This document shows positions 1 to 64,000 of a stretch of DNA of 64,000 nucleotides, piece after piece (positions within the stretch are counted from its first letter, which is position 1; each line of letters opens with the position of its first letter). The position numbers and the translations under genes are program-made. The notes below the pieces were generated by a model that saw only the letters and a program-made list of their open reading frames with translations, was not told where the DNA came from and searched no databases. Source of the DNA: Bacilli bacterium. GTDB taxonomy: Bacteria > Bacillota_I > Bacilli_A > RF39 > UBA660. The DNA is taken from NCBI GenBank assembly GCA_045125935.1, contig JBGVNW010000068.1, positions 55,323 through 119,322 of the forward strand, in the 5' to 3' direction.

Positions 1-468
1 TACTATAAGTCCTTGATTTTTATTAAGATAACGCTCGTCTTTACGAGAACACTTGAAGTGAATATCTTTTAAAGTCTTAATAATGTTTATCCTATTACCT
101 TTAATTCCAGATATAGCATCTTTTGGAAAACGACAACTCTGTTTATTATCTTTCTTTGACTTGAATTTTGGGAAATCTGATTTTTTAGTAAAGAAATTCT
201 TAAATGCAACATCTTGATTCATAAGAGTTTGCTGGATCACTTTTGAATGAGTGTCTGTTTTTAAGAAAGAAAAATCTTCCATTTCTTTTAATTCACAGAA
301 ATACTTATAACTCTTTGATAATGAACCACTTTCTTTTGTTTCTTCGTATATTTTATTTCTATGTTCGAGACATTTATTATAGACAAAGCGACAGCAACCC
401 AACAATTTATTTATAGTAATTTGCTGTGTTTCAGTAGGATATAATCTTATTTTTACTGCCTTTATCAT
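1..468 (-). CDS. tnpB: TnpB-like RuvC nuclease (IS200/IS605 OrfB family), N-terminal 156 codons; gene continues past the left edge
   Basis: Not in the ORF track because there is no stop inside the window. My reverse-strand translation from the ATG at 468-466 reads MIKAVKIRLYPTETQQITINKLLGCCRFVYNKCLEHRNKIY...SDFPKFKSKKDNKQSCRFPKD. This is the canonical TnpB N-terminal signature. It is the only convincing minus-strand gene. Confidence 0.75.
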   Translation of the reverse strand, partial: MIKAVKIRLYPTETQQITINKLLGCCRFVYNKCLEHRNKIYEETKESGSLSKSYKYFCELKEMEDFSFLKTDTHSKVIQQTLMNQDVAFKNFFTKKSDFPKFKSKKDNKQSCRFPKDAISGIKGNRINIIKTLKDIHFKCSRKDERYLNKNQGLIV

Positions 469-499
469 ACAGTATTTATGAAAATAATTATTATTTTTA

Positions 500-531
500 T
501 TTGGATATTTTATTTTTTATTGTTATATTTG
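500..531 (+). promoter_or_regulatory. Bacteroidota-type promoter opening the + strand gene array
   Basis: TTTG(500-503)-N20-TATATTTG(524-531). It lies in the divergent spacer between the minus-strand tnpB and the + strand genes. Confidence 0.6.
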
Positions 532-648
532 TAATAGAAAATAAAAATATATAATATACAATATAAAAATATTTTTACAAATTATTAAATATTTTTCTAT
601 AAAAACAATGAACAATTATAATACATAAAAAATTATAAAAACACGAGT

Positions 649-786
649 ATGAACACCGCTGATTTAAAAAAGAATTCAAAGGAAGAACTTATTATTTATA
701 TAGAAAAGTTGAGCAGAGATATGATGAATATTCAAGAAGAAAATCTTGAGTTAAGAAAAGCAAATCAACAAATGCAAGATTATATT
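649..786 (+). CDS. small hypothetical protein (45 aa, coiled-coil-like)
   Basis: My own translation: MNTADLKKNSKEELIIYIEKLSRDMMNIQEENLELRKANQQMQDY*. It lies downstream of the promoter at 500-531 and is below the track size cutoff. Confidence 0.3.
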
Positions 787-847
787 AATCAACTTGATAG
801 TACAAACAAATTTGAAAAAATAAATTAACATTTAAAAATATTTTATT

Positions 848-1165
848 ATGGTAGAAAACAACGCAAAAGTAAATTATTCAGACCTAATTGAACTCGGTTT
901 TAAAAAAATTAATTGTAGTAGTGATACAGTTTTCCTTTCTCAATATGGTTATCCATACTTCTTTCTTGCATATGGAGAAGAAGGTGATCAAGTTACATTG
1001 GAATGGAGTCCAGTAGATCGTAATGTAAATCTTTATCTCAATTCACACACATATCAATCAGGATTGTCACTATCAGAAGTCAAAAAGATTGTAAATATGT
1101 TGAAAGATGATGTGTGGGAAAATATATCTGCTGCTATCAACAATATTACGCCTGAAAATGAATAA
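848..1165 (+). CDS. hypothetical protein (105 aa)
   Basis: ORF track. First long ORF after the promoter at 500-531. No recognisable motif. Confidence 0.55.
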   Translation: MVENNAKVNYSDLIELGFKKINCSSDTVFLSQYGYPYFFLAYGEEGDQVTLEWSPVDRNVNLYLNSHTYQSGLSLSEVKKIVNMLKDDVWENISAAINNITPENE

Positions 1166-1385
1166 TTTAAAAAACATCCCTGTTGAACAATACAACAGAC
1201 CTGCTATATGTTGTCATCTTGATGAGTTCGATCCTATATTTGCAAATGAAAGCGACTTCGTTGAAGTTTGTGAGTGGAAAAACGGAGAAGGATATGACAT
1301 CACAATCAACGAAAGACAATATGCATTTACACACGGTGAGTTGGATGCTATCAATTATTTAATAACACAACTAAATAAAATTTAA
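1158..1385 (+). CDS. hypothetical protein (75 aa)
   Basis: Track ORF 1107..1385. I moved the start to the internal ATG (MNNLKNIPVEQ...), which overlaps the upstream stop and avoids a 59-nt overlap. Confidence 0.5.
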   Translation: MNNLKNIPVEQYNRPAICCHLDEFDPIFANESDFVEVCEWKNGEGYDITINERQYAFTHGELDAINYLITQLNKI

Positions 1386-1390
1386 AAATT

Positions 1391-1834
1391 ATGAGTCAAT
1401 ATTTAGGTTTTGAATTGGTCAATAAGGCAAATCCTGAAATCAAAGTTGATTTAGGTTATTGGTGTACTTCTATCGCAAGAGGTATCAGTTATAACTTCGC
1501 AGGTATCTTCCCTTATACCGATAGCGATGTCAAGTTGGATTATGAAAAATTGAAATCTTGGATTGAAATTCTACACGAAGGCATTGACGACTATAAGAAA
1601 AATCTCCGTAAGCAACAAGACAAGAAGAAAGAAAATATTGAACTATTACTCAAAGCACAATCAGAAGCAGCGGTGATTGCTATCAAGGAAGATATTCAAT
1701 ATAATGAGGAGTCTATTGCTGACTGGGAGCAAGAAATTGAAGATTGGACAATGGTAGAAAACAAATTGGAATTCATTCTGAATATTCTTGATGAGAATAA
1801 AGAAGAATGGTATGTAACTTATTGTAATTCATAA
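1391..1834 (+). CDS. hypothetical protein (147 aa)
   Basis: ORF track. Starts 5 nt after the upstream stop and ends at an AT palindrome. Confidence 0.6.
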   Translation: MSQYLGFELVNKANPEIKVDLGYWCTSIARGISYNFAGIFPYTDSDVKLDYEKLKSWIEILHEGIDDYKKNLRKQQDKKKENIELLLKAQSEAAVIAIKEDIQYNEESIADWEQEIEDWTMVENKLEFILNILDENKEEWYVTYCNS

Positions 1835-1852
1835 AATAATAATTATTTTTAT

Positions 1853-2230
1853 ATGTGTAGTGACGAATTAGTAAACGCAAATTTAAAACAAGAGTGGTTA
1901 GATGCGATAAAACCATATGTTATTGCACAAGGATTTCAGGATGCGGAATTCGGATTTGAGTATGTTCAAATCGGTAGATTACCTGGTCAAACAATTTCTA
2001 TCAACGGGCGTGTAATGCAAAAACCTGGTAAAGAAATTAAGATTAAGTATATAATTGAGTTTGTGGGTGACGGTTGGGTTGCTAATGTGGATGAAACCAA
2101 TAAAGAAGAATTCACACAAGTAAAATTTGAATCATATCAAGACAATGAATTGATATCAGAATATGAAGAAGCATTTTTTTGGGATAATCCTAACTATTTT
2201 ATTGAATCTTTTAATCGAATATTTAGATAA
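1853..2230 (+). CDS. hypothetical protein (125 aa)
   Basis: ORF track. Follows the palindrome at about 1834-1852. Confidence 0.6.
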   Translation: MCSDELVNANLKQEWLDAIKPYVIAQGFQDAEFGFEYVQIGRLPGQTISINGRVMQKPGKEIKIKYIIEFVGDGWVANVDETNKEEFTQVKFESYQDNELISEYEEAFFWDNPNYFIESFNRIFR

Positions 2231-2263
2231 AAAAATTATTAACAATTTAAAAAAAAATTAAAA

Positions 2264-3763
2264 ATGAGTATTGCAGTATTAATTAGTGTTATTATTGGAG
2301 TTGTTCTCCTATTATGTGTAATCCTATCATCTTATGTAAAGGCTCCCCCTTCGGTAGCATTTCTAATCTCTGGTCTTTCAAAAGAACCAAGAGTTTTAAT
2401 TGGTAAAGGTGGATTTAGGATTCCTTTCTTTGAACGAATTGATAAAGTTTTTCTAGGTCAAATGTCTGTGGATATCAAGACCAGTGTTGCTGTACCCACA
2501 AAGGATTTTATTAATGTGAATGTGGATGCAGTAGCAAAAGTTAGAGTAGTTCCAAATCAAGAGGGAATCAGGTTGGCAGGGAAGAACTTCCTGAACATGA
2601 CTCAAACCGATATTCAACATCAATTGAAGGATTCTCTTGAAGGTAATATGCGTGAGATTATTGGAACGCTTGATCTTGTTTCTTTGAATACAGACCGAGA
2701 CTCATTCTCTGACCAAATTGCACAAAAGGCGGGAAAGGATATGAACAAGTTGGGCATTGAGATTCTTTCTTGTAACATTCAAAATGTAACAGATGAACAA
2801 AATCTAATCAAAGACCTTGGTGCAGATAATACATGGCGAATTAAAAAGGACGCTGCTGTCACAAAAGCACAATCTGAGAAGGAAATAGCTATTGCACAGG
2901 CAGAGGCGAACAAAGAGGCGAATGATGCACGAGTAACTTCAGAAACTGCTATCGCAGAGCGTAACAACGAACTCGAAATTAAACGAGCAGACTTGAAGAA
3001 AGAAGCAGATGTGAAAAAAGCTATGTCAGATGCCGCATATGCTATTCAAGAACAAGAACAACAAAAACTCATAAATGAGAGAACTGTCGAAGCACATATT
3101 GCCAGAACAAAAAAAGAACAAGAACTCACAGAAGAAATGATTAAGGTTCGTGAGAATAATCTTCAAGCAGAGATCGCAAAACAAGCTGATGCTGAACGAT
3201 ATAAGTTAGAGGTTGAAGCTGCTGCAGATAAAAAGAAAACAGAGTTGGATGCAGAAGCAGAACTTACATTGAGAAAGCGTCAAGCAGAAGCGGAAGCATA
3301 TGAAGCAGAACAAAAAGCAAAGGCAGTTAAAGCAGAAGCAGATGCTATCAAATATAAGATGTTAATGGAAGCAGAAGGTATCAAGGCAGTTGGTGAAGCA
3401 GAAGCTGCCAAAATCAAGGCAGTTGGTGAAGCAGAAGCGAAAGCTCTCGATGCAAAAGCGAAGGCATATAAGAATTACAATGACACAATCAAGTTGCAAG
3501 AAGCACTTGTGGAAGTGCTACCAGAAGTTGCAAAGAATGTTGCTGCACCTATCGCTGCTCTTAAAGATGTAACTTTATATGGTGGTGGAATGAGTCAGGT
3601 TTCGGAGAATGTTCCAGTTATGACACAAATGGTTTATGACACAATGTCTGCTGCAACAGGTGTGGACATGAAGGAAATTCTTAAAACAAAGACACTCACT
3701 GCACAAACAGATAGAAATGTTAATGTGAATGGTGCGGAAGATGTAATTATTACAACAAAATAA
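2264..3763 (+). CDS. flotillin-like SPFH/band-7 membrane protein (FloT/YuaG/YqiK family)
   Basis: N-terminal TM helix, then an SPFH core (GKGGFRIPFFERIDKV...VDAVAKVRV). This is followed by a long A/E/K-rich flotillin coiled coil (AEADAIKYKMLMEAEGIKAVGEAEAAK...) and a tail (VLPEVAKNVAAPIAALKDVTLYGGG). The whole layout is co-linear with B. subtilis FloT as I remember it. Confidence 0.85.
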   Translation: MSIAVLISVIIGVVLLLCVILSSYVKAPPSVAFLISGLSKEPRVLIGKGGFRIPFFERIDKVFLGQMSVDIKTSVAVPTKDFINVNVDAVAKVRVVPNQEGIRLAGKNFLNMTQTDIQHQLKDSLEGNMREIIGTLDLVSLNTDRDSFSDQIAQKAGKDMNKLGIEILSCNIQNVTDEQNLIKDLGADNTWRIKKDAAVTKAQSEKEIAIAQAEANKEANDARVTSETAIAERNNELEIKRADLKKEADVKKAMSDAAYAIQEQEQQKLINERTVEAHIARTKKEQELTEEMIKVRENNLQAEIAKQADAERYKLEVEAAADKKKTELDAEAELTLRKRQAEAEAYEAEQKAKAVKAEADAIKYKMLMEAEGIKAVGEAEAAKIKAVGEAEAKALDAKAKAYKNYNDTIKLQEALVEVLPEVAKNVAAPIAALKDVTLYGGGMSQVSENVPVMTQMVYDTMSAATGVDMKEILKTKTLTAQTDRNVNVNGAEDVIITTK

Positions 3764-3782
3764 TAATTATTATTTCTAATGA

Positions 3783-3816
3783 GAAATGGTCGTTGTGAAA
3801 CGACCATTTCTTTTTT
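3783..3816 (+). terminator. intrinsic terminator after the flotillin gene
   Basis: Perfect 12-bp stem GAAATGGTCGTT/AACGACCATTTC with a GTGA (GNRA) loop, followed by T6. Confidence 0.8.
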
Positions 3817-3856
3817 ATATTCATAAATATGGTGAAGATATATTATATCTATATTA

Positions 3857-4102
3857 ATGAACATTTCGTTTAATCAAAATTATCACCAAAAGGTTCCTGT
3901 AAAAAATAAACACAAACGCTGTCATTATTATAAGAAAGATGGTAAATGGAAACCTAAAATCAAATTCGAAACATATCAAGAAGCAGAAGCGTATCTTAAA
4001 GAAAAAAACAAACTTGAAGAATACAATATATATTGCTGTCCGATCTGTGGAAAATATCACATCGGACATCTGGATGAGAACCAGAAAAAGGAGAATGTGT
4101 AA
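3857..4102 (+). CDS. small basic protein with C-terminal CxxC (81 aa)
   Basis: ORF track, contains CCPICGKYHIGH. The terminator hairpin overlaps its stop codon. Confidence 0.55.
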   Translation: MNISFNQNYHQKVPVKNKHKRCHYYKKDGKWKPKIKFETYQEAEAYLKEKNKLEEYNIYCCPICGKYHIGHLDENQKKENV

Positions 4103-4117
4103 CCGTTCTCCTTTTTT
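4090..4117 (+). terminator. intrinsic terminator
   Basis: GGAGAA...TTCTCC hairpin followed by T6. The perfect AT palindrome follows directly at 4123. Confidence 0.6.
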
Positions 4118-4122
4118 ATTTT

Positions 4123-4142
4123 AAAATAATAATTATTATTTT
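4123..4142. repeat. perfect 20-bp A/T palindrome AAAATAATAATTATTATTTT
   Basis: Read directly from the sequence and equal to its own reverse complement. One of nine perfect copies in the window. Confidence 0.95.
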
Positions 4143-4182
4143 CTAATTTTATTGTTTTATTGATGAAAAAGTTTGAAATAAA

Positions 4183-4214
4183 GTTGGATATTAGAAAAAA
4201 ATATGTTATATTTG
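4183..4214 (+). promoter_or_regulatory. Bacteroidota-type promoter (-33 GTTG, -7 TATATTTG)
   Basis: GTTG-N20-TATATTTG followed by TAGTGTAAA. The gene start is at 4268. Confidence 0.6.
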
Positions 4215-4267
4215 TAGTGTAAAGAATTAAGAAAAGTAACAATAGAAGAATTTTAAAAAATAAAATT

Positions 4268-4567
4268 ATGGGAAAAATATGTAGAAACAGGTGCGGGGAT
4301 TTTGTGTTATTTAAAAATTCTGCAACACCAGAACATTGTAAAAGAGAAATATATACAGTTGAACGTGGTTCATATAATAACTATTATAATGACTATGAAG
4401 AAATACGACATTATACTGGCAAATACGAAGATTTGGGATTCTGGGAATATCTTGATGATGGTGTTCATATAAATATTGAAAATGTACCAGAAAAATATTT
4501 GGATATGACATATGATTCTGAACCAAGAATATTTAAATTATGGCATTTATACAACCTTGTTTTATAA
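4268..4567 (+). CDS. hypothetical protein (99 aa)
   Basis: ORF track. First ORF after the promoter at 4183-4214. Confidence 0.55.
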   Translation: MGKICRNRCGDFVLFKNSATPEHCKREIYTVERGSYNNYYNDYEEIRHYTGKYEDLGFWEYLDDGVHINIENVPEKYLDMTYDSEPRIFKLWHLYNLVL

Positions 4568-4965
4568 GAAATAATACTTCTGAACTTATGAAGAAGTTAG
4601 AGGAGTTGGGGTATTTCTATACATACTATCATGATGGTAATGGTATATATTGTTATAATAATATAGCACAAACATTTACATATAATAATGAAATACCTAA
4701 AGAATGTATTGGAATTTCTAAAAATAACGAAGGACTATTTCTTGCGTTAGCAGCATTGAGAGATGATACTGATATAAATCAAATATATTTGTGGAATGAA
4801 AGACATTTAGTTAAATGTATTAGAGATTATTCATGTACACTAAACATAGAAGCAACACCTTATTATATGTGTCAATTGATTAATAATTCGGATATTAAAT
4901 TTGAAATACCCTGTAAAGAATTAAGAAAAGCAACAGTAAAAGAAATAATTGAACATTTTAAGTAA
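4540..4965 (+). CDS. hypothetical protein (141 aa)
   Basis: ORF track. Overlaps the upstream gene by 28 nt, so the start is uncertain. Confidence 0.55.
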   Translation: MAFIQPCFIRNNTSELMKKLEELGYFYTYYHDGNGIYCYNNIAQTFTYNNEIPKECIGISKNNEGLFLALAALRDDTDINQIYLWNERHLVKCIRDYSCTLNIEATPYYMCQLINNSDIKFEIPCKELRKATVKEIIEHFK

Positions 4966-4973
4966 TAAGGGAT

Positions 4974-5087
4974 ATGAGTGATATAAAAGAAAAATTAAAT
5001 GAAATTTATAAACTCCAAAATATTAAAAGTAAGGAGTGGGAAAAACTTCGCAAAAAATATCAAAAATATGTTGATGAATATAATTAA
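4974..5087 (+). CDS. small hypothetical protein (37 aa)
   Basis: My own translation: MSDIKEKLNEIYKLQNIKSKEWEKLRKKYQKYVDEYN*. It fills an otherwise empty gap. Confidence 0.35.
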   Translation: MSDIKEKLNEIYKLQNIKSKEWEKLRKKYQKYVDEYN

Positions 5088-5098
5088 AAAGTAAAAAT

Positions 5099-5350
5099 AT
5101 GAATGGATTAATTTGTTTATTAATTATTAGCACTATTTTATGTATAATTGGAATAACTTGCAAAAATTGTGGTGCAGTTGCAGTTTTAGGTGGTGTTCTT
5201 TTATTTTGTAGTGTAAAAGGCATTATAGACTTAAAACAACCTGAACCCACAGCATTAGATGTTTATCGTAATAAAACAACACTACAAATCACATATGTAG
5301 ATTCAATACCAACAGATACTGTGGTAGTATTTAAAGAAGAGTTTAAATAA
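5099..5350 (+). CDS. small membrane protein, paralog of 19025..19294
   Basis: TM segment plus a shared C-terminus: TALDVYRNKTTLQITYVDSIPTDTVVVFKEEFK here versus TAKSVYEGKTTLEITYKDSIPVDTVVVFKDEFKK in the paralog. Confidence 0.65.
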   Translation: MNGLICLLIISTILCIIGITCKNCGAVAVLGGVLLFCSVKGIIDLKQPEPTALDVYRNKTTLQITYVDSIPTDTVVVFKEEFK

Positions 5351-5352
5351 TT

Positions 5353-5543
5353 ATGAAAAGATTTGAGTATCAACAAGTTGATTATAGTAATTATCCATCT
5401 CCAGAAGAACTAAATGAAGAAGGTGATGAGGGTGGGAAATGATTTGTATGGATGAGATTACAAAAAAGTATTTTGATACAGAACTTTCATCATCATATAG
5501 TAAAAAGATATTTAGAGTAACATTTAAACGGGAGATTTTATGA
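5353..5543 (+). pseudogene. DUF4177-like small protein interrupted by a 1-nt frameshift
   Basis: Frame A gives MKRFEYQQVDYSNYPSPEELNEEGDEGGK* (5353..5442). Frame -1 from 5433 gives WEMICMDEITKKYFDTELSSSYSKKIFRVTFKREIL* (to 5543). Re-reading T5433 restores ...LNEEGDEGWEMI..., which resembles the DUF4177 LNELGxEGWELV motif. Confidence 0.45.
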
Positions 5544-5713
5544 CAGTAGCAGAATTAATTGAAAAACTTTCTAAATACGATAAAGATTTGGAAATTATAG
5601 GTATAAGAGGAAGTTTAGAGTTGGAATATAAACAAGTAACAGAAGTGGTTGAAAATAGTGGTTCTGTTAGTTTAACTACAACAGGATGGAAAGATGTTTT
5701 AAGAATTAATTGA
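5540..5713 (+). CDS. small protein, 'MTVAELI' family (57 aa)
   Basis: My own translation: MTVAELIEKLSKYDKDLEIIGIRG... The start forms an ATGA overlap with the upstream stop. Paralogs lie at 16267, 37333 and inside 50932. Confidence 0.5.
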   Translation: MTVAELIEKLSKYDKDLEIIGIRGSLELEYKQVTEVVENSGSVSLTTTGWKDVLRIN

Positions 5714-5715
5714 TT

Positions 5716-6708
5716 ATGGCACAATTAGCAATTAAAGGTCATGAAACAAGAGGAAAAGAAGTCATAGAACTTCTTGAAATGTTGGGTGGAAAGAATAAAA
5801 ACTTAACAGGTGATATAGGTACATGCGTAGTAGATCCAAAAGTCTATTTCATAGAAGATAATAATATTTATTGGTATTATTATGGTGGTCTTGACTGCGA
5901 TGGAAGATTAGAAAATATGTGTGTATTTACTCTTGAAGAATTTGAAGAGAAATATCCATATAAAGTGGGGGATAAAGTAGAAAGAAATATTGATTATGTT
6001 TCGTGTTTTATTAATGGCATGAGGTGGAATTATGATAGAATGCGCGTAGAATATCATTTATGTTCGCTTTATGGTAATGATGCATATGGTTGGCATATTG
6101 CTGAATGTTTTGATAAAGATTTCCCAAATAACACACCTAAAATTATGGAAAAAAGAAAATATTCTGATTTAAGACTTGACTTAGACCAAGATGATAAATT
6201 GGCGACGGAAGCAACTATTGACGGTGATAAAATAACACCGCCAAATAATTATCTAATTGGTAAGATTACCAAAGTGGATAATGGAATGCTTGTAGAGTTT
6301 GTTAAGAAACATCCACAATACCCAAAGACTTATGATGATTGTTGTGATGTGTTGTATATTGAAACGAATAGAACAATTGACTACTGCGATGATTATTTGG
6401 GGTATCGTGATATAACCCAATATGATACTAATTTATTAACGCAATTAAGATATCTTCGCAAACTCCGTATCTGTCGTGATGCCTATTGGAAGATAGCGGG
6501 AGAAGAACTTGGTTTAGGTAAACCTTGGGAACCTGATTGGAGTACGGAAAGTAAAAAGAAATATGTTATTGAAGTTTATCGAAATAATATTAGAACAAAC
6601 TCACAAGGTTATTCTAATACAACATTATCTTTTCCAACAGTCGAAATGAGAGATGCTTTTTTTGAAAATTTCAAGGAGTTAATTGAACAATGTAAAGGAT
6701 TGCTATGA
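5716..6708 (+). CDS. multi-copy phage paralog family 'MAQLAIKGH' (copy 1)
   Basis: Track ORF 5710..6708. I prefer the ATG at 5716 by analogy with the paralogs. Shared blocks with 11732 and 23567: MAQLAIKGHxTRGxEVIxLLEMLGG, FTLEEFxxKYPYKVGD, YPQYPKTYDDCCDVL, AYWKIAGEELGLGKPWEPDW, LSFPTxEMRD. Confidence 0.7.
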   Translation: MAQLAIKGHETRGKEVIELLEMLGGKNKNLTGDIGTCVVDPKVYFIEDNNIYWYYYGGLDCDGRLENMCVFTLEEFEEKYPYKVGDKVERNIDYVSCFINGMRWNYDRMRVEYHLCSLYGNDAYGWHIAECFDKDFPNNTPKIMEKRKYSDLRLDLDQDDKLATEATIDGDKITPPNNYLIGKITKVDNGMLVEFVKKHPQYPKTYDDCCDVLYIETNRTIDYCDDYLGYRDITQYDTNLLTQLRYLRKLRICRDAYWKIAGEELGLGKPWEPDWSTESKKKYVIEVYRNNIRTNSQGYSNTTLSFPTVEMRDAFFENFKELIEQCKGLL

Positions 6709-6944
6709 TAACTATAAGAGATATTGAACAATTCAAATCAATTCAAAAAGAAATTGATTATTTAGTAAAGAAATATTACGATAAACATGTTAAAGGATAT
6801 TCAGGATATGAATATCACGGTTGGCATTTAACAGATGAAAACGAAATAGAAATCTATTATAGTTACACAGACTACCGTGAAGAATATTATCACGATGATG
6901 TAACTATTTCAATTGATGAACTTAATAATTTGAACAACGATTAG
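6705..6944 (+). CDS. hypothetical protein (79 aa)
   Basis: ORF track. ATGA start/stop overlap with the upstream gene. Confidence 0.6.
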   Translation: MITIRDIEQFKSIQKEIDYLVKKYYDKHVKGYSGYEYHGWHLTDENEIEIYYSYTDYREEYYHDDVTISIDELNNLNND

Positions 6945-6964
6945 AAACATTAAATTAAAATAAT

Positions 6965-7255
6965 ATGGATAAAGGAATTCAACGAGTTAAAGAAAGCATT
7001 GTAAAAGACATTAAAAATTACAGAGAAACTTGTAAATTTATCGCTCCGTTGTGTAGAAAATATTTTGAGAAGGTATACGACAGTAGTTGGCAACATTTCA
7101 GTGGCTGGAGATTTAATGACAACTGCAACTTAATCAACATAACATACTGGTATGAGGACTTTTATAGCAACACAGAAACATACACAGAATATGAAGATGT
7201 TATTATACCTTTGGAAGATATCATTAAAATGATGGATGAACCAGATGAAAAATAA
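6965..7255 (+). CDS. hypothetical protein (96 aa)
   Basis: ORF track. Its stop runs into the perfect palindrome at 7255. Confidence 0.6.
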   Translation: MDKGIQRVKESIVKDIKNYRETCKFIAPLCRKYFEKVYDSSWQHFSGWRFNDNCNLINITYWYEDFYSNTETYTEYEDVIIPLEDIIKMMDEPDEK

Positions 7256-7325
7256 AAATAATAATTATTATTTTAAAGAAACTATCAAAAATATTTGGTA
7301 GTTTCATTTTTTTATGTTATATTTG
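7255..7325 (+). promoter_or_regulatory. family-A cassette: palindrome + hairpin/T-run + promoter (copy 1 of 5)
   Basis: Perfect palindrome at 7255-7274. A 12-bp hairpin GAAACTATCAAA-AATA-TTTGGTAGTTTC at 7278-7305 is followed by A-T7. The -33 TTTG (7294-7297) lies inside the 3' arm of the hairpin, and the -7 box TATATTTG (7318-7325) follows after an N20 spacer. Confidence 0.75.
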
Positions 7326-7375
7326 TAGTGTAAAAGTAAATATAAGATATTTAACCTTATAAAAAATAAAAGATT

Positions 7376-7996
7376 ATGTTTGATTGTACAAATTTGAAGA
7401 ACGGTGATGTTATTGTACTCACCAATTATGGTAATAGAACAGTTATAATTAATAAGATCAAGGATGATAAAACATATAGTTCTCCGCAGTTATATACTTA
7501 TGTGGAACTTGATGGAAACACACTAACATTTGAAAATGATGAAACAGAATGTTTCTACCTCATTGAAAATATTAATTTTAGACTCTCAACTATTGAAGAA
7601 AAGACAAAGTTGTATAATGAAATAGGTAAGTACTTCACAGAAGAGTATGATAAGAATTGGTATAATCATTTTACAGATAGTTCATATTTTGATATTCAGG
7701 ATTTTTTATTTGATGTATTTTGTATTAAAGTAGAAGAATATGACAATGATTTAATTTATCCTGATTTTATTAATGATATACATCAATATATTTGGAATAG
7801 ATTATGTGAAGTTACCAATGAAGATGTAGAACATAAGGAAAATAAAATGGTTAATCTGGATGATGCTTGCAAATGGTTGGAAAATAAATTATTATGTGCT
7901 GAAGACCACTATCCGACTTTAGAGTTTTTATCTATTATTGAATATAACTCATTAAAAGAACTTATTAATGATTTTAGAAAAACAATGAATAAATAA
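7376..7996 (+). CDS. hypothetical protein (206 aa)
   Basis: ORF track. Driven by cassette copy 1. Confidence 0.65.
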   Translation: MFDCTNLKNGDVIVLTNYGNRTVIINKIKDDKTYSSPQLYTYVELDGNTLTFENDETECFYLIENINFRLSTIEEKTKLYNEIGKYFTEEYDKNWYNHFTDSSYFDIQDFLFDVFCIKVEEYDNDLIYPDFINDIHQYIWNRLCEVTNEDVEHKENKMVNLDDACKWLENKLLCAEDHYPTLEFLSIIEYNSLKELINDFRKTMNK

Positions 7997-8150
7997 AATG
8001 AAATACAGGATTTGTAGATGTTACTCACCATTAGTAGATTTTAAATAGGAAATGGTGACGATGAGATTAAACGCAATTTGTTTAATCTTAACGACCACTC
8101 GGAGAGATTAATTTTATAAAACTTGGGAATGATTAAATTTGATAAGAGAA

Positions 8151-8390
8151 ATGAAAATAAGTAATATAATATTAAAAAGATACACCGCGGAAAAAGGTAA
8201 ATCCTTAAAGTGGCATGAATGGGTAATGAATCCAAATACAAGAGAAAGCGAAAGAGTGTTGCGATATTCAGAATGCACCGCAGTAATAGACACCAATCAA
8301 CTCGATGGCGATGTTGTGGAAATTCCAAATGAAGAGTATAAAGAATGGTGGGATAAAAATTATCATAGTTTAGGTTTGACAGGATTATGA
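8151..8390 (+). CDS. hypothetical protein (79 aa)
   Basis: Track ORF 8139..8390 starts at TTG. I prefer the first ATG (MKISNIILKRY...). Confidence 0.5.
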   Translation: MKISNIILKRYTAEKGKSLKWHEWVMNPNTRESERVLRYSECTAVIDTNQLDGDVVEIPNEEYKEWWDKNYHSLGLTGL

Positions 8391-8650
8391 CAATCTATAC
8401 AAAGTACAATATCGGTGATGATGATATGGATATTAAAGAACTAATAAAAGAGAGACTAAACCAATTAAATAAAGAAGAATTGGTTGATGCACTCGCAAAT
8501 GTTTGTGTTATATGTGTGTCATCAAATATCAATAAAAAATTAAGCAGCGCAAATTGCATACAGCAGTGCATAAATAATGTGCAGACCAACTTACAGCAAG
8601 TTGATAATGTATTAACGCAAAGATTGAATATTAACTTTAAGAAACTATAA
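8387..8650 (+). CDS. hypothetical protein (87 aa)
   Basis: ORF track. ATGA overlap with the upstream gene. Confidence 0.5.
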   Translation: MTIYTKYNIGDDDMDIKELIKERLNQLNKEELVDALANVCVICVSSNINKKLSSANCIQQCINNVQTNLQQVDNVLTQRLNINFKKL

Positions 8651-8710
8651 CAAAGAATTTAGCATGTGTTTTTATTGTGGTAAGGAAGAATTGAAAAATA
8701 ATATAAAGCA

Positions 8711-8881
8711 ATGAACGAAGTAAGCACAATAATCAACGGAGTACGCTATGATGCGGTGGTAGAAAATGGGAGTAGTTGCCGACAATGTGACTTGATAAAA
8801 GTATGCAACAACTATCGTATTTGTCGAGCATTTTCACTTGATGGAAAAACATTATTTAAAAAATCCGATAAAAAGTTTTGA
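8711..8881 (+). CDS. small Cys-containing protein (56 aa)
   Basis: My own translation: MNEVSTIINGVRYDAVVENGSSCRQCDLIKVCNNYRICRAFSLDGKTLFKKSDKKF*. It fills the gap before 8885. Confidence 0.45.
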   Translation: MNEVSTIINGVRYDAVVENGSSCRQCDLIKVCNNYRICRAFSLDGKTLFKKSDKKF

Positions 8882-8884
8882 AAA

Positions 8885-9187
8885 ATGAAAAAAGAAGAAT
8901 TAATTGAATTGATTAACAACGAGTATTTGTATTCTATTTGGGATGCTGAAGAAATTATGCCAAAAAGTATTGAATGTGTTGCAACTGATTTGGAATTAGA
9001 CAGACATCGTTGGTATAGCACTTGCGTAAATATTTACGCTTGTGAAGATGGATATGTTGGTGTTTTTGGTGTAAATCATTTGTATAGTGAAGGGATGGAT
9101 TATAGCGATTGTGATTGCCATTGTAACGCATCAGAATACGAGGAAGTAACTACTATTACATATAAACCTAAAAAATTTGAAATATGA
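8885..9187 (+). CDS. hypothetical protein (100 aa)
   Basis: ORF track. Confidence 0.6.
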   Translation: MKKEELIELINNEYLYSIWDAEEIMPKSIECVATDLELDRHRWYSTCVNIYACEDGYVGVFGVNHLYSEGMDYSDCDCHCNASEYEEVTTITYKPKKFEI

Positions 9188-9384
9188 AAGGACACCCTAA
9201 ATTCAATTACAATGATGAGGTTAAATTCAACCTCGACGGCGAAATTAAAAAAGGCATAGTATATGTCATTGATAAATACGGAACATTTGAAGATGATTCC
9301 GATGTTAGTTATGATATATTAGTTAAAAACGAAAACGAAAAATGTCTTTATAAACATATAAACGAAAAATTTTTAATAACATGA
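9184..9384 (+). CDS. hypothetical protein (66 aa)
   Basis: ORF track. ATGA overlap. Confidence 0.55.
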   Translation: MKGHPKFNYNDEVKFNLDGEIKKGIVYVIDKYGTFEDDSDVSYDILVKNENEKCLYKHINEKFLIT

Positions 9385-10097
9385 ACACAAAAAATTCAAT
9401 GACAACTGCTGTCAAAAACACTAAAGACGCAGTTGAAAAAGTAGAATCTTTAAAAGTAGAACAATCTATGGATAGAACAATTGATACAATTAAAGATTGG
9501 GCAAAAAAGCACGAATATAAGTTGGCTTCTCACAATACAATGTCTTACCTGACACCAAGAACACTTTTGGATAGAATTATCGCTTTTACGGCAAGATGTC
9601 AATCTAAAACCATATACGAACAAATTGAAAAATATGGCGTTGAATTAGTAGATCTCAGATTTAAATTTAATAATAAAGGTCAAGTTTTCTTTGCTCACGG
9701 TGCTATCGAATATAAATGTAATATTCATGAAATATTGAAATATCTAAATTCTTTTGATGGATTTCCTGCAAGAGTAATGCTTGAAAATAAACCTGGTGAA
9801 AAAGAAGAAGAGTTCAAAGCTTGGTGCGAATATATTGAAAACACTTACACTAACATTAAATTCTTCTGTGGTAGAAATAAATGGAGTTGGGAGCAATTGT
9901 ATAAATTTAAAAACGAAGAACCTACTATGACAGATAAGTATTCTTCTTGCAACACTAATGAACCTGGAAAACCACAAACTGGTACTTATTTAGATGATTT
10001 ATATCCTAAATATTATGCTAAAAAGAATAATAGAATAAATCTTTTAAATGGTACTGATAAAGATTATCTAATGATAGATTTTGTTGAGATAAGATAA
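9381..10097 (+). CDS. hypothetical protein (238 aa)
   Basis: ORF track. ATGA overlap. Ends at an AT palindrome near 10101. Confidence 0.65.
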   Translation: MNTKNSMTTAVKNTKDAVEKVESLKVEQSMDRTIDTIKDWAKKHEYKLASHNTMSYLTPRTLLDRIIAFTARCQSKTIYEQIEKYGVELVDLRFKFNNKGQVFFAHGAIEYKCNIHEILKYLNSFDGFPARVMLENKPGEKEEEFKAWCEYIENTYTNIKFFCGRNKWSWEQLYKFKNEEPTMTDKYSSCNTNEPGKPQTGTYLDDLYPKYYAKKNNRINLLNGTDKDYLMIDFVEIR

Positions 10098-10148
10098 TAT
10101 AAAAATAATTATTATTTTATTGATGTTTAACTTTAAAACTTTATATAA

Positions 10149-10628
10149 ATGAAAAAACTTTTAATTTTTATCTTTACAATTATTTGTGTTTTTACAGCAC
10201 AAGCAAACAGGTCACTCGTTAGAGTAGTTGAACACGAACAACCAAGCATTCAAACAAAGTTCGGAGAATATATTCAAACTAAAATTAATGAGGTCATGAC
10301 AGATACTACAATTTATTTTTACGAAATTGTAAGGAATGATCATCTAAATGCAATGATTGATTATAAAGAATTAACTGTTATTAATAAATATATTCCAGAA
10401 CTCGTATCCAATGCTGAAGAAGATTTGTTAAAGAATTATAAATCTATTGAGTTTAAATATATCACTAAAACAGGTCTGCAAATTGGATATTATATAAAGC
10501 GAACAAAAATTAGTTGGTTTATTCAATTTGGGCGTTCAAAAGATGATATTATATATATTAAAGATAAAGATGCTTTTATCGATGCTTTTGTAAATGCTCA
10601 AAAAACTATCGAAGAACTAATGGAGTAG
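10149..10628 (+). CDS. secreted hypothetical protein (signal peptide)
   Basis: N-terminus MKKLLIFIFTIICVFTAQA looks like a cleavable signal peptide. Confidence 0.65.
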   Translation: MKKLLIFIFTIICVFTAQANRSLVRVVEHEQPSIQTKFGEYIQTKINEVMTDTTIYFYEIVRNDHLNAMIDYKELTVINKYIPELVSNAEEDLLKNYKSIEFKYITKTGLQIGYYIKRTKISWFIQFGRSKDDIIYIKDKDAFIDAFVNAQKTIEELME

Positions 10629-10647
10629 TAATTATAAAATATTAAAT

Positions 10648-11322
10648 ATGGAAAATAAAACAACAAAACATATTAATTTATGGTACACTTTTGTTGGTGT
10701 TATTCTGTCGCTTATTTTAATCTCTTGCACTTCTTTAGCAATAATGGTTGCTGTTGATAAATATAATTCACCAAAAGATGATTACGAATATAAAATTTTC
10801 AGATCTAATATGGAACTCGCTCTATGGAAAAATAAAGCAAACTGTGTAAATTCTATTAACAATTATATTAAATCCATAGCACCGACATCTAGTCTTAATG
10901 GAATTTCTATTTTTGAATCTTGTGATGAATATAATATAGATATTGTGTTTGTATTAACACAGGCACAAATTGAATCTTCTTTTGGAACTGCTGGTGTCGC
11001 CGCAAAAACAAACTCGGTATGGAATGTATTTGCATACGATGGCAAAAATGCAAATGATATTATAACAGATGGTCACGGATATAAACACCCAGATCAATCT
11101 ATTAGACCATATCTGCAACTGCTAAAAGATAAATATCTTGTAAAAAATAAAACAGAATTAGATCTTTTACAAAATTATATAAATAACACTGGTCACAGAT
11201 ATGCATCGAATAAAGAATATGAATCCAGAATGCAAGCACTATACAAATCTATTAAGGAATCTACCGAAATAGACAAATATTATAAAGAATATAAACATTA
11301 TAAAACAATTTTAGGATTTTAA
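10648..11322 (+). CDS. membrane-anchored glucosaminidase-like peptidoglycan hydrolase
   Basis: N-terminal TM segment (LWYTFVGVILSLILISCTSLAIMVAV). LTQAQIESSFGTAGVAAKTNSVWNVFAYDG resembles the FlgJ/LytD glucosaminidase motif AQAxLESGWG...NNLFGI. Confidence 0.6.
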   Translation: MENKTTKHINLWYTFVGVILSLILISCTSLAIMVAVDKYNSPKDDYEYKIFRSNMELALWKNKANCVNSINNYIKSIAPTSSLNGISIFESCDEYNIDIVFVLTQAQIESSFGTAGVAAKTNSVWNVFAYDGKNANDIITDGHGYKHPDQSIRPYLQLLKDKYLVKNKTELDLLQNYINNTGHRYASNKEYESRMQALYKSIKESTEIDKYYKEYKHYKTILGF

Positions 11323-11323
11323 A

Positions 11324-11632
11324 ATGGCATTTAACAAAGAAAAATTTATGGAATTTGTAGATGAAACTCCAAGAATTTCTATATTTAATCCAATAGAAAT
11401 AGAATATAGTTATGGATGTATGTCTAATTCGCTTTCTTGCAATGGCGTTCAAGAAATTGATTTGACAGAAAATGAAAGAAAATATATCATACACAAACTA
11501 ATGATGTGGTATAAAAAACATCCAGAAGAATTAAATAACCTTCTACAATATTTCGTAGAATCTAATTATACAGAAAATGAATCTTGCGAATGTTTTGGAG
11601 ATATAGTATCTACATTTAAAATTACAATTTAA
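11324..11632 (+). CDS. hypothetical protein (102 aa)
   Basis: ORF track. Starts 1 nt after the upstream stop and ends at the perfect palindrome at 11633. Confidence 0.6.
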   Translation: MAFNKEKFMEFVDETPRISIFNPIEIEYSYGCMSNSLSCNGVQEIDLTENERKYIIHKLMMWYKKHPEELNNLLQYFVESNYTENESCECFGDIVSTFKITI

Positions 11633-11703
11633 AAAATAATAATTATTATTTTAAAGAAACTATCAAAAATATTTGGTAGTTTCATTTTTTTATGTTATAT
11701 TTG
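11633..11703 (+). promoter_or_regulatory. family-A cassette (copy 2 of 5)
   Basis: Perfect palindrome 11633-11652. Hairpin 11656-11683 plus T-run. -33 TTTG 11672-11675. -7 TATATTTG 11696-11703 after an N20 spacer. Confidence 0.75.
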
Positions 11704-11731
11704 TAATAGATAAATTTAAAATTAAAAAAAT

Positions 11732-13060
11732 ATGGCAGAATTATCAATTAAAGGACACCCAACCAGAGGAGAAGAAGTAATTAAACTTCTTGAAATGTTG
11801 GGTGGTAACAATAAATACAATTTTAGAGGCGATGAAGATGAATGGTTTGTACTTAACGGAAATATTCAACGCTCTGATAGATTGTTTGACGAAAAAGGTT
11901 TCACTCTTGAAGAATTTCTTAAAAAATATCCTTATAAAGTTGGAGATGAAGTAGAATATAAATCAATTGGTGATGCAAATCTAAAATCTAAAATTATATA
12001 CATGGAGTGGTGCAACGCATTAAATAAAGTTTTATACACGACCGAAGAATCTCATGTAATATCAACAGAAGATATAATAGAAACAAATCAACATCCAAAA
12101 ACTCAAGCAGAGGTAGATAAATACCTTCAAGAACATTCTGTTAAAAATGTAATGAGTGTAATTGATATTGAAACTTGTCTGGAAATAGATGGATTGAAAT
12201 TACCAGAAAATGTTGTTATTAATTCAAAAGGCATTGGTTCAATACAATTTACCGAATGGTATGAAAAATCGCAATATCCAAAGACTTATGATGAGTGTTG
12301 TGAAGTACTTGGATATACAGAAGCACTTGGATATGCAGTTGATGATATTATATTCATAAAAGACACAGGGTGGATAAGAATTACAAAAAAACTTTGGGAT
12401 TGTTATGCTGAAGAGCATGTGTATGAGGGTATTGATATTATAAATGGGCATGAATATAAAGATATTCGCCATCAAAATGTAACAGCAAAATTGCAATTGG
12501 GGCACTTAAAACATTGCAAAGATGTTGATGATGTAAGATATGTTAATAGTATTGCCGATGATATAATGATAAGCCAAATCACCAACAAAGTATCTGTAAT
12601 TAAATTTAAACCTGATGTTTGTGATAATGAAATAGAACTTCATCTTGGTGATTATGAGATTGAGGTTCGAGACGGTAAGACTTATGCAGTAAAGAAGAAA
12701 TCTAAATATCCAAAAACATATAAGGAGTGTTGTGATGTATTAGGTCTTAACACAATGGATAATGATGCTCAAGGATATAAAGCAGACTTGATAATTCGGT
12801 TTCAGGAATTAATTATCGCTCGTAATGCATATTGGAAGATAGCGGGTGAAGAACTTGGTTTAGATAAACCTTGGGAACCCGATTGGAAAGACAGTTCTCA
12901 ACAAAAGTTCACAATTTTTTATTACCAAGATGAAGTAAGTTTATCAAAAGGACCTAATGTTAATAGATTTTTATCCTTTCCAACTGAAGAAATGCGAGAC
13001 ATTTTTTATGAAAATTTTAAAAATTTAATTGAAAATTGTAAAAAAAATATTATAATATGA
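11732..13060 (+). CDS. 'MAQLAIKGH' paralog family (copy 2, expanded)
   Basis: MAELSIKGHPTRGEEVIKLLEMLGG..., with two internal YPKTY(D/K)ECC(E/D)VLG repeats and C-terminal AYWKIAGEELGLDKPWEPDW...LSFPTEEMRD. Confidence 0.7.
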   Translation: MAELSIKGHPTRGEEVIKLLEMLGGNNKYNFRGDEDEWFVLNGNIQRSDRLFDEKGFTLEEFLKKYPYKVGDEVEYKSIGDANLKSKIIYMEWCNALNKVLYTTEESHVISTEDIIETNQHPKTQAEVDKYLQEHSVKNVMSVIDIETCLEIDGLKLPENVVINSKGIGSIQFTEWYEKSQYPKTYDECCEVLGYTEALGYAVDDIIFIKDTGWIRITKKLWDCYAEEHVYEGIDIINGHEYKDIRHQNVTAKLQLGHLKHCKDVDDVRYVNSIADDIMISQITNKVSVIKFKPDVCDNEIELHLGDYEIEVRDGKTYAVKKKSKYPKTYKECCDVLGLNTMDNDAQGYKADLIIRFQELIIARNAYWKIAGEELGLDKPWEPDWKDSSQQKFTIFYYQDEVSLSKGPNVNRFLSFPTEEMRDIFYENFKNLIENCKKNIII

Positions 13061-13308
13061 AAAAGTTACTATCTATTTTAATCCTATCGGTTCTATTCAT
13101 TTCTTGTGATGAACAACCTAAACGAGAAATTGTTGGTAAATGTAACTCTAAAGTGGAGATTATTAATAATGATATTGGTTCCGAAATTGAAGTTCAAACT
13201 TTAACCTATAAAGGTCATGATTATATCATGTTTAAAAAGGGTACAGGGAAATTGGCCACTATGGGGGTCGAACATGACCCAGATTGTAAAACTTGTAAAA
13301 ATAAATAA
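13057..13308 (+). CDS. putative lipoprotein (83 aa)
   Basis: MKKLLSILILSVLFISC: signal peptide with a lipobox-like Cys. ATGA overlap. Confidence 0.65.
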   Translation: MKKLLSILILSVLFISCDEQPKREIVGKCNSKVEIINNDIGSEIEVQTLTYKGHDYIMFKKGTGKLATMGVEHDPDCKTCKNK

Positions 13309-13310
13309 CT

Positions 13311-13703
13311 ATGGATTTCGTAACATTTGAAATAGCAAAGAAACTCAAAGAGAAAGGGTTTATTTTGCAAAAAACAGAAATTTATGGTAAATTTGATAGT
13401 GATGGCTTATTTCATCCACAATTATATTTTAATTATGTTGAAACGATGGATTGTGATGAAATTATAGCTCCAACAATCTCTCAAGTCTTGAAGTGGCTGA
13501 GAAAGGAGAAGCACCTGCACATTGAATTGGTTGCCGCATCCTACGGCTATAATTACATTGTAAGTCAAACACCAGAAGATGGTGGCACAGACTACTATTC
13601 TTCTGCGTGGGAGTATGCAGGTCCGAATGACGGCGGAGCTTGGGATTCTGATGAACAAGCTGCCCTTGCAGGTATTGAATATACACTTAATTATTTAATT
13701 TAA
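13311..13703 (+). CDS. hypothetical protein, paralog of 22392..22775
   Basis: Shared blocks: FxIAKKLKEKGF, APTISQVLKWLRKEK, ALAGIE. Confidence 0.65.
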   Translation: MDFVTFEIAKKLKEKGFILQKTEIYGKFDSDGLFHPQLYFNYVETMDCDEIIAPTISQVLKWLRKEKHLHIELVAASYGYNYIVSQTPEDGGTDYYSSAWEYAGPNDGGAWDSDEQAALAGIEYTLNYLI

Positions 13704-13713
13704 AGTCAAATTT

Positions 13714-13986
13714 ATGTTTAAAACAAAATATCCAGATTTATTCGACTATGTAGTTGAAGAAATAAAACCTTATATCAATGATAGCAATAACAAAGATGAT
13801 ATATATAATCTTTTTATTGACATTGCCGATAAGGCAAGTTTAAAGTATATTATACCAAATAAAGAATTACTCACAATATCTGATACAGCATCTGATATGG
13901 AAGAATATTTTAGATTAACATCAGATAACAACTGGATTGAAAAATTATTTAATGAAGTATATGAAAAGATTCAACTAACTTTATAA
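13714..13986 (+). CDS. hypothetical protein (90 aa)
   Basis: ORF track. Confidence 0.6.
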   Translation: MFKTKYPDLFDYVVEEIKPYINDSNNKDDIYNLFIDIADKASLKYIIPNKELLTISDTASDMEEYFRLTSDNNWIEKLFNEVYEKIQLTL

Positions 13987-14035
13987 GTTGGTTGGTTACA
14001 AAAAAGAAATTATCAAACATTTTAAATAAGAAATT

Positions 14036-14461
14036 ATGAATTTTATCAAATACACAACACAAGAACTTGAGTTTATTATCTCTAATTTTGGTGATTTAAA
14101 AAAAGAGTTAGAAAAACGTAAAATGAAAGAATCAGATGATTTTCCTTTTAAGGTTGGTGATGTTATTCACTCAAAAGTGAGCGATGATAATTTCCTACTT
14201 AAAATTAAGGAAATTGAAAAAGAACATAATAATGTAGTCGTTGATGAAATTATAATTAGAAGTGGTGAATCAACTGACTATTATATTGATGAGTGGTATA
14301 ATTTTGATACTCTCGAATGGCATGAATATACCAAGATAGAAGATTCTGAAATATTTGAAAATCTTCTTAAAATCATTGACAAATATAATGATGATATACA
14401 ACAATTAAATGATGATGTATATCTAAAACTTAAAAATGAAATTGCGCCTTATGTCAATTAA
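14036..14461 (+). CDS. hypothetical protein (141 aa)
   Basis: ORF track. Confidence 0.6.
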   Translation: MNFIKYTTQELEFIISNFGDLKKELEKRKMKESDDFPFKVGDVIHSKVSDDNFLLKIKEIEKEHNNVVVDEIIIRSGESTDYYIDEWYNFDTLEWHEYTKIEDSEIFENLLKIIDKYNDDIQQLNDDVYLKLKNEIAPYVN

Positions 14462-14990
14462 AGATACAATCAAATCAATGATAATTACCTGTCCAAGAAT
14501 ATTTCCGACAAAATTGTCAATATACAATCATTTGTTTTTAACAAATGGAAATGGTTATGAATGGATAGATGGTGAATTGGTTTCTAAGGATGATATAGAA
14601 GATTTTACAATTGAAAATGGTTTAGATATATTGTTTAATGATGAATTTCAATATGAACTTTTAAGTAGTTATTTAGAAATAACTTCAGATAAAGAAGATA
14701 TAATTAATTATTTTAAACGAAGAAATAAAGAAAAGTTTGAACTTGCAAAGGTAATCGTTAATTACGAAAAGATAATAAATGAAAAATTATACCTTACTGA
14801 TGAAGAAGAATTATATCCACTTTGTAAATATGCGAAAATTTTAAACATCCCTGACAATATAAAAGATGATTGGAAAGATGCAATAAAAGAATTCGTATAT
14901 TTTATTATGACCTCCGAAGAAAATAAAATTATAATATATAGAAATCAATATATTAACAAATTATCCGAAATACAATATAATATATTATGA
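14436..14990 (+). CDS. hypothetical protein (about 180 aa; start uncertain, alternative ATG at 14451)
   Basis: ORF track. Overlaps the upstream gene. Confidence 0.6.
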   Translation: MKLRLMSIKDTIKSMIITCPRIFPTKLSIYNHLFLTNGNGYEWIDGELVSKDDIEDFTIENGLDILFNDEFQYELLSSYLEITSDKEDIINYFKRRNKEKFELAKVIVNYEKIINEKLYLTDEEELYPLCKYAKILNIPDNIKDDWKDAIKEFVYFIMTSEENKIIIYRNQYINKLSEIQYNIL

Positions 14991-15322
14991 CACGAGAAGA
15001 AGAAATCAATCTATACTTAAAGGAACATAATATTCCAATTACAAGTTTAGAGGCTAATTCAATTATTGAAGGAATTAAATGGGCAGACGAACATCCAAAT
15101 CTTTATAATGATGAAAAATATCATACAGTTAAAGTATCTTGTTTGGATGAGTTATACAGAAAATCTGGATTGCTTGATACATTTATGGAAAAGGCTTGCG
15201 AATATATTAGAACTCATTTATGGACAAATGTAGATGATGATAATGACCCAAAAATAGAATCTGTTCAGAATATAACTTTAGATAATTTTATTAAAAATTT
15301 TAAAAAATACTTGGATGAATAA
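14987..15322 (+). CDS. hypothetical protein (111 aa)
   Basis: ORF track. ATGA overlap. Confidence 0.6.
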   Translation: MTREEEINLYLKEHNIPITSLEANSIIEGIKWADEHPNLYNDEKYHTVKVSCLDELYRKSGLLDTFMEKACEYIRTHLWTNVDDDNDPKIESVQNITLDNFIKNFKKYLDE

Positions 15323-15324
15323 TT

Positions 15325-15771
15325 ATGGAACTTAAGCTTTGGATAGCAAGAGATAAAGATAATGAAACTTTATGGTTATTTTTTGATGAACCAAAACTTG
15401 ATAAAGATACATTGTTATGGAATGGTACTAAATTATATTGTGGAGCAGCAAGTCCAGGATTGGACAAACACAAAGAAATTCTACCAGAACTAACATTTGA
15501 AAATTCACCTAAAAAAGTTGCTTTAAACCTATTACCACAAACAATAAAAGAAGGTGATGAATGTTTAGAACCTATAACTTATATTGGCTATCAAAAATTA
15601 TTTAAGGGATTTAAAGTTGGCGATGAAGTGATGACAGCAAAAGGCTCAAAGGGAGTAAAAACAACTATTAATGGTTTCGTTAAAATAGCAACAGGTAATG
15701 GTAAAGAAGAAATCAACGCAAGAACAACACACGGCTGGATAGCAATTGATCAACTTGTAAAAATAAAATAA
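15325..15771 (+). CDS. hypothetical protein (148 aa)
   Basis: ORF track. Ends at a palindrome (15765-15781). Confidence 0.6.
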   Translation: MELKLWIARDKDNETLWLFFDEPKLDKDTLLWNGTKLYCGAASPGLDKHKEILPELTFENSPKKVALNLLPQTIKEGDECLEPITYIGYQKLFKGFKVGDEVMTAKGSKGVKTTINGFVKIATGNGKEEINARTTHGWIAIDQLVKIK

Positions 15772-15802
15772 TTATTATTTTTTGAAAAAAACCTCCAAAA
15801 TT

Positions 15803-15834
15803 TTTGGAGGTTTAATTTTTTTATATTATATTTG
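15803..15834 (+). promoter_or_regulatory. Bacteroidota-type promoter with hairpin over the -33 box
   Basis: TTTG(15803-06)-N20-TATATTTG(15827-34). The inverted repeat AACCTCCAAAA/TTTTGGAGGTT (15790-15812) plus a T-run covers the -33 box, as in family A. Confidence 0.7.
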
Positions 15835-15859
15835 TAGTGTAAAACTTAAATAACACATT

Positions 15860-16264
15860 ATGGAAAAAGAATTTTTTACAGAGTTAAAAAAGAAATGCAA
15901 TATTCACGGAATTGATATTGACATTATATGTGATGAGGAGATTAATCTAATATATAATGGTACAACTTTCGATGTGCAATGTTGTGAATATGACGGTAAA
16001 ATAGAAGTACCCATCACTATTGTAAGTATGTCTATTAAAGGTAAAGATTATGATTGGGAAACTTATAGTTTTGTAGATATAGATTTCACTGATACATATA
16101 ATACAGTTAATGAAGCAGTAGAAGATGTAATAGATATTGTGTTGAATAGTGACGATAGAAGAAAAGTATTAAAAATTATAAATTCTTTTGAATCTTTTAT
16201 TGAAGATATGCCAGAAGACGATTTGGAAGTTTTGGTTAGTTATATTAAAAATACTTACGATTAA
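15860..16264 (+). CDS. hypothetical acidic protein (134 aa)
   Basis: ORF track. Confidence 0.6.
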   Translation: MEKEFFTELKKKCNIHGIDIDIICDEEINLIYNGTTFDVQCCEYDGKIEVPITIVSMSIKGKDYDWETYSFVDIDFTDTYNTVNEAVEDVIDIVLNSDDRRKVLKIINSFESFIEDMPEDDLEVLVSYIKNTYD

Positions 16265-16266
16265 TT

Positions 16267-16431
16267 ATGACAGTAGAAAAATTAATTGAGTTCTTGCAGA
16301 CTCTACCAAAAGATACAAAAGTAGTTAAACTATCAAACGAAAAAAATTGTATATACAGAGAAGTGGCATTTAACTATTTTCAAGCAATCAACGCAGATGG
16401 TTCTATTGCAAAACGATTAGAAGTAAAATAA
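16267..16431 (+). CDS. small protein, 'MTVAELI' family (54 aa)
   Basis: My own translation: MTVEKLIEFLQTLPKDTKVVKLSNEKN... Confidence 0.45.
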   Translation: MTVEKLIEFLQTLPKDTKVVKLSNEKNCIYREVAFNYFQAINADGSIAKRLEVK

Positions 16432-16452
16432 CAAAGACAAATATAATTAATT

Positions 16453-16732
16453 ATGACAGGAAATATCATAGCACTAATATTTGTAGTTTTTTTGTTGGAT
16501 AGCAACATACATATTGTGTCTGATTGCTATCAGAAAGTATTTGAAGGAGGCATGTTTCAATACTTGGTATTATGGAAAAAAGTTTAAAGACAATCGAATG
16601 CCAAATGATAGAATCACAGACATCAATTCAATATCGTTTAGTAAAATTGGATATTGGGTTTGGGGATGTTGGGTGGCAACAAGTTTATGGGTAGCAATCA
16701 TATTATCATTGATTACACTTATGTCAAACTAA
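16453..16732 (+). pseudogene. small two-TM membrane protein split at a T7 run
   Basis: ATG at 16453 gives MTGNIIALIFVVFLLDSNIH.... The track ORF 16514..16732 is in the +1 frame, which opens after a TAG at 16484. A 1-nt slip in T7 (16487-16493) would join them as MTGNIIALIFVVF-FCWIATYILCLIAIRKY.... Confidence 0.4.
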
Positions 16733-16744
16733 TAAAACAAAATT

Positions 16745-16984
16745 ATGAAAAATCTATTAAAAGAGGCAAACGACAACATTATGGAACTCATTGATGAGGT
16801 TATAAAGACCAGGTGTGCCGACAATCGTGGTAAAGACTTTTGTGCAAAAATGTTGTATCCAGAGATTGATATTAAGTGTGAGTGTAATGGCAACTGCTGT
16901 CAAAATTGTAAAGTGTCAGCAATGCTTGAGTTTAGATGTATTATGATGGAAAAATATTTTGTAGATATACCAAAAAATGAATAG
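16745..16984 (+). CDS. Cys-rich hypothetical protein (79 aa)
   Basis: ORF track. Confidence 0.55.
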   Translation: MKNLLKEANDNIMELIDEVIKTRCADNRGKDFCAKMLYPEIDIKCECNGNCCQNCKVSAMLEFRCIMMEKYFVDIPKNE

Positions 16985-17261
16985 TTCAGAAAAGAAGACA
17001 TGTTATATAATTGACTATACCAACAGGTATCATAGTGTGAGTGGTATAGCATTGTCCAAATGGGAATTGATTAAACGATTTATATCATTTTTGAGAAACC
17101 CAGAAGACCTTCAACTACTAATAACCAAAACCAATAACATACTCATATCCCAAAATCAAACTTGGGAGTATGATGAAGAAAAAGAAGAATACATACTCGA
17201 AACAGATTTAAGAGGTAGTGTAAATCATGAGTTATATCACAAAGACAAATATATTAAATAA
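16977..17261 (+). CDS. hypothetical protein (94 aa)
   Basis: ORF track. Confidence 0.55.
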   Translation: MNSSEKKTCYIIDYTNRYHSVSGIALSKWELIKRFISFLRNPEDLQLLITKTNNILISQNQTWEYDEEKEEYILETDLRGSVNHELYHKDKYIK

Positions 17262-17269
17262 TATAATTT

Positions 17270-17533
17270 ATGGATAAATTGAGCCAATTAAAAGATAATA
17301 TTAAAATAGCAAATACATATTTAAGTGAGTGTGAAAAAATATGTAATCAAATAAAAAGATTATTGAAATTTAAGGGTATTAAGAAAAATGATGTAGATAT
17401 ATATATTGATACTTCTAATAATTGCATAAACCTATCTTATTGTCTTTCCGAAATAAATGTTGAAGAAGCATTATCTATTATGGAAGCAAATGGTTATATA
17501 ACCGAAAAAGATTTCGGATTTGAACCTTGGTAA
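17270..17533 (+). CDS. hypothetical protein (87 aa)
   Basis: ORF track. Confidence 0.55.
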   Translation: MDKLSQLKDNIKIANTYLSECEKICNQIKRLLKFKGIKKNDVDIYIDTSNNCINLSYCLSEINVEEALSIMEANGYITEKDFGFEPW

Positions 17534-17560
17534 AATAATATTAAATAATATAGAAAATTT

Positions 17561-17854
17561 ATGAGCGAGAAAATAAGAATTGATATTTGTAAAAGTCCTG
17601 TAAAAAGATACCACACTTTATATATAAACGACATACGAGTTTACGGTGTTGAACCTTTATTTGAACCGCCTGTGATGAGTTTTATGGTGGAAAAAGACTA
17701 TATTTTGGGAGCATTAGATGGACTTTCATGTTATGAATTGAAAAAACTTCAAAAAGACACAGTTAATCTTGAAGATGTTTGTGCTTGGCTATCCGAAAAT
17801 ACAAACTTCTCTTTGGAAGATATTGAAGAATTTAAAAAAGCAATGGAGAAATAA
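17561..17854 (+). CDS. hypothetical protein (97 aa)
   Basis: ORF track. Confidence 0.55.
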   Translation: MSEKIRIDICKSPVKRYHTLYINDIRVYGVEPLFEPPVMSFMVEKDYILGALDGLSCYELKKLQKDTVNLEDVCAWLSENTNFSLEDIEEFKKAMEK

Positions 17855-17857
17855 ATT

Positions 17858-18748
17858 ATGAAACAAAAAATTAACATAACGGAATTGCTTAAAGACTACC
17901 CAAAAGGTTTGGAATTATATAGTCCGATATTTGGAGAAGTGTATTTAGATAAAATTAAACCAAATTTAGGAATCTTGGTTAGTACTGATAAATATAAAGA
18001 GGAATTCCTATATGATGGTAGGTATGGAATAAATGGGGAGTGTATGCTTTTCCCATCAAAAGACCAACGAGATTGGAGTAAATTTCAACGACCATTTAAG
18101 GATGGGGATATAATAACTTATCGTTTTGGAGGTTCTATGGTGGCAGGGATATATAAAGAGAGAATATCAAGGTCCATTATAAATTGCCATTTCATATTAT
18201 ATATCAAATGTATGGGATTTTCTTTGAATCAAGATATTGCTATTAGAGATGATGAGATTAGATTTGCTACCGAAGAAGAAAAACAAAAATTATTTGATGC
18301 AATAAAGTCAAATGGTTATAAATGGAACGAAGAAACAAAAACATTGGAAAAGTTGGTTAAACCGAAGTTTAAGGTCGGTGATAAAATTGTCAAGAAAAAT
18401 GGTGCTCGTGTTCCATTTGTAATCACAGGAGTAAGTGATGACTACTACTCTTCTAACACAGGTAAATATGTTGAAATATTATCTGTTGCAGACCAAGATG
18501 ATTGGGAATTAGTCCCAGATAAATTTGACATCACAACATTGAAGCCATTTGAAAGTAAAGTGTTGGTTAGAGATAATGTTGACGAAATTTGGTTTCCATG
18601 TTTCTTTGGAGGTTTAAGTAATGATAATGAGGACTATCCATATATGGTAATTGGTTGTGAAAGTTGGAAATACTGTATCCCATACGAAGGAAACGAACAC
18701 TTACTTAACACTAATAAAGATTGCGATGAATATTATAAAAATTGGTAA
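17858..18748 (+). CDS. hypothetical protein, full-length paralog of 35305..36042
   Basis: Shared blocks: RFATEEEKQKLFDAIKSNGYKWNEETKTLEKL, KFKVGD, VPDKFDITTLKPFESKVLVR, CIPYEGNEHLL...DCDEYYK. Confidence 0.7.
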   Translation: MKQKINITELLKDYPKGLELYSPIFGEVYLDKIKPNLGILVSTDKYKEEFLYDGRYGINGECMLFPSKDQRDWSKFQRPFKDGDIITYRFGGSMVAGIYKERISRSIINCHFILYIKCMGFSLNQDIAIRDDEIRFATEEEKQKLFDAIKSNGYKWNEETKTLEKLVKPKFKVGDKIVKKNGARVPFVITGVSDDYYSSNTGKYVEILSVADQDDWELVPDKFDITTLKPFESKVLVRDNVDEIWFPCFFGGLSNDNEDYPYMVIGCESWKYCIPYEGNEHLLNTNKDCDEYYKNW

Positions 18749-18758
18749 AATATTAATT

Positions 18759-18989
18759 ATGATTAAAGATAAAATATATATTACAGAAAGACAGACATTT
18801 ATAGAGTGGAAAAGAAATTATACTACTAGTGACGGCAAATTTTATGCTAAATGCAAAAGTGAAAAAGAGCCTAATTCATATCCTTGTATTCTATTGGAGT
18901 TAGAAGAATATAATTGTACATTTGATGATTTTGACCGTTTCTATTATTTTGTTTATTTAACTGATTTTATCAGTGATTACGGAAAATAA
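18759..18989 (+). CDS. hypothetical protein (76 aa)
   Basis: Track ORF 18651..18989. I moved the start to the ATG at 18759 (MIKDKIYITERQ...), downstream of the stop of the preceding gene. Confidence 0.5.
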   Translation: MIKDKIYITERQTFIEWKRNYTTSDGKFYAKCKSEKEPNSYPCILLELEEYNCTFDDFDRFYYFVYLTDFISDYGK

Positions 18990-19024
18990 TTATGATAACA
19001 ATTTTATATAAAACTTGGTAAGAT

Positions 19025-19294
19025 ATGGTAATAGCAATGATAGTATTCGGGCTATTGTATGGAATAGCCTTCTTTTGGAATCTTTCAACGGACGATAGCA
19101 ATAGTAAAGCATCTTCCGTGTGTCTTTCAACAGTATCAGCAATTATATTCTTTGCATTATTTTCAACATACGAAAGTAGAAATACACCCACAGCGAAATC
19201 TGTTTACGAAGGAAAAACAACACTTGAAATAACCTACAAAGATAGTATTCCTGTTGATACAGTTGTAGTTTTTAAAGACGAATTTAAAAAATAA
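19025..19294 (+). CDS. small membrane protein, paralog of 5099..5350
   Basis: See 5099..5350. Its stop codon lies inside the perfect palindrome at 19288. Confidence 0.65.
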   Translation: MVIAMIVFGLLYGIAFFWNLSTDDSNSKASSVCLSTVSAIIFFALFSTYESRNTPTAKSVYEGKTTLEITYKDSIPVDTVVVFKDEFKK

Positions 19295-19307
19295 TAATTA
19301 TTATTTT
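19288..19307. repeat. perfect 20-bp A/T palindrome bridging a stop and a start codon
   Basis: AAAATAATAATTATTATTTT. It contains the TAA of 19025..19294 and abuts the ATG at 19308. There is no promoter in between. Confidence 0.95.
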
Positions 19308-19538
19308 ATGAAAGTTTTAATCGCAGTAATATTAATAGTTCTTATTTTCTCATCGTTTATCATTTACGCTGTTTATAATGACTATAAAGATTTCAACAAA
19401 GGTGTTTGCCCTCGTTGTGGAAAGAAATTACACCTATTTGATATTGATAGTCAAGGTGGTAAACGATATTGTTGTCACAAATGTCCAAATTTCACTTGGA
19501 TTAGTTATGATTATGTAGATAAAAATTATAAAGGATAA
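19308..19538 (+). CDS. membrane-anchored zinc-ribbon protein (76 aa)
   Basis: N-terminal TM segment, then CPRCG...CCHKC. Confidence 0.6.
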   Translation: MKVLIAVILIVLIFSSFIIYAVYNDYKDFNKGVCPRCGKKLHLFDIDSQGGKRYCCHKCPNFTWISYDYVDKNYKG

Positions 19539-19544
19539 AGAACG

Positions 19545-19859
19545 ATGGATAGAATAGATAAAGTTAATAAAATTATCGTATGTGAATGTGGCGATGTCGC
19601 ACATCAATTAGTGCTTTCTTGGTTTAAACAACAAACTCCAATGGATTATGATTCAGATGAATATGTTTATTTATCTGTACATTTGAATAAACTACCTTTC
19701 TGGAAAAGACTAAAAGTTGCTATCCAATATTTGTTTGGAAAGCAATCAAAATATGGTGCTTTTGATGAGGTAATAATTGATTCTTCGGAATATAAAAAGT
19801 TTCAAGATATGGTTGATTTCATGAAAGATGTGGAGTTATATAAAATGACAAAAGAATAA
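19545..19859 (+). CDS. hypothetical protein (104 aa)
   Basis: ORF track. Confidence 0.6.
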   Translation: MDRIDKVNKIIVCECGDVAHQLVLSWFKQQTPMDYDSDEYVYLSVHLNKLPFWKRLKVAIQYLFGKQSKYGAFDEVIIDSSEYKKFQDMVDFMKDVELYKMTKE

Positions 19860-19951
19860 TGGTGAGATTTAGAGTTGTAATTCTTGACGAATCGGATAGA
19901 ATACAAGAAGTAATATATGAATCGAAAGAATATAAAGACCGATGGGAATAA
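19859..19951 (+). CDS. very small ORF (30 aa)
   Basis: My own translation: MVRFRVVILDESDRIQEVIYESKEYKDRWE*. TAATG overlap with the upstream stop. Confidence 0.3.
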   Translation: MVRFRVVILDESDRIQEVIYESKEYKDRWE

Positions 19952-20034
19952 ATCAGTAATTAAGAAAAGTATTAAAAAATATTAAAATATATACAAAAAT
20001 ATTCAATTTTTTTTATTTTTAAAGATATTTATAT

Positions 20035-20265
20035 ATGAAAGGAAACATAAATAATAAAAAGATTATTGAAAATATGGAACAGAAAAATATAAAAGTTGTT
20101 TCTATTGATGTAGACAATATGCTTTATATGTGTGATGATGGAAATGAATATCCATTAATGGATGGACTTGAAAATCTATCTGTAGAAGAACTTCAAGAGC
20201 ATATTAATAAAGCAAGATTAACTACAATAAACATATTGAAAGAAATGGAAATTGATAATGGATAG
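20035..20265 (+). CDS. hypothetical protein (76 aa)
   Basis: ORF track. Its upstream spacer lacks both the palindrome and a consensus promoter. Confidence 0.5.
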   Translation: MKGNINNKKIIENMEQKNIKVVSIDVDNMLYMCDDGNEYPLMDGLENLSVEELQEHINKARLTTINILKEMEIDNG

Positions 20266-20551
20266 ATTATTAACTATTAAAGAAACAGGAAAACTTCTTA
20301 ATGTAAGCAAACAAACACTTCAACGATGGGATAATAGTGGTAAACTAATAGCTATTAGAACAGAAGGTGGGCATAGAAGATATAAATTATCTGATATTGA
20401 AAAAATAATTAATATGAAAGATAAACAACAAGAAATATTAAATAAGGTGGAAGACTATCTTAGAGAAACATATATATCCGCAATAGGAGAAAAAGATTAT
20501 TCAATTGATGATATGATTGAACATTTTAGAAATTATTTTAATATAAAATAA
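20258..20551 (+). CDS. MerR/excisionase-type HTH protein resembling the N-terminal DNA-binding domain of IS607 TnpA, without the serine-recombinase domain
   Basis: MDRLLTIKETGKLLNVSKQTLQRWDNSGKLIAIRTEGGHRRYKLSDIEKI matches the IS607 TnpA N-terminus (..TLRRWDKEGKL..RTPGGHRRY..). No YARVSS-type catalytic block follows. It sits directly upstream of a tnpB-like gene. Confidence 0.7.
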   Translation: MDRLLTIKETGKLLNVSKQTLQRWDNSGKLIAIRTEGGHRRYKLSDIEKIINMKDKQQEILNKVEDYLRETYISAIGEKDYSIDDMIEHFRNYFNIK

Positions 20552-20560
20552 ACTTTAATT

Positions 20561-21373
20561 ATGATAATACAGAGTAAGTACACAAAAATATTTAAATCGT
20601 ATAATATGACTCGTTTAAAATATAATGAGTTATATGACTTCGCTGTGCTTATTCGTAATCATAAGAATACAGTTTCTGAATATGTTAATCAAAACCTTCT
20701 ACATTTCTTAGAATATAGCAAATTTACTTTCCTTAAAGAAATGAGAGAACACTTTAAGGGTTGTGTTCCAAGTTCATTTGATGCTCAATTATACACACAA
20801 ATATTTGATTGTTATCAAAATAAATTTGATGCAATACAGAAACGATTGAAATTTGAACATATAACATATTTTGGTTGTGAATTATATAAACGAACAACAA
20901 AGAAACATAAGAAAGGTGATTTCAAGAAAGTAATAACTGATAAGAAACAAACACCATTATCTAATTGTTTAACATATCTTGTTCGTTACGGTAATGAAAA
21001 TACTATTGAGTATATAACAAAACAGTTAGAAGCTTGTGATGATAAAAAACGAGATTTCTATAACAATATTTTACGATGTGTTGATAAATTTGGTTTTGAT
21101 AGACTACTAATTCTTGCAACACAGAAACGAAATAGAGTTATATCAAGATATTCAGAGAAACCAATAGAGTTTAAGTCGTTATCGTTTAGTGGTAGATGTA
21201 GAAAAACAAAGATTATTGGTTATAATTCGAAATTTGGTTCAGTTATAAACTCATTTATTAGTTTATCTGGATTAGGAAGAAAATCATTTGATATACCTGT
21301 TAAATTTAATAAGGATTGGCATGGTAATATTAAAAACTATTATAAAAAAATCCCGATTATGAATATACATTAA
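20561..21373 (+). CDS. tnpB: TnpB/Cas12-like nuclease, N-terminal segment (before the frameshift)
   Basis: ORF track. Contiguous with 21469..22197 if a -1 shift occurs in the A7 run at 21344-21350 (...NYYKK|NPDYEYTLTFNEKE...). Confidence 0.7.
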   Translation: MIIQSKYTKIFKSYNMTRLKYNELYDFAVLIRNHKNTVSEYVNQNLLHFLEYSKFTFLKEMREHFKGCVPSSFDAQLYTQIFDCYQNKFDAIQKRLKFEHITYFGCELYKRTTKKHKKGDFKKVITDKKQTPLSNCLTYLVRYGNENTIEYITKQLEACDDKKRDFYNNILRCVDKFGFDRLLILATQKRNRVISRYSEKPIEFKSLSFSGRCRKTKIIGYNSKFGSVINSFISLSGLGRKSFDIPVKFNKDWHGNIKNYYKKIPIMNIH

Positions 21374-21468
21374 CATTCAATGAAAAAGAACATCAGGTTA
21401 ATATACATTTATGTGCTGATGGTGAACGATATATACCACAAGCAGGTAACAACATAGTAGGTATAGAT

Positions 21469-22197
21469 GTGAATTGTAAACATAACTTATTTGCTTTATC
21501 TAATGAAACAACATATGATTATGATAGAAAGTTAGTTAATGATTTCTGTAAATTATCATTAGAAATTGATAAACTTAAAAAGAATAAATCATATATAGTT
21601 GGTAAACGTAAACAATGGAAGTTAGATACGTTGAAACGTAAAATAATTCATTCAGAACAACAGATGATTGCATCAATGTGTAAGGAACTACATAATCAAG
21701 GTGTTAATCATATTGTGATGGAAGATTTGGATAATGGTTTTGGTAAATGTTATGTTAAAGATAGTGATAATGAAGATATAAACTATAATAGAAAGATTAA
21801 ATTTCTTGGATTATCATCATTGAAACAAGAAGTAGAACATATTGCGAGGAAATATGATATAGCTGTATCGACTGTACATAGTAGTTATACTAGTAAAATG
21901 TGTCCTATATGTGGATGTATTGAGGATGAGAATCGTCCAAATCAAGAAACCTTTGAATGCATTGAATGTGAATATAAAAGTAATGCAGATTTCAATGCCG
22001 CAAATAACATAAAAAACAGAGTGAGCATAACCGTGTTATGTAATTCACTCTTAAAACAATTGGATAATGGTGCTTATGAACCAAAGAAACTTAAAAGGGA
22101 AAAGGTAAAGGAAGTGCTATTATCGTTTCGAAGAAGCCTACGAAATGTAGGTAGTGAATGTATAGAATGTAGTTTGACTACATTTGACTATGTTTAA
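21469..22197 (+). CDS. tnpB: TnpB/Cas12-like nuclease, RuvC + zinc-finger segment (frame open from 21346)
   Basis: RuvC-I is in the open frame just upstream (NIVGIDVNCKHN). RuvC-II is HIVMEDLDN. The YTS motif and zinc finger read SSYTSKMCPICGC...FECIECEY. RuvC-III is NADFNAANNIKNR. Confidence 0.8.
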   Translation: MNCKHNLFALSNETTYDYDRKLVNDFCKLSLEIDKLKKNKSYIVGKRKQWKLDTLKRKIIHSEQQMIASMCKELHNQGVNHIVMEDLDNGFGKCYVKDSDNEDINYNRKIKFLGLSSLKQEVEHIARKYDIAVSTVHSSYTSKMCPICGCIEDENRPNQETFECIECEYKSNADFNAANNIKNRVSITVLCNSLLKQLDNGAYEPKKLKREKVKEVLLSFRRSLRNVGSECIECSLTTFDYV

Positions 22198-22378
22198 TTC
22201 TTCGGATCCAGAATGGAATAATGATTACTACCTTACATTGATAGATTTGAATAAAAAATATGATCTATCAGATTGGGAAAACGCACCCTATTTAGAAACT
22301 CAAATTTTAGAAGATGTAATTAATGAAGGAATATGGCACTTTCATTCAAGCGTAATAGAAGATTGGTTTAATTTATAA
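22184..22378 (+). CDS. hypothetical protein (64 aa)
   Basis: ORF track. Overlaps the tnpB 3' end by 14 nt. Confidence 0.45.
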   Translation: MTMFNSSDPEWNNDYYLTLIDLNKKYDLSDWENAPYLETQILEDVINEGIWHFHSSVIEDWFNL

Positions 22379-22391
22379 TAATTAAAAAAAT

Positions 22392-22775
22392 ATGGAAGAT
22401 TTTGTAAATTTTAAAATATCCCAGAAACTCAAAGAAAAGGGGTTTCCACAAAGTCCTGATTATTTTAACTACAGTAGTTATTATGATTGGGATGGTTTAA
22501 GAAAAATACACTCATTATCTAACGCAAGTGTGTGGTTTGATCCCAATATAAGTAGAGATAATATTTATTTTGCTCCCACCATTTCCCAAGTCTTGAAATG
22601 GTTAAGAAAGGAGAAGAAAATACATATATGTATTGATTTTGGCGGAGATATGAATTGGTACTATCAAATAGCAATTTATGGTTCAACAGATATTGCTGCT
22701 GATGGTTATGGATATAATGATTATGAAATATCTGCATTAGCAGGAATTGAATGTGTTTTAGATAATTTTATTTGA
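22392..22775 (+). CDS. hypothetical protein, paralog of 13311..13703
   Basis: Shared blocks: FKISQKLKEKGF, APTISQVLKWLRKEK, ALAGIE. Confidence 0.65.
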   Translation: MEDFVNFKISQKLKEKGFPQSPDYFNYSSYYDWDGLRKIHSLSNASVWFDPNISRDNIYFAPTISQVLKWLRKEKKIHICIDFGGDMNWYYQIAIYGSTDIAADGYGYNDYEISALAGIECVLDNFI

Positions 22776-22814
22776 TGACATTAGAAATATTAAAATTAAA
22801 AATTAAAAATAAAT

Positions 22815-23003
22815 ATGACACAAGAAGAATGGAAAAAAGAAGATCGTAAGCATAATATAAAATTAACTTTTCAAATTATATGCTTTATCATTCTGTTATG
22901 GATTAGCATAACATCAACAATTTGTGTATTCAAAAATCCTGAAATGACCGAAACACAATTGTTCTTACATATCCCTAAATCATTTATTTTAGATTTTAAT
23001 TAA
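22815..23003 (+). CDS. small membrane protein (62 aa)
   Basis: ORF track. One TM segment. Confidence 0.5.
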   Translation: MTQEEWKKEDRKHNIKLTFQIICFIILLWISITSTICVFKNPEMTETQLFLHIPKSFILDFN

Positions 23004-23005
23004 TT

Positions 23006-23257
23006 ATGTACAGAGACGAAACAGATTATGTAAAAAACATCAGGAACACCCATTGTAAAGGTTGTATGAATGAAGGTGATGATAACTTTCATTTTTGTGA
23101 TGGTAAATCCGTGATCAATTGCTATCTGCGAAAAACATATTTACCAGAAGGCGAATGGCAACAAACATCTATGAACGACATTCGGATAGCACATTGCAGA
23201 CAGATAACAGAATCTATAAATAAAAAAATATTAGAAAAGATAACAGTAAAGAAATAA
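23006..23257 (+). CDS. Cys-rich hypothetical protein (83 aa)
   Basis: ORF track. Confidence 0.55.
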   Translation: MYRDETDYVKNIRNTHCKGCMNEGDDNFHFCDGKSVINCYLRKTYLPEGEWQQTSMNDIRIAHCRQITESINKKILEKITVKK

Positions 23258-23260
23258 ATT

Positions 23261-23452
23261 ATGATTAAAACAGTTGATGATCTAATTAATGTTCTGACAG
23301 ATTGCAAAAATCGCTATCCAGAATTTGGCAAATATATTATTTGTGTAAATGCGTCTAATCCAGATGATATTATACCAACATTAAAAGAACCAATGCTATA
23401 TATAAACACAGATATTGGTCAGGTGGAAATATACACGGAAGACGATGACTAA
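23261..23452 (+). CDS. hypothetical protein (63 aa)
   Basis: ORF track. Confidence 0.5.
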   Translation: MIKTVDDLINVLTDCKNRYPEFGKYIICVNASNPDDIIPTLKEPMLYINTDIGQVEIYTEDDD

Positions 23453-23462
23453 AAAAAAATAT

Positions 23463-23533
23463 AAAATAATAATTATTATTTTAAAGAAACTATCAAAAAT
23501 ATTTGGTAGTTTCATTTTTTAATTGTATATTTG
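23463..23533 (+). promoter_or_regulatory. family-A cassette (copy 3 of 5)
   Basis: Perfect palindrome 23463-23482. Hairpin 23486-23513 plus T6. -33 TTTG 23502-05. -7 TATATTTG 23526-33 after an N20 spacer. Confidence 0.75.
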
Positions 23534-23566
23534 TAATGTAAATTAAATTTAAAACTAAAAATAATT

Positions 23567-24490
23567 ATGGCACAATTAGCAATAAAAGGTCACTCAACAA
23601 GAGGCAAAGAAGTTATTCAACTTTTAGAAATGTTGGGTGGACATAATAGTTCAAATTTATTTGGTTATGGATCAAAAAGTGGATATTTTATTACAGATAG
23701 TGGAGATATTGGTAGCAGAGAAATTAACTACATTTTAAGTTACTTTACCCTTGAAGAATTTCTTGAAATATATCCTTATAAAGTTGGTGACAGGGTGTCT
23801 TATCGATCTGATAAACTACTCGAAACCCAAGTAATAACTCATATGCGTTGGGATTCTAATTATGATTGTGTTCTATATTATCTTGATAATTGTAATATAA
23901 TCACAGTTGATGATATTCTTTATAAAATTGGAAGTCCTGAAGATAATATTCCTACAATACAAGATAAAACTACAGTAGAAACTATGGAAGATAAAGATAT
24001 GAGTGAACATACATCAGAAATAAACCTAAACCATCCTTGTTTTGATGGACATAATAAAATAGAACTAATAATTCCAGAAAATTGGAAATTTGAACAAATA
24101 GATAATAAAATGTTTGGTATTCGTAAATATCCACAATATCCAAAGACTTATGGAGAATGTTGCGATATATTAGGTTATGACCCAAGTGAAGATGAAATAA
24201 ATTGTTATAAAGGTGGGCTTATTGAATCTTTTGTAAGACTTTTAATATGTCGTAATGCCTATTGGAAGATAGCAGGAGAGCAGATGGGGTTGGGCAAACC
24301 TTGGGAACCAGATTGGGGAGAAAACGATGGTGGGTATAGATACTGTATTCGCAATCGATCGAATAAAATTGTACTTAGTAATGAATGGCTTGGTGAAAAC
24401 TATATTTTATCTTTCCCAACCGCAGAAATGCAAGATGAGTTTTATAAGAATTTTAAGGATTTGATAAACAAAGTAAAAGAATTATTGTAA
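23567..24490 (+). CDS. 'MAQLAIKGH' paralog family (copy 3)
   Basis: MAQLAIKGHSTRGKEVIQLLEMLGG...YPQYPKTYGECCDILGY...AYWKIAGEQMGLGKPWEPDW...LSFPTAEMQD. Confidence 0.7.
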   Translation: MAQLAIKGHSTRGKEVIQLLEMLGGHNSSNLFGYGSKSGYFITDSGDIGSREINYILSYFTLEEFLEIYPYKVGDRVSYRSDKLLETQVITHMRWDSNYDCVLYYLDNCNIITVDDILYKIGSPEDNIPTIQDKTTVETMEDKDMSEHTSEINLNHPCFDGHNKIELIIPENWKFEQIDNKMFGIRKYPQYPKTYGECCDILGYDPSEDEINCYKGGLIESFVRLLICRNAYWKIAGEQMGLGKPWEPDWGENDGGYRYCIRNRSNKIVLSNEWLGENYILSFPTAEMQDEFYKNFKDLINKVKELL

Positions 24491-24528
24491 TGACAAAACA
24501 AGAATTTGATAGGAATCACCTAAAATAA

Positions 24529-24596
24529 AAAATAATTATTATTTTAATGAAACTATCAAAAATATTTGGTAGTTTCATTTTTTTATATTATATTTG
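24529..24596 (+). promoter_or_regulatory. family-A cassette (copy 4 of 5; short palindrome form)
   Basis: AAAATAATTATTATTTT at 24529-24545. Hairpin 24549-24576 plus T7. -33 TTTG 24565-68. -7 TATATTTG 24589-96. Confidence 0.75.
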
Positions 24597-24629
24597 TATT
24601 GTAAAAATAAACCAATAAAAAATTTAAAA

Positions 24630-24794
24630 ATGACATCAAGATCTACAATCAACATTATTATAACCATTCTAATATGGTTATGTATACCAATTATTATAAT
24701 TTCAGAAAATGATATGTTAGATTTATTTATCATTGGATTTCAAATAGGAATGGTATTAATGCAAATTATATTAAATCTAATAAACAAAGAATAA
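24630..24794 (+). CDS. small membrane protein (54 aa)
   Basis: Track ORF 24594..24794 starts at a TTG inside the -7 box. I prefer the ATG at 24630 (MTSRSTINIIITILIWLCIPIIII...). Confidence 0.5.
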   Translation: MTSRSTINIIITILIWLCIPIIIISENDMLDLFIIGFQIGMVLMQIILNLINKE

Positions 24795-24798
24795 TATA

Positions 24799-25164
24799 AT
24801 GAAAACATTTAAATATAATTATTGCATTTTAACAAAAGATGTAATTTATCTATCAGAAGAAAAAATTACTTGCAGACCTGCATTTGATACATATTTGGAA
24901 AATGTTAATATAGACATTTATGATAACGGTATTGCAGAAATTTGTGGTGATGAAATTCTTTTTGGTTTTAATTTTGATAAACACAAATTATCAGATATGG
25001 ATGAAATACCACAAGATGATTTTATAAAACACTATAAGGGTTTCAAACTTTTTGGGTTTTATTTAATTAAACCTTATGATTATGTTCCTGCTGGTTGGTA
25101 CAAAATCAAAGAAAGAAAACCAAAAAAGATAATTCTTAACAAATATAAAATTGAATTCATCTAA
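24799..25164 (+). CDS. hypothetical protein (121 aa)
   Basis: ORF track. Confidence 0.6.
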   Translation: MKTFKYNYCILTKDVIYLSEEKITCRPAFDTYLENVNIDIYDNGIAEICGDEILFGFNFDKHKLSDMDEIPQDDFIKHYKGFKLFGFYLIKPYDYVPAGWYKIKERKPKKIILNKYKIEFI

Positions 25165-25192
25165 TATATAAAAATTAAATAAAAAGATTGAA

Positions 25193-25615
25193 ATGACAAG
25201 AGATGAAAAAAATTTACTTTTGATGGATATTTCATCAAGACTTGCTTATGGCGTAAAAGTTGAAGTGGATTTTTATGATGAAAATGGTGACGAATATCAC
25301 ACAGGTTTAGGAACCATTTATCAAATAAACAAAGATGGATATTTTTACATTGAAGAAGACGATGATGAAAGAAACATAGAATTCTGTTTGCCATACTTAT
25401 ATCCGTTACAAAACATCCAAAATATTATAGAGAAACATCAAGAAGAATTTGATGAAATTATAGAAGCTGAACTTGATGATGTGTCTGCAGATGTGGTTAG
25501 TGTTAATGGTTTTATTAAAACGCTAAATTTATATCACAAATATAATGTGGATTACAGAGGTTTGATTGATATTGGCTTGGCAAAAGATATTACTAAACTT
25601 AATGATATAGGATAA
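25193..25615 (+). CDS. hypothetical acidic protein (140 aa)
   Basis: ORF track. Confidence 0.6.
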   Translation: MTRDEKNLLLMDISSRLAYGVKVEVDFYDENGDEYHTGLGTIYQINKDGYFYIEEDDDERNIEFCLPYLYPLQNIQNIIEKHQEEFDEIIEAELDDVSADVVSVNGFIKTLNLYHKYNVDYRGLIDIGLAKDITKLNDIG

Positions 25616-25616
25616 A

Positions 25617-25684
25617 AAAATAATTATTATTTTAAAGAAACTATCAAAAATATTTGGTAGTTTCATTTTTTTATGTTATATTTG
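25617..25684 (+). promoter_or_regulatory. family-A cassette (copy 5 of 5; short palindrome form)
   Basis: AAAATAATTATTATTTT at 25617-25633. Hairpin 25637-25664 plus T7. -33 TTTG 25653-56. -7 TATATTTG 25677-84. Confidence 0.75.
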
Positions 25685-25708
25685 TAGTAGAAATTAAAAC
25701 AAATAATT

Positions 25709-26065
25709 ATGTCAAAGATAACTAAACGCAAAGAAACATATAATACCAACAAAAAATTAAAAGTTGGAGATAAATGTACATGTCCTATTTGCAAATGTGA
25801 ATTTACTAAAACACATTATGCACAAGCATTTTGTTGCAATGATTGTAAAGTAAAATTCCATAATGACAGACAAAGAGGTAAAAGAAATGATTATTATCAC
25901 ATGTATAATATGAAACACCCTGATCGACTTAAAAGAGTTGGTATTGATTTGGAATTTGAAAAATGGAAAGCAAAATACTATAATGATAGTGATTGTTTTG
26001 GCGACATACCATCAGTAACAATAGATGAGAATGAACTATATAGACAATATTTACAAATATATTAA
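25709..26065 (+). CDS. zinc-finger-like protein (118 aa)
   Basis: CTCPICKCEF...FCCNDCKVKFH. Confidence 0.6.
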   Translation: MSKITKRKETYNTNKKLKVGDKCTCPICKCEFTKTHYAQAFCCNDCKVKFHNDRQRGKRNDYYHMYNMKHPDRLKRVGIDLEFEKWKAKYYNDSDCFGDIPSVTIDENELYRQYLQIY

Positions 26066-26089
26066 TTAACAAATAATAATTTTTATTTT

Positions 26090-27682
26090 ATGAAAATTTT
26101 TAGAATCAAAAACAGACGAAATTCGCTAGCAACCAATTCGAGTTCAACACATTCGGTTGTTTATAAAAACAAAGATCAAGTATTTGAAGATTTGAATATC
26201 TTTGATAATAGATATTATGACCGACACACGGAAACTATCGCTGCTAGCCGTGAAGCAAAGATTCGCTATATCTTTGCGAATATCTTCCGTTGGAACGAAC
26301 TTGTCGAATTGATGTCAATGAGATATCCCGAAATGAAGGAATATTATCCTTTGGCAAAGGATTATTACGATATTTACTGTAATGATAAAAAATGGGAAGA
26401 ACTTCGCAAATCCAATGGTGATGAATATTGGGATTTGTGGGAGGAACGAGATAGTTATATGTTCGGAGACCACATGAGAGGTAATCTATATAACCATCAA
26501 GAACTTTATCTTTCTTATGAATTTCTTTGCAATATTATTGATAGTCCAGATATTGTCATTGTCGGTGGTAGCGACGAAGCAGACTTTGTATATGATACTA
26601 TCGATGGGTGTGATGAAATTTCAAGTAGTTTCTCATATATGAAAAATATTACCGAGAAAATAAAAAATGGTAATTACTATATATTGTATGGTAGCACATA
26701 TAACCAAAAGGAAAAGGTAAGATTGCAGGTGGATAGCATTCCAGATATGATACCAGAATATCCAGAACTTGTTGATATGAAAATCACAAATGCATGTGAA
26801 CATAACTGTCCGTTCTGCTATATGGCATCTACACCTAATGGCAAGCATTCAAATTTAAACGACATTTATGAAATTATATCTAAATTTAAAATTAAAACAG
26901 AATTCGCATTGGGTGGCGGAAATGTGTTGCTACATCCTGATTTTGACAAAATTGTAAGATATATCAAAATTAATGAACATATCGCTAACATTACTATCCG
27001 ATATGACGATATTGATACTATTAATAACAATGAGACAATCAAGGATGCTATCGAGAAATATGTAAGTGGTATCGGTCTATCTGTTCAGAAAGCAAATGAT
27101 GTAGATGTTGCAACAGACTTCATTAATAAGATGCTCGATCTTGGAAAGCATGTGTCGCTTCATATCATCCCCGAAATGATTGGAGTTGACGAAACAATTG
27201 CTATCCTTACCAAAATGAATGATATTAACAAACAACGAGTTGCCAATAAGAATTACGATGATCCTTATGCGACAAATAGATGTAAAGTATTATTTCTTGG
27301 TTTGAAGCAATCGGGTAGAGCAAAAAATCTTGAACACAAGTTGCTGTCAGAAGAAAATTTAGATTTATTCGCACAAACATCTGGTTATCAATTTAATGTA
27401 GATACTGCATTTATTAACACATACGAAACGTGGTTCGCAGAAACTTTCAATGGTGATGATGAGTTTTTCTTAACAAAACATGAAGGCGAGTATTCTATGT
27501 TTATTGATGCTGTCAAGATGCAAGCATATACATCATCATATAAAGATGATGGTGGTATTGACCTATACAAATATGATAGCGAATACGACTATGTTAAGGA
27601 TATTAATGAAGTGTTCGGAGAGATTCGTAAAAAGAATGGATTTAAAGTTTTTGAAAAACCTGAACCTTATTATAGAAAATAA
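26090..27682 (+). CDS. radical-SAM domain protein with an N-terminal extension of about 230 aa of unknown type
   Basis: ITNACEHNCPFCYM gives the CxxxCxxC 4Fe-4S/SAM cluster motif. The downstream GGGNVLLHPDF resembles the GGEPLL SAM-binding motif. I do not recognise the N-terminal region. Confidence 0.75.
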   Translation: MKIFRIKNRRNSLATNSSSTHSVVYKNKDQVFEDLNIFDNRYYDRHTETIAASREAKIRYIFANIFRWNELVELMSMRYPEMKEYYPLAKDYYDIYCNDKKWEELRKSNGDEYWDLWEERDSYMFGDHMRGNLYNHQELYLSYEFLCNIIDSPDIVIVGGSDEADFVYDTIDGCDEISSSFSYMKNITEKIKNGNYYILYGSTYNQKEKVRLQVDSIPDMIPEYPELVDMKITNACEHNCPFCYMASTPNGKHSNLNDIYEIISKFKIKTEFALGGGNVLLHPDFDKIVRYIKINEHIANITIRYDDIDTINNNETIKDAIEKYVSGIGLSVQKANDVDVATDFINKMLDLGKHVSLHIIPEMIGVDETIAILTKMNDINKQRVANKNYDDPYATNRCKVLFLGLKQSGRAKNLEHKLLSEENLDLFAQTSGYQFNVDTAFINTYETWFAETFNGDDEFFLTKHEGEYSMFIDAVKMQAYTSSYKDDGGIDLYKYDSEYDYVKDINEVFGEIRKKNGFKVFEKPEPYYRK

Positions 27683-27694
27683 TAATTATTATAT

Positions 27695-28015
27695 ATGAAA
27701 AGAGACATCATAGTTAAAATTTGTGAATGGTTTTTAATTACATCAACATCATTGATAGCAACAATGTCTGCAATCGTTGGTGATTATTTATCGATGGTGT
27801 GGGCGATTTTTGCAATAGTAGCACTTATTGCAATGTCATATATGGAAAAACTTATTGACGAGCGAGATGAAGTTATCATTACACAAGAAAAAGTTATTGA
27901 TGAACTAACTGAATTATATAACACATTAGTGGAAAATTATAACAAGTTAGAAGAAGAAAACAAAGCATTGTTAAACGAAATGGATAATCAATCGTTGTCT
28001 GACAGCAAACAATAA
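27695..28015 (+). CDS. membrane protein with C-terminal coiled coil (106 aa)
   Basis: Two hydrophobic segments, then an E/L-rich helix. Confidence 0.6.
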   Translation: MKRDIIVKICEWFLITSTSLIATMSAIVGDYLSMVWAIFAIVALIAMSYMEKLIDERDEVIITQEKVIDELTELYNTLVENYNKLEEENKALLNEMDNQSLSDSKQ

Positions 28016-28033
28016 AATAATAATTATTATTTT
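28014..28033. repeat. perfect 20-bp A/T palindrome
   Basis: AAAATAATAATTATTATTTT, overlapping the TAA of 27695..28015. Confidence 0.95.
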
Positions 28034-28053
28034 TTAAAACAATCACGAAAATA

Positions 28054-28085
28054 TTTGGCAATTAGAAACAAATGTATTATCTTTG
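28054..28085 (+). promoter_or_regulatory. Bacteroidota-type promoter
   Basis: TTTG-N20-TATCTTTG. The gene start is at 28103. Confidence 0.7.
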
Positions 28086-28102
28086 TAGAAAATAATTAAA
28101 CA

Positions 28103-28480
28103 ATGAGCAAAATGAGCATAGAAGACTATAAGAAAAGAATAGCGTATGGCGAACCATTTATGAAAACTTTATCAAATATTTCTATAAAAGATATAGTTGC
28201 CGTAATAGAAAAAATCTGGGAAAACTCCTGTGGAAATTTTTATTTCACAATTGAAAACGGAGAATATCTTAAAAAAGAATACGCAAATAAAACAATTACT
28301 GTTGAATATAATTCTAATCTTGATATTGAAACTATCATAGTGAAATGGAGTTTTTATGATCAAATAAAGATAGAACTATCAGCGTATGGTCTGACAGCAA
28401 CATATAAACCCGAACATGGTCAGAATAAAATAATATATGACATAACTTGGGTACTTGTTAATAGTTGGTTTCAAAATTAA
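28103..28480 (+). CDS. hypothetical protein, distant paralog of 51278..51559
   Basis: Shared C-terminal block: TATYKPEHGQNKIIYDITW here versus ISITFKPEHRSQEQLVYISW in the paralog. Confidence 0.6.
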   Translation: MSKMSIEDYKKRIAYGEPFMKTLSNISIKDIVAVIEKIWENSCGNFYFTIENGEYLKKEYANKTITVEYNSNLDIETIIVKWSFYDQIKIELSAYGLTATYKPEHGQNKIIYDITWVLVNSWFQN

Positions 28481-28538
28481 TGTTGAATTTAATTTGTAAT
28501 AAATAAAAATTATTTTTTTCGGAATTATCTATTTTAGA

Positions 28539-28570
28539 CTTGGTTTTTAACGAAAAAAATATTATATTTG
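28539..28570 (+). promoter_or_regulatory. Bacteroidota-type promoter (-33 CTTG variant)
   Basis: CTTG-N20-TATATTTG. The gene start is at 28656. Confidence 0.5.
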
Positions 28571-28655
28571 TAATGATAATGATGTTTATATCAAAAGAAT
28601 ATATAAATACAGAAAACAAAATATTTGAGTTATAACATAATAATTTATAGAATAT

Positions 28656-29585
28656 ATGGAATATATTAATAAATTTGATGAATTTCACAACAGCGAAAAA
28701 AATGTTGTGAATGAGACCGAAGTGGGAGAAAATAAATTACAACCAATTAATGTCGGGGAACTTAAAATGCTTTACGAACCAGAAGAAGTTGAAAAGTATT
28801 TACCTTTGGTTTGGGAAATGCTAAAAAAATCCTATGAAGGTATAGGGGGATTGAAGGCATATCGTGGATATAATGATTTTAAGGAAAAAAAACATCTTTT
28901 AATGGTTGTAAGGGATTTTAATAACCAAGATTTATTAGCGTGCGCCGTATTCCGTAGAATAGAAAGTAGTTTAAAAATGACCGCCATTGGTTGTAATCAA
29001 GAAAATAATGGAAAACTCGCTTTACAACAGATAATACAACACACAATATCAGAATTAGAATTACATTATTGGACAGAAGTCAGTGGTGTAATAGAATATT
29101 ATTTCAAAAAACATAAGGGATTTCCAATGCCCAATACTATCGCAAGCAAAATACTAGGAGTGTCTGATAACCTTGTTATACCATCAAAGAAAGATATGGT
29201 TCATTATGATAGAGTCATTGTAAGAGATAGAGAGAAATTCACAAAAATGATATATGGAATAAAATCTGAAGAAATATTCCAAGATGCGATATCTGAGTTT
29301 GATGACTATTATGACTTTATGAAGGAGGTCAATAAAATAGTCAATGAGTCTAAAGAAACTAAATATTCTGTAAAGCAGGCTATTTACATCATTGAGAACT
29401 TATATACGATGCACGAAGATAATGCTATCAACGAACTAACTCCAAAATGGCACGATGCATTGAGAGATAGTGTGGAAGTGTTGAATTTAGTCAAAGAAAA
29501 AGACCAAACCATTTCAGACTATATTGAATATGGTAAATATCTGTTATCGGATATGCAGGTATTGACACTAAATGTTATACAATAA
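28656..29585 (+). CDS. hypothetical protein (309 aa)
   Basis: ORF track. No motif I can name with confidence. Confidence 0.65.
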   Translation: MEYINKFDEFHNSEKNVVNETEVGENKLQPINVGELKMLYEPEEVEKYLPLVWEMLKKSYEGIGGLKAYRGYNDFKEKKHLLMVVRDFNNQDLLACAVFRRIESSLKMTAIGCNQENNGKLALQQIIQHTISELELHYWTEVSGVIEYYFKKHKGFPMPNTIASKILGVSDNLVIPSKKDMVHYDRVIVRDREKFTKMIYGIKSEEIFQDAISEFDDYYDFMKEVNKIVNESKETKYSVKQAIYIIENLYTMHEDNAINELTPKWHDALRDSVEVLNLVKEKDQTISDYIEYGKYLLSDMQVLTLNVIQ

Positions 29586-29695
29586 ACAAAAGATTGACTT
29601 GTTATAATAGAGTATTCTTTGTCGTTTTTATTATGACATAATCCAACAAACACACCTTAATTACAAGTATAAAGTAGATAATTTCGTTTTTTTAT

Positions 29696-30076
29696 ATGTT
29701 TGATAAATCACAGCGGGGAAGTTTTAAATATCACTTTGCACATCTTTTTGCTTTCAATATGACAGCATTAAATCTTGGAGTTTGGAAATTCAAATATTTA
29801 TTTCACGATTTTGAGAAACCTTGGTTGATGTTGATATGGGAAGATTATTCAAGAGTACAGCAATATCACCGAAAGCATAATAATCATCATTTAGAATATA
29901 AAGGAAATTATGATTTTGAAGCAATGGTAATAGACTGGGAATGTAGTCGATTTACAAAATCAGCAATGTCATGGACAGCAAGACAAGAATATGAGCGAGT
30001 ACTTGCAGAATCACCAGAATTACCAAAATGGGTATTTCATGGCATAGAATCAACATTAATTAAATTAGGTTTATAA
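29696..30076 (+). CDS. hypothetical His-rich protein (126 aa)
   Basis: ORF track. Contains HDFEKPW...YHRKHNNHHLEY. Confidence 0.6.
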   Translation: MFDKSQRGSFKYHFAHLFAFNMTALNLGVWKFKYLFHDFEKPWLMLIWEDYSRVQQYHRKHNNHHLEYKGNYDFEAMVIDWECSRFTKSAMSWTARQEYERVLAESPELPKWVFHGIESTLIKLGL

Positions 30077-30528
30077 TGAAAAATTTGAAGTTTAGAGCAA
30101 AACGGTATAGCGATGGTAAATGGGTATATGGTAGTGGAGTTATATTTTGCGATGATTGTTGTTTCATAGATAAACGAGACGAATGCTATATTCAGAGACC
30201 ATATGCTTTCAGGGGAAATACACATTTTATAGAATTAGCATCAGTCATGTGTCTCGATAACACAGTCTGTCAATTTACAGGAATTAAAGATAAAAATGGT
30301 AAAGAAATTTATGACGGAGATATTATTCGAAGTTTTGACAGCAATAACAACGAGATTATACATTATATAACATGGCGAGAAACTGAAGCGAGATTTGTCG
30401 CAGTATATGATTATATCAATAAATGGCATATAGATTTAACATGTGGTCTACATCAAAAGTGGATAGATGAATACGGTAAAGAAATAATTGGAAATATATA
30501 CGATAATCCAGAAATATTAAATAAATAA
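30076..30528 (+). CDS. YopX-family phage protein
   Basis: KFRAKRYSDGKWVYGSG...CQFTGIKDKNGKEIYDGDIIR...IIGNIYDNPEIL is the classic YopX pattern. Confidence 0.75.
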   Translation: MKNLKFRAKRYSDGKWVYGSGVIFCDDCCFIDKRDECYIQRPYAFRGNTHFIELASVMCLDNTVCQFTGIKDKNGKEIYDGDIIRSFDSNNNEIIHYITWRETEARFVAVYDYINKWHIDLTCGLHQKWIDEYGKEIIGNIYDNPEILNK

Positions 30529-30529
30529 A

Positions 30530-30733
30530 ATGAATGTAAAAATCAATACACTACACATGCCAATAGACGATTATATTGGTAAAGACTTATATGAGGTTGC
30601 TGTCGAAATATGTGATAAAAAAGATCCGTTTGGTGTTTATAAATGGAGATGGAAAACATTTGCTGTATATGAGTCAGAATTAATCGCAAACTTTGTTGCT
30701 GAAAGCATACGCAATGGCGATATAGAATTTTAA
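30530..30733 (+). CDS. hypothetical protein (67 aa)
   Basis: ORF track. Confidence 0.5.
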   Translation: MNVKINTLHMPIDDYIGKDLYEVAVEICDKKDPFGVYKWRWKTFAVYESELIANFVAESIRNGDIEF

Positions 30734-30742
30734 TTTATTTTT

Positions 30743-30958
30743 ATGACACAAGAAATTTTTAAACAACAGATAGAACTATTTGTTGATCGCTATCAAGAAA
30801 AAATGCGTAGAGCAAAAACCAAAGCAGAGCAAAATGCTATATTAGATGATATAATTCTAATAAAAGGAACTATTGCCAGAACATTGAGATTGTGCTGTCA
30901 GTATCCAGACCTTGCGAAAGAATATATGGAAAATCAACCGAAAGCAACAATGGATTAA
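30743..30958 (+). CDS. hypothetical protein (71 aa)
   Basis: ORF track. Confidence 0.5.
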   Translation: MTQEIFKQQIELFVDRYQEKMRRAKTKAEQNAILDDIILIKGTIARTLRLCCQYPDLAKEYMENQPKATMD

Positions 30959-30970
30959 AATAATAAAACA

Positions 30971-31660
30971 ATGAGTAAGAAAAAAACTAAAGATGAAATA
31001 ACACTTGAGAATTATAAGAATCATGTTGGTGAATGGGTTTGTAGCATCTGTGCATCGGGAAGTAGTCAACCAGCAAAAAATATACAAAATTTAAGAGGGT
31101 TGGGATATGCTTTCAAAGAAACATCAACAGGTAGATATGCAAAGCAGTGTTTTTGTGAAAAATGTGGATGTAATCGAACACATTATATGTTGCTTTCAGC
31201 AGAACCAACATTTGATGAAAAAACAAGATGTATAATCACTCCTGAACAAAGAGAACGAATAATACCTTTATTTGAAAGCAGAGATGCTTTTACTGGTGCA
31301 AAAATTACTACAAGAGCAGAAATTGATCATAAAAAACCATTTGCCAGATTGGAACAAGATATAGATGTTTCGCTTCTTTCTGATGAAGAAATAAAAAAAC
31401 ATTTTCAACTTTTAACACGAGACCATAATCTATTAAAGGATAGAAAATGCCAACAATGTATTAAAACTAATAAGAGACCTTCTTTCTTAGGTAAAAAATA
31501 TTGGTATGCTGGTGATGAAAAATTCACGGGAGATTGTGAAGGATGTGGATATTACGATGGTGTGAAATGGACAGAAGAATTTAATAAAGAGGAAGTAAGA
31601 GAAATAGCACGAAAAAACTTAATATCATATCTATATAAATATATCGACAGCAATAAATAA
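30971..31660 (+). CDS. zinc-ribbon protein with a possible His-Me (HNH-like) finger; tandem paralog 1
   Basis: CSICASG...CEKCGC, then EIDHKKP...QLLTRDHNLLKDRKCQQC...CEGCGYYDG. Co-linear with 31691..32419. Confidence 0.55.
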   Translation: MSKKKTKDEITLENYKNHVGEWVCSICASGSSQPAKNIQNLRGLGYAFKETSTGRYAKQCFCEKCGCNRTHYMLLSAEPTFDEKTRCIITPEQRERIIPLFESRDAFTGAKITTRAEIDHKKPFARLEQDIDVSLLSDEEIKKHFQLLTRDHNLLKDRKCQQCIKTNKRPSFLGKKYWYAGDEKFTGDCEGCGYYDGVKWTEEFNKEEVREIARKNLISYLYKYIDSNK

Positions 31661-31690
31661 TATTGAGTAAAAATAAATAATAATTATTTT

Positions 31691-32419
31691 ATGGATAAAA
31701 AAAGTCAAGTAGATTCGGCACTTAATATGTGCATTAATAACCTCAACGAATGGGTGTGCAGTTCTTGTGCAACTGACAATTGCGATCAACCAGCAGCAGT
31801 TTTCAAGTTGTTGCGAAATAAAGGATATAAATTTGAGGAAACAGCAAGTGGTAAATTTAGTAAGAAAATATTTTGCCCAATATGTGGTAAAACACAAACA
31901 CATTACAAATTGCTATCAGACGATCCAAATTTTGACGAAAATGATAATAATAATGCAATTCCACAAAGACAATATATTAGAATTCAAAATATTCTGGACA
32001 ATGTAGAAGCATATAATTTGTGGAAAGCATCATCTAAACCACAGGTAGATAAAAAAACACCTGTGTCAAGAGAGAAGGATGTAGAAGATATTTCAACATT
32101 ATCTAATGAAGAAATTAAAAATCGCTATCAACTTTTAACACAAGAACATGTTGCGTTAAAAAATAAGGCGTGCAACCACTGCATGAAATACGGCATCAGA
32201 CCTCCTTTTATGGGAAAGAAATTCTACTATGCTGGAGATGATATTTACAGAGGAACTTGTGAAGGTTGTGGTTGGCACGATGGAGCAAAATGGACAGCAG
32301 AACTTAACAAATTACTTGAGGATTACTATCGCCTTAAGGAACTTGAAGATGAATACACAAAAGAGAAGAATAATTATATCAATTATATCAAATATCTTAC
32401 AAGTTTTAAAAAAGAGTAA
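31691..32419 (+). CDS. tandem paralog 2 of 30971..31660, with the DH/HN positions substituted
   Basis: CSSCATD...CPICGK, then VDKKTP...QLLTQEHVALKNKACNHC...CEGCGWHDG. Confidence 0.55.
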   Translation: MDKKSQVDSALNMCINNLNEWVCSSCATDNCDQPAAVFKLLRNKGYKFEETASGKFSKKIFCPICGKTQTHYKLLSDDPNFDENDNNNAIPQRQYIRIQNILDNVEAYNLWKASSKPQVDKKTPVSREKDVEDISTLSNEEIKNRYQLLTQEHVALKNKACNHCMKYGIRPPFMGKKFYYAGDDIYRGTCEGCGWHDGAKWTAELNKLLEDYYRLKELEDEYTKEKNNYINYIKYLTSFKKE

Positions 32420-32420
32420 C

Positions 32421-32756
32421 ATGGTAAACGAAAAACTTTTAGCATGGGCAAATGACCTCCCAGATAAATTTGATGATGTAGATTTCGATATATTCGTGCC
32501 TCGCTGTCAGACAAAAGAAGATTCTATATTTGTTCAAGATACACTTATTAGACACGGAGCAATTCCCCTACATGAATTGATAGCAGGTAAAACATATATC
32601 GGAACTTGCAGAAACGCCAGCGAAGCAGTGTGGGACGGAGAAGAGTTTGTCTATCAGAGATATAAGTGGGGTGAAACATATCCAGAAAAAATTAACCATT
32701 TTGAGAATGATGATGGTTATGATGTGTTTGTCCCAATTAAATTAAAAGATGAATAA
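32421..32756 (+). CDS. hypothetical protein (111 aa)
   Basis: Track ORF 32229..32756. I moved the start to the ATG at 32421 (MVNEKLLAWANDL...), 1 nt after the upstream stop. Confidence 0.6.
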   Translation: MVNEKLLAWANDLPDKFDDVDFDIFVPRCQTKEDSIFVQDTLIRHGAIPLHELIAGKTYIGTCRNASEAVWDGEEFVYQRYKWGETYPEKINHFENDDGYDVFVPIKLKDE

Positions 32757-32758
32757 TT

Positions 32759-32986
32759 ATGGAAAATATTGTAGTAATTAAACCTTGGTTAGAAAACCTT
32801 CGACATGAAATAAACGAAGCATTGCAAAAATATGTTGGTAAAACAAATTCTCTCAAAGAAAGAGAATGTATATATTTGACAATCAACAACATAGTAGATA
32901 AATATATGCGAGAAGGACATTTTGATAACACATTTAATGTTTGGAAATATTTAGATTTTAATTTAAACAAAAAAATAGAACCGTAA
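32759..32986 (+). CDS. hypothetical protein (75 aa)
   Basis: ORF track. Confidence 0.5.
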   Translation: MENIVVIKPWLENLRHEINEALQKYVGKTNSLKERECIYLTINNIVDKYMREGHFDNTFNVWKYLDFNLNKKIEP

Positions 32987-32987
32987 T

Positions 32988-33203
32988 ATGTCAAGCACAG
33001 AAAAGAAATTAATAAAAGCATATAAGAAATATATCCACTTTCTTTCAGAAGCATATGATGAGGCTTTCCTGATAGCAAACGCTCACGGTTATAATTGTAG
33101 TGAAGCAGAGGTTGCTTTCGGACAGCAGTTGAGAAATGATATCCAAGATTTGGAAAATGAATGTGGCGTACCTGATGAAATTTTGATGGATTATTTATAT
33201 TAA
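32988..33203 (+). CDS. hypothetical protein (71 aa)
   Basis: ORF track. Confidence 0.5.
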   Translation: MSSTEKKLIKAYKKYIHFLSEAYDEAFLIANAHGYNCSEAEVAFGQQLRNDIQDLENECGVPDEILMDYLY

Positions 33204-33360
33204 CAAACTTTTTTTTGCTGTTTGTTATCCGAAAAAAATAATTATTATTTTTTCTATAAATAATATATATAATTAAAATTTACCAGTATGACAGTAAAAG
33301 TTATTAATTCTTATGAAAACTTATTAAATATTTCATAAATATTATATATTAAGTAAATAA

Positions 33361-34743
33361 ATGATAACACTGAAGATTAAATATTCTACAACAGAAGATG
33401 GTTTAAATTTAATTAAGGAGTATAGAAAACAATACTCTTCGGTGCTTCATTTTGCTTATAACAGACGATATGAAGATATTAGTGAAAAAGTTATAGAACA
33501 TCAAATAAATTCATTGAATAATATCCCACTTATTAAATCATACATTAGTAGGTGTGCTGTAAAACATGCTACACAGTTGATTAAAACCGATGATAGAAAA
33601 CGAATATTTGGTGGTAAAAAGAATTTTATTGCTCGTTGTAAAGGAAAAATAACTAAAGATGAGTTTCTAAATAAACGATTAAACAATTTATATATTATTG
33701 GTGAAGCAAACCAACATGGCAATAGATTTATTAAATTAAATGATGATTTAGAATCTTTTACGTTTAAACCAACAAAGAAAGATAAAATTATTTTGTCTAT
33801 TGATGGTATATATAAAAGATATAAGTCAATATTAAATAAATTATATCATTTACAGCAAGATAAGCAAATACCTATAACATATGAGTTGGATAATGAGTAT
33901 ATTTATTTAACTTATGATGAAACATTATTAAACAAATTTGTTGATTATAAACCTATTAAAAACAGGATATTTGCTATTGACTTAAACCCTAATTATATAG
34001 GTTGGTCTGTTGTAGATTGGAAAAGTAGCAGTAAGTTTGAAGTTGTTAAAAGTGGAGTTATTAGTGTAAAAGATATAAATAATATCGACTTTGGTTTAAA
34101 AGGTAAATCAAGCGAATCAAAAGAAAGAATTTATATCAATAACAAAAGAACATTTGAAACATACGAAATAAGTAAGTTATTAGTTAATACTGCTAAATAT
34201 TATAGGTGTGAAATGTTTGGTTTAGAGGAACTTAATATTAAAAGTAAAGACACAGACAAAGGTAAACACTATAATAGGTTAGTTAATAATGTTTGGAATA
34301 GAGATAAACTCGTTAATAATATTAAGAAACGCTGTAACATATATTCTATTAGAGTGATGTTAGCGAAACCTAATTATAGTTCATTCGTAGGTAATTTTTT
34401 ATTTAGAGATTTAAATCTACCAGATATGACACTGGCATCTATAGAAATAGGTAGAAGATGTTATGAGTTTAAAACACAATATATAGATAAAACAAAAGAT
34501 AAAAGAAAAAATATAATTTTACCTGATGTTAATGATTTTAATGATAGATATATTAAGTCGTTGGAAGAATTTAATATACCTGGAGAAACCAAAGAATTAG
34601 TTAAAATATATTATTTCTTAAAAAACGCTAAAAGCAGATATAGGGTTTCTTTAGATGAATTAAATCATCTGGAGTTTTCGAGATGTTTTTCAAACAAAAG
34701 TAAAGTTAAGAAAATTTTAATAACAATACATAAAAACACATAA
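33361..34743 (+). CDS. divergent TnpB/Cas12-like RuvC nuclease without a zinc finger (460 aa)
   Basis: RuvC-I is RIFAIDLNPNYIGWSVVD. RuvC-II is CEMFGLEELNIKS. The YTSQ-like motif is AKPNYSSFVGNF. The RuvC-III-like block is LPDMTLASIEIGRR. There is no CxxC...CxxC between the last two blocks. The N-terminus MITLKIKYSTTEDGLNLIKEYRKQYSSVLHFAYNR is TnpB-like. Confidence 0.7.
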   Translation: MITLKIKYSTTEDGLNLIKEYRKQYSSVLHFAYNRRYEDISEKVIEHQINSLNNIPLIKSYISRCAVKHATQLIKTDDRKRIFGGKKNFIARCKGKITKDEFLNKRLNNLYIIGEANQHGNRFIKLNDDLESFTFKPTKKDKIILSIDGIYKRYKSILNKLYHLQQDKQIPITYELDNEYIYLTYDETLLNKFVDYKPIKNRIFAIDLNPNYIGWSVVDWKSSSKFEVVKSGVISVKDINNIDFGLKGKSSESKERIYINNKRTFETYEISKLLVNTAKYYRCEMFGLEELNIKSKDTDKGKHYNRLVNNVWNRDKLVNNIKKRCNIYSIRVMLAKPNYSSFVGNFLFRDLNLPDMTLASIEIGRRCYEFKTQYIDKTKDKRKNIILPDVNDFNDRYIKSLEEFNIPGETKELVKIYYFLKNAKSRYRVSLDELNHLEFSRCFSNKSKVKKILITIHKNT

Positions 34744-34747
34744 AAAC

Positions 34748-35125
34748 ATGAGTCTGAGTCTGACAGTCAAGTTTAATTTCGATTATGTGCTTAATCTACA
34801 CAGCAGAATCAGTTATATATCCGCTATCGAAAAAGATGGTGTTGATGAAGATGTTGCTTACAAACGATCAACAGTTCAGGTTAATAGATATGACATAAAA
34901 TCAATTACAAGAACAACAGAAGGTGCAGCGGTTATAACAACAAAAAAAGCAGGACCTCCAATTATTACAGTTGAGGATTATGATGAGATTTTAGATACTA
35001 TGGAAAAAGCAAATCTTGCAATTGACATCATGCATAAAGAAAAAGTATATATATTCGATAATTTCGTGGTGGGTGATGATGAATTAAAAGTTTGCGACGG
35101 TTGGAAAGAATTGAAAGCAAATTAA
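34748..35125 (+). CDS. hypothetical protein (125 aa) immediately downstream of the RuvC nuclease gene
   Basis: ORF track. Starts 4 nt after the nuclease stop. A terminator follows. Confidence 0.6.
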   Translation: MSLSLTVKFNFDYVLNLHSRISYISAIEKDGVDEDVAYKRSTVQVNRYDIKSITRTTEGAAVITTKKAGPPIITVEDYDEILDTMEKANLAIDIMHKEKVYIFDNFVVGDDELKVCDGWKELKAN

Positions 35126-35132
35126 TGAAGTT

Positions 35133-35166
35133 GATGGATAGCAATCGCTGTCCATCTTTTTTTTTT
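35133..35166 (+). terminator. intrinsic terminator
   Basis: GATGGATAGC-AATC-GCTGTCCATC, a 10-bp stem including one G.U pair, followed by T10. The stem arms are themselves GATAGC/GCTGTC motifs. Confidence 0.8.
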
Positions 35167-35205
35167 GAAATAATAATTATTATTTTTTATTTGCTGTCAG
35201 AAATA

Positions 35206-35237
35206 TTTGGTAATTACAAAAAATAATATTATATTTG
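35206..35237 (+). promoter_or_regulatory. Bacteroidota-type promoter fused directly to a truncated paralog
   Basis: TTTG-N20-TATATTTG. The reading frame of 35305..36042 is already open from 35227, inside the promoter. Confidence 0.65.
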
Positions 35238-35304
35238 TAGTGTAAATAAAAAAAAAATAAATTGTTATGTAACAAGATTTGCCACGGAAGAAGAAAAACA
35301 AAAA

Positions 35305-36042
35305 TTGTTTGATGCTATAAAGTCTCATGGGTACAAGTGGAATGATAATACTAAAACTCTGGAAAAGTTGGAACAAACTTGGACTATTCAATATGCGAAG
35401 GATGGTGATGTACTTGCTTTTGATGATGAAACAATCGTTATATTTAAAGATTTATATAATAACACATCTTTTCATTCCTATTGTCATATTGAAGATGGAA
35501 TATTTACAATTAGTAAAGAAGATATGCCTGATTGGTGGCAAGCAAAAGGATTTTATCCATCCACCGAAGAACAATGTACTCTCTTGTTTAGAAAAATAAA
35601 AGAAGCAGGTTATCATTGGAATGCTGAAACAAAGACTTTGGAGAAGTTGCCGAAGTTTAAGGTTGGTGACAGAATAATTAAACGAGATTCTATAGTAAAT
35701 TCGTGGATTGTCAACAGCGTTAGTTCTGAATATTATGGATTAAAATCACCAAATGGTAGTGAGTGTATTGGTGTAATGTCTATTGCAGAACAAGATGAAT
35801 ATGAATTAGTTCCAACTAAATTTGACATCACTACATTGAAACCTTTTAAAAGTGAGGTTTTGGTAAGAAATTATAAATCAGATTATTGGAAACCAGCAAT
35901 ATTCGGATTTACTGAAAAAGATAAAAATGCTCCATTTTATGTAGTAGTAGGGGGTAATTTCTATTATAATTGTATTCCATACGAAGGAAACGAACACCTA
36001 TTAGGTAAAACAGATGACTGCGATGATTACTATAAATTATAA
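35305..36042 (+). CDS. 5'-truncated paralog of 17858..18748 (start codon uncertain; TTG in the track)
   Basis: In-frame homology begins upstream of the called start, with RFATEEEKQKLFDAIKSHGYKWNDNTKTLEKL from about 35275. No in-frame ATG is available. Contains two GY(K/H)WNxxTKTLEKL modules. Confidence 0.6.
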   Translation: MFDAIKSHGYKWNDNTKTLEKLEQTWTIQYAKDGDVLAFDDETIVIFKDLYNNTSFHSYCHIEDGIFTISKEDMPDWWQAKGFYPSTEEQCTLLFRKIKEAGYHWNAETKTLEKLPKFKVGDRIIKRDSIVNSWIVNSVSSEYYGLKSPNGSECIGVMSIAEQDEYELVPTKFDITTLKPFKSEVLVRNYKSDYWKPAIFGFTEKDKNAPFYVVVGGNFYYNCIPYEGNEHLLGKTDDCDDYYKL

Positions 36043-36106
36043 ACGTTCATTATATTGTCCCTGAAAATATTATTGTGAAATTGGCTGACAGCAATTTCTA
36101 AAAAAA

Positions 36107-36126
36107 AAAATAATAATTATTATTTT
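36107..36126. repeat. perfect 20-bp A/T palindrome
   Basis: AAAATAATAATTATTATTTT preceded by a longer A-run. Confidence 0.95.
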
Positions 36127-36146
36127 GAAAAAAAGCATTCATAATA

Positions 36147-36178
36147 TTTGGTGTTTTAATTTTTTTATATTATATTTG
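36147..36178 (+). promoter_or_regulatory. Bacteroidota-type promoter
   Basis: TTTG-N20-TATATTTG. The gene start is at 36205. Confidence 0.7.
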
Positions 36179-36204
36179 TAATAGAAAATTAAATTATTGG
36201 AATT

Positions 36205-36411
36205 ATGGGAAATATGATTAAATGGCAAACTGGAACACCTAATTATAATGGTATGTATCTAATTACTTATAGACATTTTGATTGTAACCTAAAATATGTT
36301 ATGGTTGCTAGAAGAGAAGGTAATAGTTGGTATAACACCACTTATGATAGATTAAGTGTTGATGTTTTAGCTTGGTATCCGATAAACAATATAGAACCAT
36401 ATAAAGAATAA
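36205..36411 (+). CDS. small protein, possibly DUF551-like (68 aa)
   Basis: The C-terminus VLAWYPINNIEPYKE resembles the DUF551 ...W.PLPEPP ending. The similarity is weak. Confidence 0.5.
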   Translation: MGNMIKWQTGTPNYNGMYLITYRHFDCNLKYVMVARREGNSWYNTTYDRLSVDVLAWYPINNIEPYKE

Positions 36412-36415
36412 CACA

Positions 36416-36691
36416 ATGGAAAAAATTAAAAAATTTAGAAAAAAACCTGTTGAGATTGAAGCTATCCAATTTAATGGTTGGAATTTTGGAGAGATAAATG
36501 ATTGGATGTTAGGAAAACCATCCTGGTGTTCAGAAACATATTCAAGTTGTTATAAAGAAACTATGGTTATTGAAACTCTTGAAGGCAATATGACCGCCAA
36601 TGTGGGCGATTATATTATCAAAGGAGTTCAGGGAGAGTTCTATCCTTGCAAACCTGATATTTTTGAGCAAACCTATGATGAATTGACATGA
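36416..36691 (+). CDS. conserved small phage protein (91 aa)
   Basis: KKPVEIEAIQF...GDYIIKGVQGEFYPCKPDIFEQTYDEL is a motif I recognise from many phage hypothetical proteins. Function unknown. Confidence 0.65.
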   Translation: MEKIKKFRKKPVEIEAIQFNGWNFGEINDWMLGKPSWCSETYSSCYKETMVIETLEGNMTANVGDYIIKGVQGEFYPCKPDIFEQTYDELT

Positions 36692-37104
36692 AATATAAAG
36701 TAGGCGATAAAGTGAAAATCAAAAGTCTCGATTGGTATAATGACAACCGAGACTTTTATGGCAATGTCGAATGCGGGGTTTATTATTTCATTGAAGAAAT
36801 GACTAAATACTGCGGAAAGATATTGACAATTGGTAATATCCATAAAAATGGATATGATTTACAAGAAGATGAAAATTTTGCGTGGACAGATGATATGTTT
36901 GACAGCAACATAGAAAAACCCGATGATGTTAAACCAAAAACAACTTCAGAACAAATGGTTAGTCTAAAAATGATATTAGAATATTTGGATAAGGAATTAT
37001 ATACTTCTTATGATTTATTAGGCAATATTCAAACAGTATCTAAAAATGCTGTCAGCAAAGAAGATTTTATCAATAAATTATGTAAAGAAATAGAATTATG
37101 TTAA
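36688..37104 (+). CDS. hypothetical protein (138 aa)
   Basis: ORF track. ATGA overlap. Confidence 0.6.
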   Translation: MKYKVGDKVKIKSLDWYNDNRDFYGNVECGVYYFIEEMTKYCGKILTIGNIHKNGYDLQEDENFAWTDDMFDSNIEKPDDVKPKTTSEQMVSLKMILEYLDKELYTSYDLLGNIQTVSKNAVSKEDFINKLCKEIELC

Positions 37105-37328
37105 AAAAACTAAAAAGATTTTTACCTATCAAAGTTCACAGTATTAAATATGGATATGGGTGGTGGTTTGGAGATAAACTTTTCTTTTTTGAGAAACATT
37201 GGATCCCATGTAATATTATGCCTGTTTCTTATGAAATAAACAATTTGGTATTTGACAGCAATCTCAAATCTATCGAACATGGTTTTTCAAACTCGTGGGA
37301 TAGATATTATGAACAGTTTAAGAAATAA
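37098..37328 (+). CDS. hypothetical protein (76 aa)
   Basis: ORF track. Confidence 0.5.
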   Translation: MLKKLKRFLPIKVHSIKYGYGWWFGDKLFFFEKHWIPCNIMPVSYEINNLVFDSNLKSIEHGFSNSWDRYYEQFKK

Positions 37329-37332
37329 TATT

Positions 37333-37518
37333 ATGACAGTAGCAGAGTTAATTGACCTTTTGCAAGATTTACCAAAGGATGCAGAAGTGGGAAAAATAGT
37401 AACCCGCTCGATTGGAATGAGAGATGAATATGAAGATGTCTTCAAGCCTTTTAAGAAAATGGATTACAAAGTGGAATTTAAAGGTGGTAATTCAGTAAAA
37501 AATGTAATACTTGAATAA
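37333..37518 (+). CDS. small protein, 'MTVAELI' family (61 aa)
   Basis: Track ORF 37252..37518. I moved the start to the ATG at 37333 (MTVAELIDLLQDLPKDAEV...). Confidence 0.5.
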   Translation: MTVAELIDLLQDLPKDAEVGKIVTRSIGMRDEYEDVFKPFKKMDYKVEFKGGNSVKNVILE

Positions 37519-37520
37519 TT

Positions 37521-37877
37521 ATGACGAAAAATGAATTGAAAGAATTTAAATCTTTACTTGAAATCTTTAACGATAGATGTCATGAAATATGTCAATATTT
37601 GAGCAAGATAGATAATGACTATGAAAATCTGACCAGTTTCGATATATGGGATAATAAAATTCATGGAGAAGGTTATTGTCATGATTTAGGTTATATAGGC
37701 AAATCTTTCCCAACAAGATTTATATATGCTCCTAACTCCGAAATTGAAGAATATGTAAATGATATCTTGATTAAAAAATACGAAGAGCGTAAAGAAAGAG
37801 AAAGAAAAAATCAAGAAAATATAGAAAAAAGAGAACGAGAAGAATTGGCAAGACTGAAAGCAAAATATGGCGAGTGA
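37521..37877 (+). CDS. hypothetical protein with K/E/R-rich tail (118 aa)
   Basis: ORF track. Confidence 0.6.
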   Translation: MTKNELKEFKSLLEIFNDRCHEICQYLSKIDNDYENLTSFDIWDNKIHGEGYCHDLGYIGKSFPTRFIYAPNSEIEEYVNDILIKKYEERKERERKNQENIEKREREELARLKAKYGE

Positions 37878-37888
37878 GATTTGACAAC

Positions 37889-37908
37889 AAAATAATAATT
37901 ATTATTTT
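37889..37908. repeat. perfect 20-bp A/T palindrome
   Basis: AAAATAATAATTATTATTTT. Confidence 0.95.
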
Positions 37909-37974
37909 TAAAATTGCTGTCAGGTTTGTTATATTTGCTTATGTAGCAATTAGATATATAAAATAACATAATAT

Positions 37975-38025
37975 AAAAAATGGCGCATTTGTATAATTAT
38001 ATATATTATAGTTTTTTTTAATATA
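37975..38025 (+). promoter_or_regulatory. conserved element AAAAAATGGCGCATTTGTATA... (copy 1 of 2), candidate alternative promoter
   Basis: About 45 nt are nearly identical to 53441-53487. Both copies lie upstream of a gene that lacks the standard cassette. Confidence 0.35.
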
Positions 38026-38055
38026 AATCTTGCGATTTTTTTATAATAAAATCTA

Positions 38056-38409
38056 ATGCTATCGGATAGCACACAAAAAAATTTATTAAATTTAATTATG
38101 GAAAAAGACTTAAATACATTAAACTGTTTAAGAGAAGATTTTATTAAATGGGCTGACAGCAATGAACCAAGTGTTTATGAACTGGAATTAAATAGAATTG
38201 GTGGAAAATTAACAGGATTTGATTCTGTTACTGAACCAACAGTATTGCTTGATTGTAATAAAAGTAAAGGCGATTGGTATCTTTGTGTGAATTGCTCATC
38301 AGAAAATGAAATTGGATGCTATCCGATAGAAAATTTAAATAAAATGCAAATTCATGAAATAAGAAGAATTGTAGAGTCTTGGTTAGTTAGAAAGGATGCT
38401 GTTTTTTAG
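38056..38409 (+). CDS. hypothetical protein (117 aa)
   Basis: ORF track. Confidence 0.6.
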   Translation: MLSDSTQKNLLNLIMEKDLNTLNCLREDFIKWADSNEPSVYELELNRIGGKLTGFDSVTEPTVLLDCNKSKGDWYLCVNCSSENEIGCYPIENLNKMQIHEIRRIVESWLVRKDAVF

Positions 38410-38534
38410 TTCATATAATGCCAAAATATCGTCGATCTCTTTTGAGATGAGTAATTGTCCCACCAGATATGAGATCGTTGAAATTTGACAAATATATAAG
38501 CATAATATTTGAATTTATAAATTAGTTTTAAATT

Positions 38535-39029
38535 ATGAAATATTTGGAGAAATATATTGAAGAAAAAATGAGAATAAAAATTCTCGGTGAATTAACTACG
38601 AGAGAATGTAGCGAAGGAGATGATGTAGGAGTATCATTAGTTATAGATGGATATGAACCTGGTATAGAAATATGGTATGTCGACTATGCAAATTGGTTGG
38701 AGGAAAAAATTGAGAATTCACATTATAAAAACCTGTTCAGTGGTTGTGAAAAACCTAATGTTAACTATAAAAATATGTTCGGTGGTTGTAAAAAACCTAA
38801 TGTTAATAAAATGACATTAGAAGAATTCAGAGACGATGTGCTGACAGCAATGAAAAATAAACCTGAATCATGGCGAGATGGGCAGTTTGTTTTTAATTAT
38901 ATTGATAATATGTATGGTGGTATAAGACAAGCTCTCCAGATATCAAATGTAGATTGTTACAATAATGATAAACATATAGATGAATTTATTAACGCATGTT
39001 TTTCTTATCTAACGACTAAAATAAAATGA
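38535..39029 (+). CDS. hypothetical protein (164 aa) with an internal tandem repeat
   Basis: ORF track. Internal repeat: YKNLFSGCEKPNVN / YKNMFGGCKKPNVN. Confidence 0.6.
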   Translation: MKYLEKYIEEKMRIKILGELTTRECSEGDDVGVSLVIDGYEPGIEIWYVDYANWLEEKIENSHYKNLFSGCEKPNVNYKNMFGGCKKPNVNKMTLEEFRDDVLTAMKNKPESWRDGQFVFNYIDNMYGGIRQALQISNVDCYNNDKHIDEFINACFSYLTTKIK

Positions 39030-39316
39030 TAACAGCGATAGATGCAAAACTTGCAGTAGCACGGACAAAACCATATTATAATATAGTAGATCAAAAAATA
39101 AAAGTGGCGGCGAATAACGGTAATAGTATGTGTGCTATCCAATTGGATGAAATACCAAATGCAACAACTGGCACTTTGTATGAAATCTCAAACCTTCTAT
39201 ATGAACTCGGATATCAGACGCTGATAGCACATCCGAATACATTGACAATATATTGGCATGTAAAAACACCTACATATTATAATATAGATGATGATTTCGA
39301 TATCATTGAAGAATAA
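39026..39316 (+). CDS. hypothetical protein (96 aa)
   Basis: ORF track. ATGA overlap. Confidence 0.6.
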   Translation: MITAIDAKLAVARTKPYYNIVDQKIKVAANNGNSMCAIQLDEIPNATTGTLYEISNLLYELGYQTLIAHPNTLTIYWHVKTPTYYNIDDDFDIIEE

Positions 39317-39415
39317 ATGAAATTGAAAGATATCGGAAAAATATTGAGAAATTGTAGATATAAATAACTTTTTGTTTGTTATTTTTATTTTACAATATTT
39401 AAGGCAATAATATAT

Positions 39416-40225
39416 ATGAATATAAATTATCAATTAATACATGGTGATTGTTTTGAAAAAATGAAAGATTTGCGAGATAATTCTATAGATCTTACAGTTA
39501 CAAGTCCACCTTACGATAATCTTCGCAATTATGGGGGAATAATAGATGGATGGTCTTTCGAGAAATTTCAAGGAATTGCAAAAGAATTATACCGTATCAC
39601 AAAGGATGGCGGAGTGGTTGTATGGGTTGTAGGCGATGCAACTATTAAAGGAAGTGAAACTGGGAGTTCATTTCGTCAAGCGTTGTATTTTAAAGAGTGA
39701 GGGTTTAATTTGCACGACACTATGATATGGACGAAAAATGCTATACCCTACGATCCAAAATGTAACAGATATTGGCAAGGATTTGAATATATGTTTGTGC
39801 TATCCAAAGGTAAACCTAAAACATGCAATTATCTAACAGAACCATGTAAATTAGCAGGAAAACCTAAAACAAATGATTATGGTCAAAAAAGAATAGATGG
39901 AACAAATAGAGAAGACAGGAGAGATGAAAATAGAGTCATAAAAGAAACAAAGGTGAAAACCAATGTGTGGCATTTTGCTCCCGATGGACAGAAGACGAAT
40001 CATCCTGCCGTATTTCCCAGACAATTAGCACTTGACCATATTTTATCTTGGAGTAATGAAGGCGATGTTGTGTTTGATCCTTTCACTGGGAGCGGAACTA
40101 CAGGCATAATGGCAATTCTTAATGATAGAAATTTTATAGGTATAGAACTTAACGAAGAATACTTTAAAATAGCAAAAGAACGAATCGACAATGCTTTCGT
40201 TGAAAATAAAAACAAATTATTCTAA
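39416..40225 (+). CDS. beta-class DNA N6-adenine/N4-cytosine methyltransferase interrupted by an in-frame TGA (39698-39700)
   Basis: Motif IV is DLTVTSPPYDNL (N-terminal). Motif I is VVFDPFTGSGTTG (C-terminal), the beta-class order. The two track ORFs (39416..39700 and 39710..40225) are in the same frame: ...RQALYFKE*GFNLHDTMIWTKN. Confidence 0.8.
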
Positions 40226-40290
40226 TTGAATAATAAATGAAATTGACAGCAAATTGCTATCAGAAAAAAAAATAATTATTATTTTAAAAT

Positions 40291-40716
40291 ATGTATATCG
40301 CAGTAGATTTTGACGGAACTTGTGTGAGTCACGAGTATCCAAATGTGGGTAAAGATATTGGAGCAGTGCCTGTTTTGAAAGCACTTGTTGAAATTGGACA
40401 TAAGATTATTCTCAATACGATGAGGTCTGGTGATGAATTAGCGGATGCTATTCAGTGGTTTATTGATAATGATATTCCGTTATATGGCGTGAATGAAAAT
40501 CCAACCCAAAAAGAATGGACAGCATCACCCAAAGTTTATGCACATATTTATATAGATGATTGTGCATTTGGTTGCCCGCTTAAAATGGATCCTGCTATCG
40601 GCGACAAACCGTTTGTTGATTGGACAGCAGTTGAGAAAAATTTGATGGGAAATTTGAAACTATTATATGGAGATAATTTATCCAAATCTAAAATAATATA
40701 TGGAAATAAAACTTAA
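40291..40716 (+). CDS. HAD-superfamily-like hydrolase (141 aa)
   Basis: MYIAVDFDGTCV gives the DxDGT nucleophile motif at the N-terminus. The size is that of a small Rossmann-like protein. Confidence 0.6.
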   Translation: MYIAVDFDGTCVSHEYPNVGKDIGAVPVLKALVEIGHKIILNTMRSGDELADAIQWFIDNDIPLYGVNENPTQKEWTASPKVYAHIYIDDCAFGCPLKMDPAIGDKPFVDWTAVEKNLMGNLKLLYGDNLSKSKIIYGNKT

Positions 40717-41269
40717 ACTGATAGCAACCGATAATGATCGCAATATCGCCAAGAACATAGTTGAGAATCACCATTCTTATGTACCGACATTTAAAAGTGT
40801 GGGGAGAAGGATAGATTGGTTGATTGCTGTCGATAATGAAGTTGTCGGTATGATAGGAATCGGTTCATCAACATATCCGCCGTGTAAGGATATCTTGACC
40901 AGACTCGGTAAGACCAAGAGTGAATATAGGGAAATCTTCAACAACATTGCTAACAACTGGCGGTTCTGTATGTGTAAGAAAATTCCTAATGTTGGAACCA
41001 GAGTCTTGAAACTCCTCCGCCAGTAAGCACCAATAGAATGGAAAAAGAAATATGGAGATGAGTTGAGGTATTTGATTACATTTGTCGGCGGGGGGCATGA
41101 TGGTGCTGTATATAAAGCCGACAACTGGGAAGTGATTGGGAATACAGCGGGACTGCCGCAGCATAAATCTGTTTCTATGAAGTGGGATGATGCTGTCGGT
41201 TTGAAAGCAAAATTTGTAAAACCAACAGGGGAAAACAAAAAGGTTATATTCTTCAAAGAATTAAAATAA
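40700..41269 (+). CDS. DUF4338 (DruA-like)-resembling protein interrupted by an in-frame TAA (41024-41026)
   Basis: NNWRFCMCKKIPNVGTRVLKLLRQ*APIEWKKKYGDELRYLITFVGGGHDGAVYKADNWEVIGNTAG resembles, from memory, the DUF4338 pattern RF.I.P...NL.S.vL......W...YG....L.TFVD...F.GT.YkAaNW..vG.T.G. Both halves are in one frame. Confidence 0.45.
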
Positions 41270-41282
41270 TAATTATTATTTT
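41263..41282. repeat. perfect 20-bp A/T palindrome
   Basis: AAAATAATAATTATTATTTT, containing the TAA stop of the preceding gene. Confidence 0.95.
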
Positions 41283-41294
41283 TTATTAATTCAC

Positions 41295-41341
41295 TGACAG
41301 CAAACAAGATAGCAGTTGAATATATATGGTGATTGCTGTCA
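41295..41341. repeat. inverted TGACAGCA...TGCTGTCA pair ending in the 16-mer ATGGTGATTGCTGTCA
   Basis: TGACAGCA at 41295-41302. ATGGTGATTGCTGTCA at 41326-41341. Confidence 0.8.
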
Positions 41342-41376
41342 ATAAAAAAAAATATTATAAAAAACCTTCAAAAATA

Positions 41377-41408
41377 TTTGGAGGTTTCATTTTTTATTGC
41401 TATCTTTG
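41377..41408 (+). promoter_or_regulatory. Bacteroidota-type promoter with hairpin over the -33 box
   Basis: TTTG-N20-TATCTTTG. The repeat AAACCTTCAAA/TTTGGAGGTTT plus a T-run covers the -33 box. Confidence 0.7.
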
Positions 41409-41432
41409 TAGTGTAAAACTTAAACAACAACT

Positions 41433-41876
41433 ATGACACGAAAAGAACGAAAAGAATATATCCTCAACTTGGATAAGGTAGTAAGACGATGGAGAACTAA
41501 CTCTAAATTATTCGCAGGAGGTTGTTGCTTCTCATCTGGACAGATAGCAACATTACTTGAAAAGAAAGGTATTGGATATAAAGTGATTTGCTGGCAATGT
41601 GGAGATTTTAATGTGAAAAATCTAAAAGATATAATCTTAAATAACGATTGCTGTCATGTAGCCATTCAAGTCAGAATTGATAATCAGAAATTTATAATAG
41701 GTGGAAGTTTCTACTCTGGATGTAAAACGAATCGCAGAACATATACAGATATCAAAAGCAAAGAAATTATAGATTATGACCTGCTCGGACATTATAAAGG
41801 TTGCTGGAATAGAACATATAACAGAAACCTCAACAGCAGATTTACAAAAACATTGACGAATGCTGTCAATAAATAA
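41433..41876 (+). CDS. hypothetical protein (147 aa)
   Basis: ORF track. Confidence 0.6.
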   Translation: MTRKERKEYILNLDKVVRRWRTNSKLFAGGCCFSSGQIATLLEKKGIGYKVICWQCGDFNVKNLKDIILNNDCCHVAIQVRIDNQKFIIGGSFYSGCKTNRRTYTDIKSKEIIDYDLLGHYKGCWNRTYNRNLNSRFTKTLTNAVNK

Positions 41877-41908
41877 TAATTATTATTTTTATTTTTCTAC
41901 CAGCAAAA

Positions 41909-41940
41909 TTTGGTTATGTCAGAAAAAATGATTATCTTTG
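41909..41940 (+). promoter_or_regulatory. Bacteroidota-type promoter
   Basis: TTTG-N20-TATCTTTG. Confidence 0.7.
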
Positions 41941-41968
41941 TAATATAAAACTTAAAACAATAACGATT

Positions 41969-42229
41969 ATGATTATGATAAGCAATTTGAAAGCAAACGC
42001 AATGAATAAAGTAATGTATTTCATGGCAAACTGTGGTTATGATGCTGGCAAAAAACTGATCTATGATTCTTTTGACAAAAATCTGGCAGATCACATTTTC
42101 GATAAGTATATGGAGATTAGTGAGTATGCTAGCAGACCTTTCTTTGAGTTGTACTTTGCAGTGGACAACGATTGCAAAAAGGCTATCCTTAATTATATTG
42201 AGAACAACTATAACATTCCTGAAATCTAA
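41969..42229 (+). CDS. hypothetical protein (86 aa)
   Basis: ORF track. Confidence 0.55.
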   Translation: MIMISNLKANAMNKVMYFMANCGYDAGKKLIYDSFDKNLADHIFDKYMEISEYASRPFFELYFAVDNDCKKAILNYIENNYNIPEI

Positions 42230-42240
42230 TATATAATAAT

Positions 42241-42558
42241 ATGTATACAGCGAAAGATGCAAGAAATACTGTTATTGATTATGAAAGAAATCGCAATCAG
42301 GAGGAGTTAGAATTTCTATTAGACATAACAGACAATCGGATAGCATACGACATTGTTATTGAGAAAATCAAATCGCTTGCTTATAAAGGAGTGTCTGAAA
42401 TGTTGATTGAAAAAAAGAATAAAAGAGATACTGAACTGATTTCACTTTTTAAAGAAACGAATGTAGGAAAGATTTTGGATTATCTTGGTTATAGAATAGA
42501 AATGAAATTAGACAGTTTTGATCCGACTTTATTAGAATGGGTTAGAATTTCTTGGTAA
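42241..42558 (+). CDS. hypothetical protein (105 aa)
   Basis: ORF track. Confidence 0.6.
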   Translation: MYTAKDARNTVIDYERNRNQEELEFLLDITDNRIAYDIVIEKIKSLAYKGVSEMLIEKKNKRDTELISLFKETNVGKILDYLGYRIEMKLDSFDPTLLEWVRISW

Positions 42559-42573
42559 AAAATCATTAAAAAA

Positions 42574-42605
42574 TTTGGATAATTGAAAAAAAGTTATTAT
42601 CTTTG
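42574..42605 (+). promoter_or_regulatory. Bacteroidota-type promoter
   Basis: TTTG-N20-TATCTTTG. Confidence 0.7.
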
Positions 42606-42634
42606 TAGTGTAAAACTTAAAACAATAAAGCATT

Positions 42635-42826
42635 ATGGCAACAACGAATTATACACTAACAACAAATCGCAGTAAAAAAACCTATACTATCCGTAGATAT
42701 GACAACGGAAAGCTTACCAGCAAATATCGTAGTTATCCACAGGGTGATGAATATTCAGAACACTGGACAGAAAACGACATCAAGAATTTCTTGAAATATT
42801 CTGGAGATTACTATGTTGTTAAGTGA
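42635..42826 (+). CDS. hypothetical protein (63 aa)
   Basis: ORF track. Confidence 0.55.
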   Translation: MATTNYTLTTNRSKKTYTIRRYDNGKLTSKYRSYPQGDEYSEHWTENDIKNFLKYSGDYYVVK

Positions 42827-42888
42827 TTGCTGTCCGATGAGGTAAAATAAAAATAATAATTATTTTTTTCAAGAAAGTTGCTGAAAAA

Positions 42889-42921
42889 TTTGGAAATTCA
42901 AAAAAAAAGTTGTTATATTTG
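42889..42921 (+). promoter_or_regulatory. Bacteroidota-type promoter
   Basis: TTTG-N21-TATATTTG. Confidence 0.7.
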
Positions 42922-42950
42922 TAGTGTAAAACTTAAAACAACAAACAATT

Positions 42951-43196
42951 ATGGCACAAAAAAATCTCATTGAAAAAGACACATATGTATGCGTCTATAA
43001 TATTAAGGACAAAGACGGAAAGCATCTGAACAATTTGGAACTTAATGTTGGTAAAGAGATCCTGAAATCAGATGATGTCTATGAGGAATATGTCGGAAGA
43101 TTATATGTTGAGTCTGAAGATTTGGATAGTGCAGTATTTGATTATGTAAAGGAAATATATCCAGATTTTTTCACTTATGAATATGAAGTAGATTGA
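42951..43196 (+). CDS. hypothetical acidic protein (81 aa)
   Basis: ORF track. Its TGA stop is part of a TGACAGCA motif. Confidence 0.55.
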   Translation: MAQKNLIEKDTYVCVYNIKDKDGKHLNNLELNVGKEILKSDDVYEEYVGRLYVESEDLDSAVFDYVKEIYPDFFTYEYEVD

Positions 43197-43229
43197 CAGC
43201 AACCTGAAATCAAATGGCGAATGCTGTCA
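43194..43229. repeat. inverted TGACAGCA...TGCTGTCA pair with CTGAAATC in the spacer
   Basis: TGACAGCA 43194-43201, CTGAAATC 43204-43211, TGCTGTCA 43222-43229. Confidence 0.8.
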
Positions 43230-43257
43230 GAAAAAAATAAAAAAAGTTTCTGAAAAA

Positions 43258-43289
43258 TTTGGAAAAACAAAATATTTTTGTTATATTTG
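43258..43289 (+). promoter_or_regulatory. Bacteroidota-type promoter of the tRNA cluster
   Basis: TTTG-N20-TATATTTG. The first tRNA starts 30 nt downstream. Confidence 0.7.
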
Positions 43290-43318
43290 TAATGTAGTTC
43301 TTTGATAAGCATTGAAAC

Positions 43319-43699
43319 GGTCCTATAGCTCAGTTGGTTAGAGCATCTGACTTGATGTCCTATAAATTTCTCAAAAATATAAAAGTTTATAGGAGGTGGG
43401 TCGCAATATTGGAAACGATATTGTAGTAAGTGTTAAATTCATTGAAAGTCTTTATGGTAACATATTGTACCAACGATGAGCCAAATCCTTAACAGGAGAG
43501 GTGCAGAGACTATAATACACCACCTAAGTTATAGCACTTAACCAGATATGTGGTCATTCATATTTCTTAATAGGAGAATACCCCACGGTTAGGTGATGTA
43601 ATATGGTGAAGGCATAGTCCAAGTAAATGTATTTGAAATGAGATAGAATATATTTATAGCATAATCAGGAGGTCGTAGGTTCAAGCCCTACTGGGACCA
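43319..43699 (+). tRNA. tRNA with anticodon CAU (Met or lysidine-type Ile2) interrupted by a 307-nt intron between positions 33 and 34
   Basis: Exon 1 (43319-43352) is GGTCCTA-TA-GCTC-AGTTGGTTA-GAGC-A-TCTGA-CT. Exon 2 (43660-43699) is CATAA-TCAGG-AGGTC-GTAGG-TTCAAGC-CCTAC-TGGGACC-A. Joined, they form a canonical class I cloverleaf with anticodon loop CTCATAA. Confidence 0.8.
43353..43659 (+). ncRNA. group I (IC3-like) intron in the tRNA(CAU) anticodon loop
   Basis: The 5' exon ends in U and the intron ends in G. The core strings TATGGTAAC...GATGAGCCAAATCC...GGTGCAGAGACTATAATACACCACCTAAG parallel the Azoarcus tRNA-Ile intron as I remember it (UAUGGCAAC...GCCGAGCCAAGC...GGUGUAGAGACUAGACGGCACCCACCUAAGG). 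Confidence 0.7.
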
Positions 43700-43821
43700 C
43701 AAAATATACTGAAGCAATCTGAAAAATAATGATGATTGCTGTCGGGAAAATAAAAATAATTATTATTTCAGAAATGAAATGATATGAAATGGATAGCAAA
43801 AGAGATTGCTATTTTACAAAT

Positions 43822-44240
43822 GCTCTCTTAGCATAATGGATAATGCAACAGCCTTTAAGCAAATGTTTACATGAAATAGGAGTGCATACCCTGTAAAGGG
43901 TCGCTGGGAAACCAGTTATGTAGAAGTCCCCTAAACGGTGAAACCTTAACGGGTAGTGCTGATGGCAACACCGTGCCAATGTTATTAACGGAGATGACAT
44001 CTCGCAAGAGTTCAGAAAATAAAAGTCGGAGTTATAGACAGTGTGTAGAGAATCTACGGGGACAACCTAAGTTGAAATAGTGTACAGATTTCAATATGGT
44101 TGAGATTGATTCCAGACCACAAACAATTCACAATGTTTATAAAAGTACTTTTGGAAATGAAGACATTGTTAATAATTGGTAGTGAAAACTATAGTGGTAG
44201 GCTAAGCTGTCGATTGCTGGTTCGAGTCCAGCAGAGAGTA
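43822..44240 (+). tRNA. tRNA-Arg(UCU) (most parsimonious reading) interrupted by a 346-nt intron between positions 34 and 35
   Basis: Exon 1 (43822-43855) is GCTCTCT-TA-GCAT-AATGGATA-ATGC-A-ACAGC-CTT. Exon 2 (44202-44240) is CTAA-GCTGT-CGATT-GCTGG-TTCGAGT-CCAGC-AGAGAGT-A. This is a class I cloverleaf. The splice points were chosen so that the 5' exon ends in U, the intron ends in G and the loop has 7 nt (CTTCTAA). Confidence 0.7.
43856..44201 (+). ncRNA. group I (IC3-like) intron in the tRNA-Arg anticodon loop
   Basis: GGGTCGCTGGGAAACCAG parallels GGGTCGC plus a GAAA-loop hairpin in the first intron. The core GTGTAGAGAATCTACGGGGACAACCTAAG...CAATATGG parallels the Azoarcus ...GUAGAGACUAGACGGCACCCACCUAAGG...CUAUGG. 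Confidence 0.65.
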
Positions 44241-44263
44241 CAAAATAAAATTAAAAAACCAGT

Positions 44264-44830
44264 ATGAAAGAATTGAAAGAATGTCCAATTCATGGTTTAA
44301 CAGAATTTACATTTTATAAAACATCTTCACACAATGGACAATTTAAGTGTAATAAATGTGAAGTAGAGTTATCAACTTTAAAAAACCAAAAAAGAAAAAT
44401 TAAAGCGGTTGAATATAAAGGTGGAAAATGTGAATTGTGTAAGTATGATAAAAATATATCTGCTTTGGAGTTTCACCACTTAAATCCAGACGAAAAGGAT
44501 TTTACAATTTCTGGATTTAAATGTGGTTGGGAAGACTTAAAAAAAGAATTAGACAAATGTATAATGGTTTGTGCTAATTGTCATAGGGAAATACACAACC
44601 CACATTCAACTATACAGAATATTAAAGAACTGATAGAAAAACATGAAATTGACATTAAGATTAAACAGGAAACATATAAGCGAAATAGACCTTCAAAATA
44701 CAAATTTACTTTAGATGAAGTTAATAAAAAAAGATTGGAGTGTTCTAACTGGGAAGAAGTTGCAGATTTTTATGATATGAGTATATCAACTTTAAAAAGA
44801 CATCGCAAAGAATTAAAAAATAAAAAATAA
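44264..44830 (+). CDS. free-standing HNH endonuclease (homing-endonuclease-like)
   Basis: CELCKYDKNISALEFHHLNPDEKDF...MVCANCHREIHN is the HNH motif. Zinc-ribbon N-terminus (CPIHG...CNKC) and HTH-like C-terminal tail. Located 24 nt after the intron-containing tRNA-Arg. Confidence 0.8.
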   Translation: MKELKECPIHGLTEFTFYKTSSHNGQFKCNKCEVELSTLKNQKRKIKAVEYKGGKCELCKYDKNISALEFHHLNPDEKDFTISGFKCGWEDLKKELDKCIMVCANCHREIHNPHSTIQNIKELIEKHEIDIKIKQETYKRNRPSKYKFTLDEVNKKRLECSNWEEVADFYDMSISTLKRHRKELKNKK

Positions 44831-44835
44831 AATTT

Positions 44836-44893
44836 TGTCAGCAATCTGAAATCTAATGATGATTGTTATGAAATCAGATGGTGATTGCTGTCA
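44836..44893. repeat. composite intergenic repeat (TGTCAGCA, CTGAAATC, ATGGTGATTGCTGTCA)
   Basis: CTGAAATC at 44846-44853. Exact 16-mer ATGGTGATTGCTGTCA at 44878-44893. Confidence 0.8.
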
Positions 44894-44923
44894 AAAAAGA
44901 TATTTGAAATATTTGATAAGGAG

Positions 44924-45007
44924 GCAGGAATGTTGTAATAGGTAGCCAAGAGGCACTTAAAATGCCTTGACCATTTGGTCGTGCGGGTTCGAGTCCCGCT
45001 TCCTGTA
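44924..45007 (+). tRNA. tRNA-Leu(UAA), uninterrupted
   Basis: GCAGGAA-TG-TTG..CAA-G-AGGCA-CTTAAAA-TGCCT, then the long variable arm TGACCATTTGGTCGT, then GCGGG-TTCGAGT-CCCGC-TTCCTGT-A. Class II cloverleaf of 84 nt. Confidence 0.85.
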
Positions 45008-45030
45008 CAAAAAAATTAAATAAACTATAT

Positions 45031-45101
45031 TGACAGCAAACGCCAATTTTATGCAGTCAAATGAAATCAAATGAAGATTGATGTTATGGTGATTGCTGTC
45101 A
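45031..45101. repeat. inverted TGACAGCA...ATGGTGATTGCTGTCA pair
   Basis: TGACAGCA at 45031-45038. Exact 16-mer at 45086-45101. Confidence 0.8.
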
Positions 45102-45125
45102 GAACATTAAAAAACTGAAAGCATT

Positions 45126-45740
45126 ATGTTAAATTTTCTGAAATCAAAAACAAAGTATGAATATGTAGAAAAATATGCATACTTTACAAATGGCAAAAAA
45201 ATCTATAGAGTATCATTGGAAGAATTCATTGATAAGAAAGACCTTCAACTATCTCGTGATGAATTGTTCAACAAGTATGGTTTTTATGTGAGTGAATATT
45301 CTCTTGACAGCGGCATCTTTGAAGACTGGAATGCTATTGGATCACATGATAATCTATCAGATTATATCGGAGGAGACATGAAGGAAATTAATTCAACAGA
45401 ATTGCAATTTGCTATCAACAGTATTAAAAATAACTTTCAAAAGAAATTTGATGAATTGCAATTAGATGGGACATTATATACTTATAATGTATATGCCCTT
45501 TATGAAACATCTTGCTTTCAAAAGATCGCAAAGGTTAAGAGAAAGTTGGTCAATAAAGAAAGAAATGACGATTACAGACTTTTTCTTGAAATCGAAATCC
45601 TTGATGGAAAATCAGCAGAGACTAAACGAGAATTCATTCCGTTCGTTGAATTTATTACGGAATATAAATCAGGTTGTGATCTTGAAGTAGTTGACAGCGG
45701 TGATAAATGGATCACCAAAGTTGAAGAGTATTTTGATTGA
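45126..45740 (+). CDS. hypothetical protein (204 aa)
   Basis: ORF track. Confidence 0.6.
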   Translation: MLNFLKSKTKYEYVEKYAYFTNGKKIYRVSLEEFIDKKDLQLSRDELFNKYGFYVSEYSLDSGIFEDWNAIGSHDNLSDYIGGDMKEINSTELQFAINSIKNNFQKKFDELQLDGTLYTYNVYALYETSCFQKIAKVKRKLVNKERNDDYRLFLEIEILDGKSAETKREFIPFVEFITEYKSGCDLEVVDSGDKWITKVEEYFD

Positions 45741-45821
45741 ATCTGAAATCAAAAGATAGCGAATGCTAACGGAGAGAAAAAAAAAATAATTATTATTTCT
45801 GAAATCAAAAGCAATTTACTT

Positions 45822-46082
45822 ATGGTAAAGATATCATATTATTATGATCCTATTATGAAATCGTATGAAGAACGATACTATATGGATTATTATTGTTCGG
45901 ACGGTAAAACCCGCTTGTGGGCAGGTAGATGTATATCAGACACGCCGACAGCATTATTAAAAGATATCCGAAATATTGTGGCAGGTCTTAATAAACCGAG
46001 AGCATTATTTGGGCAGAATGGTAAATTGTCTCAATGGTTCTGGTGGAGGCGGGTCATCAGAAATCAAAAGAAATTAAGATAG
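45822..46082 (+). CDS. hypothetical protein (86 aa)
   Basis: ORF track. Confidence 0.5.
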   Translation: MVKISYYYDPIMKSYEERYYMDYYCSDGKTRLWAGRCISDTPTALLKDIRNIVAGLNKPRALFGQNGKLSQWFWWRRVIRNQKKLR

Positions 46083-46096
46083 AAGATGGGGATAGA

Positions 46097-46133
46097 GGGC
46101 GATAGCGTTGTGAAACGACATCGCTCTTTTTTT
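46097..46133 (+). terminator. intrinsic terminator (CGTT-GTGA-AACG loop family)
   Basis: GGGCGATAGCGTT-GTGA-AACGACATCGCTC with a 2-nt internal mismatch, followed by T7. Confidence 0.7.
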
Positions 46134-46235
46134 ATATCAACAAAAAAATAAAATTGCTGTCGACATAAATAATATAGAGATGATAATTTAAGAGCAATAT
46201 TAGCAATTTCCATAAATAATTTTATTGTTGTATGA

Positions 46236-46273
46236 GGGTGATGCCAAATTTTTGGTGTCGCCCTTTTTTTTTT
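46236..46273 (+). terminator. intrinsic terminator
   Basis: GGGTGATGCCAAA..TTTGGTGTCGCCC followed by T10. Confidence 0.7.
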
Positions 46274-46361
46274 GACAGCAATCGTCAATTATTTTCGTTT
46301 GCTATTAGAAATAATAATTATTTTTTGTTATATTTAATATGTAATTAAATGAAATCAGAAG

Positions 46362-46676
46362 ATGGAGGACAACAATTTTTACAACCCGATTAACAATCCG
46401 AAATTCAATACAGTGGAAGAACTTTGCGAATACCTGGAAGCACAAGGTCATGAAGGGACTGTATTTTTTGAGAATCCAAGTTTCGTCAAAGCGATCATTG
46501 GAATCACTGACAGCGAGCAGTTGATATATGATTATGATCTGATGATAGCAGCGGCGATGGAAGAAGAAGGATGGGATGTTGAGGGTGCTATCGAGTGGAT
46601 AGATTACAACACGCTACGATCAATACCATATATGGGAAATTATCATCCGATAGTTATCTTTCCCATAAACTGGTAA
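46362..46676 (+). CDS. conserved small phage/plasmid protein (104 aa)
   Basis: ...YDYDLMIAAAMEEEGWDVEGAIEWIDYNTLRSIPYMG is a pattern I recognise from many phage hypothetical proteins. Function unknown. Confidence 0.6.
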   Translation: MEDNNFYNPINNPKFNTVEELCEYLEAQGHEGTVFFENPSFVKAIIGITDSEQLIYDYDLMIAAAMEEEGWDVEGAIEWIDYNTLRSIPYMGNYHPIVIFPINW

Positions 46677-46767
46677 AGACACTATATATACTTTCTCCGA
46701 ATGGTGGTGGATGCTGGCAGTATGTCACTCCGTCACCATTTGTTAATAATAATTATTTTTATTTTTT

Positions 46768-48405
46768 ATGAAATCAACAGACAAACTTAATCTTTTTGGC
46801 GAACCGCTATCAGATGAAATTGAAAGAAATGTGGTGAAAAACAAGACATTATCTTTTAAAAAGAAATACAAGGCAACCCAAGACTATCACTATATGCCGA
46901 TTAAGAATATGAAACATCGGAAAGCAACCAAACAGTTTTTATCTGAAATGCTTGGACTTCAGACAGCAGGTTGGACAACTGACCAGATTTTGTATGCTAT
47001 CGGACGGGAATTGACAGCAGGTAAGCAATTACCAGACTTTCATCTGAAATCCAAAAGCAATTTGAAGATATCTATACCAGATGATGTTCGAGAAGAGCAT
47101 GATCTAATTGGTGGTTGCTATCAATATTTGAGCACAAAACACGAGAGACTCAAAAAAGGATCCTTTTATACTACAGAAAGAATTATTGAAAGAATCGTTA
47201 TTGGTCTTGATATTGATGGAGACACTTCTGTATTTGATCCATCTTGTGGGAGTGGGAATCTAATATTGAACAGTAAGGTTATTAACCCAAAACAAGTACA
47301 TGGCATTGATATTGATCCACTGGCAGTGATGTGCTGTCAGTTCAATTACTATCTGAAATTTGGGAACGACGCACCTGAACCTGATATCAGATGTATGAAC
47401 TTCTCGGATCTGGTGAAACAGGGATGTGATCTGAAATTTGATGTAATCCTGTGCAATCCACCGTATGGGGCGGAGATGAATATATCTGGAGTGAATTCTG
47501 AAATCAGAAGCACTGACTGTTTGGATTTCTTCGTAGAGCATGCGAGCAAGATGGCGGCGGAGTCTGTCTTCGTGCTACCAGAAACTGTAATCAATGTAAA
47601 GAAGCACGAGAACTTGAGATCTTGGATTCTACAGAAAAAGAAATTGTCTGCAATTCAAAGCTTTGGGGCTGGAATTGATAGCACATTATATAATATAGTA
47701 TCATTGACCTTAAATCATAAAGAAAAAAATAATTATTTTTTTGATGGAAAGCAGGTAGATTATGATTTTACCATCAATGTGTTGGACAGCAAATTTCGTC
47801 CGATCGGAGGAGATGAGATGGAATTCATTCGAAAGATGTATGCTATACCTCATCAGACATTAGAGAAGTGTAAACATGTAACGGGAATAGTAACTGGGGA
47901 TGATGAGAAGTTTTTATTAGATGAACCGACAGCAAGTTCTGAACCAGTGATTACTGGGAAGCACATAGAACCATATAAGATCACAGGAGAGAAATATATT
48001 AATTACGAAGATGTTCGTGGGCAGTTGGCGATCGCTGTCAAGGACTCATATTTCCGAACACCAGAAAAACTCATTTATCATACAGTATCCAGAAATTTAG
48101 AGTTTGCTATCGACACTGACAGCAGGCTTACTACCTGCACTGCGAATTTCTTTTTGGTGAAAGATATCAGGGTGAGTACTAAATGTATTATGGCGATGTT
48201 TAACTCTCGGATATATAATCGCATCAACGAGTTACTCTTCGGTGACAAAGTGAATCGTGGAGGCAATATTAAAAAATTACCTATCCCGATTCTGGATGAA
48301 GACCAGCAGCGGCGGATGGAGAAATATGTGGATGATGAGAATTACGCAGCGATTGAAGAGATGCTCGCTGATTTCTTTCAGATTTATGATAGCAAAATAA
48401 AATAA
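46768..48405 (+). CDS. gamma-class N6-adenine DNA methyltransferase (Eco57I/TaqI-like), apparently orphan
   Basis: Motif I is SVFDPSCGSGNLIL. Motif IV is DVILCNPPYG. There is a large C-terminal TRD-like region. No endonuclease partner is nearby. Confidence 0.85.
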   Translation: MKSTDKLNLFGEPLSDEIERNVVKNKTLSFKKKYKATQDYHYMPIKNMKHRKATKQFLSEMLGLQTAGWTTDQILYAIGRELTAGKQLPDFHLKSKSNLKISIPDDVREEHDLIGGCYQYLSTKHERLKKGSFYTTERIIERIVIGLDIDGDTSVFDPSCGSGNLILNSKVINPKQVHGIDIDPLAVMCCQFNYYLKFGNDAPEPDIRCMNFSDLVKQGCDLKFDVILCNPPYGAEMNISGVNSEIRSTDCLDFFVEHASKMAAESVFVLPETVINVKKHENLRSWILQKKKLSAIQSFGAGIDSTLYNIVSLTLNHKEKNNYFFDGKQVDYDFTINVLDSKFRPIGGDEMEFIRKMYAIPHQTLEKCKHVTGIVTGDDEKFLLDEPTASSEPVITGKHIEPYKITGEKYINYEDVRGQLAIAVKDSYFRTPEKLIYHTVSRNLEFAIDTDSRLTTCTANFFLVKDIRVSTKCIMAMFNSRIYNRINELLFGDKVNRGGNIKKLPIPILDEDQQRRMEKYVDDENYAAIEEMLADFFQIYDSKIK

Positions 48406-48528
48406 AAATTATTATTTTTTGGATACCTTTTTGTTCTAAAAGTCAGATTTATTTCGGGCTGTTTGAAAAATCATAGGGAAAAAATAAAAATCATTGATCT
48501 AAAAGTCGGATTTTGATTTTTAAAAGTA

Positions 48529-48561
48529 GCACAAGGGAATAAACACTCTTGTGCTTTTTTT
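48529..48561 (+). terminator. intrinsic terminator
   Basis: GCACAAG-GGAATAAACACT-CTTGTGC followed by T7. Confidence 0.7.
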
Positions 48562-49132
48562 ATTATAAAAAGGATCCTTTTCTCAAGTTTGCTATCGACA
48601 GCAGGTCGTCGATAAAAGGATCCTTATGGATGTGAGATAACTGTAATGTACTACATTAGCAAATTATTGATATTCTTATAGATAATATTTTATATGTTTT
48701 TTTTGAAATTTGACATTTGTTATAAAAAAAAATTATTATTATTTCGGAGAGATGAAGGAGAGATGATGATTTGCTATCGGAAAGCAACCCTTGAAATTCA
48801 CACACGCATATATTATATAAGGTGTATCCATCCTGATAGCAAAACCTGCAACTACCTGATCACCTGCTATCACCTGATATCAGAAGGATGAAACAGGATA
48901 CCTGTTTTAAGGTCCTATAGTATTACAAAAATTTCAACGATCACCCTTCGGGTGGTATATTTGGTCGTCTGAAAAATTTAAAGCGATTTTAGGACATTTA
49001 TGTGCGTCTTTTAAATCTGCTATCTGAAATCCGACAGCAAAATAAAAAAATAATTATTATTTTTCTCATAAATGTCTGATTTTCAATCAGATAAAAAATA
49101 ACATTATTTTTTGAAAAAAAGTTGGTAAAAAA

Positions 49133-49164
49133 TTTGGTAGAATGAAAAAAAAGCAGTAACTTTG
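49133..49164 (+). promoter_or_regulatory. Bacteroidota-type promoter (family B)
   Basis: TTTG-N20-TAACTTTG followed by TAGTGTAAA. Confidence 0.7.
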
Positions 49165-49200
49165 TAGTGTAAATGATAAACAACTAAAAAACAACGAATT

Positions 49201-49431
49201 ATGAAGTATCACGCAAATTACAACGCAAATAACGGAACTCGCCTTATGGTTGATATGATAAGCGATAACAAAAAACAACTGATGAAAGATATCCGAGAGA
49301 TAGCAACGGCAGAATGTTTTGATAGCAATCACGCAATTTGGTGGGTTGTGGACAGAAAAGGACACTATATCTATTCTGGTATGGTGGTAAAAGAAAATGG
49401 TAAAATATATTATTATCGCAATCAACACTAA
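49201..49431 (+). CDS. hypothetical protein (76 aa)
   Basis: ORF track. Confidence 0.55.
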   Translation: MKYHANYNANNGTRLMVDMISDNKKQLMKDIREIATAECFDSNHAIWWVVDRKGHYIYSGMVVKENGKIYYYRNQH

Positions 49432-49446
49432 AAACAAATAAAGATT

Positions 49447-49635
49447 ATGTATAGCAAATGTACAGAGTGGTGTCACCACTGCGAAACCGAAGTGATGCTG
49501 TCAGCAGAAATGACAATTCAGAAATGTCCTAATTGTGGCAAGTATATTATCCCTTGCTGTATGTGTGATTGGGACAATAGTGATTGTGGTGAGTGTGAGT
49601 TAGCAAAAATTTGTGAAACTAAAAATAAAAAATAA
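49447..49635 (+). CDS. Cys-rich zinc-ribbon-like protein (62 aa)
   Basis: CHHCE...CPNCG...CCMC...CGEC. Confidence 0.55.
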   Translation: MYSKCTEWCHHCETEVMLSAEMTIQKCPNCGKYIIPCCMCDWDNSDCGECELAKICETKNKK

Positions 49636-49666
49636 TTATTTTTTTCTGAAAAAAGTTTGGAAAAAG

Positions 49667-49698
49667 CTTGCAGGATTAAAAAAATTGTTGTAACTTTG
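49667..49698 (+). promoter_or_regulatory. Bacteroidota-type promoter (sub-family B2, -33 CTTG)
   Basis: GGAAAAAGCTTGCAGGATTAAAAAA...TAACTTTG. The same cassette occurs at 50080 and 51597. Confidence 0.65.
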
Positions 49699-49732
49699 TA
49701 GTAGAAAAATAAACAACTAAACAATATAAGAT

Positions 49733-50047
49733 ATGAGAACGAAAGAACAATGGTTGAAAGATTTCACACACAAATGCTTTAAGGATAATAGATATGAATT
49801 TCACCCTTATGGTTGTATGGTGGTAAAACCAAATAAGAAAGAGGTAGTTTGTTTCTATCCTATTCTATCAGAATCTGGTGAAGAAGTATTTTCTTTTGTG
49901 GTTAATACATTCAAGGTTAAATATCTTGACGAAAACACTTGGTATAGAGATTGCTCTAATGTAAATTATTCAGAGAATTGCACAAAACATCGCTTATATG
50001 ATGTAGATAAAGCATATAAGATTTACTCAAAGTATGCCAAAAAATAA
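49733..50047 (+). CDS. hypothetical protein (104 aa)
   Basis: ORF track. Confidence 0.6.
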   Translation: MRTKEQWLKDFTHKCFKDNRYEFHPYGCMVVKPNKKEVVCFYPILSESGEEVFSFVVNTFKVKYLDENTWYRDCSNVNYSENCTKHRLYDVDKAYKIYSKYAKK

Positions 50048-50079
50048 TTATTATTTTTGAAAAAAAAATTTGGAAAAAG

Positions 50080-50111
50080 CTTGCAGGATTAAAAAATAAT
50101 TGCTAACTTTG
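50080..50111 (+). promoter_or_regulatory. Bacteroidota-type promoter (sub-family B2)
   Basis: CTTG-N20-TAACTTTG. Confidence 0.65.
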
Positions 50112-50157
50112 TAGTACAAAACTAAACATAGTAATAACAACTAAAAACAACAGCAAA

Positions 50158-50817
50158 ATGGAAAATAAGAATTGTATAGAAATCGCAAAAAACATTCCAG
50201 AAAGAATCCAACAAAAATTTCTCGAAAAAGTAAGGAATGAGTATCCAAATCTTGATCCTGAAGGTTTTTTCTATGTGGGAAATAATCTCAAGCATACAGG
50301 AAAAAAAGCAAAAACAACAGCAAAAAAGGAAAAGATTGTCAGAAAGGAAGGTGAAAGCAATGCAAGTTTTGCACAAAGACTTTCCAAAGTCGACAGCAAA
50401 TTCTCGAAAGAATATAAGAAACACGAGAATGAAATTTTCCGACCTATCGAAAATGTAATGAATCGATTGCTTGGTGGTAATGTCGACTATACAGATACAT
50501 TTGAAGTATCTAATATGAGAACTTTCAGGGTTATGAATGGAAATGAAGGTTGGGGAACTTATCCAAAACCTTATCTTCAAAAGAAACACGGCAAGGCGTT
50601 TGAATATCAAGTTCATTTGAATAAAGAGAATGACGGATGTTTTGTGGTAAAAAATATAGTCGCTTTCGCATTTCCTGAAAGCGTAAAACAACCATTCAAT
50701 ATATCAGATTATCAATCATATTCTCAATTTGTAAAACATTGGGGAATTGAACATATCGATGGTGATAAATCTAATAACTCTGCTGAAAACCTTAAATGGG
50801 TTGCAAGAAAATCTTAA
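50158..50817 (+). CDS. free-standing HNH (HNH_3-type) endonuclease-like protein
   Basis: The C-terminus HWGIEHIDGDKSNNSAENLKWV matches the phage homing-HNH motif (vdHiDgnk.NN...NLrwv). Confidence 0.7.
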   Translation: MENKNCIEIAKNIPERIQQKFLEKVRNEYPNLDPEGFFYVGNNLKHTGKKAKTTAKKEKIVRKEGESNASFAQRLSKVDSKFSKEYKKHENEIFRPIENVMNRLLGGNVDYTDTFEVSNMRTFRVMNGNEGWGTYPKPYLQKKHGKAFEYQVHLNKENDGCFVVKNIVAFAFPESVKQPFNISDYQSYSQFVKHWGIEHIDGDKSNNSAENLKWVARKS

Positions 50818-50931
50818 ATTGTCCGTTATGTCAATGTCCCTAAAATAGAATTAGGGGCATTGATAGAAAACGACAATTGCTAATATCGGATAGCAAAAAA
50901 AATAATTATTATTTTTAAAACAATTAAGATT

Positions 50932-51132
50932 ATGAAACCGATTGTAACTTTAAAGACAAATAGAGATTTTTATGAAGCAAAAGAGTGTGCAGAAAACTCA
51001 ATGACAGTAGGAGAGTTTATGAATATGCTATCAACATATCCAAATGATGCGAAGATAGTATTTTCAAATGATAATGGATATACTTATGGTGTAGTAGGTA
51101 AATTTGGATGTGTCTTTGCAGTAGAACAATAA
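50932..51132 (+). CDS. small protein containing the 'MTVxE(F/L)' motif (66 aa)
   Basis: ORF track. Contains ...NSMTVGEFMNMLSTYPNDAKIVFS... Confidence 0.5.
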   Translation: MKPIVTLKTNRDFYEAKECAENSMTVGEFMNMLSTYPNDAKIVFSNDNGYTYGVVGKFGCVFAVEQ

Positions 51133-51277
51133 CATTAAAACAATAACGACTATGTTTATGGATTTGGGAAAAAATTATTTGGAAAAACTTGATTTGGGAA
51201 AAATTGAGTAGGCATATAAAGATGGTCTTGCTATCAGAGAGAAACTCACCGATAGCAATCCAAAATTTATCAAGAGC

Positions 51278-51559
51278 GTGCTTGACAAGATTGCGAGTTA
51301 TTATATGAGTATTCCAACAATGCGTAAGGGTGAGGAGTATTACGAAAAAGGAAATTTACAACTCAATTACGGTAAAGAGAAAACTAAAGATTTTATATTG
51401 ACAGAAGCATCTTGGTATTGGGGGAGTTATGATTATTGGTCAGTAAAGATTGACAGCATTGGTATATCTATCACCTTCAAACCAGAACACAGAAGTCAAG
51501 AACAGTTGGTTTATATTAGTTGGAGTATGTATTGCGAACTCACAAGTCTATTTGACTAA
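51278..51559 (+). CDS. hypothetical protein; possibly extends from ATG 51152 through an in-frame TAG (51209-51211)
   Basis: The track ORF starts at GTG. The same frame is open upstream except for one TAG: MFMDLGKNYLEKLDLGKIE*AYKDGLAIREKLTDSNPKFIKSVLDKI.... The 145-nt gap has no cassette. Confidence 0.5.
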   Translation: MLDKIASYYMSIPTMRKGEEYYEKGNLQLNYGKEKTKDFILTEASWYWGSYDYWSVKIDSIGISITFKPEHRSQEQLVYISWSMYCELTSLFD

Positions 51560-51596
51560 AAAATAATTATTATTTTTAAAAAAAGTTTGGAAAAAG

Positions 51597-51628
51597 CTTG
51601 CAGGAATAAAAAATAATTGCTAACTTTG
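51597..51628 (+). promoter_or_regulatory. Bacteroidota-type promoter (sub-family B2) of the sigma factor gene
   Basis: CTTG-N20-TAACTTTG. Confidence 0.65.
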
Positions 51629-51663
51629 TAGTGTAAATAATAAACAACTAAACAACAACCGAT

Positions 51664-52503
51664 ATGAAATATTCAACAATTTATAGAACAGAAAATACTC
51701 AACGATATTTCAAAGATATCAGCAGTTCAAAATATGATCCTATCGAAGAAGATGATGATGTTAGAAAAATGTTCAGAGATAGAGAACAATACAGAGATAT
51801 TATCATAAACGCTCATATCAGATTGGTAGCAACACTCGCAAAGGAGTATGATGCTAATGATAAGTTTATGGACTACAACCAAGAAGGTATAGAAGGTTTG
51901 TTGGGAGCTTTCGAAAAATACGATCCAGATAGCAATGCTAAATTTTCTACTTACGCATCATATTGGATTAAGGCAAAGATGTCTATGCTCTGTAAAGATT
52001 TCAATGTGGTGCAACGAAGTAATCAATCAAAGATTGGTTCAAAAGCACAGAAGTTCAAAGAAAAATTCTTCGCAGAAAATATGCGAGAAGCATCAACAGA
52101 TGAAATCGTTGAACATCTTTCGAAAGAACACAACATCGATATTCTGTATGATACTGAAATACACAACATTTCAGTGAAAAGTATCAACGACGAGTTAGAT
52201 GATGACGGACTCACACCTGAAACAAGTGGAGAGTTCGCAGTAAAAACAGCGTGCGAAAACGATTTCGTCAAAACTATATATGACGAAGATCTAAAAGCTG
52301 CTGTCAGCAAAATGATGAAAGTTCTCAACGCAAAAGAAATGGAATACATTACAAGACATATCTTTAACGAAGAAACTTATAATAGTATTGCAGATACTGC
52401 TGGTTGTACTAATGAGCGAGTTCGCCAGATTGTTGAAGGTGGATTGCGTAAAATGAGAAAGTGTGAATTTACACAAAAACATTTCGCTTGCTTCTTAAAA
52501 TAA
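51664..52503 (+). CDS. phage-encoded sigma-70 family RNA polymerase sigma factor
   Basis: Region 2 is IINAHIRLVATLAKEY...YNQEGIEGLLGAFEKYDPDSNAKFSTYASYWIKAKM. Region 4 is YNSIADTAGCTNERVRQIVEGGLRKMRK. Confidence 0.85.
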   Translation: MKYSTIYRTENTQRYFKDISSSKYDPIEEDDDVRKMFRDREQYRDIIINAHIRLVATLAKEYDANDKFMDYNQEGIEGLLGAFEKYDPDSNAKFSTYASYWIKAKMSMLCKDFNVVQRSNQSKIGSKAQKFKEKFFAENMREASTDEIVEHLSKEHNIDILYDTEIHNISVKSINDELDDDGLTPETSGEFAVKTACENDFVKTIYDEDLKAAVSKMMKVLNAKEMEYITRHIFNEETYNSIADTAGCTNERVRQIVEGGLRKMRKCEFTQKHFACFLK

Positions 52504-52539
52504 AAAAAATTATTATTTTGAGAAAAAAATGGTCAGAAA

Positions 52540-52571
52540 TTTGGTAGATTCAAAAATAATCACTACCTTTG
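52540..52571 (+). promoter_or_regulatory. Bacteroidota-type promoter
   Basis: TTTG-N20-TACCTTTG. Confidence 0.65.
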
Positions 52572-52608
52572 TAATAGAAATAATAATAACAACTAAATAG
52601 GAAACAAA

Positions 52609-52950
52609 ATGGAAAATGAAGTTATGACAAAGAAATTTGGTGCTTCCAGCATCAACCGTGAGATGTTCAACGACTGTTTCAACCCTGCTATCGATATGTC
52701 AAATGTGTCCGATGAATTCATGCAAGACCTTGCAGACACAACTGAAGACTACTTGAAAAAGAAATACGGTAGCGACGCAGATAAGATGTTTTCTATCTGG
52801 TCTGATGACTACTTGACAGATGACAACTCTATCATCATTGCAACAGAATACAAAAACATCTGGGAAGAATATTGGAATGTGCTTGAAGAACTCGCTCCTA
52901 AATTTGGAGGCGTAGTATCAAACAACAATTCAGAGAGTGCTGTCGAATAA
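52609..52950 (+). CDS. hypothetical acidic protein (113 aa)
   Basis: ORF track. Confidence 0.6.
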   Translation: MENEVMTKKFGASSINREMFNDCFNPAIDMSNVSDEFMQDLADTTEDYLKKKYGSDADKMFSIWSDDYLTDDNSIIIATEYKNIWEEYWNVLEELAPKFGGVVSNNNSESAVE

Positions 52951-53001
52951 GCACTCTCTAAAAAAAATAATTATTATTTTTAGAAAAAAATCATCTGAAA
53001 A

Positions 53002-53033
53002 TTTGGTTATTTCAAAAAAAGTTATTATCTTTG
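53002..53033 (+). promoter_or_regulatory. Bacteroidota-type promoter
   Basis: TTTG-N20-TATCTTTG. Confidence 0.7.
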
Positions 53034-53067
53034 TAATATAAAAACAACAACAAACAACAGAAACATT

Positions 53068-53442
53068 ATGACACACTTAAATTCACTTATCGACAGCAAA
53101 CGCAACTATTCAAAGAAATATTCTGAATTGCTAACAGCAAAGAATGCGTTGATAACAGAACAAGAAAATACTTTGACAGCAATCGTCAAAGAAGCACAGC
53201 AATCCGATGTTGAAGGAATTGACATCAAATCTCTGGGTATAACAGTCGAACTTGACGGCAATGAACCACTATTGGTGGAAGCTATCCGAGTGGTAAATCA
53301 AACAAACTATGTGGAACTAAAAGTGAATACATTGGATTCATATAAGTTTGATGATGAGTGGATTAGCATCTATGACTTCTATTCCGATACTGCTGAAAAA
53401 ATCCTCTTCGGAATAATGGAAATAATGGAGTTAATTAAATAA
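53068..53442 (+). CDS. hypothetical protein (124 aa)
   Basis: ORF track. Confidence 0.6.
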   Translation: MTHLNSLIDSKRNYSKKYSELLTAKNALITEQENTLTAIVKEAQQSDVEGIDIKSLGITVELDGNEPLLVEAIRVVNQTNYVELKVNTLDSYKFDDEWISIYDFYSDTAEKILFGIMEIMELIK

Positions 53443-53487
53443 AAAATGGCGCATTTGTATATTATATAATATATAGTTTTTAAAGAA
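53441..53487 (+). promoter_or_regulatory. conserved element AAAAAATGGCGCATTTGTATA... (copy 2 of 2)
   Basis: Nearly identical to 37975-38025. It replaces the usual palindrome/promoter cassette in front of 53501. Confidence 0.35.
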
Positions 53488-53500
53488 TATACTTTGACCT

Positions 53501-53902
53501 ATGGTTGATATAAGAAACTTAACGAGATTCCCTATATTAGACTTAAAAGAAGAACTTACTAATAATGGGGTTAAGAGTGGAAAGCACTCGGAGATTTTTA
53601 ACTACTTTAAGAAGCATCTTGATGATACAGAGTTTTATTGTATCTCTCAATATAATCCTGTACAAAAGAATATTACTTTCGGTCGTTGCGAGAGTATTAG
53701 TAGAATTTTTTTAACAAATGATTATTCTAACTTTTTTATTACAGCACCTTGTGATGTTGAAGGTTTAAAGACTAAAGCTGTCATTCAGGGAATCGAACCT
53801 AAAAATGGAAGACAACTTCAAATAGCGAGAGATTTTAGGGTAGTATATCTGTCAAAGAAAGCAGTCGATATCTACTTATCAAAATGTGAAGAACAAAAAT
53901 AA
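53501..53902 (+). CDS. hypothetical protein (133 aa)
   Basis: ORF track. Confidence 0.6.
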   Translation: MVDIRNLTRFPILDLKEELTNNGVKSGKHSEIFNYFKKHLDDTEFYCISQYNPVQKNITFGRCESISRIFLTNDYSNFFITAPCDVEGLKTKAVIQGIEPKNGRQLQIARDFRVVYLSKKAVDIYLSKCEEQK

Positions 53903-53915
53903 TAATTATTTTTTT

Positions 53916-54107
53916 ATGAAAGGATATATAGTTAAGATTTTATCTTTAATTCTAAAATTTATATTTGCTGTGTATAGCATTCCGTTTATTGTTATTTTAG
54001 CAACAGCAATTATAGCAGTTATATTATTTGTATGTGCGTTTGGCATATTAATCTCTCCATTATTTTTGTTATATTGTGTAATTTATTGGTTAAGTGAATT
54101 GGATTAG
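53916..54107 (+). CDS. small two-TM membrane protein (63 aa)
   Basis: Track ORF 53886..54107. I moved the start to the ATG at 53916, after the palindrome. Confidence 0.55.
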   Translation: MKGYIVKILSLILKFIFAVYSIPFIVILATAIIAVILFVCAFGILISPLFLLYCVIYWLSELD

Positions 54108-54110
54108 ATT

Positions 54111-54395
54111 ATGGAAAATAAAAATGAAAACATGCTGCCAGAATCTGACAGCAATACGGCAACTGTTGATGAATCAAATGAAATGGTTCAACTGTTAGAG
54201 AACGATCCTGATGTTCTGAAATTAAAAGAGCAACAGGCAGAACTGATGAGGTTGATTGATGACTCAAGAGTGATGAAATCTTATAAGAAGGTCAGAAATG
54301 AAATATATGGTATCGGGATCCGAAAACCCGTAAGTAAGAAAGAAAAGAAAAAGAAAAAGGCAAAGCGTCGTATGGCGAAGCAATCAAAACGATAA
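54111..54395 (+). CDS. hypothetical protein with Lys-rich tail (94 aa)
   Basis: ORF track. Confidence 0.55.
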   Translation: MENKNENMLPESDSNTATVDESNEMVQLLENDPDVLKLKEQQAELMRLIDDSRVMKSYKKVRNEIYGIGIRKPVSKKEKKKKKAKRRMAKQSKR

Positions 54396-54444
54396 GAAAG
54401 ATATTATATTAATTTAATTTTCTATTTTAAATATATTTATATAG

Positions 54445-54485
54445 GATAGACATCGTCGGGATGATGAGGTCTATCTTTTTTTTTT
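54445..54485 (+). terminator. intrinsic terminator (CATCGTCG..GATGAGG family)
   Basis: GATAGACATCGTC-GGG-ATGATGAGGTCTATC followed by T10. Confidence 0.75.
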
Positions 54486-54522
54486 AATAATAATTATTTT
54501 TTTGAAAAAAGTTGCTGAAAAA

Positions 54523-54554
54523 TTTGGTGGAATGAAAAATAATCACTAACTTTG
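54523..54554 (+). promoter_or_regulatory. Bacteroidota-type promoter (family B)
   Basis: GTTGCTGAAAAATTTGG...TAACTTTG with an N20 spacer. Confidence 0.7.
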
Positions 54555-54589
54555 TAGTGTAGATAATAAACAACTAAACAAATACAAAT

Positions 54590-55162
54590 ATGGGACAAAC
54601 ATTAGCAACTCGTACTTTCGGTAAGAAAGCATCAGAAATTACAAAAGAAGAATTTGTATATATGATGCTTGAAGACATTCAACTTGCAAAAGAAGCATAC
54701 ACAAAGTCTATCAATGAGCAAGCAGAGAAATGGCATCAAGATGTTATATCAAGAAAGACATCTGAAATCATTGCGTCTTCTTTCAAGAAATACAAGCGTG
54801 AGAGTTATCGTCTGCGTTGGGTTGAATCTGAAATCGCAAAGATTTCTGGAACTTTCACAAAGGAATATTTCGGATTCGGCGGACAGTTGCTATCAATATA
54901 TTGGAATATCAAACCTTGGTCTTTTGACGGAGGAACATCTATTTCACTGAACACCGATAAACTCGAACAAACTTTACATCGTATCTACGACGAAGCATCT
55001 CGTAACAAGTATTTTATCAACTGCTCTGGTTGGGACATTATAGATAAAAAAATTGTGCTTCATCTATCAGACGAGTTGACAGCAGAATGGACAGCAGATG
55101 CAAAGATGTTGAGCGATTCAGTATCAAGATTCTATGAAGGAACTAAATATTGGGGAGATTAA
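54590..55162 (+). CDS. hypothetical protein (190 aa)
   Basis: ORF track. Confidence 0.6.
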   Translation: MGQTLATRTFGKKASEITKEEFVYMMLEDIQLAKEAYTKSINEQAEKWHQDVISRKTSEIIASSFKKYKRESYRLRWVESEIAKISGTFTKEYFGFGGQLLSIYWNIKPWSFDGGTSISLNTDKLEQTLHRIYDEASRNKYFINCSGWDIIDKKIVLHLSDELTAEWTADAKMLSDSVSRFYEGTKYWGD

Positions 55163-55212
55163 TTTCTCCCTAATAAAAAAATAATTATTATTTTGAAAAA
55201 AGTTGCTGAAAA

Positions 55213-55244
55213 ATTTGGTGCTTTCAGAAATAATTGCTAACTTT
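55213..55244 (+). promoter_or_regulatory. Bacteroidota-type promoter (family B)
   Basis: TTTG-N20-TAACTTTG. Confidence 0.7.
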
Positions 55245-55280
55245 GTAGTGTAAATAATAAACAACTAAACAACAATCGTT

Positions 55281-55790
55281 ATGAAAAAGATTACTTATAG
55301 AGAAATGCCTATTTTGAGCGAACCTACATATCGCTTTCATATTTTGCCAGACGGCACTATGGTAGATGTATATGCTGTTAGATATGACAGCAAGGTCGAC
55401 ATTGAAAACCACAAATATCTTTCACCTGGTGATGATGGTTATAATGAGTCTGAATTACCAACACTAAATGACTTGTATGCTAACGGCACTATGGGTAAAG
55501 AAGGAAGTTGTATTGAAAACGAACACCGAGTAGATTTGGGATATAGACCAACTTTGTCTGACAGCAAAATCAAAAAGATTATTGCAGAGTTTAAGAAAAA
55601 TGGTTTCAACATAACAAAGGAGGCGATCCTACACAACTACGATGCGTGGAGATATGATATGAAAAGTGGCTATCGTGATGATGTAAACAATTATCATTTG
55701 TTCAGTCCTTGTGGTTGCAATCCACTTTCTTTCCGAGCAACTACACTTCATGAAAAATGTTCTGATTGGCAAAATACATATACTTGCTAA
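55281..55790 (+). CDS. hypothetical protein (169 aa)
   Basis: ORF track. Confidence 0.6.
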   Translation: MKKITYREMPILSEPTYRFHILPDGTMVDVYAVRYDSKVDIENHKYLSPGDDGYNESELPTLNDLYANGTMGKEGSCIENEHRVDLGYRPTLSDSKIKKIIAEFKKNGFNITKEAILHNYDAWRYDMKSGYRDDVNNYHLFSPCGCNPLSFRATTLHEKCSDWQNTYTC

Positions 55791-55809
55791 ATTTATGAAT
55801 ATATTTTCA

Positions 55810-55901
55810 CTCTGACAGCATTTCTCTTATCAAGTGGTATAAAGTATCACCTGAAAAATTTGAGGGGCTTAAATCGCATTAAATTGCGTTTGCTGTCAGA
55901 G
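55810..55901. repeat. 11-bp inverted repeat CTCTGACAGCA...TGCTGTCAGAG flanking an 70-nt spacer
   Basis: Arms at 55810-55820 and 55891-55901, read directly from the sequence. Confidence 0.8.
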
Positions 55902-55948
55902 CGAAAAAATAATTATTATTTTTGAAAAAAGTTAAATCAAATACAATT

Positions 55949-56650
55949 ATGGCTAACAACATTTCAAATCAACTTATCGTTACTGCTAACACTAACGAAG
56001 AACTTCAAAACTTTTTGAGTGCTATCAAAGGTAATAATATTATGGATAGACAGCAACAGGTCATAGATTTTAATATGATTATACCTATGCCATTACCTTT
56101 GCGCGATACAGAGGCATCTTCGTATATTGATGATGCTATCCATTACTATAAGGCTAAAAACAATCTTGTTGAATATGACAGACAGAAAATGGACAGATTG
56201 AAGAAATCTAAAAAAGAACTGCAGGAACTATACAAGATTGGTGAGCAATATGTTGGATATGAAAAAGAGTTTGGGGCAAAAGATTGGTATGATTGGAGTC
56301 GTGCAAATTGGGGAACTAAATGGAACGCTTATCACACGAGTGTAAAAATGCTTTCGGACACAACTGCTGAAATTGATTTTGACACTGCTTGGAGTGGAGT
56401 ACCAGACATCATACTGAAATTGATAGAAATGTTTCCTTCGCTAAAATTTGAATACCTATTCGCAGATGAGGACATGGGATATAATTGTGGTGAAGGATAT
56501 TCAAAAAATGGTGAGTTTTATTTTGAAATGCTTGAACCTTGCAGTGTAGAAGCGATGAGAACTTATGCAATTTGTAAGGGATATGAAATTGAAGATTTCT
56601 ATCAAGATAGCGACGGTCATTGGCACAATCGTGAATGGGAAGATGATTAA
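55949..56650 (+). CDS. hypothetical protein, possibly DUF1281-like (233 aa)
   Basis: Track ORF 55922..56650 starts at TTG. I prefer the ATG at 55949. I associate the motif ANWGTKWNAYH...DTAWSGVP with DUF1281/Api92-like proteins, but my recollection is weak. Confidence 0.6.
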   Translation: MANNISNQLIVTANTNEELQNFLSAIKGNNIMDRQQQVIDFNMIIPMPLPLRDTEASSYIDDAIHYYKAKNNLVEYDRQKMDRLKKSKKELQELYKIGEQYVGYEKEFGAKDWYDWSRANWGTKWNAYHTSVKMLSDTTAEIDFDTAWSGVPDIILKLIEMFPSLKFEYLFADEDMGYNCGEGYSKNGEFYFEMLEPCSVEAMRTYAICKGYEIEDFYQDSDGHWHNREWEDD

Positions 56651-56694
56651 GATTAAAAAATAATTATTATTTCTAACATTAAACAATAGACATT

Positions 56695-57042
56695 ATGAAT
56701 ATCTTTGAATATGCTTCGTCTTGTGAATATTGCTTTGAGCAATTTCTTCAAGCAGTTGGTAAGGAACGCAAAACTACTTTCTACTCGGATCTGTCGATAG
56801 CAGAGTGGTGTGGTACATCTGCTATTAAGGATACTTATAGACAAGTTATGGATTCTTGGGGATATGACCTTGAATATATGTGTGAATGGGTGATTGCTCT
56901 CAACCAGAAAATCTGGCAACACAATAATAGCAATCCAGAAATTGGAAAGTTATATGATTTGCTCTGGAGATCTGCTGACGAGTATTGTATGAATCACTTT
57001 AAGGGTGATGACCTGACAGCATACCTGCGATATGTAGATTAA
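56695..57042 (+). CDS. hypothetical protein (115 aa)
   Basis: ORF track. Confidence 0.6.
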   Translation: MNIFEYASSCEYCFEQFLQAVGKERKTTFYSDLSIAEWCGTSAIKDTYRQVMDSWGYDLEYMCEWVIALNQKIWQHNNSNPEIGKLYDLLWRSADEYCMNHFKGDDLTAYLRYVD

Positions 57043-57078
57043 AAAAATAATTATTTTTTGAAAAAAACCACCAAAAAA

Positions 57079-57110
57079 TTTGGTGGTTTCATTTTTTATT
57101 GCTAACTTTG
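57079..57110 (+). promoter_or_regulatory. Bacteroidota-type promoter with hairpin over the -33 box
   Basis: AAACCACCAAA-AAA-TTTGGTGGTTT plus a T-run. TTTG-N20-TAACTTTG. Confidence 0.7.
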
Positions 57111-57150
57111 TAGTGTCAATAAGACATAAAACAACTAAACAACAATCGAT

Positions 57151-57522
57151 ATGAAAAAACTTTCTTTACAATGTGTGATTGAAGAGGAAATCTTGTTCAC
57201 AAACAAAAAAATATTTAAGGATAACGAAGAATATTCGTACACATGTAAATGCTATGACGGTGTTGCAATTTGTACTCCAACTCCTGATGATGAAGAAGAA
57301 GATGAAACAAATCTACCTATGATTATCGCAACTTATCCAAAACGTAAAGATGTACTATTGGACAGCGAATTGTGTAGAAGTATTCTTGACTATCGTGGTT
57401 TATATGATTTGAGAAAAAATCAAATTACATTTGGCGACATAATGCTAAAATTGGGCAAACTCACAAAAGTCAAAGATTCTGAAATAGAGTTAGCATTACA
57501 ACTGTTTTCTGCTAATATCTGA
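57151..57522 (+). CDS. hypothetical protein (123 aa)
   Basis: ORF track. Confidence 0.6.
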   Translation: MKKLSLQCVIEEEILFTNKKIFKDNEEYSYTCKCYDGVAICTPTPDDEEEDETNLPMIIATYPKRKDVLLDSELCRSILDYRGLYDLRKNQITFGDIMLKLGKLTKVKDSEIELALQLFSANI

Positions 57523-57559
57523 AAAATAATTATTATTTTGGAAAAAAGATAGCAAATAA

Positions 57560-57591
57560 TTTGGTGCTTTCAGTTTTATTTGCTATCTTTG
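57560..57591 (+). promoter_or_regulatory. Bacteroidota-type promoter
   Basis: TTTG-N20-TATCTTTG. Confidence 0.7.
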
Positions 57592-57626
57592 TAGTAGAAA
57601 TAACAACAACTAAAACAATTGAAGAT

Positions 57627-57911
57627 ATGAAACTTACAAACAAAGACAAGTTTTATTTGCTATCAAAAGGTTATAGCAATGAAGATTTCACAGCAATCGA
57701 AGATGCTTCAAAAAATATGGTATATACAATATTCGACACACAAGACGAATTTGCACCAGAAGCAAAAATCAAAAAAACAACTGCTATCGAGTTGTTGGGC
57801 AGAGAACGCTATCTGTTAGCAATCGCAAGAGCAACATTTCATAACTCTGCTGTCAGAACACATAGCACGATAGAGAGAATGGGAATTTTATTTGAAAGAA
57901 CTAACTTCTAA
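57627..57911 (+). CDS. hypothetical protein (94 aa)
   Basis: Track ORF 57561..57911 starts inside the promoter. I prefer the ATG at 57627 (MKLTNKDKFYLL...). Confidence 0.55.
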   Translation: MKLTNKDKFYLLSKGYSNEDFTAIEDASKNMVYTIFDTQDEFAPEAKIKKTTAIELLGRERYLLAIARATFHNSAVRTHSTIERMGILFERTNF

Positions 57912-57927
57912 AAAATAATTATTTTTT

Positions 57928-58128
57928 ATGGCAACAACTACTTATAGAGTAAAATATTGCCCGCCGAATCCAGGATGGAACTCAAGAAAACTAAAAGAAA
58001 ACAGGTGGTTCACATCCCTGAAAGATTTACAGGAATATGTTGAGAGCAATCCTTCTGTTATCAATGAAATCTGGGTTAGTAATAATGGAAAGAAATTTGT
58101 TAAATTTAATTATAATGAAATAATATGA
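57928..58128 (+). CDS. hypothetical protein (66 aa)
   Basis: ORF track. The palindrome abuts the ATG. Confidence 0.5.
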   Translation: MATTTYRVKYCPPNPGWNSRKLKENRWFTSLKDLQEYVESNPSVINEIWVSNNGKKFVKFNYNEII

Positions 58129-58901
58129 TAACATCAGTATATAAATATCGCACATTACACGGAATTATAGAATATAAAATAATCAATGGTGAATTTGGAA
58201 TTGACAGCACACTACATTTACAAGACACAAGTTGCGAACATTCAGGTCCAAATTGTGAGATTGAAGTAGTGAAGTGTGAAAGTGGTAATTGCTATCAGTT
58301 CTCAAAGTCGTTGAACCAATCTGCAAAATATTATGAATATTTTCATACTTTGGAGAAATACTGGGAAACAAAGGAAGATGCTTATGTCGAAGTATTGATG
58401 TCAAGCATCAATTCATATCAAGAAAGAATTGAAGAGCAGAAAACTCGAATATCAAATGCAGAGGCGAAGTTGAAAGGAATGGAAGTAAAAGAAGTAAATT
58501 ACTTAATGCCAGATTCCGTAACAAACACTTGCTATATAGATGATATTGGTGTATGCGATATAATTGGGACTATTCGGTTTAAGGATGGTTCAGAAGGATA
58601 TCTCACCGACAGTAATTATTCAACATATTGCGACGGTGAATATATTGACGGCGATCGCATTATTCTCGTTGAAAATAAGAATAATGGCAGAATGGAAACA
58701 GAGCGAGGAGATATTGTGTTCTTGACAAAAGTTGATTCTGACAATTACAAGTTTGACAATAAAATAAAAGACACTATTAAGATTATCGTTGATAGCAATA
58801 AAGCAATATCCACATATAGAGAGCGAATTGAGAAATGTAAAAACATCATTGATAATAAGGATAGTTTGAACATAGACCAAATGAGAGAAATGACAAAATA
58901 A
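58125..58901 (+). CDS. hypothetical protein (258 aa)
   Basis: ORF track. ATGA overlap. Confidence 0.6.
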   Translation: MITSVYKYRTLHGIIEYKIINGEFGIDSTLHLQDTSCEHSGPNCEIEVVKCESGNCYQFSKSLNQSAKYYEYFHTLEKYWETKEDAYVEVLMSSINSYQERIEEQKTRISNAEAKLKGMEVKEVNYLMPDSVTNTCYIDDIGVCDIIGTIRFKDGSEGYLTDSNYSTYCDGEYIDGDRIILVENKNNGRMETERGDIVFLTKVDSDNYKFDNKIKDTIKIIVDSNKAISTYRERIEKCKNIIDNKDSLNIDQMREMTK

Positions 58902-58940
58902 AAAAAAATAATTATTATTTTGAAAAAAGTTCTCAAAATA

Positions 58941-58972
58941 TTTGGTAGTTTCAGAAAAAATGATTAACTTTG
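58941..58972 (+). promoter_or_regulatory. Bacteroidota-type promoter (first of a tandem pair)
   Basis: TTTG-N20-TAACTTTG. The cassette ...CAGAAAAAATGATTAACTTTGTA(A/G)TGTAAAACAA is duplicated 89 nt downstream. Confidence 0.65.
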
Positions 58973-59029
58973 TAATGTAAAACAAAAGCAATAAAAGCAA
59001 GAAAAAAAATAAAAAAAGTTGGTCAAAAA

Positions 59030-59061
59030 TTTGGAAGTTACAGAAAAAATGATTAACTTTG
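59030..59061 (+). promoter_or_regulatory. Bacteroidota-type promoter (second of the tandem pair)
   Basis: TTTG-N20-TAACTTTG. The gene start is at 59126. Confidence 0.7.
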
Positions 59062-59125
59062 TAGTGTAAAACAAATCAAGAGAGTAAATAAACAATAATA
59101 GTAACAATTAAAAATCTAAAAGATT

Positions 59126-59377
59126 ATGGCAAATTTTAAGACAACATCAGTAGAAGAATTAAACAAAATGCTTCACGAAGGTATCGTAGAGTTCGAGTTC
59201 ATCAAGAAAGACGGCAGTGTTCGTCAAGCAAAAGGCACATTGCTAACAGAACATCTTCCTGCACCGAAAGCAGACGCAACTCCTCGCAAGAAGAACGATA
59301 ATGTGTTGGTCTATTTTGACCTTGACAAGAAGTCATTCCGTTCTTTCGTTAAGGCAAGTTTCGTAGGAGCATACTAA
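59126..59377 (+). CDS. small beta-rich protein, possibly DUF2693-like (83 aa)
   Basis: FEFIKKDGSVRQAKGTLLTEHLP resembles the KKDG..R...GTL pattern of SH3-like Bacteroides phage proteins. My recollection of this family is weak. Confidence 0.55.
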   Translation: MANFKTTSVEELNKMLHEGIVEFEFIKKDGSVRQAKGTLLTEHLPAPKADATPRKKNDNVLVYFDLDKKSFRSFVKASFVGAY

Positions 59378-59391
59378 TTCTTGAGAGAAAA

Positions 59392-59426
59392 CAAGTGTGG
59401 GTTGAACACCGAAAGCAACCCACACT
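59392..59426 (+). terminator. 12-bp hairpin after 59126..59377 (no U-tract)
   Basis: AAGTGTGGGTTG...CAACCCACACTT. The palindrome follows at about 59445. Confidence 0.4.
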
Positions 59427-59462
59427 TTCCAAACCAAAAACAAAAAATAATAATTATTTTTT

Positions 59463-59723
59463 ATGAAGAATACAGAATATTCGCAACTATACAGAGAATA
59501 TCGCTCATTGGTAGAAAACTTTAACACAATCGTCGAACGCATCATCAAGACAAAGTTTGAAATGGATTATCTATGGAAGTATAAGAAAGATTATCCATCC
59601 GACTGGAAGCGAATGGCAGAGAAACTCACATCTGATAGAAATGATTCAAAATCAATTCGATTTGCTATCAGAGAACTAAAGTTAAAAATGAGAGAAGTCA
59701 ATTCAAATTTCACTAAAAAATAA
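59463..59723 (+). CDS. hypothetical protein (86 aa)
   Basis: ORF track. Confidence 0.55.
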   Translation: MKNTEYSQLYREYRSLVENFNTIVERIIKTKFEMDYLWKYKKDYPSDWKRMAEKLTSDRNDSKSIRFAIRELKLKMREVNSNFTKK

Positions 59724-59730
59724 TATAGCA

Positions 59731-60141
59731 ATGAAACGCAAATATACGATAAAACTTATGGGAACCAATTGCTACTTGAAAAACACTGGTCAAAATGGCA
59801 TAAATTTTACGACCGACATCAAGAAAGCAAAAGTGTTTGAATATAGCGAAAAGGAAGACATCATTGATAAATTGAGGTCTGGAAATTTTAAGGTGAAAGG
59901 TGAGCGACATGTAACAGATCATGTACGACTTACAATGGACAAAGAAACCTGGCAATATCTATATAATAAACACCTTGATAAAATTCAAGACATTTCAGAT
60001 TGTAGACTCGCTATACACCAGTTCTCAATAACATTGGTCGATAAGTTTAAAACCAAAGCATTGTCGTATAGCAAAACAGGAGAGTATCCTAATTTCAATT
60101 GCGATTATTATGGTGAAGATTTCGAAAGAGAAACAATCTAA
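59731..60141 (+). CDS. hypothetical protein (136 aa)
   Basis: ORF track. Confidence 0.6.
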   Translation: MKRKYTIKLMGTNCYLKNTGQNGINFTTDIKKAKVFEYSEKEDIIDKLRSGNFKVKGERHVTDHVRLTMDKETWQYLYNKHLDKIQDISDCRLAIHQFSITLVDKFKTKALSYSKTGEYPNFNCDYYGEDFERETI

Positions 60142-60159
60142 AAAATAATAATTATTATT

Positions 60160-60399
60160 ATGATAAAAGAAGGTACAATGTTTTCGATGAAAGCAAACTA
60201 CGACGAAAACAAGGAATATAAATATGTGGTCATAGAACGACTTGACAATATTGCTTGTGGCAGAGGAGGTTGGTTGTGTGTTGAGCAGGAAGCAATATCA
60301 AAAAAACCTGATAACATCTCACCATTTGATTGCTGGCGAGTAACAGATAAGTTTCTTGAAACCCAAATACAACGAGGCGTAATTAAAATCATTAACTAA
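60160..60399 (+). CDS. hypothetical protein (79 aa)
   Basis: ORF track. The palindrome abuts the ATG. Confidence 0.55.
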   Translation: MIKEGTMFSMKANYDENKEYKYVVIERLDNIACGRGGWLCVEQEAISKKPDNISPFDCWRVTDKFLETQIQRGVIKIIN

Positions 60400-60413
60400 A
60401 AAACAACAACCAA

Positions 60414-60833
60414 ATGAAAACTCAAATCAAAGTAACAGCATTAGAACACGAAGAATTAGTAGATTTGCTATCAACAGCACTTTACGGAAGTTCTTGGTTC
60501 GGAGCAGGTTATAATAAAGATAAGTATAATGCTATCAAAGAAAAACATGGCGAATGCTTTGAAGATGCACTGGCAGATATGCTGATCGCTGGGCATAAGA
60601 TTGAGATTACAGATTTTGAAGCAGAAGGTGAAAAGTATTCTAATAAGTTTGTGAGATTTGATGGTAAGTATGAAAGTGCTGTTTATGAAGTTGGTTTGGA
60701 AGATTTTCTTAAAGTCGCATCTACTAAACGAGGATATCAATTAGTTGATGATGTGCTATCAGGTGAAGGTGATTATTGGACAGCAGACGCTTTCCTTCAA
60801 CGAGTTGTGTTTGGTGAAGAAGTGTATGGATAA
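60414..60833 (+). CDS. hypothetical protein (139 aa)
   Basis: ORF track. Confidence 0.6.
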   Translation: MKTQIKVTALEHEELVDLLSTALYGSSWFGAGYNKDKYNAIKEKHGECFEDALADMLIAGHKIEITDFEAEGEKYSNKFVRFDGKYESAVYEVGLEDFLKVASTKRGYQLVDDVLSGEGDYWTADAFLQRVVFGEEVYG

Positions 60834-60896
60834 TCTTTATCTTTATTATTAAATTTATTTATATAAACCGATATAAGTGAAAGTATATCGGGTTCC

Positions 60897-60938
60897 GAAT
60901 GAGCATCGTCGTGAAGATGAGGTTCATTCTTTTTTTTT
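60897..60938 (+). terminator. intrinsic terminator (CATCGTCG..GATGAGG family)
   Basis: GAATGAGCATCGTC-GTGA-AGATGAGGTTCATTC followed by T9. It is preceded by a second hairpin, CCGATATA..TATATCGG. Confidence 0.75.
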
Positions 60939-60982
60939 AAAAAAAAAAATAATTATTATTTTGAAAAAAAGTTCTCAAAAAA

Positions 60983-61014
60983 TTTGGTGGAATGAAAAAT
61001 ATGTTGTATCTTTG
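60983..61014 (+). promoter_or_regulatory. Bacteroidota-type promoter
   Basis: TTTG-N20-TATCTTTG. Confidence 0.7.
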
Positions 61015-61040
61015 TAGTGTAAAACTAAAACAACAACGAT

Positions 61041-61325
61041 ATGAAACGAAAAGACATCATCAACGAAGTAGAAAAAGCATTGGTTACAAGATATGCTTGG
61101 AATAAGAATTATGACAACGGCACTATGCTCACTCAATATGCAATTTACTACAACAAGAGAGCAAAAAAACCTCTCGGTTGGTTACAAGTCGGATATTATA
61201 TCGATAGCGATGAGGTAATTGGTGCAAGTATCGATTTTAACAATGCTGAAAGAACTGAAGTAGAAATCGAAAAAATTGAAGACATTGAAAAAATAATCCC
61301 AAATTTATTTGGAAAATCAAAATAA
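61041..61325 (+). CDS. hypothetical protein (94 aa)
   Basis: ORF track. Confidence 0.55.
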   Translation: MKRKDIINEVEKALVTRYAWNKNYDNGTMLTQYAIYYNKRAKKPLGWLQVGYYIDSDEVIGASIDFNNAERTEVEIEKIEDIEKIIPNLFGKSK

Positions 61326-61339
61326 AAACATTATCTTTG
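61308..61339 (+). promoter_or_regulatory. Bacteroidota-type promoter whose -33 box lies inside the upstream coding sequence
   Basis: TTTG(61308-11)-N20-TATCTTTG(61332-39). No palindrome is present here. Confidence 0.6.
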
Positions 61340-61376
61340 TAATAGAAAAATAAGTTAAACTAAAAACATAAAAACA

Positions 61377-61709
61377 ATGAATTACAACGAAAAACTTGAA
61401 AGTCTTGCAAAAGAATTTGACGCAACTGTAAATCACGCAGTAGAAGTAATGGAAGAGTTTATGGCAACTGCTATCGAAAAAGAAGTAATGGATGCTATCA
61501 ACAGACTATCTCCTGAAGAAAAGGAAATGCTCTTGGTATTCACTATGCTCGACGAATTGATGCAATCTCAACCAGAACCAGAACCAGAAAAGGATGATGA
61601 TGATGACATCTGGGCAAAGATTTACAAGGAAGAAAAGGAACAAATGGAGCAAGAGCAATTGATGCAAAAACAAATCACAGAAGAAATGCTAAAATATCTA
61701 TTTAGATAG
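61377..61709 (+). CDS. hypothetical acidic protein (110 aa)
   Basis: ORF track. Confidence 0.6.
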   Translation: MNYNEKLESLAKEFDATVNHAVEVMEEFMATAIEKEVMDAINRLSPEEKEMLLVFTMLDELMQSQPEPEPEKDDDDDIWAKIYKEEKEQMEQEQLMQKQITEEMLKYLFR

Positions 61710-61716
61710 CAATATA

Positions 61717-61752
61717 TGTATCCTCCCTCAAATATTTGGGGGAGGACATACA
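61717..61752 (+). terminator. hairpin after 61377..61709
   Basis: TGTATCCTCCC...GGGAGGA(CA)TACA. An A-run and the palindrome follow. Confidence 0.4.
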
Positions 61753-61792
61753 AAAAAAAAATTATTATTTTGTTATATTTAAGTAGAAAACA

Positions 61793-61999
61793 ATGAAAGG
61801 GTGTTTAACATTAATAATAATTATAGCAATTCTTACCTGTTTGGTAGGTTGGATGTTTTCAACTGATTGTTTATTGCTGGAAATTTTGATAGCAATCATA
61901 TCATTTGTATTAATCATAGTTGCTGTAATCGTAGTAGGAATTGCAATAATATTTCTAATTGCATTTGCTATTTGGTTATTGATAGAAATCCTTTGGTAA
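61793..61999 (+). CDS. small two-TM membrane protein (68 aa)
   Basis: ORF track. Almost entirely hydrophobic. Confidence 0.5.
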   Translation: MKGCLTLIIIIAILTCLVGWMFSTDCLLLEILIAIISFVLIIVAVIVVGIAIIFLIAFAIWLLIEILW

Positions 62000-62020
62000 A
62001 AAAAAAATAATTATTATTTT

Positions 62021-62347
62021 ATGGAGAAATTTTTGAAAACAATTGGTGTTTGTGTTGTTGGATTGATAGCACTTTTCGTAAATGCTTTTGCGTTTCAAGT
62101 TTTTTGGAATGAAGTGATCCTAAATATCTGGCAGTTATTTGAACCTGTCGATGTAATTAATACAATGAAACTTTCGTATGGTGCATTTATTGTACTGGCA
62201 CTTGGTCTGGTGATGGTTCGTAGTAACAACAATAAAACAGAACCCGACAAAAATTACGAAGAAATTCTTAAAATTGCTATCGGAAAGATATTGACGAAGT
62301 TGGTTTATATTGGTCTAACATTATTAGCAGTAGCAATTATATTTTAA
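62021..62347 (+). CDS. membrane protein (108 aa)
   Basis: ORF track. Three hydrophobic segments. Confidence 0.55.
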   Translation: MEKFLKTIGVCVVGLIALFVNAFAFQVFWNEVILNIWQLFEPVDVINTMKLSYGAFIVLALGLVMVRSNNNKTEPDKNYEEILKIAIGKILTKLVYIGLTLLAVAIIF

Positions 62348-62535
62348 AGATGCGATAAATTGATATACCTTCCATGATAAAGAGTGATATAATGTGGTGA
62401 ACTCCGAGTAGGGAAATTGGCATATCAGGTGGATAATAATTTTGGAAAACCCACATTAAAGTCCATAACAATCAACCTTAATAAGACAAGCGCGATGTCG
62501 TGAGGAAGAATGATTCCACCCGCTCTTTTTTTTAT

Positions 62536-62636
62536 GACAATTTAGTAGTCAAGGCGACACACCTTATGCTTGATCAGGATCCCAGTTTTCTGTCAGCATA
62601 ATGGAAAGAGTGGTTCAATTCCACTAATTGTCACCA
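62536..62636 (+). ncRNA. tRNA-like element (101 nt) with a canonical acceptor stem, T-arm and encoded CCA but a non-canonical body
   Basis: GACAATT (62536-42) pairs with AATTGTC (62626-32). The T-arm is AGTGG-TTCAATT-CCACT, followed by A-CCA. G18G19 lie at the expected positions. However, the D-stem is poor, and the centre folds either as an irregular hairpin of about 12 bp or as a weak anticodon arm plus a 30-nt variable region. Confidence 0.35.
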
Positions 62637-62663
62637 AGTTTCATAGTTGTTTGTTTTTGTTGT

Positions 62664-62706
62664 GGTTGAGGTGCTGTCTTGAAAGATGACACCTCACCCT
62701 TTTTTT
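62664..62706 (+). terminator. intrinsic terminator after the tRNA-like element
   Basis: GGTTGAGGTGCTGTCTT..AAGATGACACCTCACCC followed by T7. Confidence 0.65.
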
Positions 62707-62746
62707 AAAAAAATAATTATTATTTTGAAAAAAAGTTGCCGAAAAA

Positions 62747-62778
62747 TTTGCGTAATTGAAAAATATGTTGTATCTTTG
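62747..62778 (+). promoter_or_regulatory. Bacteroidota-type promoter
   Basis: TTTG-N20-TATCTTTG. Confidence 0.7.
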
Positions 62779-62806
62779 TAGTGTAAAACTAAAACAACAA
62801 GTAATT

Positions 62807-63058
62807 ATGGAAAGTATCAGAAAACACATTTACAGTTGGTCTGAAGAAGGCAAGGTAAACCTCATCAATGAGTTGATGTCTTACATTGAACAATCTGAAA
62901 TCGGAGAGCAAATCGGATATATGGAGGAACTCAATGAAGTCAAAAGCAATTGGTGGAATTTGATTCATAGTGGAATTTACCACGATGCTATCGGTAAAGT
63001 AGTAGATGCTCAATTCAGAGGGTCGTTAATAATAGTAAATGTAGCAGAAGAATATTAA
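62807..63058 (+). CDS. hypothetical protein (83 aa)
   Basis: Track ORF 62756..63058 starts inside the promoter. I prefer the ATG at 62807 (MESIRKHIYSW...). Confidence 0.55.
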   Translation: MESIRKHIYSWSEEGKVNLINELMSYIEQSEIGEQIGYMEELNEVKSNWWNLIHSGIYHDAIGKVVDAQFRGSLIIVNVAEEY

Positions 63059-63095
63059 AAAATAATTATTATTTTGAAAAAAAGTTGCTGAAAAA

Positions 63096-63127
63096 TTTGG
63101 TAGATTGAAAAAAAAGCAGTAACTTTG
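63096..63127 (+). promoter_or_regulatory. Bacteroidota-type promoter (family B)
   Basis: TTTG-N20-TAACTTTG. Confidence 0.7.
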
Positions 63128-63176
63128 TAGTGTAAATAATAAACAAAGCAATTAACAACAATTAAATGAAATCGTT

Positions 63177-63383
63177 ATGAAAGCAAAAATTCAAACAATC
63201 GCAACAATCATAATAGGAGTAGTAGTAGCACTTCCTTGTGTTATGATATTCAATGACAACGAAAGTTTTTTGCCTAATTTTATTGGTATGGCATACTTCG
63301 CTGGTTTGATAGCATTTTGCAAATACACCAAACTCGGCAAACGCTTCGCTAAAAGGTTAGAAGAAATAAATGATAAATTTTGA
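63177..63383 (+). CDS. small membrane protein (68 aa)
   Basis: ORF track. Confidence 0.5.
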   Translation: MKAKIQTIATIIIGVVVALPCVMIFNDNESFLPNFIGMAYFAGLIAFCKYTKLGKRFAKRLEEINDKF

Positions 63384-63402
63384 AAAAAAAGTTACCGAAA
63401 AA

Positions 63403-63434
63403 TTTGGTAGTTACAAAAATAATCACTAACTTTG
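63403..63434 (+). promoter_or_regulatory. Bacteroidota-type promoter (family B, without a palindrome)
   Basis: TTTG-N20-TAACTTTG. Confidence 0.7.
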
Positions 63435-63478
63435 TAGCAGAAAAAAGAAACAATAACAACAACTAAATAATAGAAACT

Positions 63479-63925
63479 ATGACAAAGATTTATTTGACAA
63501 TCGCAGAAAGTCTTGGAACAGACAACGAATTTTCAACAGAAGTGTTCGTTTATATGACACCACAAGAAGCAGGCGAAATGGCATCATCGCTCATCGCCGA
63601 TATGATTAAAACAATGTATGACGGAGAGCAAGAAATCGATCCAACAAGACATTGGGAACTTGAAGGAGATGGATGGTTCTTTAGAGTGAGAGTTGAAGAA
63701 GCAAAAATCCCAGTAGAAGTGAAAAGAACAAAGAGATTTGCTTCAAACATTTCGTGGGACACGGACACCGAGTCTGAAACTATCTTCGACGTGCTCTATG
63801 TCAACGACTTGCCTTCATTGGTAGAAATCCCAGAGTGTGTAGATGATGAAAGCATCGCCGACTATCTGTCAGATGAATTTGGATTCACTGTAATGTCGTT
63901 TGTAATTAAACACGAAAATCTCTAA
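63479..63925 (+). CDS. hypothetical acidic protein (148 aa)
   Basis: ORF track. Confidence 0.6.
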   Translation: MTKIYLTIAESLGTDNEFSTEVFVYMTPQEAGEMASSLIADMIKTMYDGEQEIDPTRHWELEGDGWFFRVRVEEAKIPVEVKRTKRFASNISWDTDTESETIFDVLYVNDLPSLVEIPECVDDESIADYLSDEFGFTVMSFVIKHENL

Positions 63926-63934
63926 ATATAAAAA

Positions 63935-63967
63935 CTAATCGGGGGATATATGAAATCCCCCGATTAG
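63935..63967 (+). terminator. 13-bp hairpin after the last gene
   Basis: CTAATCGGGGGAT-ATATGAA-ATCCCCCGATTAG. A palindrome-like A/T run follows. Confidence 0.5.
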
Positions 63968-64000
63968 AAAAATAATAATTTTTTTTTCAAGAAACATATA

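What the first reader, a model, noticed from the sequence alone, without database searches (positions are those of the whole stretch)
481..63990. A/T-only palindrome (AAAATAATAATTATTATTTT) marks about 55 gene ends
Nine perfect 20-mers occur at 4123, 7255, 11633, 19288, 23463, 28014, 36107, 37889 and 41263.

About 45 shorter or asymmetric forms (core AATAATTATT flanked by an A-run and a T-run) sit at or just after stop codons. Their TAATAA often supplies the stop codon itself.

Some copies are followed about 20-30 nt later by a promoter. Others directly abut the next ATG, with no promoter in between (19288/19308, 27678, 31672, 57912, 59445, 60143, 62003). The element is therefore not simply part of the promoter.

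As RNA it could form only a weak all-A:U hairpin. A DNA-level role seems at least as likely as termination. Candidates are a dimeric protein binding site or a cruciform. An RNA-level role as an RNase or S1/translation-enhancer site in a host that lacks Shine-Dalgarno signals is also possible.

A perfect 20-mer of this composition should not recur by chance in 64 kb.
Basis: seen in the sequence. Interest (0 to 1): 0.7.

Follow-up and report, generated by a model that had tools for sequence, protein, structure and literature searches.

The report
Invariant A/T palindrome at phage gene junctions
An 18-20 bp all-A/T palindrome sits in 57 gene junctions of this uncultivated Bacteroidota-type jumbo-phage segment and about once per kb in its relatives; it looks like a DNA-level control module of repeated promoter/terminator cassettes, not an RNA hairpin terminator.

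Summary
The window holds 9 perfect 20-mers, 49 exact cores (AATAATTATT; 1.4 expected) and 8 degenerate copies. All but one are intergenic.

The consensus is AAA-W-AATAATTATT-W-TTT. The perfect 20-mer is a minority form.

Context in the window:
- 28 of 57 copies precede a Bacteroidota-type promoter (TTTGG-N19-TAnnTTTG). In 26 of these the spacing is fixed at 33-37 nt, which puts the palindrome centre near -66.
- 12 copies abut the next ATG.
- The rest lie ahead of A-rich leaders or have no clear partner.

Diverged relatives from metagenomes (563 kb) carry 544 exact cores in the same architectures. More distant phages with the same promoter type have none.

Canonical hairpin+T terminators are separate features, and 50 copies lie between a terminator and the next promoter. 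The RNA hairpin is negligible (0 to -2.3 kcal/mol) and the flanking positions do not covary as pairs. Both points favour a DNA-level role.

Best reading: the invariant module of PeSL-like junction cassettes, probably a dyad binding site for a clade-specific protein acting on transcription. An extended UP-like element for RNA polymerase alpha is the main rival. No experiment exists, so the mechanism is inferred.

The parts
478..497 (.). A/T element, divergent region; + promoter -33 at 500 (17 nt)
   Evidence: minus-strand TnpB starts about 468
1833..1852 (.). A/T element abutting ATG 1853
3757..3776 (.). A/T element supplying the stop of ORF 2264-3763; hairpin+T terminator follows
4123..4142 (.). 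perfect 20-mer after a terminator (dG -17); promoter -33 at 4183 (55 nt)
7255..7274 (.). perfect 20-mer, promoter-linked (-33 at 7294, 34 nt)
10099..10118 (.). A/T element, ATG 10149 at 45 nt, no promoter match
11633..11652 (.). perfect 20-mer, promoter-linked (-33 at 11672)
15762..15781 (.). A/T element, promoter-linked (-33 at 15803, 36 nt); its TAA is the stop of ORF 15325-15771
19288..19307 (.). perfect 20-mer abutting ATG 19308; supplies the stop of ORF 19025-19294
23463..23482 (.). perfect 20-mer, promoter-linked (-33 at 23502)
24526..24545 (.). A/T element, promoter-linked (-33 at 24565)
25614..25633 (.). A/T element, promoter-linked (-33 at 25653)
26070..26089 (.). degenerate copy (AATAATTTTT) abutting ATG 26090
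27676..27695 (.). A/T element abutting ATG 27695; supplies the stop of the radical SAM ORF
28014..28033 (.). perfect 20-mer, promoter-linked (-33 at 28054)
28500..28519 (.). degenerate copy (AAAAATTATT), promoter-linked (-33 CTTG at 28539)
31674..31693 (.). A/T element abutting ATG 31691
33232..33251 (.). A/T element, no clear downstream partner
35167..35186 (.). terminator - element - promoter (-33 at 35206)
36107..36126 (.). perfect 20-mer, promoter-linked (-33 at 36147)
37889..37908 (.). perfect 20-mer; a -7-like box TATATTTG about 36 nt downstream, no -33 match
40266..40285 (.). A/T element, ATG 40291 at 20 nt
41263..41282 (.). perfect 20-mer, no clear partner (promoter 41377 lies 109 nt downstream)
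41870..41889 (.). A/T element, promoter-linked (-33 at 41909); supplies the stop of ORF 41433-41876
42850..42869 (.). A/T element, promoter-linked (-33 at 42889)
43750..43769 (.). A/T element, no clear partner
45780..45799 (.). A/T element, A-rich leader, ATG 45822 (37 nt), no promoter match
46308..46327 (.). A/T element followed at once by a -7-like box GTTATATTTAA; ATG 46362
46743..46762 (.). A/T element, ATG 46768 (methylase) at 20 nt
47723..47742 (.). the only intragenic copy (in frame in methylase ORF 46768-48405); kept in 2 of 3 relatives compared
48399..48418 (.). degenerate copy (AAAAATTATT) overlapping the methylase stop codon
48726..48745 (.). degenerate copy (A-run + TTATTATTA)
49044..49063 (.). 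A/T element, no close partner
49094..49113 (.). degenerate copy with 1-nt insertion (AATAACATTATT), promoter-linked (-33 at 49133)
49626..49645 (.). A/T element, promoter-linked (-33 variant CTTG at 49667)
50038..50057 (.). A/T element, promoter-linked (CTTG at 50080)
50896..50915 (.). A/T element, leader, ATG 50932 (31 nt)
51557..51576 (.). A/T element, promoter-linked (CTTG at 51597); upstream of the phage sigma factor gene
52500..52519 (.). degenerate copy (A-run + TTATTATTTT), promoter-linked (-33 at 52540)
52961..52980 (.). A/T element, promoter-linked (-33 at 53002)
53896..53915 (.). A/T element abutting ATG 53916; supplies the stop of ORF 53501-53902
54484..54503 (.). terminator - element - promoter (-33 at 54523)
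55175..55194 (.). A/T element, promoter-linked (-33 at 55214)
55903..55922 (.). A/T element, spacer-like GAAAAAAGTT then leader, ATG 55949, no promoter match
56654..56673 (.). A/T element, leader, ATG 56695
57041..57060 (.). A/T element, promoter-linked (-33 at 57079); hairpin+T-run overlaps the promoter
57520..57539 (.). A/T element, promoter-linked (-33 at 57560)
57909..57928 (.). A/T element abutting ATG 57928
   Evidence: kept in 4 of 4 relatives
58902..58921 (.). A/T element, promoter-linked (-33 at 58941)
59444..59463 (.). A/T element abutting ATG 59463
   Evidence: kept in 7 of 10 relatives
60142..60161 (.). A/T element abutting ATG 60160 (13 nt: A at -3, -6, -12, -13)
60943..60962 (.). 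terminator - element - promoter (-33 at 60983)
   Evidence: kept in 4 of 4 relatives
61752..61771 (.). degenerate copy followed at once by a -7-like box GTTATATTTAA; ATG 61793
62001..62020 (.). A/T element abutting ATG 62021
62707..62726 (.). terminator - element - promoter (-33 at 62747)
63056..63075 (.). A/T element, promoter-linked (-33 at 63096)
63969..63988 (.). degenerate copy (AATAATTTTT) at the window end

Best explanation
The element is a cis-acting DNA signal. It is the one nearly invariant module of repeated junction cassettes in the long block of small, same-strand genes of an uncultivated jumbo phage. That block is presumably the early/accessory block. The phage uses Bacteroidota-type host promoters.

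The cassette order is: stop codon, optional hairpin+T terminator, A/T palindrome, optional spacer with two A-tracts plus a host-type promoter, A-rich leader, ATG.

I propose that the 16-18 bp dyad AAA-W-AATAATTATT-W-TTT is the recognition site of a sequence-specific protein, probably a dimer, that is particular to this phage clade. At promoters the site is centred near -66.5, about three helical turns upstream of the -33 element. From there the bound protein would tune or switch initiation across the whole early block. At promoterless junctions the same bound protein would act as an insulator or roadblock for elongating polymerase, in the manner of a stoperator.

Shown here: anatomy, statistics, spacing, conservation, clade specificity, and the fact that some copies lie in DNA between a terminator and a promoter. 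Inferred: that a protein binds, which protein, and the direction of the effect.
For: - Non-random and strictly intergenic: 49 cores against 1.4 expected, and 1 of 49 inside an ORF against about 40 expected.
- The core is almost invariant. With AAAW/WTTT flanks there are 38 window and 357 locus copies with 0 mismatches; most 1-mismatch hits are only register shifts. Single-arm forms are 7% or less.
- Fixed geometry. The distance from core start to the -33 TTTG is 33-37 nt in 26 window copies, and 33-36 nt in 180 of 200 copies in relatives. The spacer has 225 distinct sequences in 260 copies yet a length of 23-26 nt.
- DNA level. 75 of 558 copies have a strong hairpin+T terminator immediately upstream (control 18 of 551). 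50 of these are followed by a promoter, so the element lies between the transcript end and the next start. This order is kept in all six sequences compared at one junction, the window and five relatives.
- The RNA hairpin is worth only -1.3 to -2.3 kcal/mol for the perfect form and 0 to -0.7 for the common forms. The flanking positions are preferentially non-complementary.
- Clade specificity. A relative sampled through a protein rather than through the motif (L173, radical SAM 73% aa) has 11 cores in 21.6 kb, and all 4 of its intergenic promoters are preceded by the element. More distant phages with the same promoter type (L175, L177) have none. Only 6 hits were found in 185,579 bacterial genomes. 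Five are isolated promoter-like sites with one or two cores in 43-47% GC Bacteroidales/Paludibacteraceae DNA; the sixth (L165) looks like a misbinned phage contig.
- Promoterless copies are retained in relatives whose flanking genes share about 50-60% aa identity.
- In relatives the element also precedes a second promoter class (GTAACAT-N16-GTATATAT) at 15, 24-26 or 36 nt, roughly whole helical turns apart.
Against: - No binding protein was identified. Pfam scans of about 60 window proteins gave no convincing partner.
- The two W positions depend on context: A..A at promoters, T..T before ATGs (p = 5e-17). Rare variants keep only one arm: the right arm before promoters, the left arm before ATGs. 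The halves may therefore have separable roles.
- Near-perfect identity could owe something to copy-and-paste spread and recombination among cassettes.
- Relatives were mostly found with a pattern that contains the motif, which biases the sample. Only L173/L174 are unbiased.
- No expression data exist.
Confidence: 0.4

Rival explanations
1. Extended UP-like element or upstream bent DNA. The A-run/T-run palindrome would be a far-upstream docking site for the alpha C-terminal domains of host RNA polymerase, or a static bend. It would add to the two A-tracts of the spacer and boost early promoters without any dedicated factor. Promoterless copies would be leftovers of cassettes that lost their promoter.
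For: - Fixed spacing, with the palindrome on the same helical face as the -33 element.
- The spacer has A-tracts at -1..-6 and -13..-18 relative to TTTG.
- Promoter-linked copies prefer the right arm TTATTATTTT.
- Sub-lineage L103 keeps only the right arm before promoter-like sequences.
- The element serves two promoter classes, as expected for a sigma-independent contact.
- UP elements are reported for a Bacteroides phage promoter (bioRxiv 10.1101/2025.03.18.644028).
- Some promoterless copies still carry spacer-like GAAAAAAGTT followed by a leader.
Against: - The element spans about -57 to -76, beyond the canonical -40 to -60.
- The exact TAA/TTA pattern is invariant, whereas the spacer A-tracts are only 75-90% A.
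- About half of the copies have no promoter, yet they are retained in relatives.
- Other phages with the same promoter type lack it.
Confidence: 0.22
2. Recombination linker. The conserved element, with its promoter where present, would mainly be short shared homology at gene boundaries. It would let co-infecting relatives swap transcription units, as PeSLs do in T4-like phages. Its identity would be maintained by that traffic rather than by a regulatory role.
For: - Gene order is heavily shuffled among relatives, gene by gene.
- The neighbour gene is kept at only 9% of element+promoter junction comparisons, against 43% for element-only and 32% for no-element junctions.
- The element is present at the orthologous junction in only 54 of 123 comparisons, so it goes with junctions rather than genes.
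- Short-read assemblies break at these repeats.
- There is a PeSL precedent (PMC2839356, PMC4122927).
Against: - Element-only junctions are not broken more often than junctions without the element (a crude test).
- 18-20 bp is very short for homologous exchange.
- This reading does not explain the fixed spacing to promoters.
- It does not explain why the 18 bp stay invariant while the adjacent spacers and promoters diverge.
Confidence: 0.13
3. RNA-level punctuation. In polycistronic mRNA the A/U-rich element would act as an unstructured ribosome landing or re-initiation site for the next cistron in a host without Shine-Dalgarno pairing. Alternatively it would be a cleavage or stability site for an RNase.
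For: - 164 of 558 copies abut an ATG.
- The ATG distance favours 10/13/16/19 nt (75 against 25 and 35; p = 2e-7). That phase puts A at -3, -6, -12 and -13, the positive determinants found in Flavobacterium (PMC6847099).
- The stop codon of the upstream ORF lies in or within 12 nt of the element in most copies.
Against: - Copies between a terminator and a promoter are not expected in mature RNA.
- Genes that abut the element have less A and more U at -3 than other genes (0.40 against 0.64 A), which is unfavourable according to PMC6847099.
- Many operon-internal junctions do without the element.
- An RNA role gives no reason for a fixed distance to a downstream promoter.
Confidence: 0.13
4. Promoter for the phage-encoded sigma factor (gene 51664-52503) or another phage-directed polymerase.
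For: A sigma-70 family gene with regions 2 and 4 lies in the block. The element is clade specific.
Against: - 18-20 bp is too short to hold both -35 and -10 type boxes at normal spacing.
- Many copies end 0-5 nt before the ATG, leaving no room for a start site and leader.
- Relatives have a separate candidate second promoter class.
Confidence: 0.04
5. Weak intrinsic terminator or cruciform, or a mere by-product of TAA-rich, A/T-rich gene ends.
For: The element is palindromic, with an A-run and a T-run. The genome is 27-33% GC.
Against: - Fold energies are near zero.
- The flanks are non-complementary.
- Canonical terminators are present beside the element.
- Shuffles give 1.4 cores against 49 observed.
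- Other A/T-rich relatives lack it.
Confidence: 0.03

Closest known systems
PeSL (promoter-early stem-loop) cassettes of T4-like phages (Arbiol et al. 2010, PMC2839356; Comeau et al. 2014, PMC4122927)
   Same: - Repeated intergenic cassettes in blocks of small genes of unknown function.
- They contain the upstream gene's stop codon in an A/T-rich stretch, a strong host-sigma promoter, and a stem-loop terminator placed before, within or overlapping the promoter.
- They are associated with gene-by-gene shuffling between relatives.

All of this is seen here.
   Different: - The promoter here is the Bacteroidota -33/-7 type and there is no Shine-Dalgarno sequence.
- The A/T-rich part is not generic. 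It is an almost invariant 16-18 bp dyad at a fixed distance.
- About half of the copies stand alone without a promoter, which the PeSL description does not include.
- Whether the phage is T4-like was not examined.
Stoperators of Cluster A mycobacteriophages (PMC6550527, PMC9283540)
   Same: - Many copies of one short motif spread through short intergenic spaces.
- Some lie within promoters, but most are not promoter-associated.
- The motif is specific to a phage subgroup.
   Different: - Stoperators are asymmetric 13-bp sites oriented with transcription, number 20-30 per genome, and are bound by the monomeric immunity repressor of temperate phages.
- Here the site is dyad-symmetric and all A/T, occurs about once per kb, and no repressor or integrase was seen.
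- Binding and roadblock action are untested.
UP elements / upstream A-tract DNA of strong bacterial and phage promoters (E. coli rrnB P1 type; recalled from memory, Ross et al. 1993 and Estrem et al. 1998). UP elements are reported in Bacteroides phage promoter P_BfP1E6 (bioRxiv 10.1101/2025.03.18.644028)
   Same: - A/T-only sequence upstream of the -35/-33 element at fixed spacing.
- The right arm plus spacer (ATTATTATTTTGAAAAA) resembles the E. coli consensus AAAWWTWTTTTNNNAAA.
   Different: - The element lies one helical turn further upstream (about -57 to -76).
- It is invariant rather than degenerate, and palindromic.
- It is present at many junctions that have no promoter.
- It is absent from other phages with the same promoter type.
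Start-associated sequences (SAS/ESAS) of Cluster K mycobacteriophages (recalled from memory, Pope et al. 2011)
   Same: A short conserved motif repeated immediately upstream of many start codons in one phage cluster, with function unknown.
   Different: SAS includes the ribosome-binding region and is asymmetric. Here there is no Shine-Dalgarno pairing, and the motif equally precedes promoters.

Membership tests
PeSL-type composite promoter/terminator cassette | Repeated intergenic motif containing a consensus host-sigma early promoter | tested here: met
   There are 34 matches to TTTG-N19-21-TAnnTTTG on the + strand against 4 on the - strand. This is the Bacteroidota consensus of PMC6847099. 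The test is a sequence match only; activity was not tested.
PeSL-type composite promoter/terminator cassette | Upstream gene's stop codon lies in an A/T-rich stretch upstream of the -35 box | tested here: met
   The stop lies within the element or 12 nt or less upstream in most copies.
PeSL-type composite promoter/terminator cassette | Stable stem-loop (terminator/attenuator) at variable positions in the cassette | tested here: met
   50 copies have a hairpin+T-run upstream of the element. In 78 copies a hairpin overlaps the -33 element and spacer. 128 promoter-linked copies have none detected.
PeSL-type composite promoter/terminator cassette | Concentrated in plastic regions; breakpoints of modular shuffling | tested here: inconclusive
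   Shuffling is strong. Gene adjacency is kept at 9% of element+promoter junction comparisons. The test is crude, and element-only junctions are not hotter than junctions without the element.
PeSL-type composite promoter/terminator cassette | Host phage belongs to the T4-like myoviruses | not tested
   No core structural or replication genes lie in the window. Relatives sit on contigs of 110-330 kb.
Stoperator | [quoted passage not shown] | tested here: not met
   The site is dyad-symmetric. Its only asymmetry is at the W positions, and both orientations are common (245 against 174).
Stoperator | Many sites, most of them not in promoters, in short intergenic spaces | tested here: met
   29 of 57 window copies, and more than half of the copies in relatives not selected by the search pattern, have no promoter. 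48 of 49 cores are intergenic.
Stoperator | Bound by the phage immunity repressor, which blocks elongation | not testable with these tools
   No repressor or integrase was found among the proteins scanned.
UP element | A/T-rich DNA at about -40 to -60, directly upstream of the -35/-33 element | tested here: not met
   The palindrome spans about -57 to -76. Positions -37 to -55 are filled by the spacer with its two A-tracts.
UP element | Always part of a promoter | tested here: not met
   About half of the copies have no promoter.
UP element | Contacted by the alpha C-terminal domain of RNA polymerase | not testable with these tools
   This needs footprinting or in vitro transcription.
Intrinsic (rho-independent) terminator | Stable G+C-rich hairpin followed by a U-run | tested here: not met
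   The fold energy is 0 to -2.3 kcal/mol, and the T-run is consumed by the stem. True terminators of dG -13 to -19 lie next to the element.
REP element with RAYT transposase | Associated Y1 (IS200-like) transposase | tested here: not met
   The only Y1_Tnp hit (10149-10628; E = 4.7e-4, below the Pfam cut-off) is a protein with a signal peptide and no match to a solved structure.

The most novel reading that the evidence does not exclude
A virulent-type jumbo phage clade of Bacteroidales may run a genome-wide, stoperator-like control system. A dedicated phage protein dimer would recognise one invariant all-A/T dyad about every kilobase. The same site would serve as an upstream promoter operator (centre near -66) and as an inter-cistron roadblock or insulator. 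That would switch or partition the whole early gene block in a host phylum whose transcription and translation signals differ from the textbook ones.
Probability: 0.3. Interest if true: 0.7.

Novelty: new variant of a known kind. Interest (0 to 1): 0.55.

Why it matters
Almost nothing is known about gene regulation in the large phages of gut and rumen Bacteroidales. Their hosts use -33/-7 promoters and no Shine-Dalgarno pairing.

Here one short, invariant and easily synthesised DNA word marks about one junction per kilobase across hundreds of kilobases of related metagenomic sequence. It therefore offers:
- a clean handle for finding its reader, whether a phage protein or polymerase alpha, by pull-down;
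- a marker for this phage clade in metagenomes;
- an explanation for why short-read assemblies of these phages fall apart;
- a ready source of modular promoter, terminator and insulator parts for Bacteroides engineering.

If a dedicated binding protein exists, this would extend the stoperator idea from temperate actinophages to a very different phage-host system.

Tried and rejected
- Near-identical DNA in GenBank phages: none.
- The 20-mer in IMG/VR: 38 contigs with a single copy each, chance hits in A/T-rich viruses.
- The composite pattern and the sigma protein in IMG/VR: nothing.
- The sigma and radical SAM proteins against GenBank phages: only distant hits of 33% identity or less, including Lak megaphages.
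- GTDB genomes: 6 hits. Five are isolated promoter-like sites with one or two cores in 43-47% GC Bacteroidales/Paludibacteraceae DNA, and one is a 27% GC contig that looks misbinned. The element is therefore not a host signal.
- Literature search for the core sequence and for A/T palindromes in phage early regions: nothing relevant.
- Whitaker et al. 2017 could not be read.
- REP/RAYT idea: rejected.
- Hairpin, cruciform or terminator: rejected on energies and non-complementary flanks.
- Promoter for the phage sigma factor: judged unlikely on geometry.
- Rfam: only one tRNA at the gathering threshold.
- The adjacency test is crude, because small diverged neighbour genes can be missed by tblastx. 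It is used only as a trend.
- L179, picked as a 69% relative through the radical SAM protein, turned out to use sigma-70-type promoters and lacks the element. That gene is therefore not a reliable marker of relatedness.

Full report
THE OBSERVATION

The nine perfect copies of AAAATAATAATTATTATTTT are at the stated coordinates, and none is expected by chance. The 10-nt core AATAATTATT occurs 49 times, against 1.42 expected and a maximum of 6 in shuffles. Weight-matrix and (A-run)(TAA)n(TTA)m(T-run) scans add eight degenerate copies, giving 57 in all.

The window has 27-33% GC and constant positive GC and AT skew. Essentially all of its roughly 130 small ORFs are on the + strand. Only one core (47728, in frame in a DNA methylase gene) lies inside an ORF, where about 40 would be expected from the 83% coding density.

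WHAT THE MOTIF REALLY IS

The consensus is AAA-W-AATAATTATT-W-TTT. The two W positions prefer to be the same base rather than complementary (AA 245, TT 174, TA 100, AT 66; odds ratio 6.5, p = 1e-25). The AA and TT forms are reverse complements of each other.

In (TAA)n(TTA)m terms the counts are:

| Form (n,m) | Window | Relatives |
|---|---|---|
| (1,2) | 23 | 201 |
| (2,1) | 6 | 147 |
| (2,2) | 12 | 58 |
| (1,1) | 4 | 63 |

Forms with only one arm make up 7% or less. Genuine single-base variants of the core are rare.

SURROUNDINGS

The block is full of promoters of the Bacteroidota type, TTTGG-N19-TAnnTTTG-TA: 31-35 on the + strand against 4 on the - strand. The consensus is the one given in PMC6847099. 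There are no Shine-Dalgarno sequences, and the leaders are A-rich with ATTATG start contexts. This points to a Bacteroidota host; that is an inference.

Of 34 credible promoters:
- 23 have an exact core 33-37 nt upstream of the -33 TTTG;
- 3-4 have a degenerate copy in the same place;
- one has the core at 17 nt;
- about 6 have none.

With G of the -7 box at -5 (PMC6847099), the AA|TT centre lies at about -66.5 and the 20-mer spans -57 to -76.

The stretch between the element and TTTG is variable in sequence (225 distinct sequences in 260 copies) but constant in length (23-26 nt from the core end). It has A-tracts at -1..-6 and -13..-18 relative to TTTG.

The 57 window copies divide as follows:

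| Context | Copies |
|---|---|
| Promoter-linked | 28 |
| Abutting the next ATG (12-20 nt from core start) | 12 |
| Ahead of an A-rich leader, ATG 31-49 nt away, no promoter match | 8 |
| No clear partner | 9 |

TERMINATORS ARE SEPARATE FEATURES

Strong hairpin+T-run terminators (dG -13 to -19) lie either just upstream of the element or downstream of it. The upstream cases are 4128, 35172, 54489, 60948 and 62712. In the downstream cases the 3' arm of the hairpin carries the -33 TTTGG and the T-run lies in the promoter spacer (7260, 11638, 15767, 23468, 24531, 25619, 57046).

As RNA the element folds at -1.3 to -2.3 kcal/mol in its perfect form, and at 0 to -0.7 in the commoner forms. As DNA it folds at about -3.

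RELATIVES

GenBank phages and IMG/VR gave nothing close.

A metagenome scan with the composite pattern (element, gap, -33, gap, -7) returned 120 or more loci. These are diverged relatives: 65-88% nt and 40-90% aa identity in shared genes. In their 563 kb there are 544 exact cores, about one per kb, with the same consensus and the same spacings.

Context classes over 558 copies:

| Class | Copies |
|---|---|
| Element-promoter | 128 |
| Element with terminator overlapping the promoter | 78 |
| Terminator-element-promoter | 50 |
| Element-ATG | 150 |
| Terminator-element-ATG | 14 |
| Other | 138 |

These loci were selected through the motif, so I also sampled relatives through the radical SAM protein. 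Its homologues sit on contigs of 110-330 kb, so these are jumbo phages.
- L173/L174 (73% aa) has 11 cores in 21.6 kb. All four of its intergenic promoters are preceded by the element, and seven copies abut ATGs.
- L175/L176 (54% aa) and L177/L178 (39% aa) have the same promoter type but no core.
- L179 (69% aa) uses sigma-70-type promoters and has none.

In 185,579 bacterial genomes the composite pattern hits only six places. Five are isolated promoter-like sites with one or two cores in 43-47% GC Bacteroidales/Paludibacteraceae DNA. One is a 27% GC contig with three cores that looks misbinned. The element is therefore specific to a phage clade and is not a general host signal.

CONSERVATION AND TURNOVER

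At junctions compared between the window and five relatives, the element is intact while the upstream 3' region, the terminator stem and the downstream coding sequence diverge. This holds for copies that abut an ATG as well as for terminator-element-promoter copies. Identity falls to background within 6 nt upstream of the element.

The element belongs to junctions, not to genes. In 123 comparisons where the downstream gene has a homologue:
- 54 have the core at the same offset;
- 15 have it elsewhere within 250 nt;
- 54 have none.

Gene order is heavily shuffled. The neighbouring gene is kept at 9% of element+promoter junction comparisons, 43% of element-only comparisons and 32% of comparisons without the element (a crude test).

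ARGUMENTS ON MECHANISM

(a) RNA hairpin, terminator or RNase III-type site. This is rejected on the fold energies, on the non-complementary flanks and on the presence of true terminators alongside.

(b) DNA level. Fifty copies lie between a strong terminator and the next promoter, so they are largely untranscribed, and this order is kept in all six sequences compared at one junction. The fixed distance to promoters across unrelated spacers implies a spacing constraint on the DNA. In relatives the element also precedes a second promoter class (GTAACAT-N16-GTATATAT) at 15, 24-26 or 36 nt, roughly whole helical turns apart. These represent few independent junctions.

(c) Translation. Among copies that abut an ATG, the spacing favours the phase that puts A at -3, -6, -12 and -13 (75:25:35, p = 2e-7). 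These are the positive determinants in Flavobacterium (PMC6847099). Overall, however, these genes have less A and more U at -3 than other genes. It looks as if start contexts accommodate a constrained element, rather than the element being an optimised initiation region.

(d) Context tuning. Promoter-linked copies are mostly A..A and ATG-linked copies mostly T..T (p = 5e-17). Rare one-armed variants keep the right arm before promoters and the left arm before ATGs. The halves may therefore have partly separable roles.

(e) The invariance of the TAA/TTA pattern, the dyad symmetry, the 16-18 bp size and the clade specificity are typical of a site read by a dedicated dimeric protein. They are not typical of degenerate UP elements or of bent DNA. 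No candidate protein was identified.

VERDICT

The closest described system is the PeSL cassette of T4-like phages. PeSLs combine a stop codon in A/T-rich DNA, a strong host promoter and a stem-loop at variable positions, occur in blocks of small genes of unknown function, and mediate modular shuffling (PMC2839356, PMC4122927).

This is a new variant of that kind in a different host phylum. Its distinguishing feature is an invariant palindromic module at fixed geometry that also stands alone at promoterless junctions. In that respect it resembles stoperators (PMC6550527, PMC9283540), but it fails their defining asymmetry.

My best explanation is a DNA-level site for a clade-specific protein acting on transcription (0.40). 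It is followed by an extended UP-like or bent element read by polymerase alpha (0.22), a recombination linker (0.13), RNA-level punctuation (0.13) and minor alternatives. All mechanistic steps are inferred, and the experiments that would decide between them are listed.

Noticed in passing
window-wide, densest 36000-64000: A second strongly over-represented motif, TGCTRTC/GAYAGCA (extended tTGCTRTCA). It has 76 + 79 copies, 20-60 times the composition expectation, is equally common on both strands, and lies mostly inside coding sequence. It is also present in the unbiased relative L173 (20 in 21.6 kb) but absent or near absent in L175-L178, so it co-occurs phylogenetically with the A/T element. 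Function unknown.
   Followed up: partly
window 43290-44830: A tRNA-like 5' half (about 43290-43330) is followed by a match to a group I intron (43379-43629; Rfam RF00028, 46.6 bits against a gathering score of 50, E = 3.7e-10). An HNH endonuclease ORF follows (44264-44830). This is probably an intron-split tRNA gene. Only tRNA-Leu(taa) at 44924-45008 is called as intact.
   Followed up: partly
window 1-468 (minus strand; L171:2-1129) and 20561-22197: A TnpB (OrfB_IS605 / Cas12f-like TNB) gene runs leftwards from about 468, so the first A/T element (478-497) sits in a divergent region. A second TNB-domain ORF at 21469-22197 may be split from 20561-21373.
   Followed up: partly
window 40700-41269: An in-frame TAA (41024-41026) interrupts a gene that is a single ORF, with CAA at that codon, in relative L074 (91% aa identity). 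This is a nonsense mutation/pseudogene or a read-through.
   Followed up: partly
window 7294, 11672, 15803, 23502, 24565, 25653, 41377, 57079: Terminator hairpins whose 3' arm contains the -33 TTTGG and whose T-run lies in the promoter spacer. These are overlapping terminator/promoter units of the PeSL kind.
   Followed up: partly
loci L072, L083, L088, L096, L107, L108, L110, L113, L116, L132, L140, L149, L156: A second candidate promoter class, GTAACAT-N16-GTATATAT. It occurs 17 times on the gene strand against 1 on the other, often with a CGGAT..ATCCG stem in its spacer. It is not seen in the window and may depend on the phage sigma factor.
   Followed up: no
window about 37950 and about 53445: A repeated AAAAATGGCGCATTTGTATA(A)TTATATA in two long intergenic regions. 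It could be another regulatory signal.
   Followed up: no
window 51664-52503; 26090-27682; 39710-40225; 46768-48405; 2264-3763; 44264-44830; 50158-50817; 30971-31660; 59126-59377: Recognisable genes in the block: a sigma-70 family factor (regions 2 and 4), a radical SAM enzyme, two DNA methyltransferases, an SPFH/flotillin protein, two HNH endonucleases, an ICEA-like nuclease and a WYL_2 protein. Most other ORFs have no Pfam match.
   Followed up: partly
L039, L040, L167-L172 (Logan contigs): Short-read unitigs of this same phage end at the repeated element+promoter (for example at window about 7283 and about 25659). The repeats therefore fragment assemblies.
   Followed up: no
L179/L180 (JAEIGA010000031.1, 169 kb): A 27% GC jumbo-phage contig shares the radical SAM gene (69% aa). 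It uses TTGTAAC...TGTATAAT promoters, encodes an IF3-like protein and lacks the element. The radical SAM gene thus travels between phages of different host types.
   Followed up: partly
L103: A sub-lineage in which 5 of 7 copies have lost the TAA arm (A-run + TTATTA(TTA) + T-run). These copies still sit upstream of promoter-like sequences.
   Followed up: no

What the first reader, a model, noticed from the sequence alone, without database searches (positions are those of the whole stretch)
20035..22378. IS607-like module: HTH-only TnpA remnant plus a TnpB-like nuclease that needs a -1 shift at an A7 run
The 98-aa HTH protein matches only the MerR-like DNA-binding head of IS607 TnpA (TLQRWDNSGKLIAIRTEGGHRRY). 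It has no serine-recombinase domain.

The adjacent gene has all the TnpB catalytic blocks: GIDVN, MEDLDN, YTSKMCPICGC...CIECEY and NADFNAANNI.

That reading frame breaks exactly at TAT-TAT-AAAAAAA-TCC (21344-21350). A -1 slip yields ...NYYKKNPDYEYTLTFNEKE... and a protein of roughly 545 aa.

A-runs are classic slippery sites in IS1 and IS3 elements. The break could therefore be programmed frameshifting or transcriptional slippage, a recent inactivation, or a homopolymer sequencing error.

The spacer upstream of 20035 is one of the few that lack the palindrome/promoter punctuation, which is consistent with an insertion.
Basis: partly seen in the sequence, partly recalled or inferred. Interest (0 to 1): 0.7.

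Follow-up and report, generated by a model that had tools for sequence, protein, structure and literature searches.

The report
Decayed IS607 transposon in a phage
This is a broken copy of a known type of mobile element (IS607, with an RNA-guided nuclease, TnpB) that has inserted into a small phage gene; the reading-frame break is a one-base deletion specific to this lineage, not a conserved frameshifting signal.

Summary
A 97-aa MerR-type HTH gene (20258-20551) is followed by a TnpB gene split at an A7 run (21344-21350). Adding one A restores a 545-aa protein.

The module is a 2,259-bp IS607-family insertion (19947-22205) inside an 86-aa phage gene. Related phage contigs carry that gene intact. 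The junctions are typical of IS607: a 5'-TGGG target, a right end reading ...TTCTTCGG, and no terminal inverted repeats or target duplication. A roughly 190-nt covarying guide-RNA scaffold overlaps the 3' end of tnpB.

Sibling copies carry a full serine-recombinase TnpA in the same position, so the HTH protein is a truncated TnpA head.

Programmed frameshifting is not supported:
- More than 120 relatives are uninterrupted 530-565-aa ORFs.
- At this site they read AAG AAG AAT or AAG AAA AAT.
- There is no downstream stimulatory structure.
- Other copies show scattered one-base deletions in A tracts.

The A7 recurs at 100% identity in contigs assembled separately from two sequencing runs. It is the only homopolymer in the window that splits a gene, so it is probably a real allele.

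Some leaky -1 slippage on T_AAA_AAA cannot be excluded.

Verdict: a non-autonomous, decaying member of a known kind.

The parts
19862..19946 (+). 5' fragment (28 codons) of an 86-aa phage gene split by the insertion. The element supplies its stop codon (GAA TAA, to 19951).
   Evidence: Joining 19862-19946 to 22206-22378 gives an 86-aa protein. It has intact 86-aa homologues at 90-95% identity (P0121-P0127) in syntenic contigs L069, L071 and L072.
19943..19946 (+). TGGG: the target motif of the serine transposase and the presumed TAM of TnpB.
   Evidence: The empty site reads CGATGGG|ATCCAG. TGGG abuts the left end at 12 of 14 distinct insertion sites. It matches the 5'-TGGG-3' target and TAM measured for the IS607-family CboIStron (PMC10690162).
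19947..22205 (+). The inserted IS607-family element, 2,259 bp.
   Evidence: Homology to copies in unrelated flanks begins at about 19943 and ends at 22206/7 in every locus. The boundaries were fixed by comparison with the empty site.
19947..20034 (+). Left-end non-coding region. It is conserved among copies and presumably holds the promoter and transposase-binding sites.
   Evidence: Alignment of 17 left ends. The role is inferred.
20035..20265 (+). 76-aa ORF of unknown function, carried inside the element.
   Evidence: Present in 18 fetched loci (including duplicates) at 52-93% aa identity, always just upstream of the position where TnpA or its remnant lies. No Pfam, PHROG or NCBIfam match.
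20258..20551 (+). Truncated TnpA: a MerR/HTH_17 DNA-binding head (about residues 1-52) fused to an unrelated 45-aa tail. There is no serine-recombinase domain.
   Evidence: Head dN/dS is 0.06-0.16. The tail has no detectable similarity to the catalytic domain.
20561..21373 (+). tnpB 5' part: 262 authentic codons, then 8 out-of-frame codons and a stop.
   Evidence: It is collinear with residues 1-262 of intact 545-aa relatives.
21344..21350 (+). A7 run, the site of the one-base deletion. The nearest relatives read AAG AAA AAT here.
21346..22197 (+). tnpB 3' part in the -1 frame: RuvC D303/E388/D477 (numbering of the repaired protein), a CxxC...CxxC zinc finger and the TNB domain.
   Evidence: Solved structures of Cas12f and TnpB match residues ~276-500 (E down to 1e-10).
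22018..22205 (+). Guide-RNA (omega-RNA) scaffold. It overlaps the last ~60 codons of tnpB and ends in ...UUCUUCGG exactly at the right end.
   Evidence: Synonymous diversity falls over the last 70 codons. The consensus fold has 52 pairs, 14 of them with compensatory changes. 98.7% of cells are paired, against 39-50% when partners are slid. The window copy folds at -55 kcal/mol, z = -5.9.
22206..22225 (+). Presumed guide segment (ATCCAGAATGGAATAATGAT). It is identical to the sequence that follows TGGG in the empty site of L072.
   Evidence: The guide length is inferred from other TnpB systems.
22206..22378 (+). 3' fragment of the split 86-aa phage gene. The listed ORF 22184-22378 borrows a TTG/ATG start from the element's right end.

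Best explanation
The locus is a non-autonomous, decaying copy of an IS607-family insertion sequence. This lineage is common in large AT-rich phage contigs (up to about 370 kb) from gut and other metagenomes.

**How it got here (inferred from the family's known mechanism).** A serine-recombinase TnpA, supplied by a complete copy, inserted the element 3' of a TGGG motif inside an 86-aa phage gene. The crossover was at a GG core, which leaves no target duplication.

**How intact copies work (inferred).**
- tnpB and a ~190-nt scaffold RNA that overlaps its 3' end are transcribed through the right end.
- This yields a guide that matches the flank.
- The TnpB-RNA complex should then cut TGGG-flanked empty sites, for example in co-infecting phages that lack the element.
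- Recombinational repair would copy the element into the cut site.

**What has been lost in this copy (shown).**
- TnpA has lost its catalytic domain. Only the DNA-binding head remains, fused to an unrelated tail.
- tnpB carries a one-base deletion in a Lys-Lys-Asn tract (AAG AAA AAT became AAAAAAAT).

The deletion is a real allele of this phage strain. It is recent, because the downstream frame and the scaffold RNA are still intact. It is not a conserved recoding signal. At most it permits incidental low-level -1 slippage.
For: **Family and mechanism.**
- Sibling copies carry a full IS607 TnpA. It scores 189.7 bits against the NCBIfam cut-off of 110. It matches IS607-family catalytic-domain structures with E values of 1e-15 to 1e-29.
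- An empty site and precise junctions were found, with no target duplication and no terminal inverted repeats.
- TGGG lies at 12 of 14 left junctions. ...TTCTTCGG ends nearly all of the ~47 distinct right ends compared. This matches the measured TGGG target and TAM and the ...UCGG scaffold end of an IS607 element (PMC10690162).
- The scaffold RNA covaries.
- The element sits in many unrelated flanks and twice in single contigs.

**Frame break.**
- 120 listed relatives at 78-93% identity are single ORFs of 485-565 aa, nearly all 530-565 aa.
- 35 distinct full-length intact genes were recovered from the fetched loci.
- At the site they read AAG AAG AAT, AAG AAA AAT, AAG AAT AAT and similar. Only one relative has an in-frame A8.
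- Contig L067 lost one A in the same tract independently, and L058 lost one base in another A tract.
- Many truncated N-terminal fragments of varied length occur in the protein collection, some on long contigs.
- No downstream structure follows the run (z = 0.55 and -0.74).

**Real allele rather than error.**
- Contigs assembled separately from runs SRR25030072 and SRR25030050 are 100% identical to the window, including the A7.
- Of 296 homopolymer runs in the window, including A8 to A11 runs, only this one splits a gene.

**Recent event.** Changes private to the window lineage are 18 synonymous against 9 non-synonymous.
Against: - The register T_AAA_AAA resembles C_AAA_AAA, which gave 25-60% -1 frameshifting in E. 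coli expression constructs (PMC1851650). An appreciable amount of full-length TnpB might therefore still be made.
- The purifying-selection signature on the window branch fits continued function as well as it fits a recent break.
- The head of the HTH protein is under strong constraint (dN/dS 0.06-0.16), and its tail stays open right up to tnpB. It may be a working protein rather than a mere remnant.
- I could not inspect reads or learn the sequencing platform.
- No nuclease, guide-RNA or transposition activity has been measured for this lineage.
Confidence: 0.75

Rival explanations
1. **Leaky or selected recoding.** The one-base deletion is real. Ribosomal -1 slippage on T_AAA_AAA, or RNA-polymerase slippage on A7, still yields useful amounts of full-length TnpB alongside a 270-aa N-terminal product. 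The copy would then remain an active homing module, possibly with the ratio acting as a throttle as in IS1 and IS3.
For: - The corrected product is exactly the ancestral sequence.
- C_AAA_AAA in the same register frameshifts at 25-60% in E. coli (PMC1851650).
- The downstream ORF, the catalytic residues and the scaffold RNA are all intact.
- The window branch shows 18 synonymous against 9 non-synonymous changes.
- A second copy (L067) needs the same -1 correction at the same codons.
Against: - The run is absent from more than 150 intact relatives, so it is not an ancestral or conserved signal.
- It is not a canonical X_XXY_YYZ heptamer.
- There is no downstream hairpin or pseudoknot.
- L067 has only A5.
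- TnpA is also degraded in this copy.
- The host and its tRNA-Lys are unknown.
Confidence: 0.17
2. **Sequencing or assembly artefact.** The true genome has A8 (or AAGAAAAAT) and tnpB is intact.
For: - Homopolymers are the commonest site of indel errors.
- An in-frame A8 allele exists in a relative (L021/L055).
- All contigs with A7 come from neighbouring run accessions, so they may share one platform.
Against: - The same A7 appears in contigs assembled separately from at least two runs, with 100% identity over 11.8 kb.
- None of the other 295 homopolymer runs in the window breaks a gene. These include 9 A8, 8 A9, 4 A10 and 2 A11 runs.
Confidence: 0.07
3. **Domesticated regulator.** The HTH-only protein is a domesticated regulator and the N-terminal TnpB fragment a domesticated RNA- or DNA-binding protein. 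Both would have been retained by the phage for a function unrelated to transposition.
For: - The HTH head is under strong purifying selection.
- Small proteins made of this head plus various tails form many separate clusters in the 1.8-billion-protein library.
- TnpB-derived repressors (TldR) are known in phages (PMC10705468, listed).
Against: - The tails are unrelated to one another. Some are fragments of other genes (RecX-like, Helicase_C, a cut resolvase), which looks like repeated accidental fusion.
- The RuvC residues are intact, unlike in TldR.
- The 270-aa fragment is seen only in this one strain.
- The element interrupts a phage gene, and related phages carry that gene intact with no element at this site.
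Confidence: 0.05

Closest known systems
IS607-family elements with TnpB, as characterised for the Clostridium botulinum CboIStron (Zedaveinyte et al., PMC10690162) and IS607/IS1535 (PMC6188088)
   Same: - Gene order is tnpA (MerR-HTH plus serine recombinase, seen in sibling copies) followed by tnpB.
- There are no terminal inverted repeats and no target duplication.
- A GG core lies at both junctions.
- The target and TAM are 5'-TGGG-3'.
- The guide-RNA scaffold overlaps the 3' end of tnpB and ends in ...UCGG at the right end. The TCGG there is expected to protect the occupied site from self-cleavage.
   Different: - There is no group I intron at the left end (88 nt only, no Rfam hit).
- An extra conserved 76-aa ORF precedes tnpA.
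- TnpB is 545 aa rather than about 400. Its first ~270 residues match no Pfam family or solved structure by sequence.
- The host replicons are large phage genomes.
- This particular copy lacks the recombinase domain and has a frameshifted tnpB.
IS607 TnpBs guided by RAGATH-18-derived RNAs (Cell Res 2024, PMC11061315)
   Same: An IS607-linked TnpB with a structured guide RNA encoded at the 3' end of the gene.
   Different: No RAGATH-18 match, or any other relevant Rfam match, at E <= 1 across 19500-22900. The NCBIfam IS607_TnpB model scores 35.6 bits against a cut-off of 350. This is a different TnpB and guide-RNA lineage.
Programmed -1 frameshifting or transcriptional slippage in IS1 and IS3 transposases (PMC1088944, PMC5009743)
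   Same: An A-run lies at the overlap of two frames in a mobile-element gene, and a -1 shift joins two halves into one protein.
   Different: In IS1 and IS3 the motif is conserved across the family, is usually followed by a structure, and separates two functional domains that are also made separately. Here the motif is private to one strain, relatives have one continuous ORF, and no structure follows.
Fanzor2 / eukaryotic IS607-like elements of giant viruses (PMC3627910)
   Same: An IS607-type element carrying a TnpB-family nuclease in a large dsDNA virus genome.
   Different: Bacterial-type gene organisation with translation by table 11. The relationship to Fanzor2 was not tested. No solved Fanzor structure appeared among the sequence matches.
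Free-standing homing endonucleases of T4-like phages (Seg, Mob), and the 'transposon non-restorative homing' discussed for OMEGA systems (PMC13565253)
   Same: The expected biology of intact copies is to cut the element-free allele in a co-infecting phage and be copied in by repair.
   Different: Target recognition would be by guide RNA plus TAM rather than by protein. This is inferred, not shown, and the window copy is probably disabled.

Membership tests
IS607 family insertion sequence | TnpA is a serine recombinase with an N-terminal MerR-like HTH | tested here: not met
   The window protein has only the HTH head. It matches NCBIfam transpos_IS607 positions 2-61 of 187 at 36 bits against a cut-off of 110. 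The feature is met in sibling copies of the same element (L008: 189.7 bits, plus hits to IS607 catalytic-domain structures). The window copy is therefore a derivative, not an autonomous member.
IS607 family insertion sequence | No terminal inverted repeats and no target-site duplication | tested here: met
   The empty site reads CGATGGG|ATCCAG. The occupied junctions read CGATGGG|AATAAA... and ...TTCTTCGG|ATCCAG. No left-end/right-end inverted repeat was found.
IS607 family insertion sequence | GG core dinucleotide at both junctions, with a G-rich (TGGG) target | tested here: met
   GG lies at 19945-19946 and at 22204-22205. TGGG is present at 12 of 14 distinct left junctions, and the right end reads ...TCGG in nearly all distinct copies. 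The literature values are in PMC10690162 and PMC13565253.
IS607 family insertion sequence | Mobility: the same unit occurs in unrelated genomic contexts | tested here: met
   Homology to 40 or more loci stops at the same two boundaries while the flanks differ. Single contigs carry two copies.
TnpB (RNA-guided nuclease of IS200/IS605 and IS607) | RuvC D-E-D triad plus zinc finger/TNB domain | tested here: met
   D303, E388 and D477 and the CxxC...CxxC motif are present and invariant in the family. Pfam PF07282 scores 55 bits against a cut-off of 26. Cas12f and TnpB structures match residues ~276-500.
TnpB (RNA-guided nuclease of IS200/IS605 and IS607) | Passes the curated whole-protein family threshold | tested here: not met
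   For the intact relative P0001, NCBIfam guided_TnpB scores 87.6 bits against a cut-off of 100, and IS607_TnpB scores 35.6 against 350. It is a divergent lineage with a long, unmatched N-terminal half.
TnpB (RNA-guided nuclease of IS200/IS605 and IS607) | A structured guide RNA overlaps the 3' end of the gene and ends at the transposon's right end | tested here: met
   52 consensus pairs, 14 with compensatory changes. 98.7% of cells are paired, against 39-50% in slid controls, and 0 of 500 shuffles reach the observed values. Synonymous diversity drops over this stretch.
TnpB (RNA-guided nuclease of IS200/IS605 and IS607) | One intact reading frame, and RNA-guided DNA cleavage | tested here: not met
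   The frame is broken at 21344-21350 in the window. Cleavage activity cannot be tested with these tools.
Programmed -1 frameshift or slippage site (IS1/IS3 type) | The slippery motif is conserved among homologues that share the two-frame layout | tested here: not met
   Relatives have one frame and G-interrupted codons at the site.
Programmed -1 frameshift or slippage site (IS1/IS3 type) | Canonical X_XXY_YYZ heptamer in the zero frame | tested here: not met
   The zero frame reads TAT AAA AAA ATC, which gives T_AAA_AAA. This is non-canonical, though the similar C_AAA_AAA is active in E. coli (PMC1851650).
Programmed -1 frameshift or slippage site (IS1/IS3 type) | A stimulatory RNA structure lies downstream | tested here: not met
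   Folds of 21351-21420 and 21351-21450 are no more stable than shuffled sequences (z = 0.55 and -0.74).
IStron (IS607 or IS605 element fused to a group I intron) | A group I intron at the left end allows splicing out of the interrupted gene | tested here: not met
   The left-end non-coding region is 88 nt. There is no intron match in Rfam at E <= 1.
TldR (nuclease-dead TnpB-derived repressors) | Loss of RuvC catalytic residues or truncation of the nuclease C-terminus | tested here: not met
   All three catalytic residues and the zinc finger are retained in the -1 frame.

The most novel reading that the evidence does not exclude
Despite lacking a transposase domain, this copy may still be a working selfish module. 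Incidental -1 slippage on T_AAA_AAA would supply low levels of full-length TnpB. The intact scaffold RNA would guide it to the TGGG-ATCCAGAATGG... empty allele in co-infecting jumbo phages. The element would then spread by homing alone. The conserved HTH head and the 76-aa protein would act as its regulators. The homopolymer would then work as an on/off (phase-variable) throttle of an RNA-guided homing nuclease in a phage.
Probability: 0.1. Interest if true: 0.55.

Novelty: new member of a known kind. Interest (0 to 1): 0.3.

Why it matters
**For the genome scan.** This settles a flagged 'possible recoding site' as an ordinary, lineage-specific one-base deletion in a decaying mobile element. 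It also corrects the annotation of four ORFs. Two are halves of one tnpB. Two others (the 30-codon ORF at 19862-19951 and the ORF at 22184-22378) are halves of a split 86-aa phage gene.

**For mobile-element biology.** The wider family is of modest interest.
- It is an abundant IS607 lineage resident in very large phage genomes.
- Its TnpB is unusually long (545 aa) and falls below curated family thresholds.
- Its guide-RNA scaffold matches no Rfam family.
- It carries an extra conserved 76-aa gene.
- Its TGGG target and ...UCGG right end match the experimentally defined IS607 rules.

Intact siblings would be natural candidates for testing RNA-guided homing between co-infecting phages, and for tests as compact nucleases.

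Tried and rejected
- Megablast of 19000-23500 against GenBank phages found no match.
- tblastn of TnpB against the same set found only distant TnpBs below 35% identity.
- tblastn of a 442-aa neighbouring gene found no match, so the phage could not be named.
- Rfam at a permissive threshold over the element found nothing relevant.
- The repeat search found no end-to-end inverted repeats, only AT-rich chance matches.
- The sigma-70 promoter and terminator scan found fewer sites than in shuffles and was uninformative.
- AlphaFold2 on the intact relative P0001 with 35 close homologues gave mean pLDDT 52.8 and pTM 0.41. The Foldseek search on that model gave Cas12f and TnpB at TM 0.11-0.16 only. 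That adds nothing beyond sequence similarity and is not used as evidence.
- I looked for remains of the recombinase domain in the HTH tails and for similarity among the tails. There was none.
- I looked for a second copy, another scaffold RNA or a serine recombinase in the window. There was none.
- Other homopolymer 'breaks' flagged by my scan (11724, 13040, 32408, 44253, 45109) lie at gene boundaries or between genes and are not split genes. 32408 was checked directly. The others were judged from ORF coordinates.
- The 545-aa ORF at 46768-48405 is an N6-adenine methylase, not a second TnpB.
Full report
**1. The observation**

The window is 30% G+C. On the + strand between 20035 and 22378 lie five ORFs:
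- a 76-aa ORF (20035-20265);
- an HTH ORF (ATG at 20258, stop at 20551, 97 aa);
- a 270-aa ORF (20561-21373);
- an ORF open from 21346 to 22197;
- a 64-aa ORF (22184-22378).

The A7 run is at 21344-21350. The -1 frame is closed by a TAA immediately before it (21343-21345), and the zero frame stops at 21371. The two frames therefore overlap for only 28 nt. Inserting one A gives a 545-aa protein with the junction NYYKKNPDYEYTLTFNEKE.

Pfam finds Cas12f1-like_TNB in the C-terminal half and HTH_17/MerR in the HTH ORF. It finds nothing in the N-terminal 270 aa or the 76-aa ORF. PHROGs calls the C-terminal half a 'transposase' (phrog_506, 4.8e-26).

**2. The two halves are one gene, and relatives are unbroken**

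A search with the repaired protein returned 1,940 hits. The best 120 are at 78-93% identity and are single ORFs of 485-565 aa, nearly all 530-565 aa. Many sit on contigs of 100-370 kb.

I fetched 68 loci from IMG/VR, JGI, ENA and Logan. At the position of the A7 run they read:
- TAC AAG AAG AAT in L001;
- TAC AAG AAA AAT in L002;
- TAT TAT AAG AAA AAT in L024 and L059, among the nearest relatives;
- TAC AGA AAG AAG/AAT AAT in most others.

One relative has an in-frame A8 (L021/L055). The window sequence TAT TAT AAAAAAA TCC is therefore AAG AAA AAT minus one base.

Thirty-five distinct full-length genes in the loci are intact. Three lineages are frameshifted:
- the window strain;
- L067, where A6 became A5 at the very same codons, with the rest of the frame intact;
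- L058, with a one-base loss in another A tract.

 A search with the N-terminal fragment also returned many truncated products of various lengths, some on contigs over 100 kb. Gene decay is thus common in this family, and A tracts are its weak points.

**3. Real allele or error?**

The exact 270-aa product is encoded on three contigs from Logan assemblies of SRR25030072 and SRR25030050. The two that were fetched are 100% identical to the window over 11.8 kb and 2 kb, including the A7.

I scanned all 296 homopolymer runs in the window, which include 62 A7, 9 A8, 8 A9, 4 A10 and 2 A11. Only 21344-21350 joins two long ORFs when corrected. The other flags lie at gene boundaries or between genes. 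A platform with systematic homopolymer errors would be expected to break other genes too. I could not see reads, so a residual chance of error remains, about 7% in my estimate.

**4. Programmed frameshift?**

The defining features are not met:
- the motif is not conserved (section 2);
- the zero-frame register is T_AAA_AAA, not X_XXY_YYZ;
- the 70-100 nt downstream fold no better than shuffles (z = 0.55 and -0.74).

Two facts keep a leaky reading alive:
- C_AAA_AAA in the same register gave 25-60% -1 frameshifting in E. coli constructs (PMC1851650).
- The window lineage's private substitutions are 18 synonymous against 9 mostly conservative non-synonymous changes. Either the break is recent or the protein is still made.

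These cannot be separated without an experiment.

**5. What the module is**

Homology between the window and copies in unrelated flanks runs from about 19943 to 22206/7 in every case. The left junctions of 14 distinct insertions share only TGGG, in 12 of 14 cases, ahead of the conserved left end. About 47 distinct right ends read ...TTTGACTATGTT TAA TTCTTCGG and then diverge.

Joining the window's left flank (a 30-codon ORF at 19862-19951) to its right flank predicted an 86-aa protein. That protein exists intact at 90-95% identity (P0121-P0127). It lies in contigs with the same neighbours: a 104-aa gene upstream and a 127-aa gene downstream.

The empty site is CGATGGG|ATCCAG. The occupied junctions are CGATGGG|AATAAATC... 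and ...TTCTTCGG|ATCCAG. The insertion is 2,259 bp (19947-22205). It has a GG(A) core at both junctions, no duplication and no terminal inverted repeats. The ORF 22184-22378 is the 3' piece of the split gene, with a start codon borrowed from the element's end.

These properties match the IS607 family:
- Published work on IS607 reports a TGGG target for the serine transposase.
- It reports a TGGG TAM for TnpB.
- It reports a guide-RNA scaffold that ends in ...UCGG.
- It notes that the TCGG at the right end spares the occupied site from cleavage (PMC10690162; see also PMC13565253).

**6. The HTH protein**

In L003, L005, L007, L008, L032, L033, L039, L041 and L046, among others, the gene between the 76-aa ORF and tnpB is a 206-216-aa protein. 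Its first ~50 residues are about 80% identical to the window protein. It continues into ...VATYARCSTxDQK....

The L008 protein passes NCBIfam 'IS607 family transposase' (189.7 against 110). It matches solved IS607-family catalytic domains (ISC1926, IS1535, ISC1904, MJ0014) at E values of 1e-15 to 1e-29. The window protein aligns to it at 63% identity over 72 residues and then stops.

Two observations go beyond 'remnant':
- The head is under strong purifying selection, even between head-only copies (dN/dS 0.06-0.16).
- Immediately after ...SDIEKI the window, L001, L027 and L006/L019 have mutually unrelated tails that stay open almost to the tnpB start.

In the 1.84-billion-protein representative library the same head is fused to many other sequences:
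- a RecX-like domain (P0268);
- a Helicase_C fragment (P0287);
- a cut resolvase domain (P0316).

The window's own tail recurs behind a different head (P0267). It also forms the C-terminal half of an 85-aa protein whose N-terminal half resembles the L027 tail (P0411).

The simplest reading is repeated deletion or illegitimate recombination just after the head. Whether the resulting small proteins do anything, for example bind the element ends, is open.

**7. The guide RNA**

Across 36 distinct genes, normalised synonymous diversity falls from about 0.68 to about 0.45 over codons 475-532, and to 0.11 over the last 13 codons.

RNAalifold on 36 right ends predicts seven helices with 52 pairs, 14 of them showing compensatory changes. 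On the same alignment 98.7% of cells are paired, against 39-50% when partners are slid by 1-3 columns. No shuffle out of 500 reaches the observed values.

The terminal helix pairs UCGAAGAA with UUCUUCGG at the very end of the element. The window copy (22014-22205) folds into this structure at -55 kcal/mol, z = -5.9.

No Rfam family matches, RAGATH-18 included. The 20 nt after the right end are identical to the sequence after TGGG in the empty site of L072. A functional complex from this element would therefore have a natural target in related phages.

**8. Placement**

The TnpB is divergent. For an intact relative, NCBIfam guided_TnpB scores 87.6 against a cut-off of 100. Solved Cas12f and TnpB structures match only residues ~276-500. 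Structure prediction from the shallow alignment was poor (pLDDT 52.8).

There is no group I intron, so this is not an IStron. The catalytic residues are intact, so it is not a TldR. The window holds no second copy and no recombinase.

**9. Verdict**

This is a non-autonomous, decaying IS607-family element inside a small phage gene. The HTH-remnant reading and the insertion reading are right. The recoding reading is not supported as a programmed feature. The frame break is most likely a recent, genuine one-base deletion in an A-rich Lys-Lys-Asn tract.

Shown:
- the boundaries and the empty site;
- the relationship to full TnpA;
- the intact state of relatives;
- the covarying RNA;
- the reproducibility of the A7.

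Inferred:
- the transposition and homing mechanism, by analogy with characterised IS607 elements;
- the guide length;
- the loss of function.

Noticed in passing
L011:3870-4003, L014:3084-3217, L015/L017/L018/L020:3870-4003, L025/L053/L062:2870-3003, L045:1653-1786: Copies that lack tnpA ('solo' tnpB) carry a conserved structured element of about 115 nt directly upstream of the tnpB start codon. It ends in a terminator-like AGAGG...CCTCTTTTTT hairpin. The helices covary (by eye; 16 pairs, 9 compensatory). There is no credible Rfam match (only a chance miRNA-model hit at E 0.11). It is absent from the window copy. It could be a leader or attenuator, or an alternative left end.
   Followed up: partly
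window 20035-20265: A 76-aa ORF is a conserved passenger of this IS607 lineage. It is found in 18 fetched loci at 52-93% aa identity, always between the left end and tnpA. It has no match in Pfam, PHROGs or NCBIfam. Classical IS607 elements have only tnpA and tnpB.
   Followed up: partly
window 20258-20551; proteins P0267-P0316: The IS607 TnpA HTH head occurs fused to many unrelated C-terminal sequences: RecX-like, Helicase_C, a cut resolvase and several unknown tails. The break always falls just after ...SDIEKI. The window's tail recurs behind a different head (P0267) and in an 85-aa protein (P0411) whose other half resembles the L027 tail.
   Followed up: partly
window 22184-22205; L003:5628-5650: The conserved right end supplies an in-frame TTG/ATG start (MTMFNSS...) to whatever lies downstream. 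The 3' fragment of an interrupted gene could therefore still be translated. This is seen in the window and in L003.
   Followed up: no
L067:3780-3790 and L058:4440-4450: Two other copies carry one-base deletions in A tracts. L067 lost one A at the same Lys-Asn codons as the window (A6 became A5). L058 lost one base about 215 codons further on. L067 shares a 52-kb contig with an intact copy (L034).
   Followed up: yes
window 19781-19789: TTCTTCGGA, identical to the last 9 nt of the right-end junction, occurs 160 bp upstream of the left end inside the neighbouring 104-aa gene. The 8-mer TTCTTCGG occurs 6 times in the window on both strands, so this is probably chance.
   Followed up: partly
window 30971-31660 and 31691-32419: Two adjacent paralogous genes of 229 and 242 aa carry Cys-rich motifs (…EWVCSxCA…CxxCG…CxxC…EGCGW/Y). 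They were not identified.
   Followed up: no
window 44924-45008; 46768-48405; 26090-27682; 2264-3763: A tRNA-Leu(TAA). An N6-adenine DNA methylase of 545 aa, the same length as TnpB by coincidence. A radical-SAM protein. An SPFH/flotillin-like protein. All six ORFs of 330 aa or more are on the + strand. Two tested stretches had no match in GenBank phages: 19000-23500 as DNA and the 442-aa ORF at 11732-13060.
   Followed up: no
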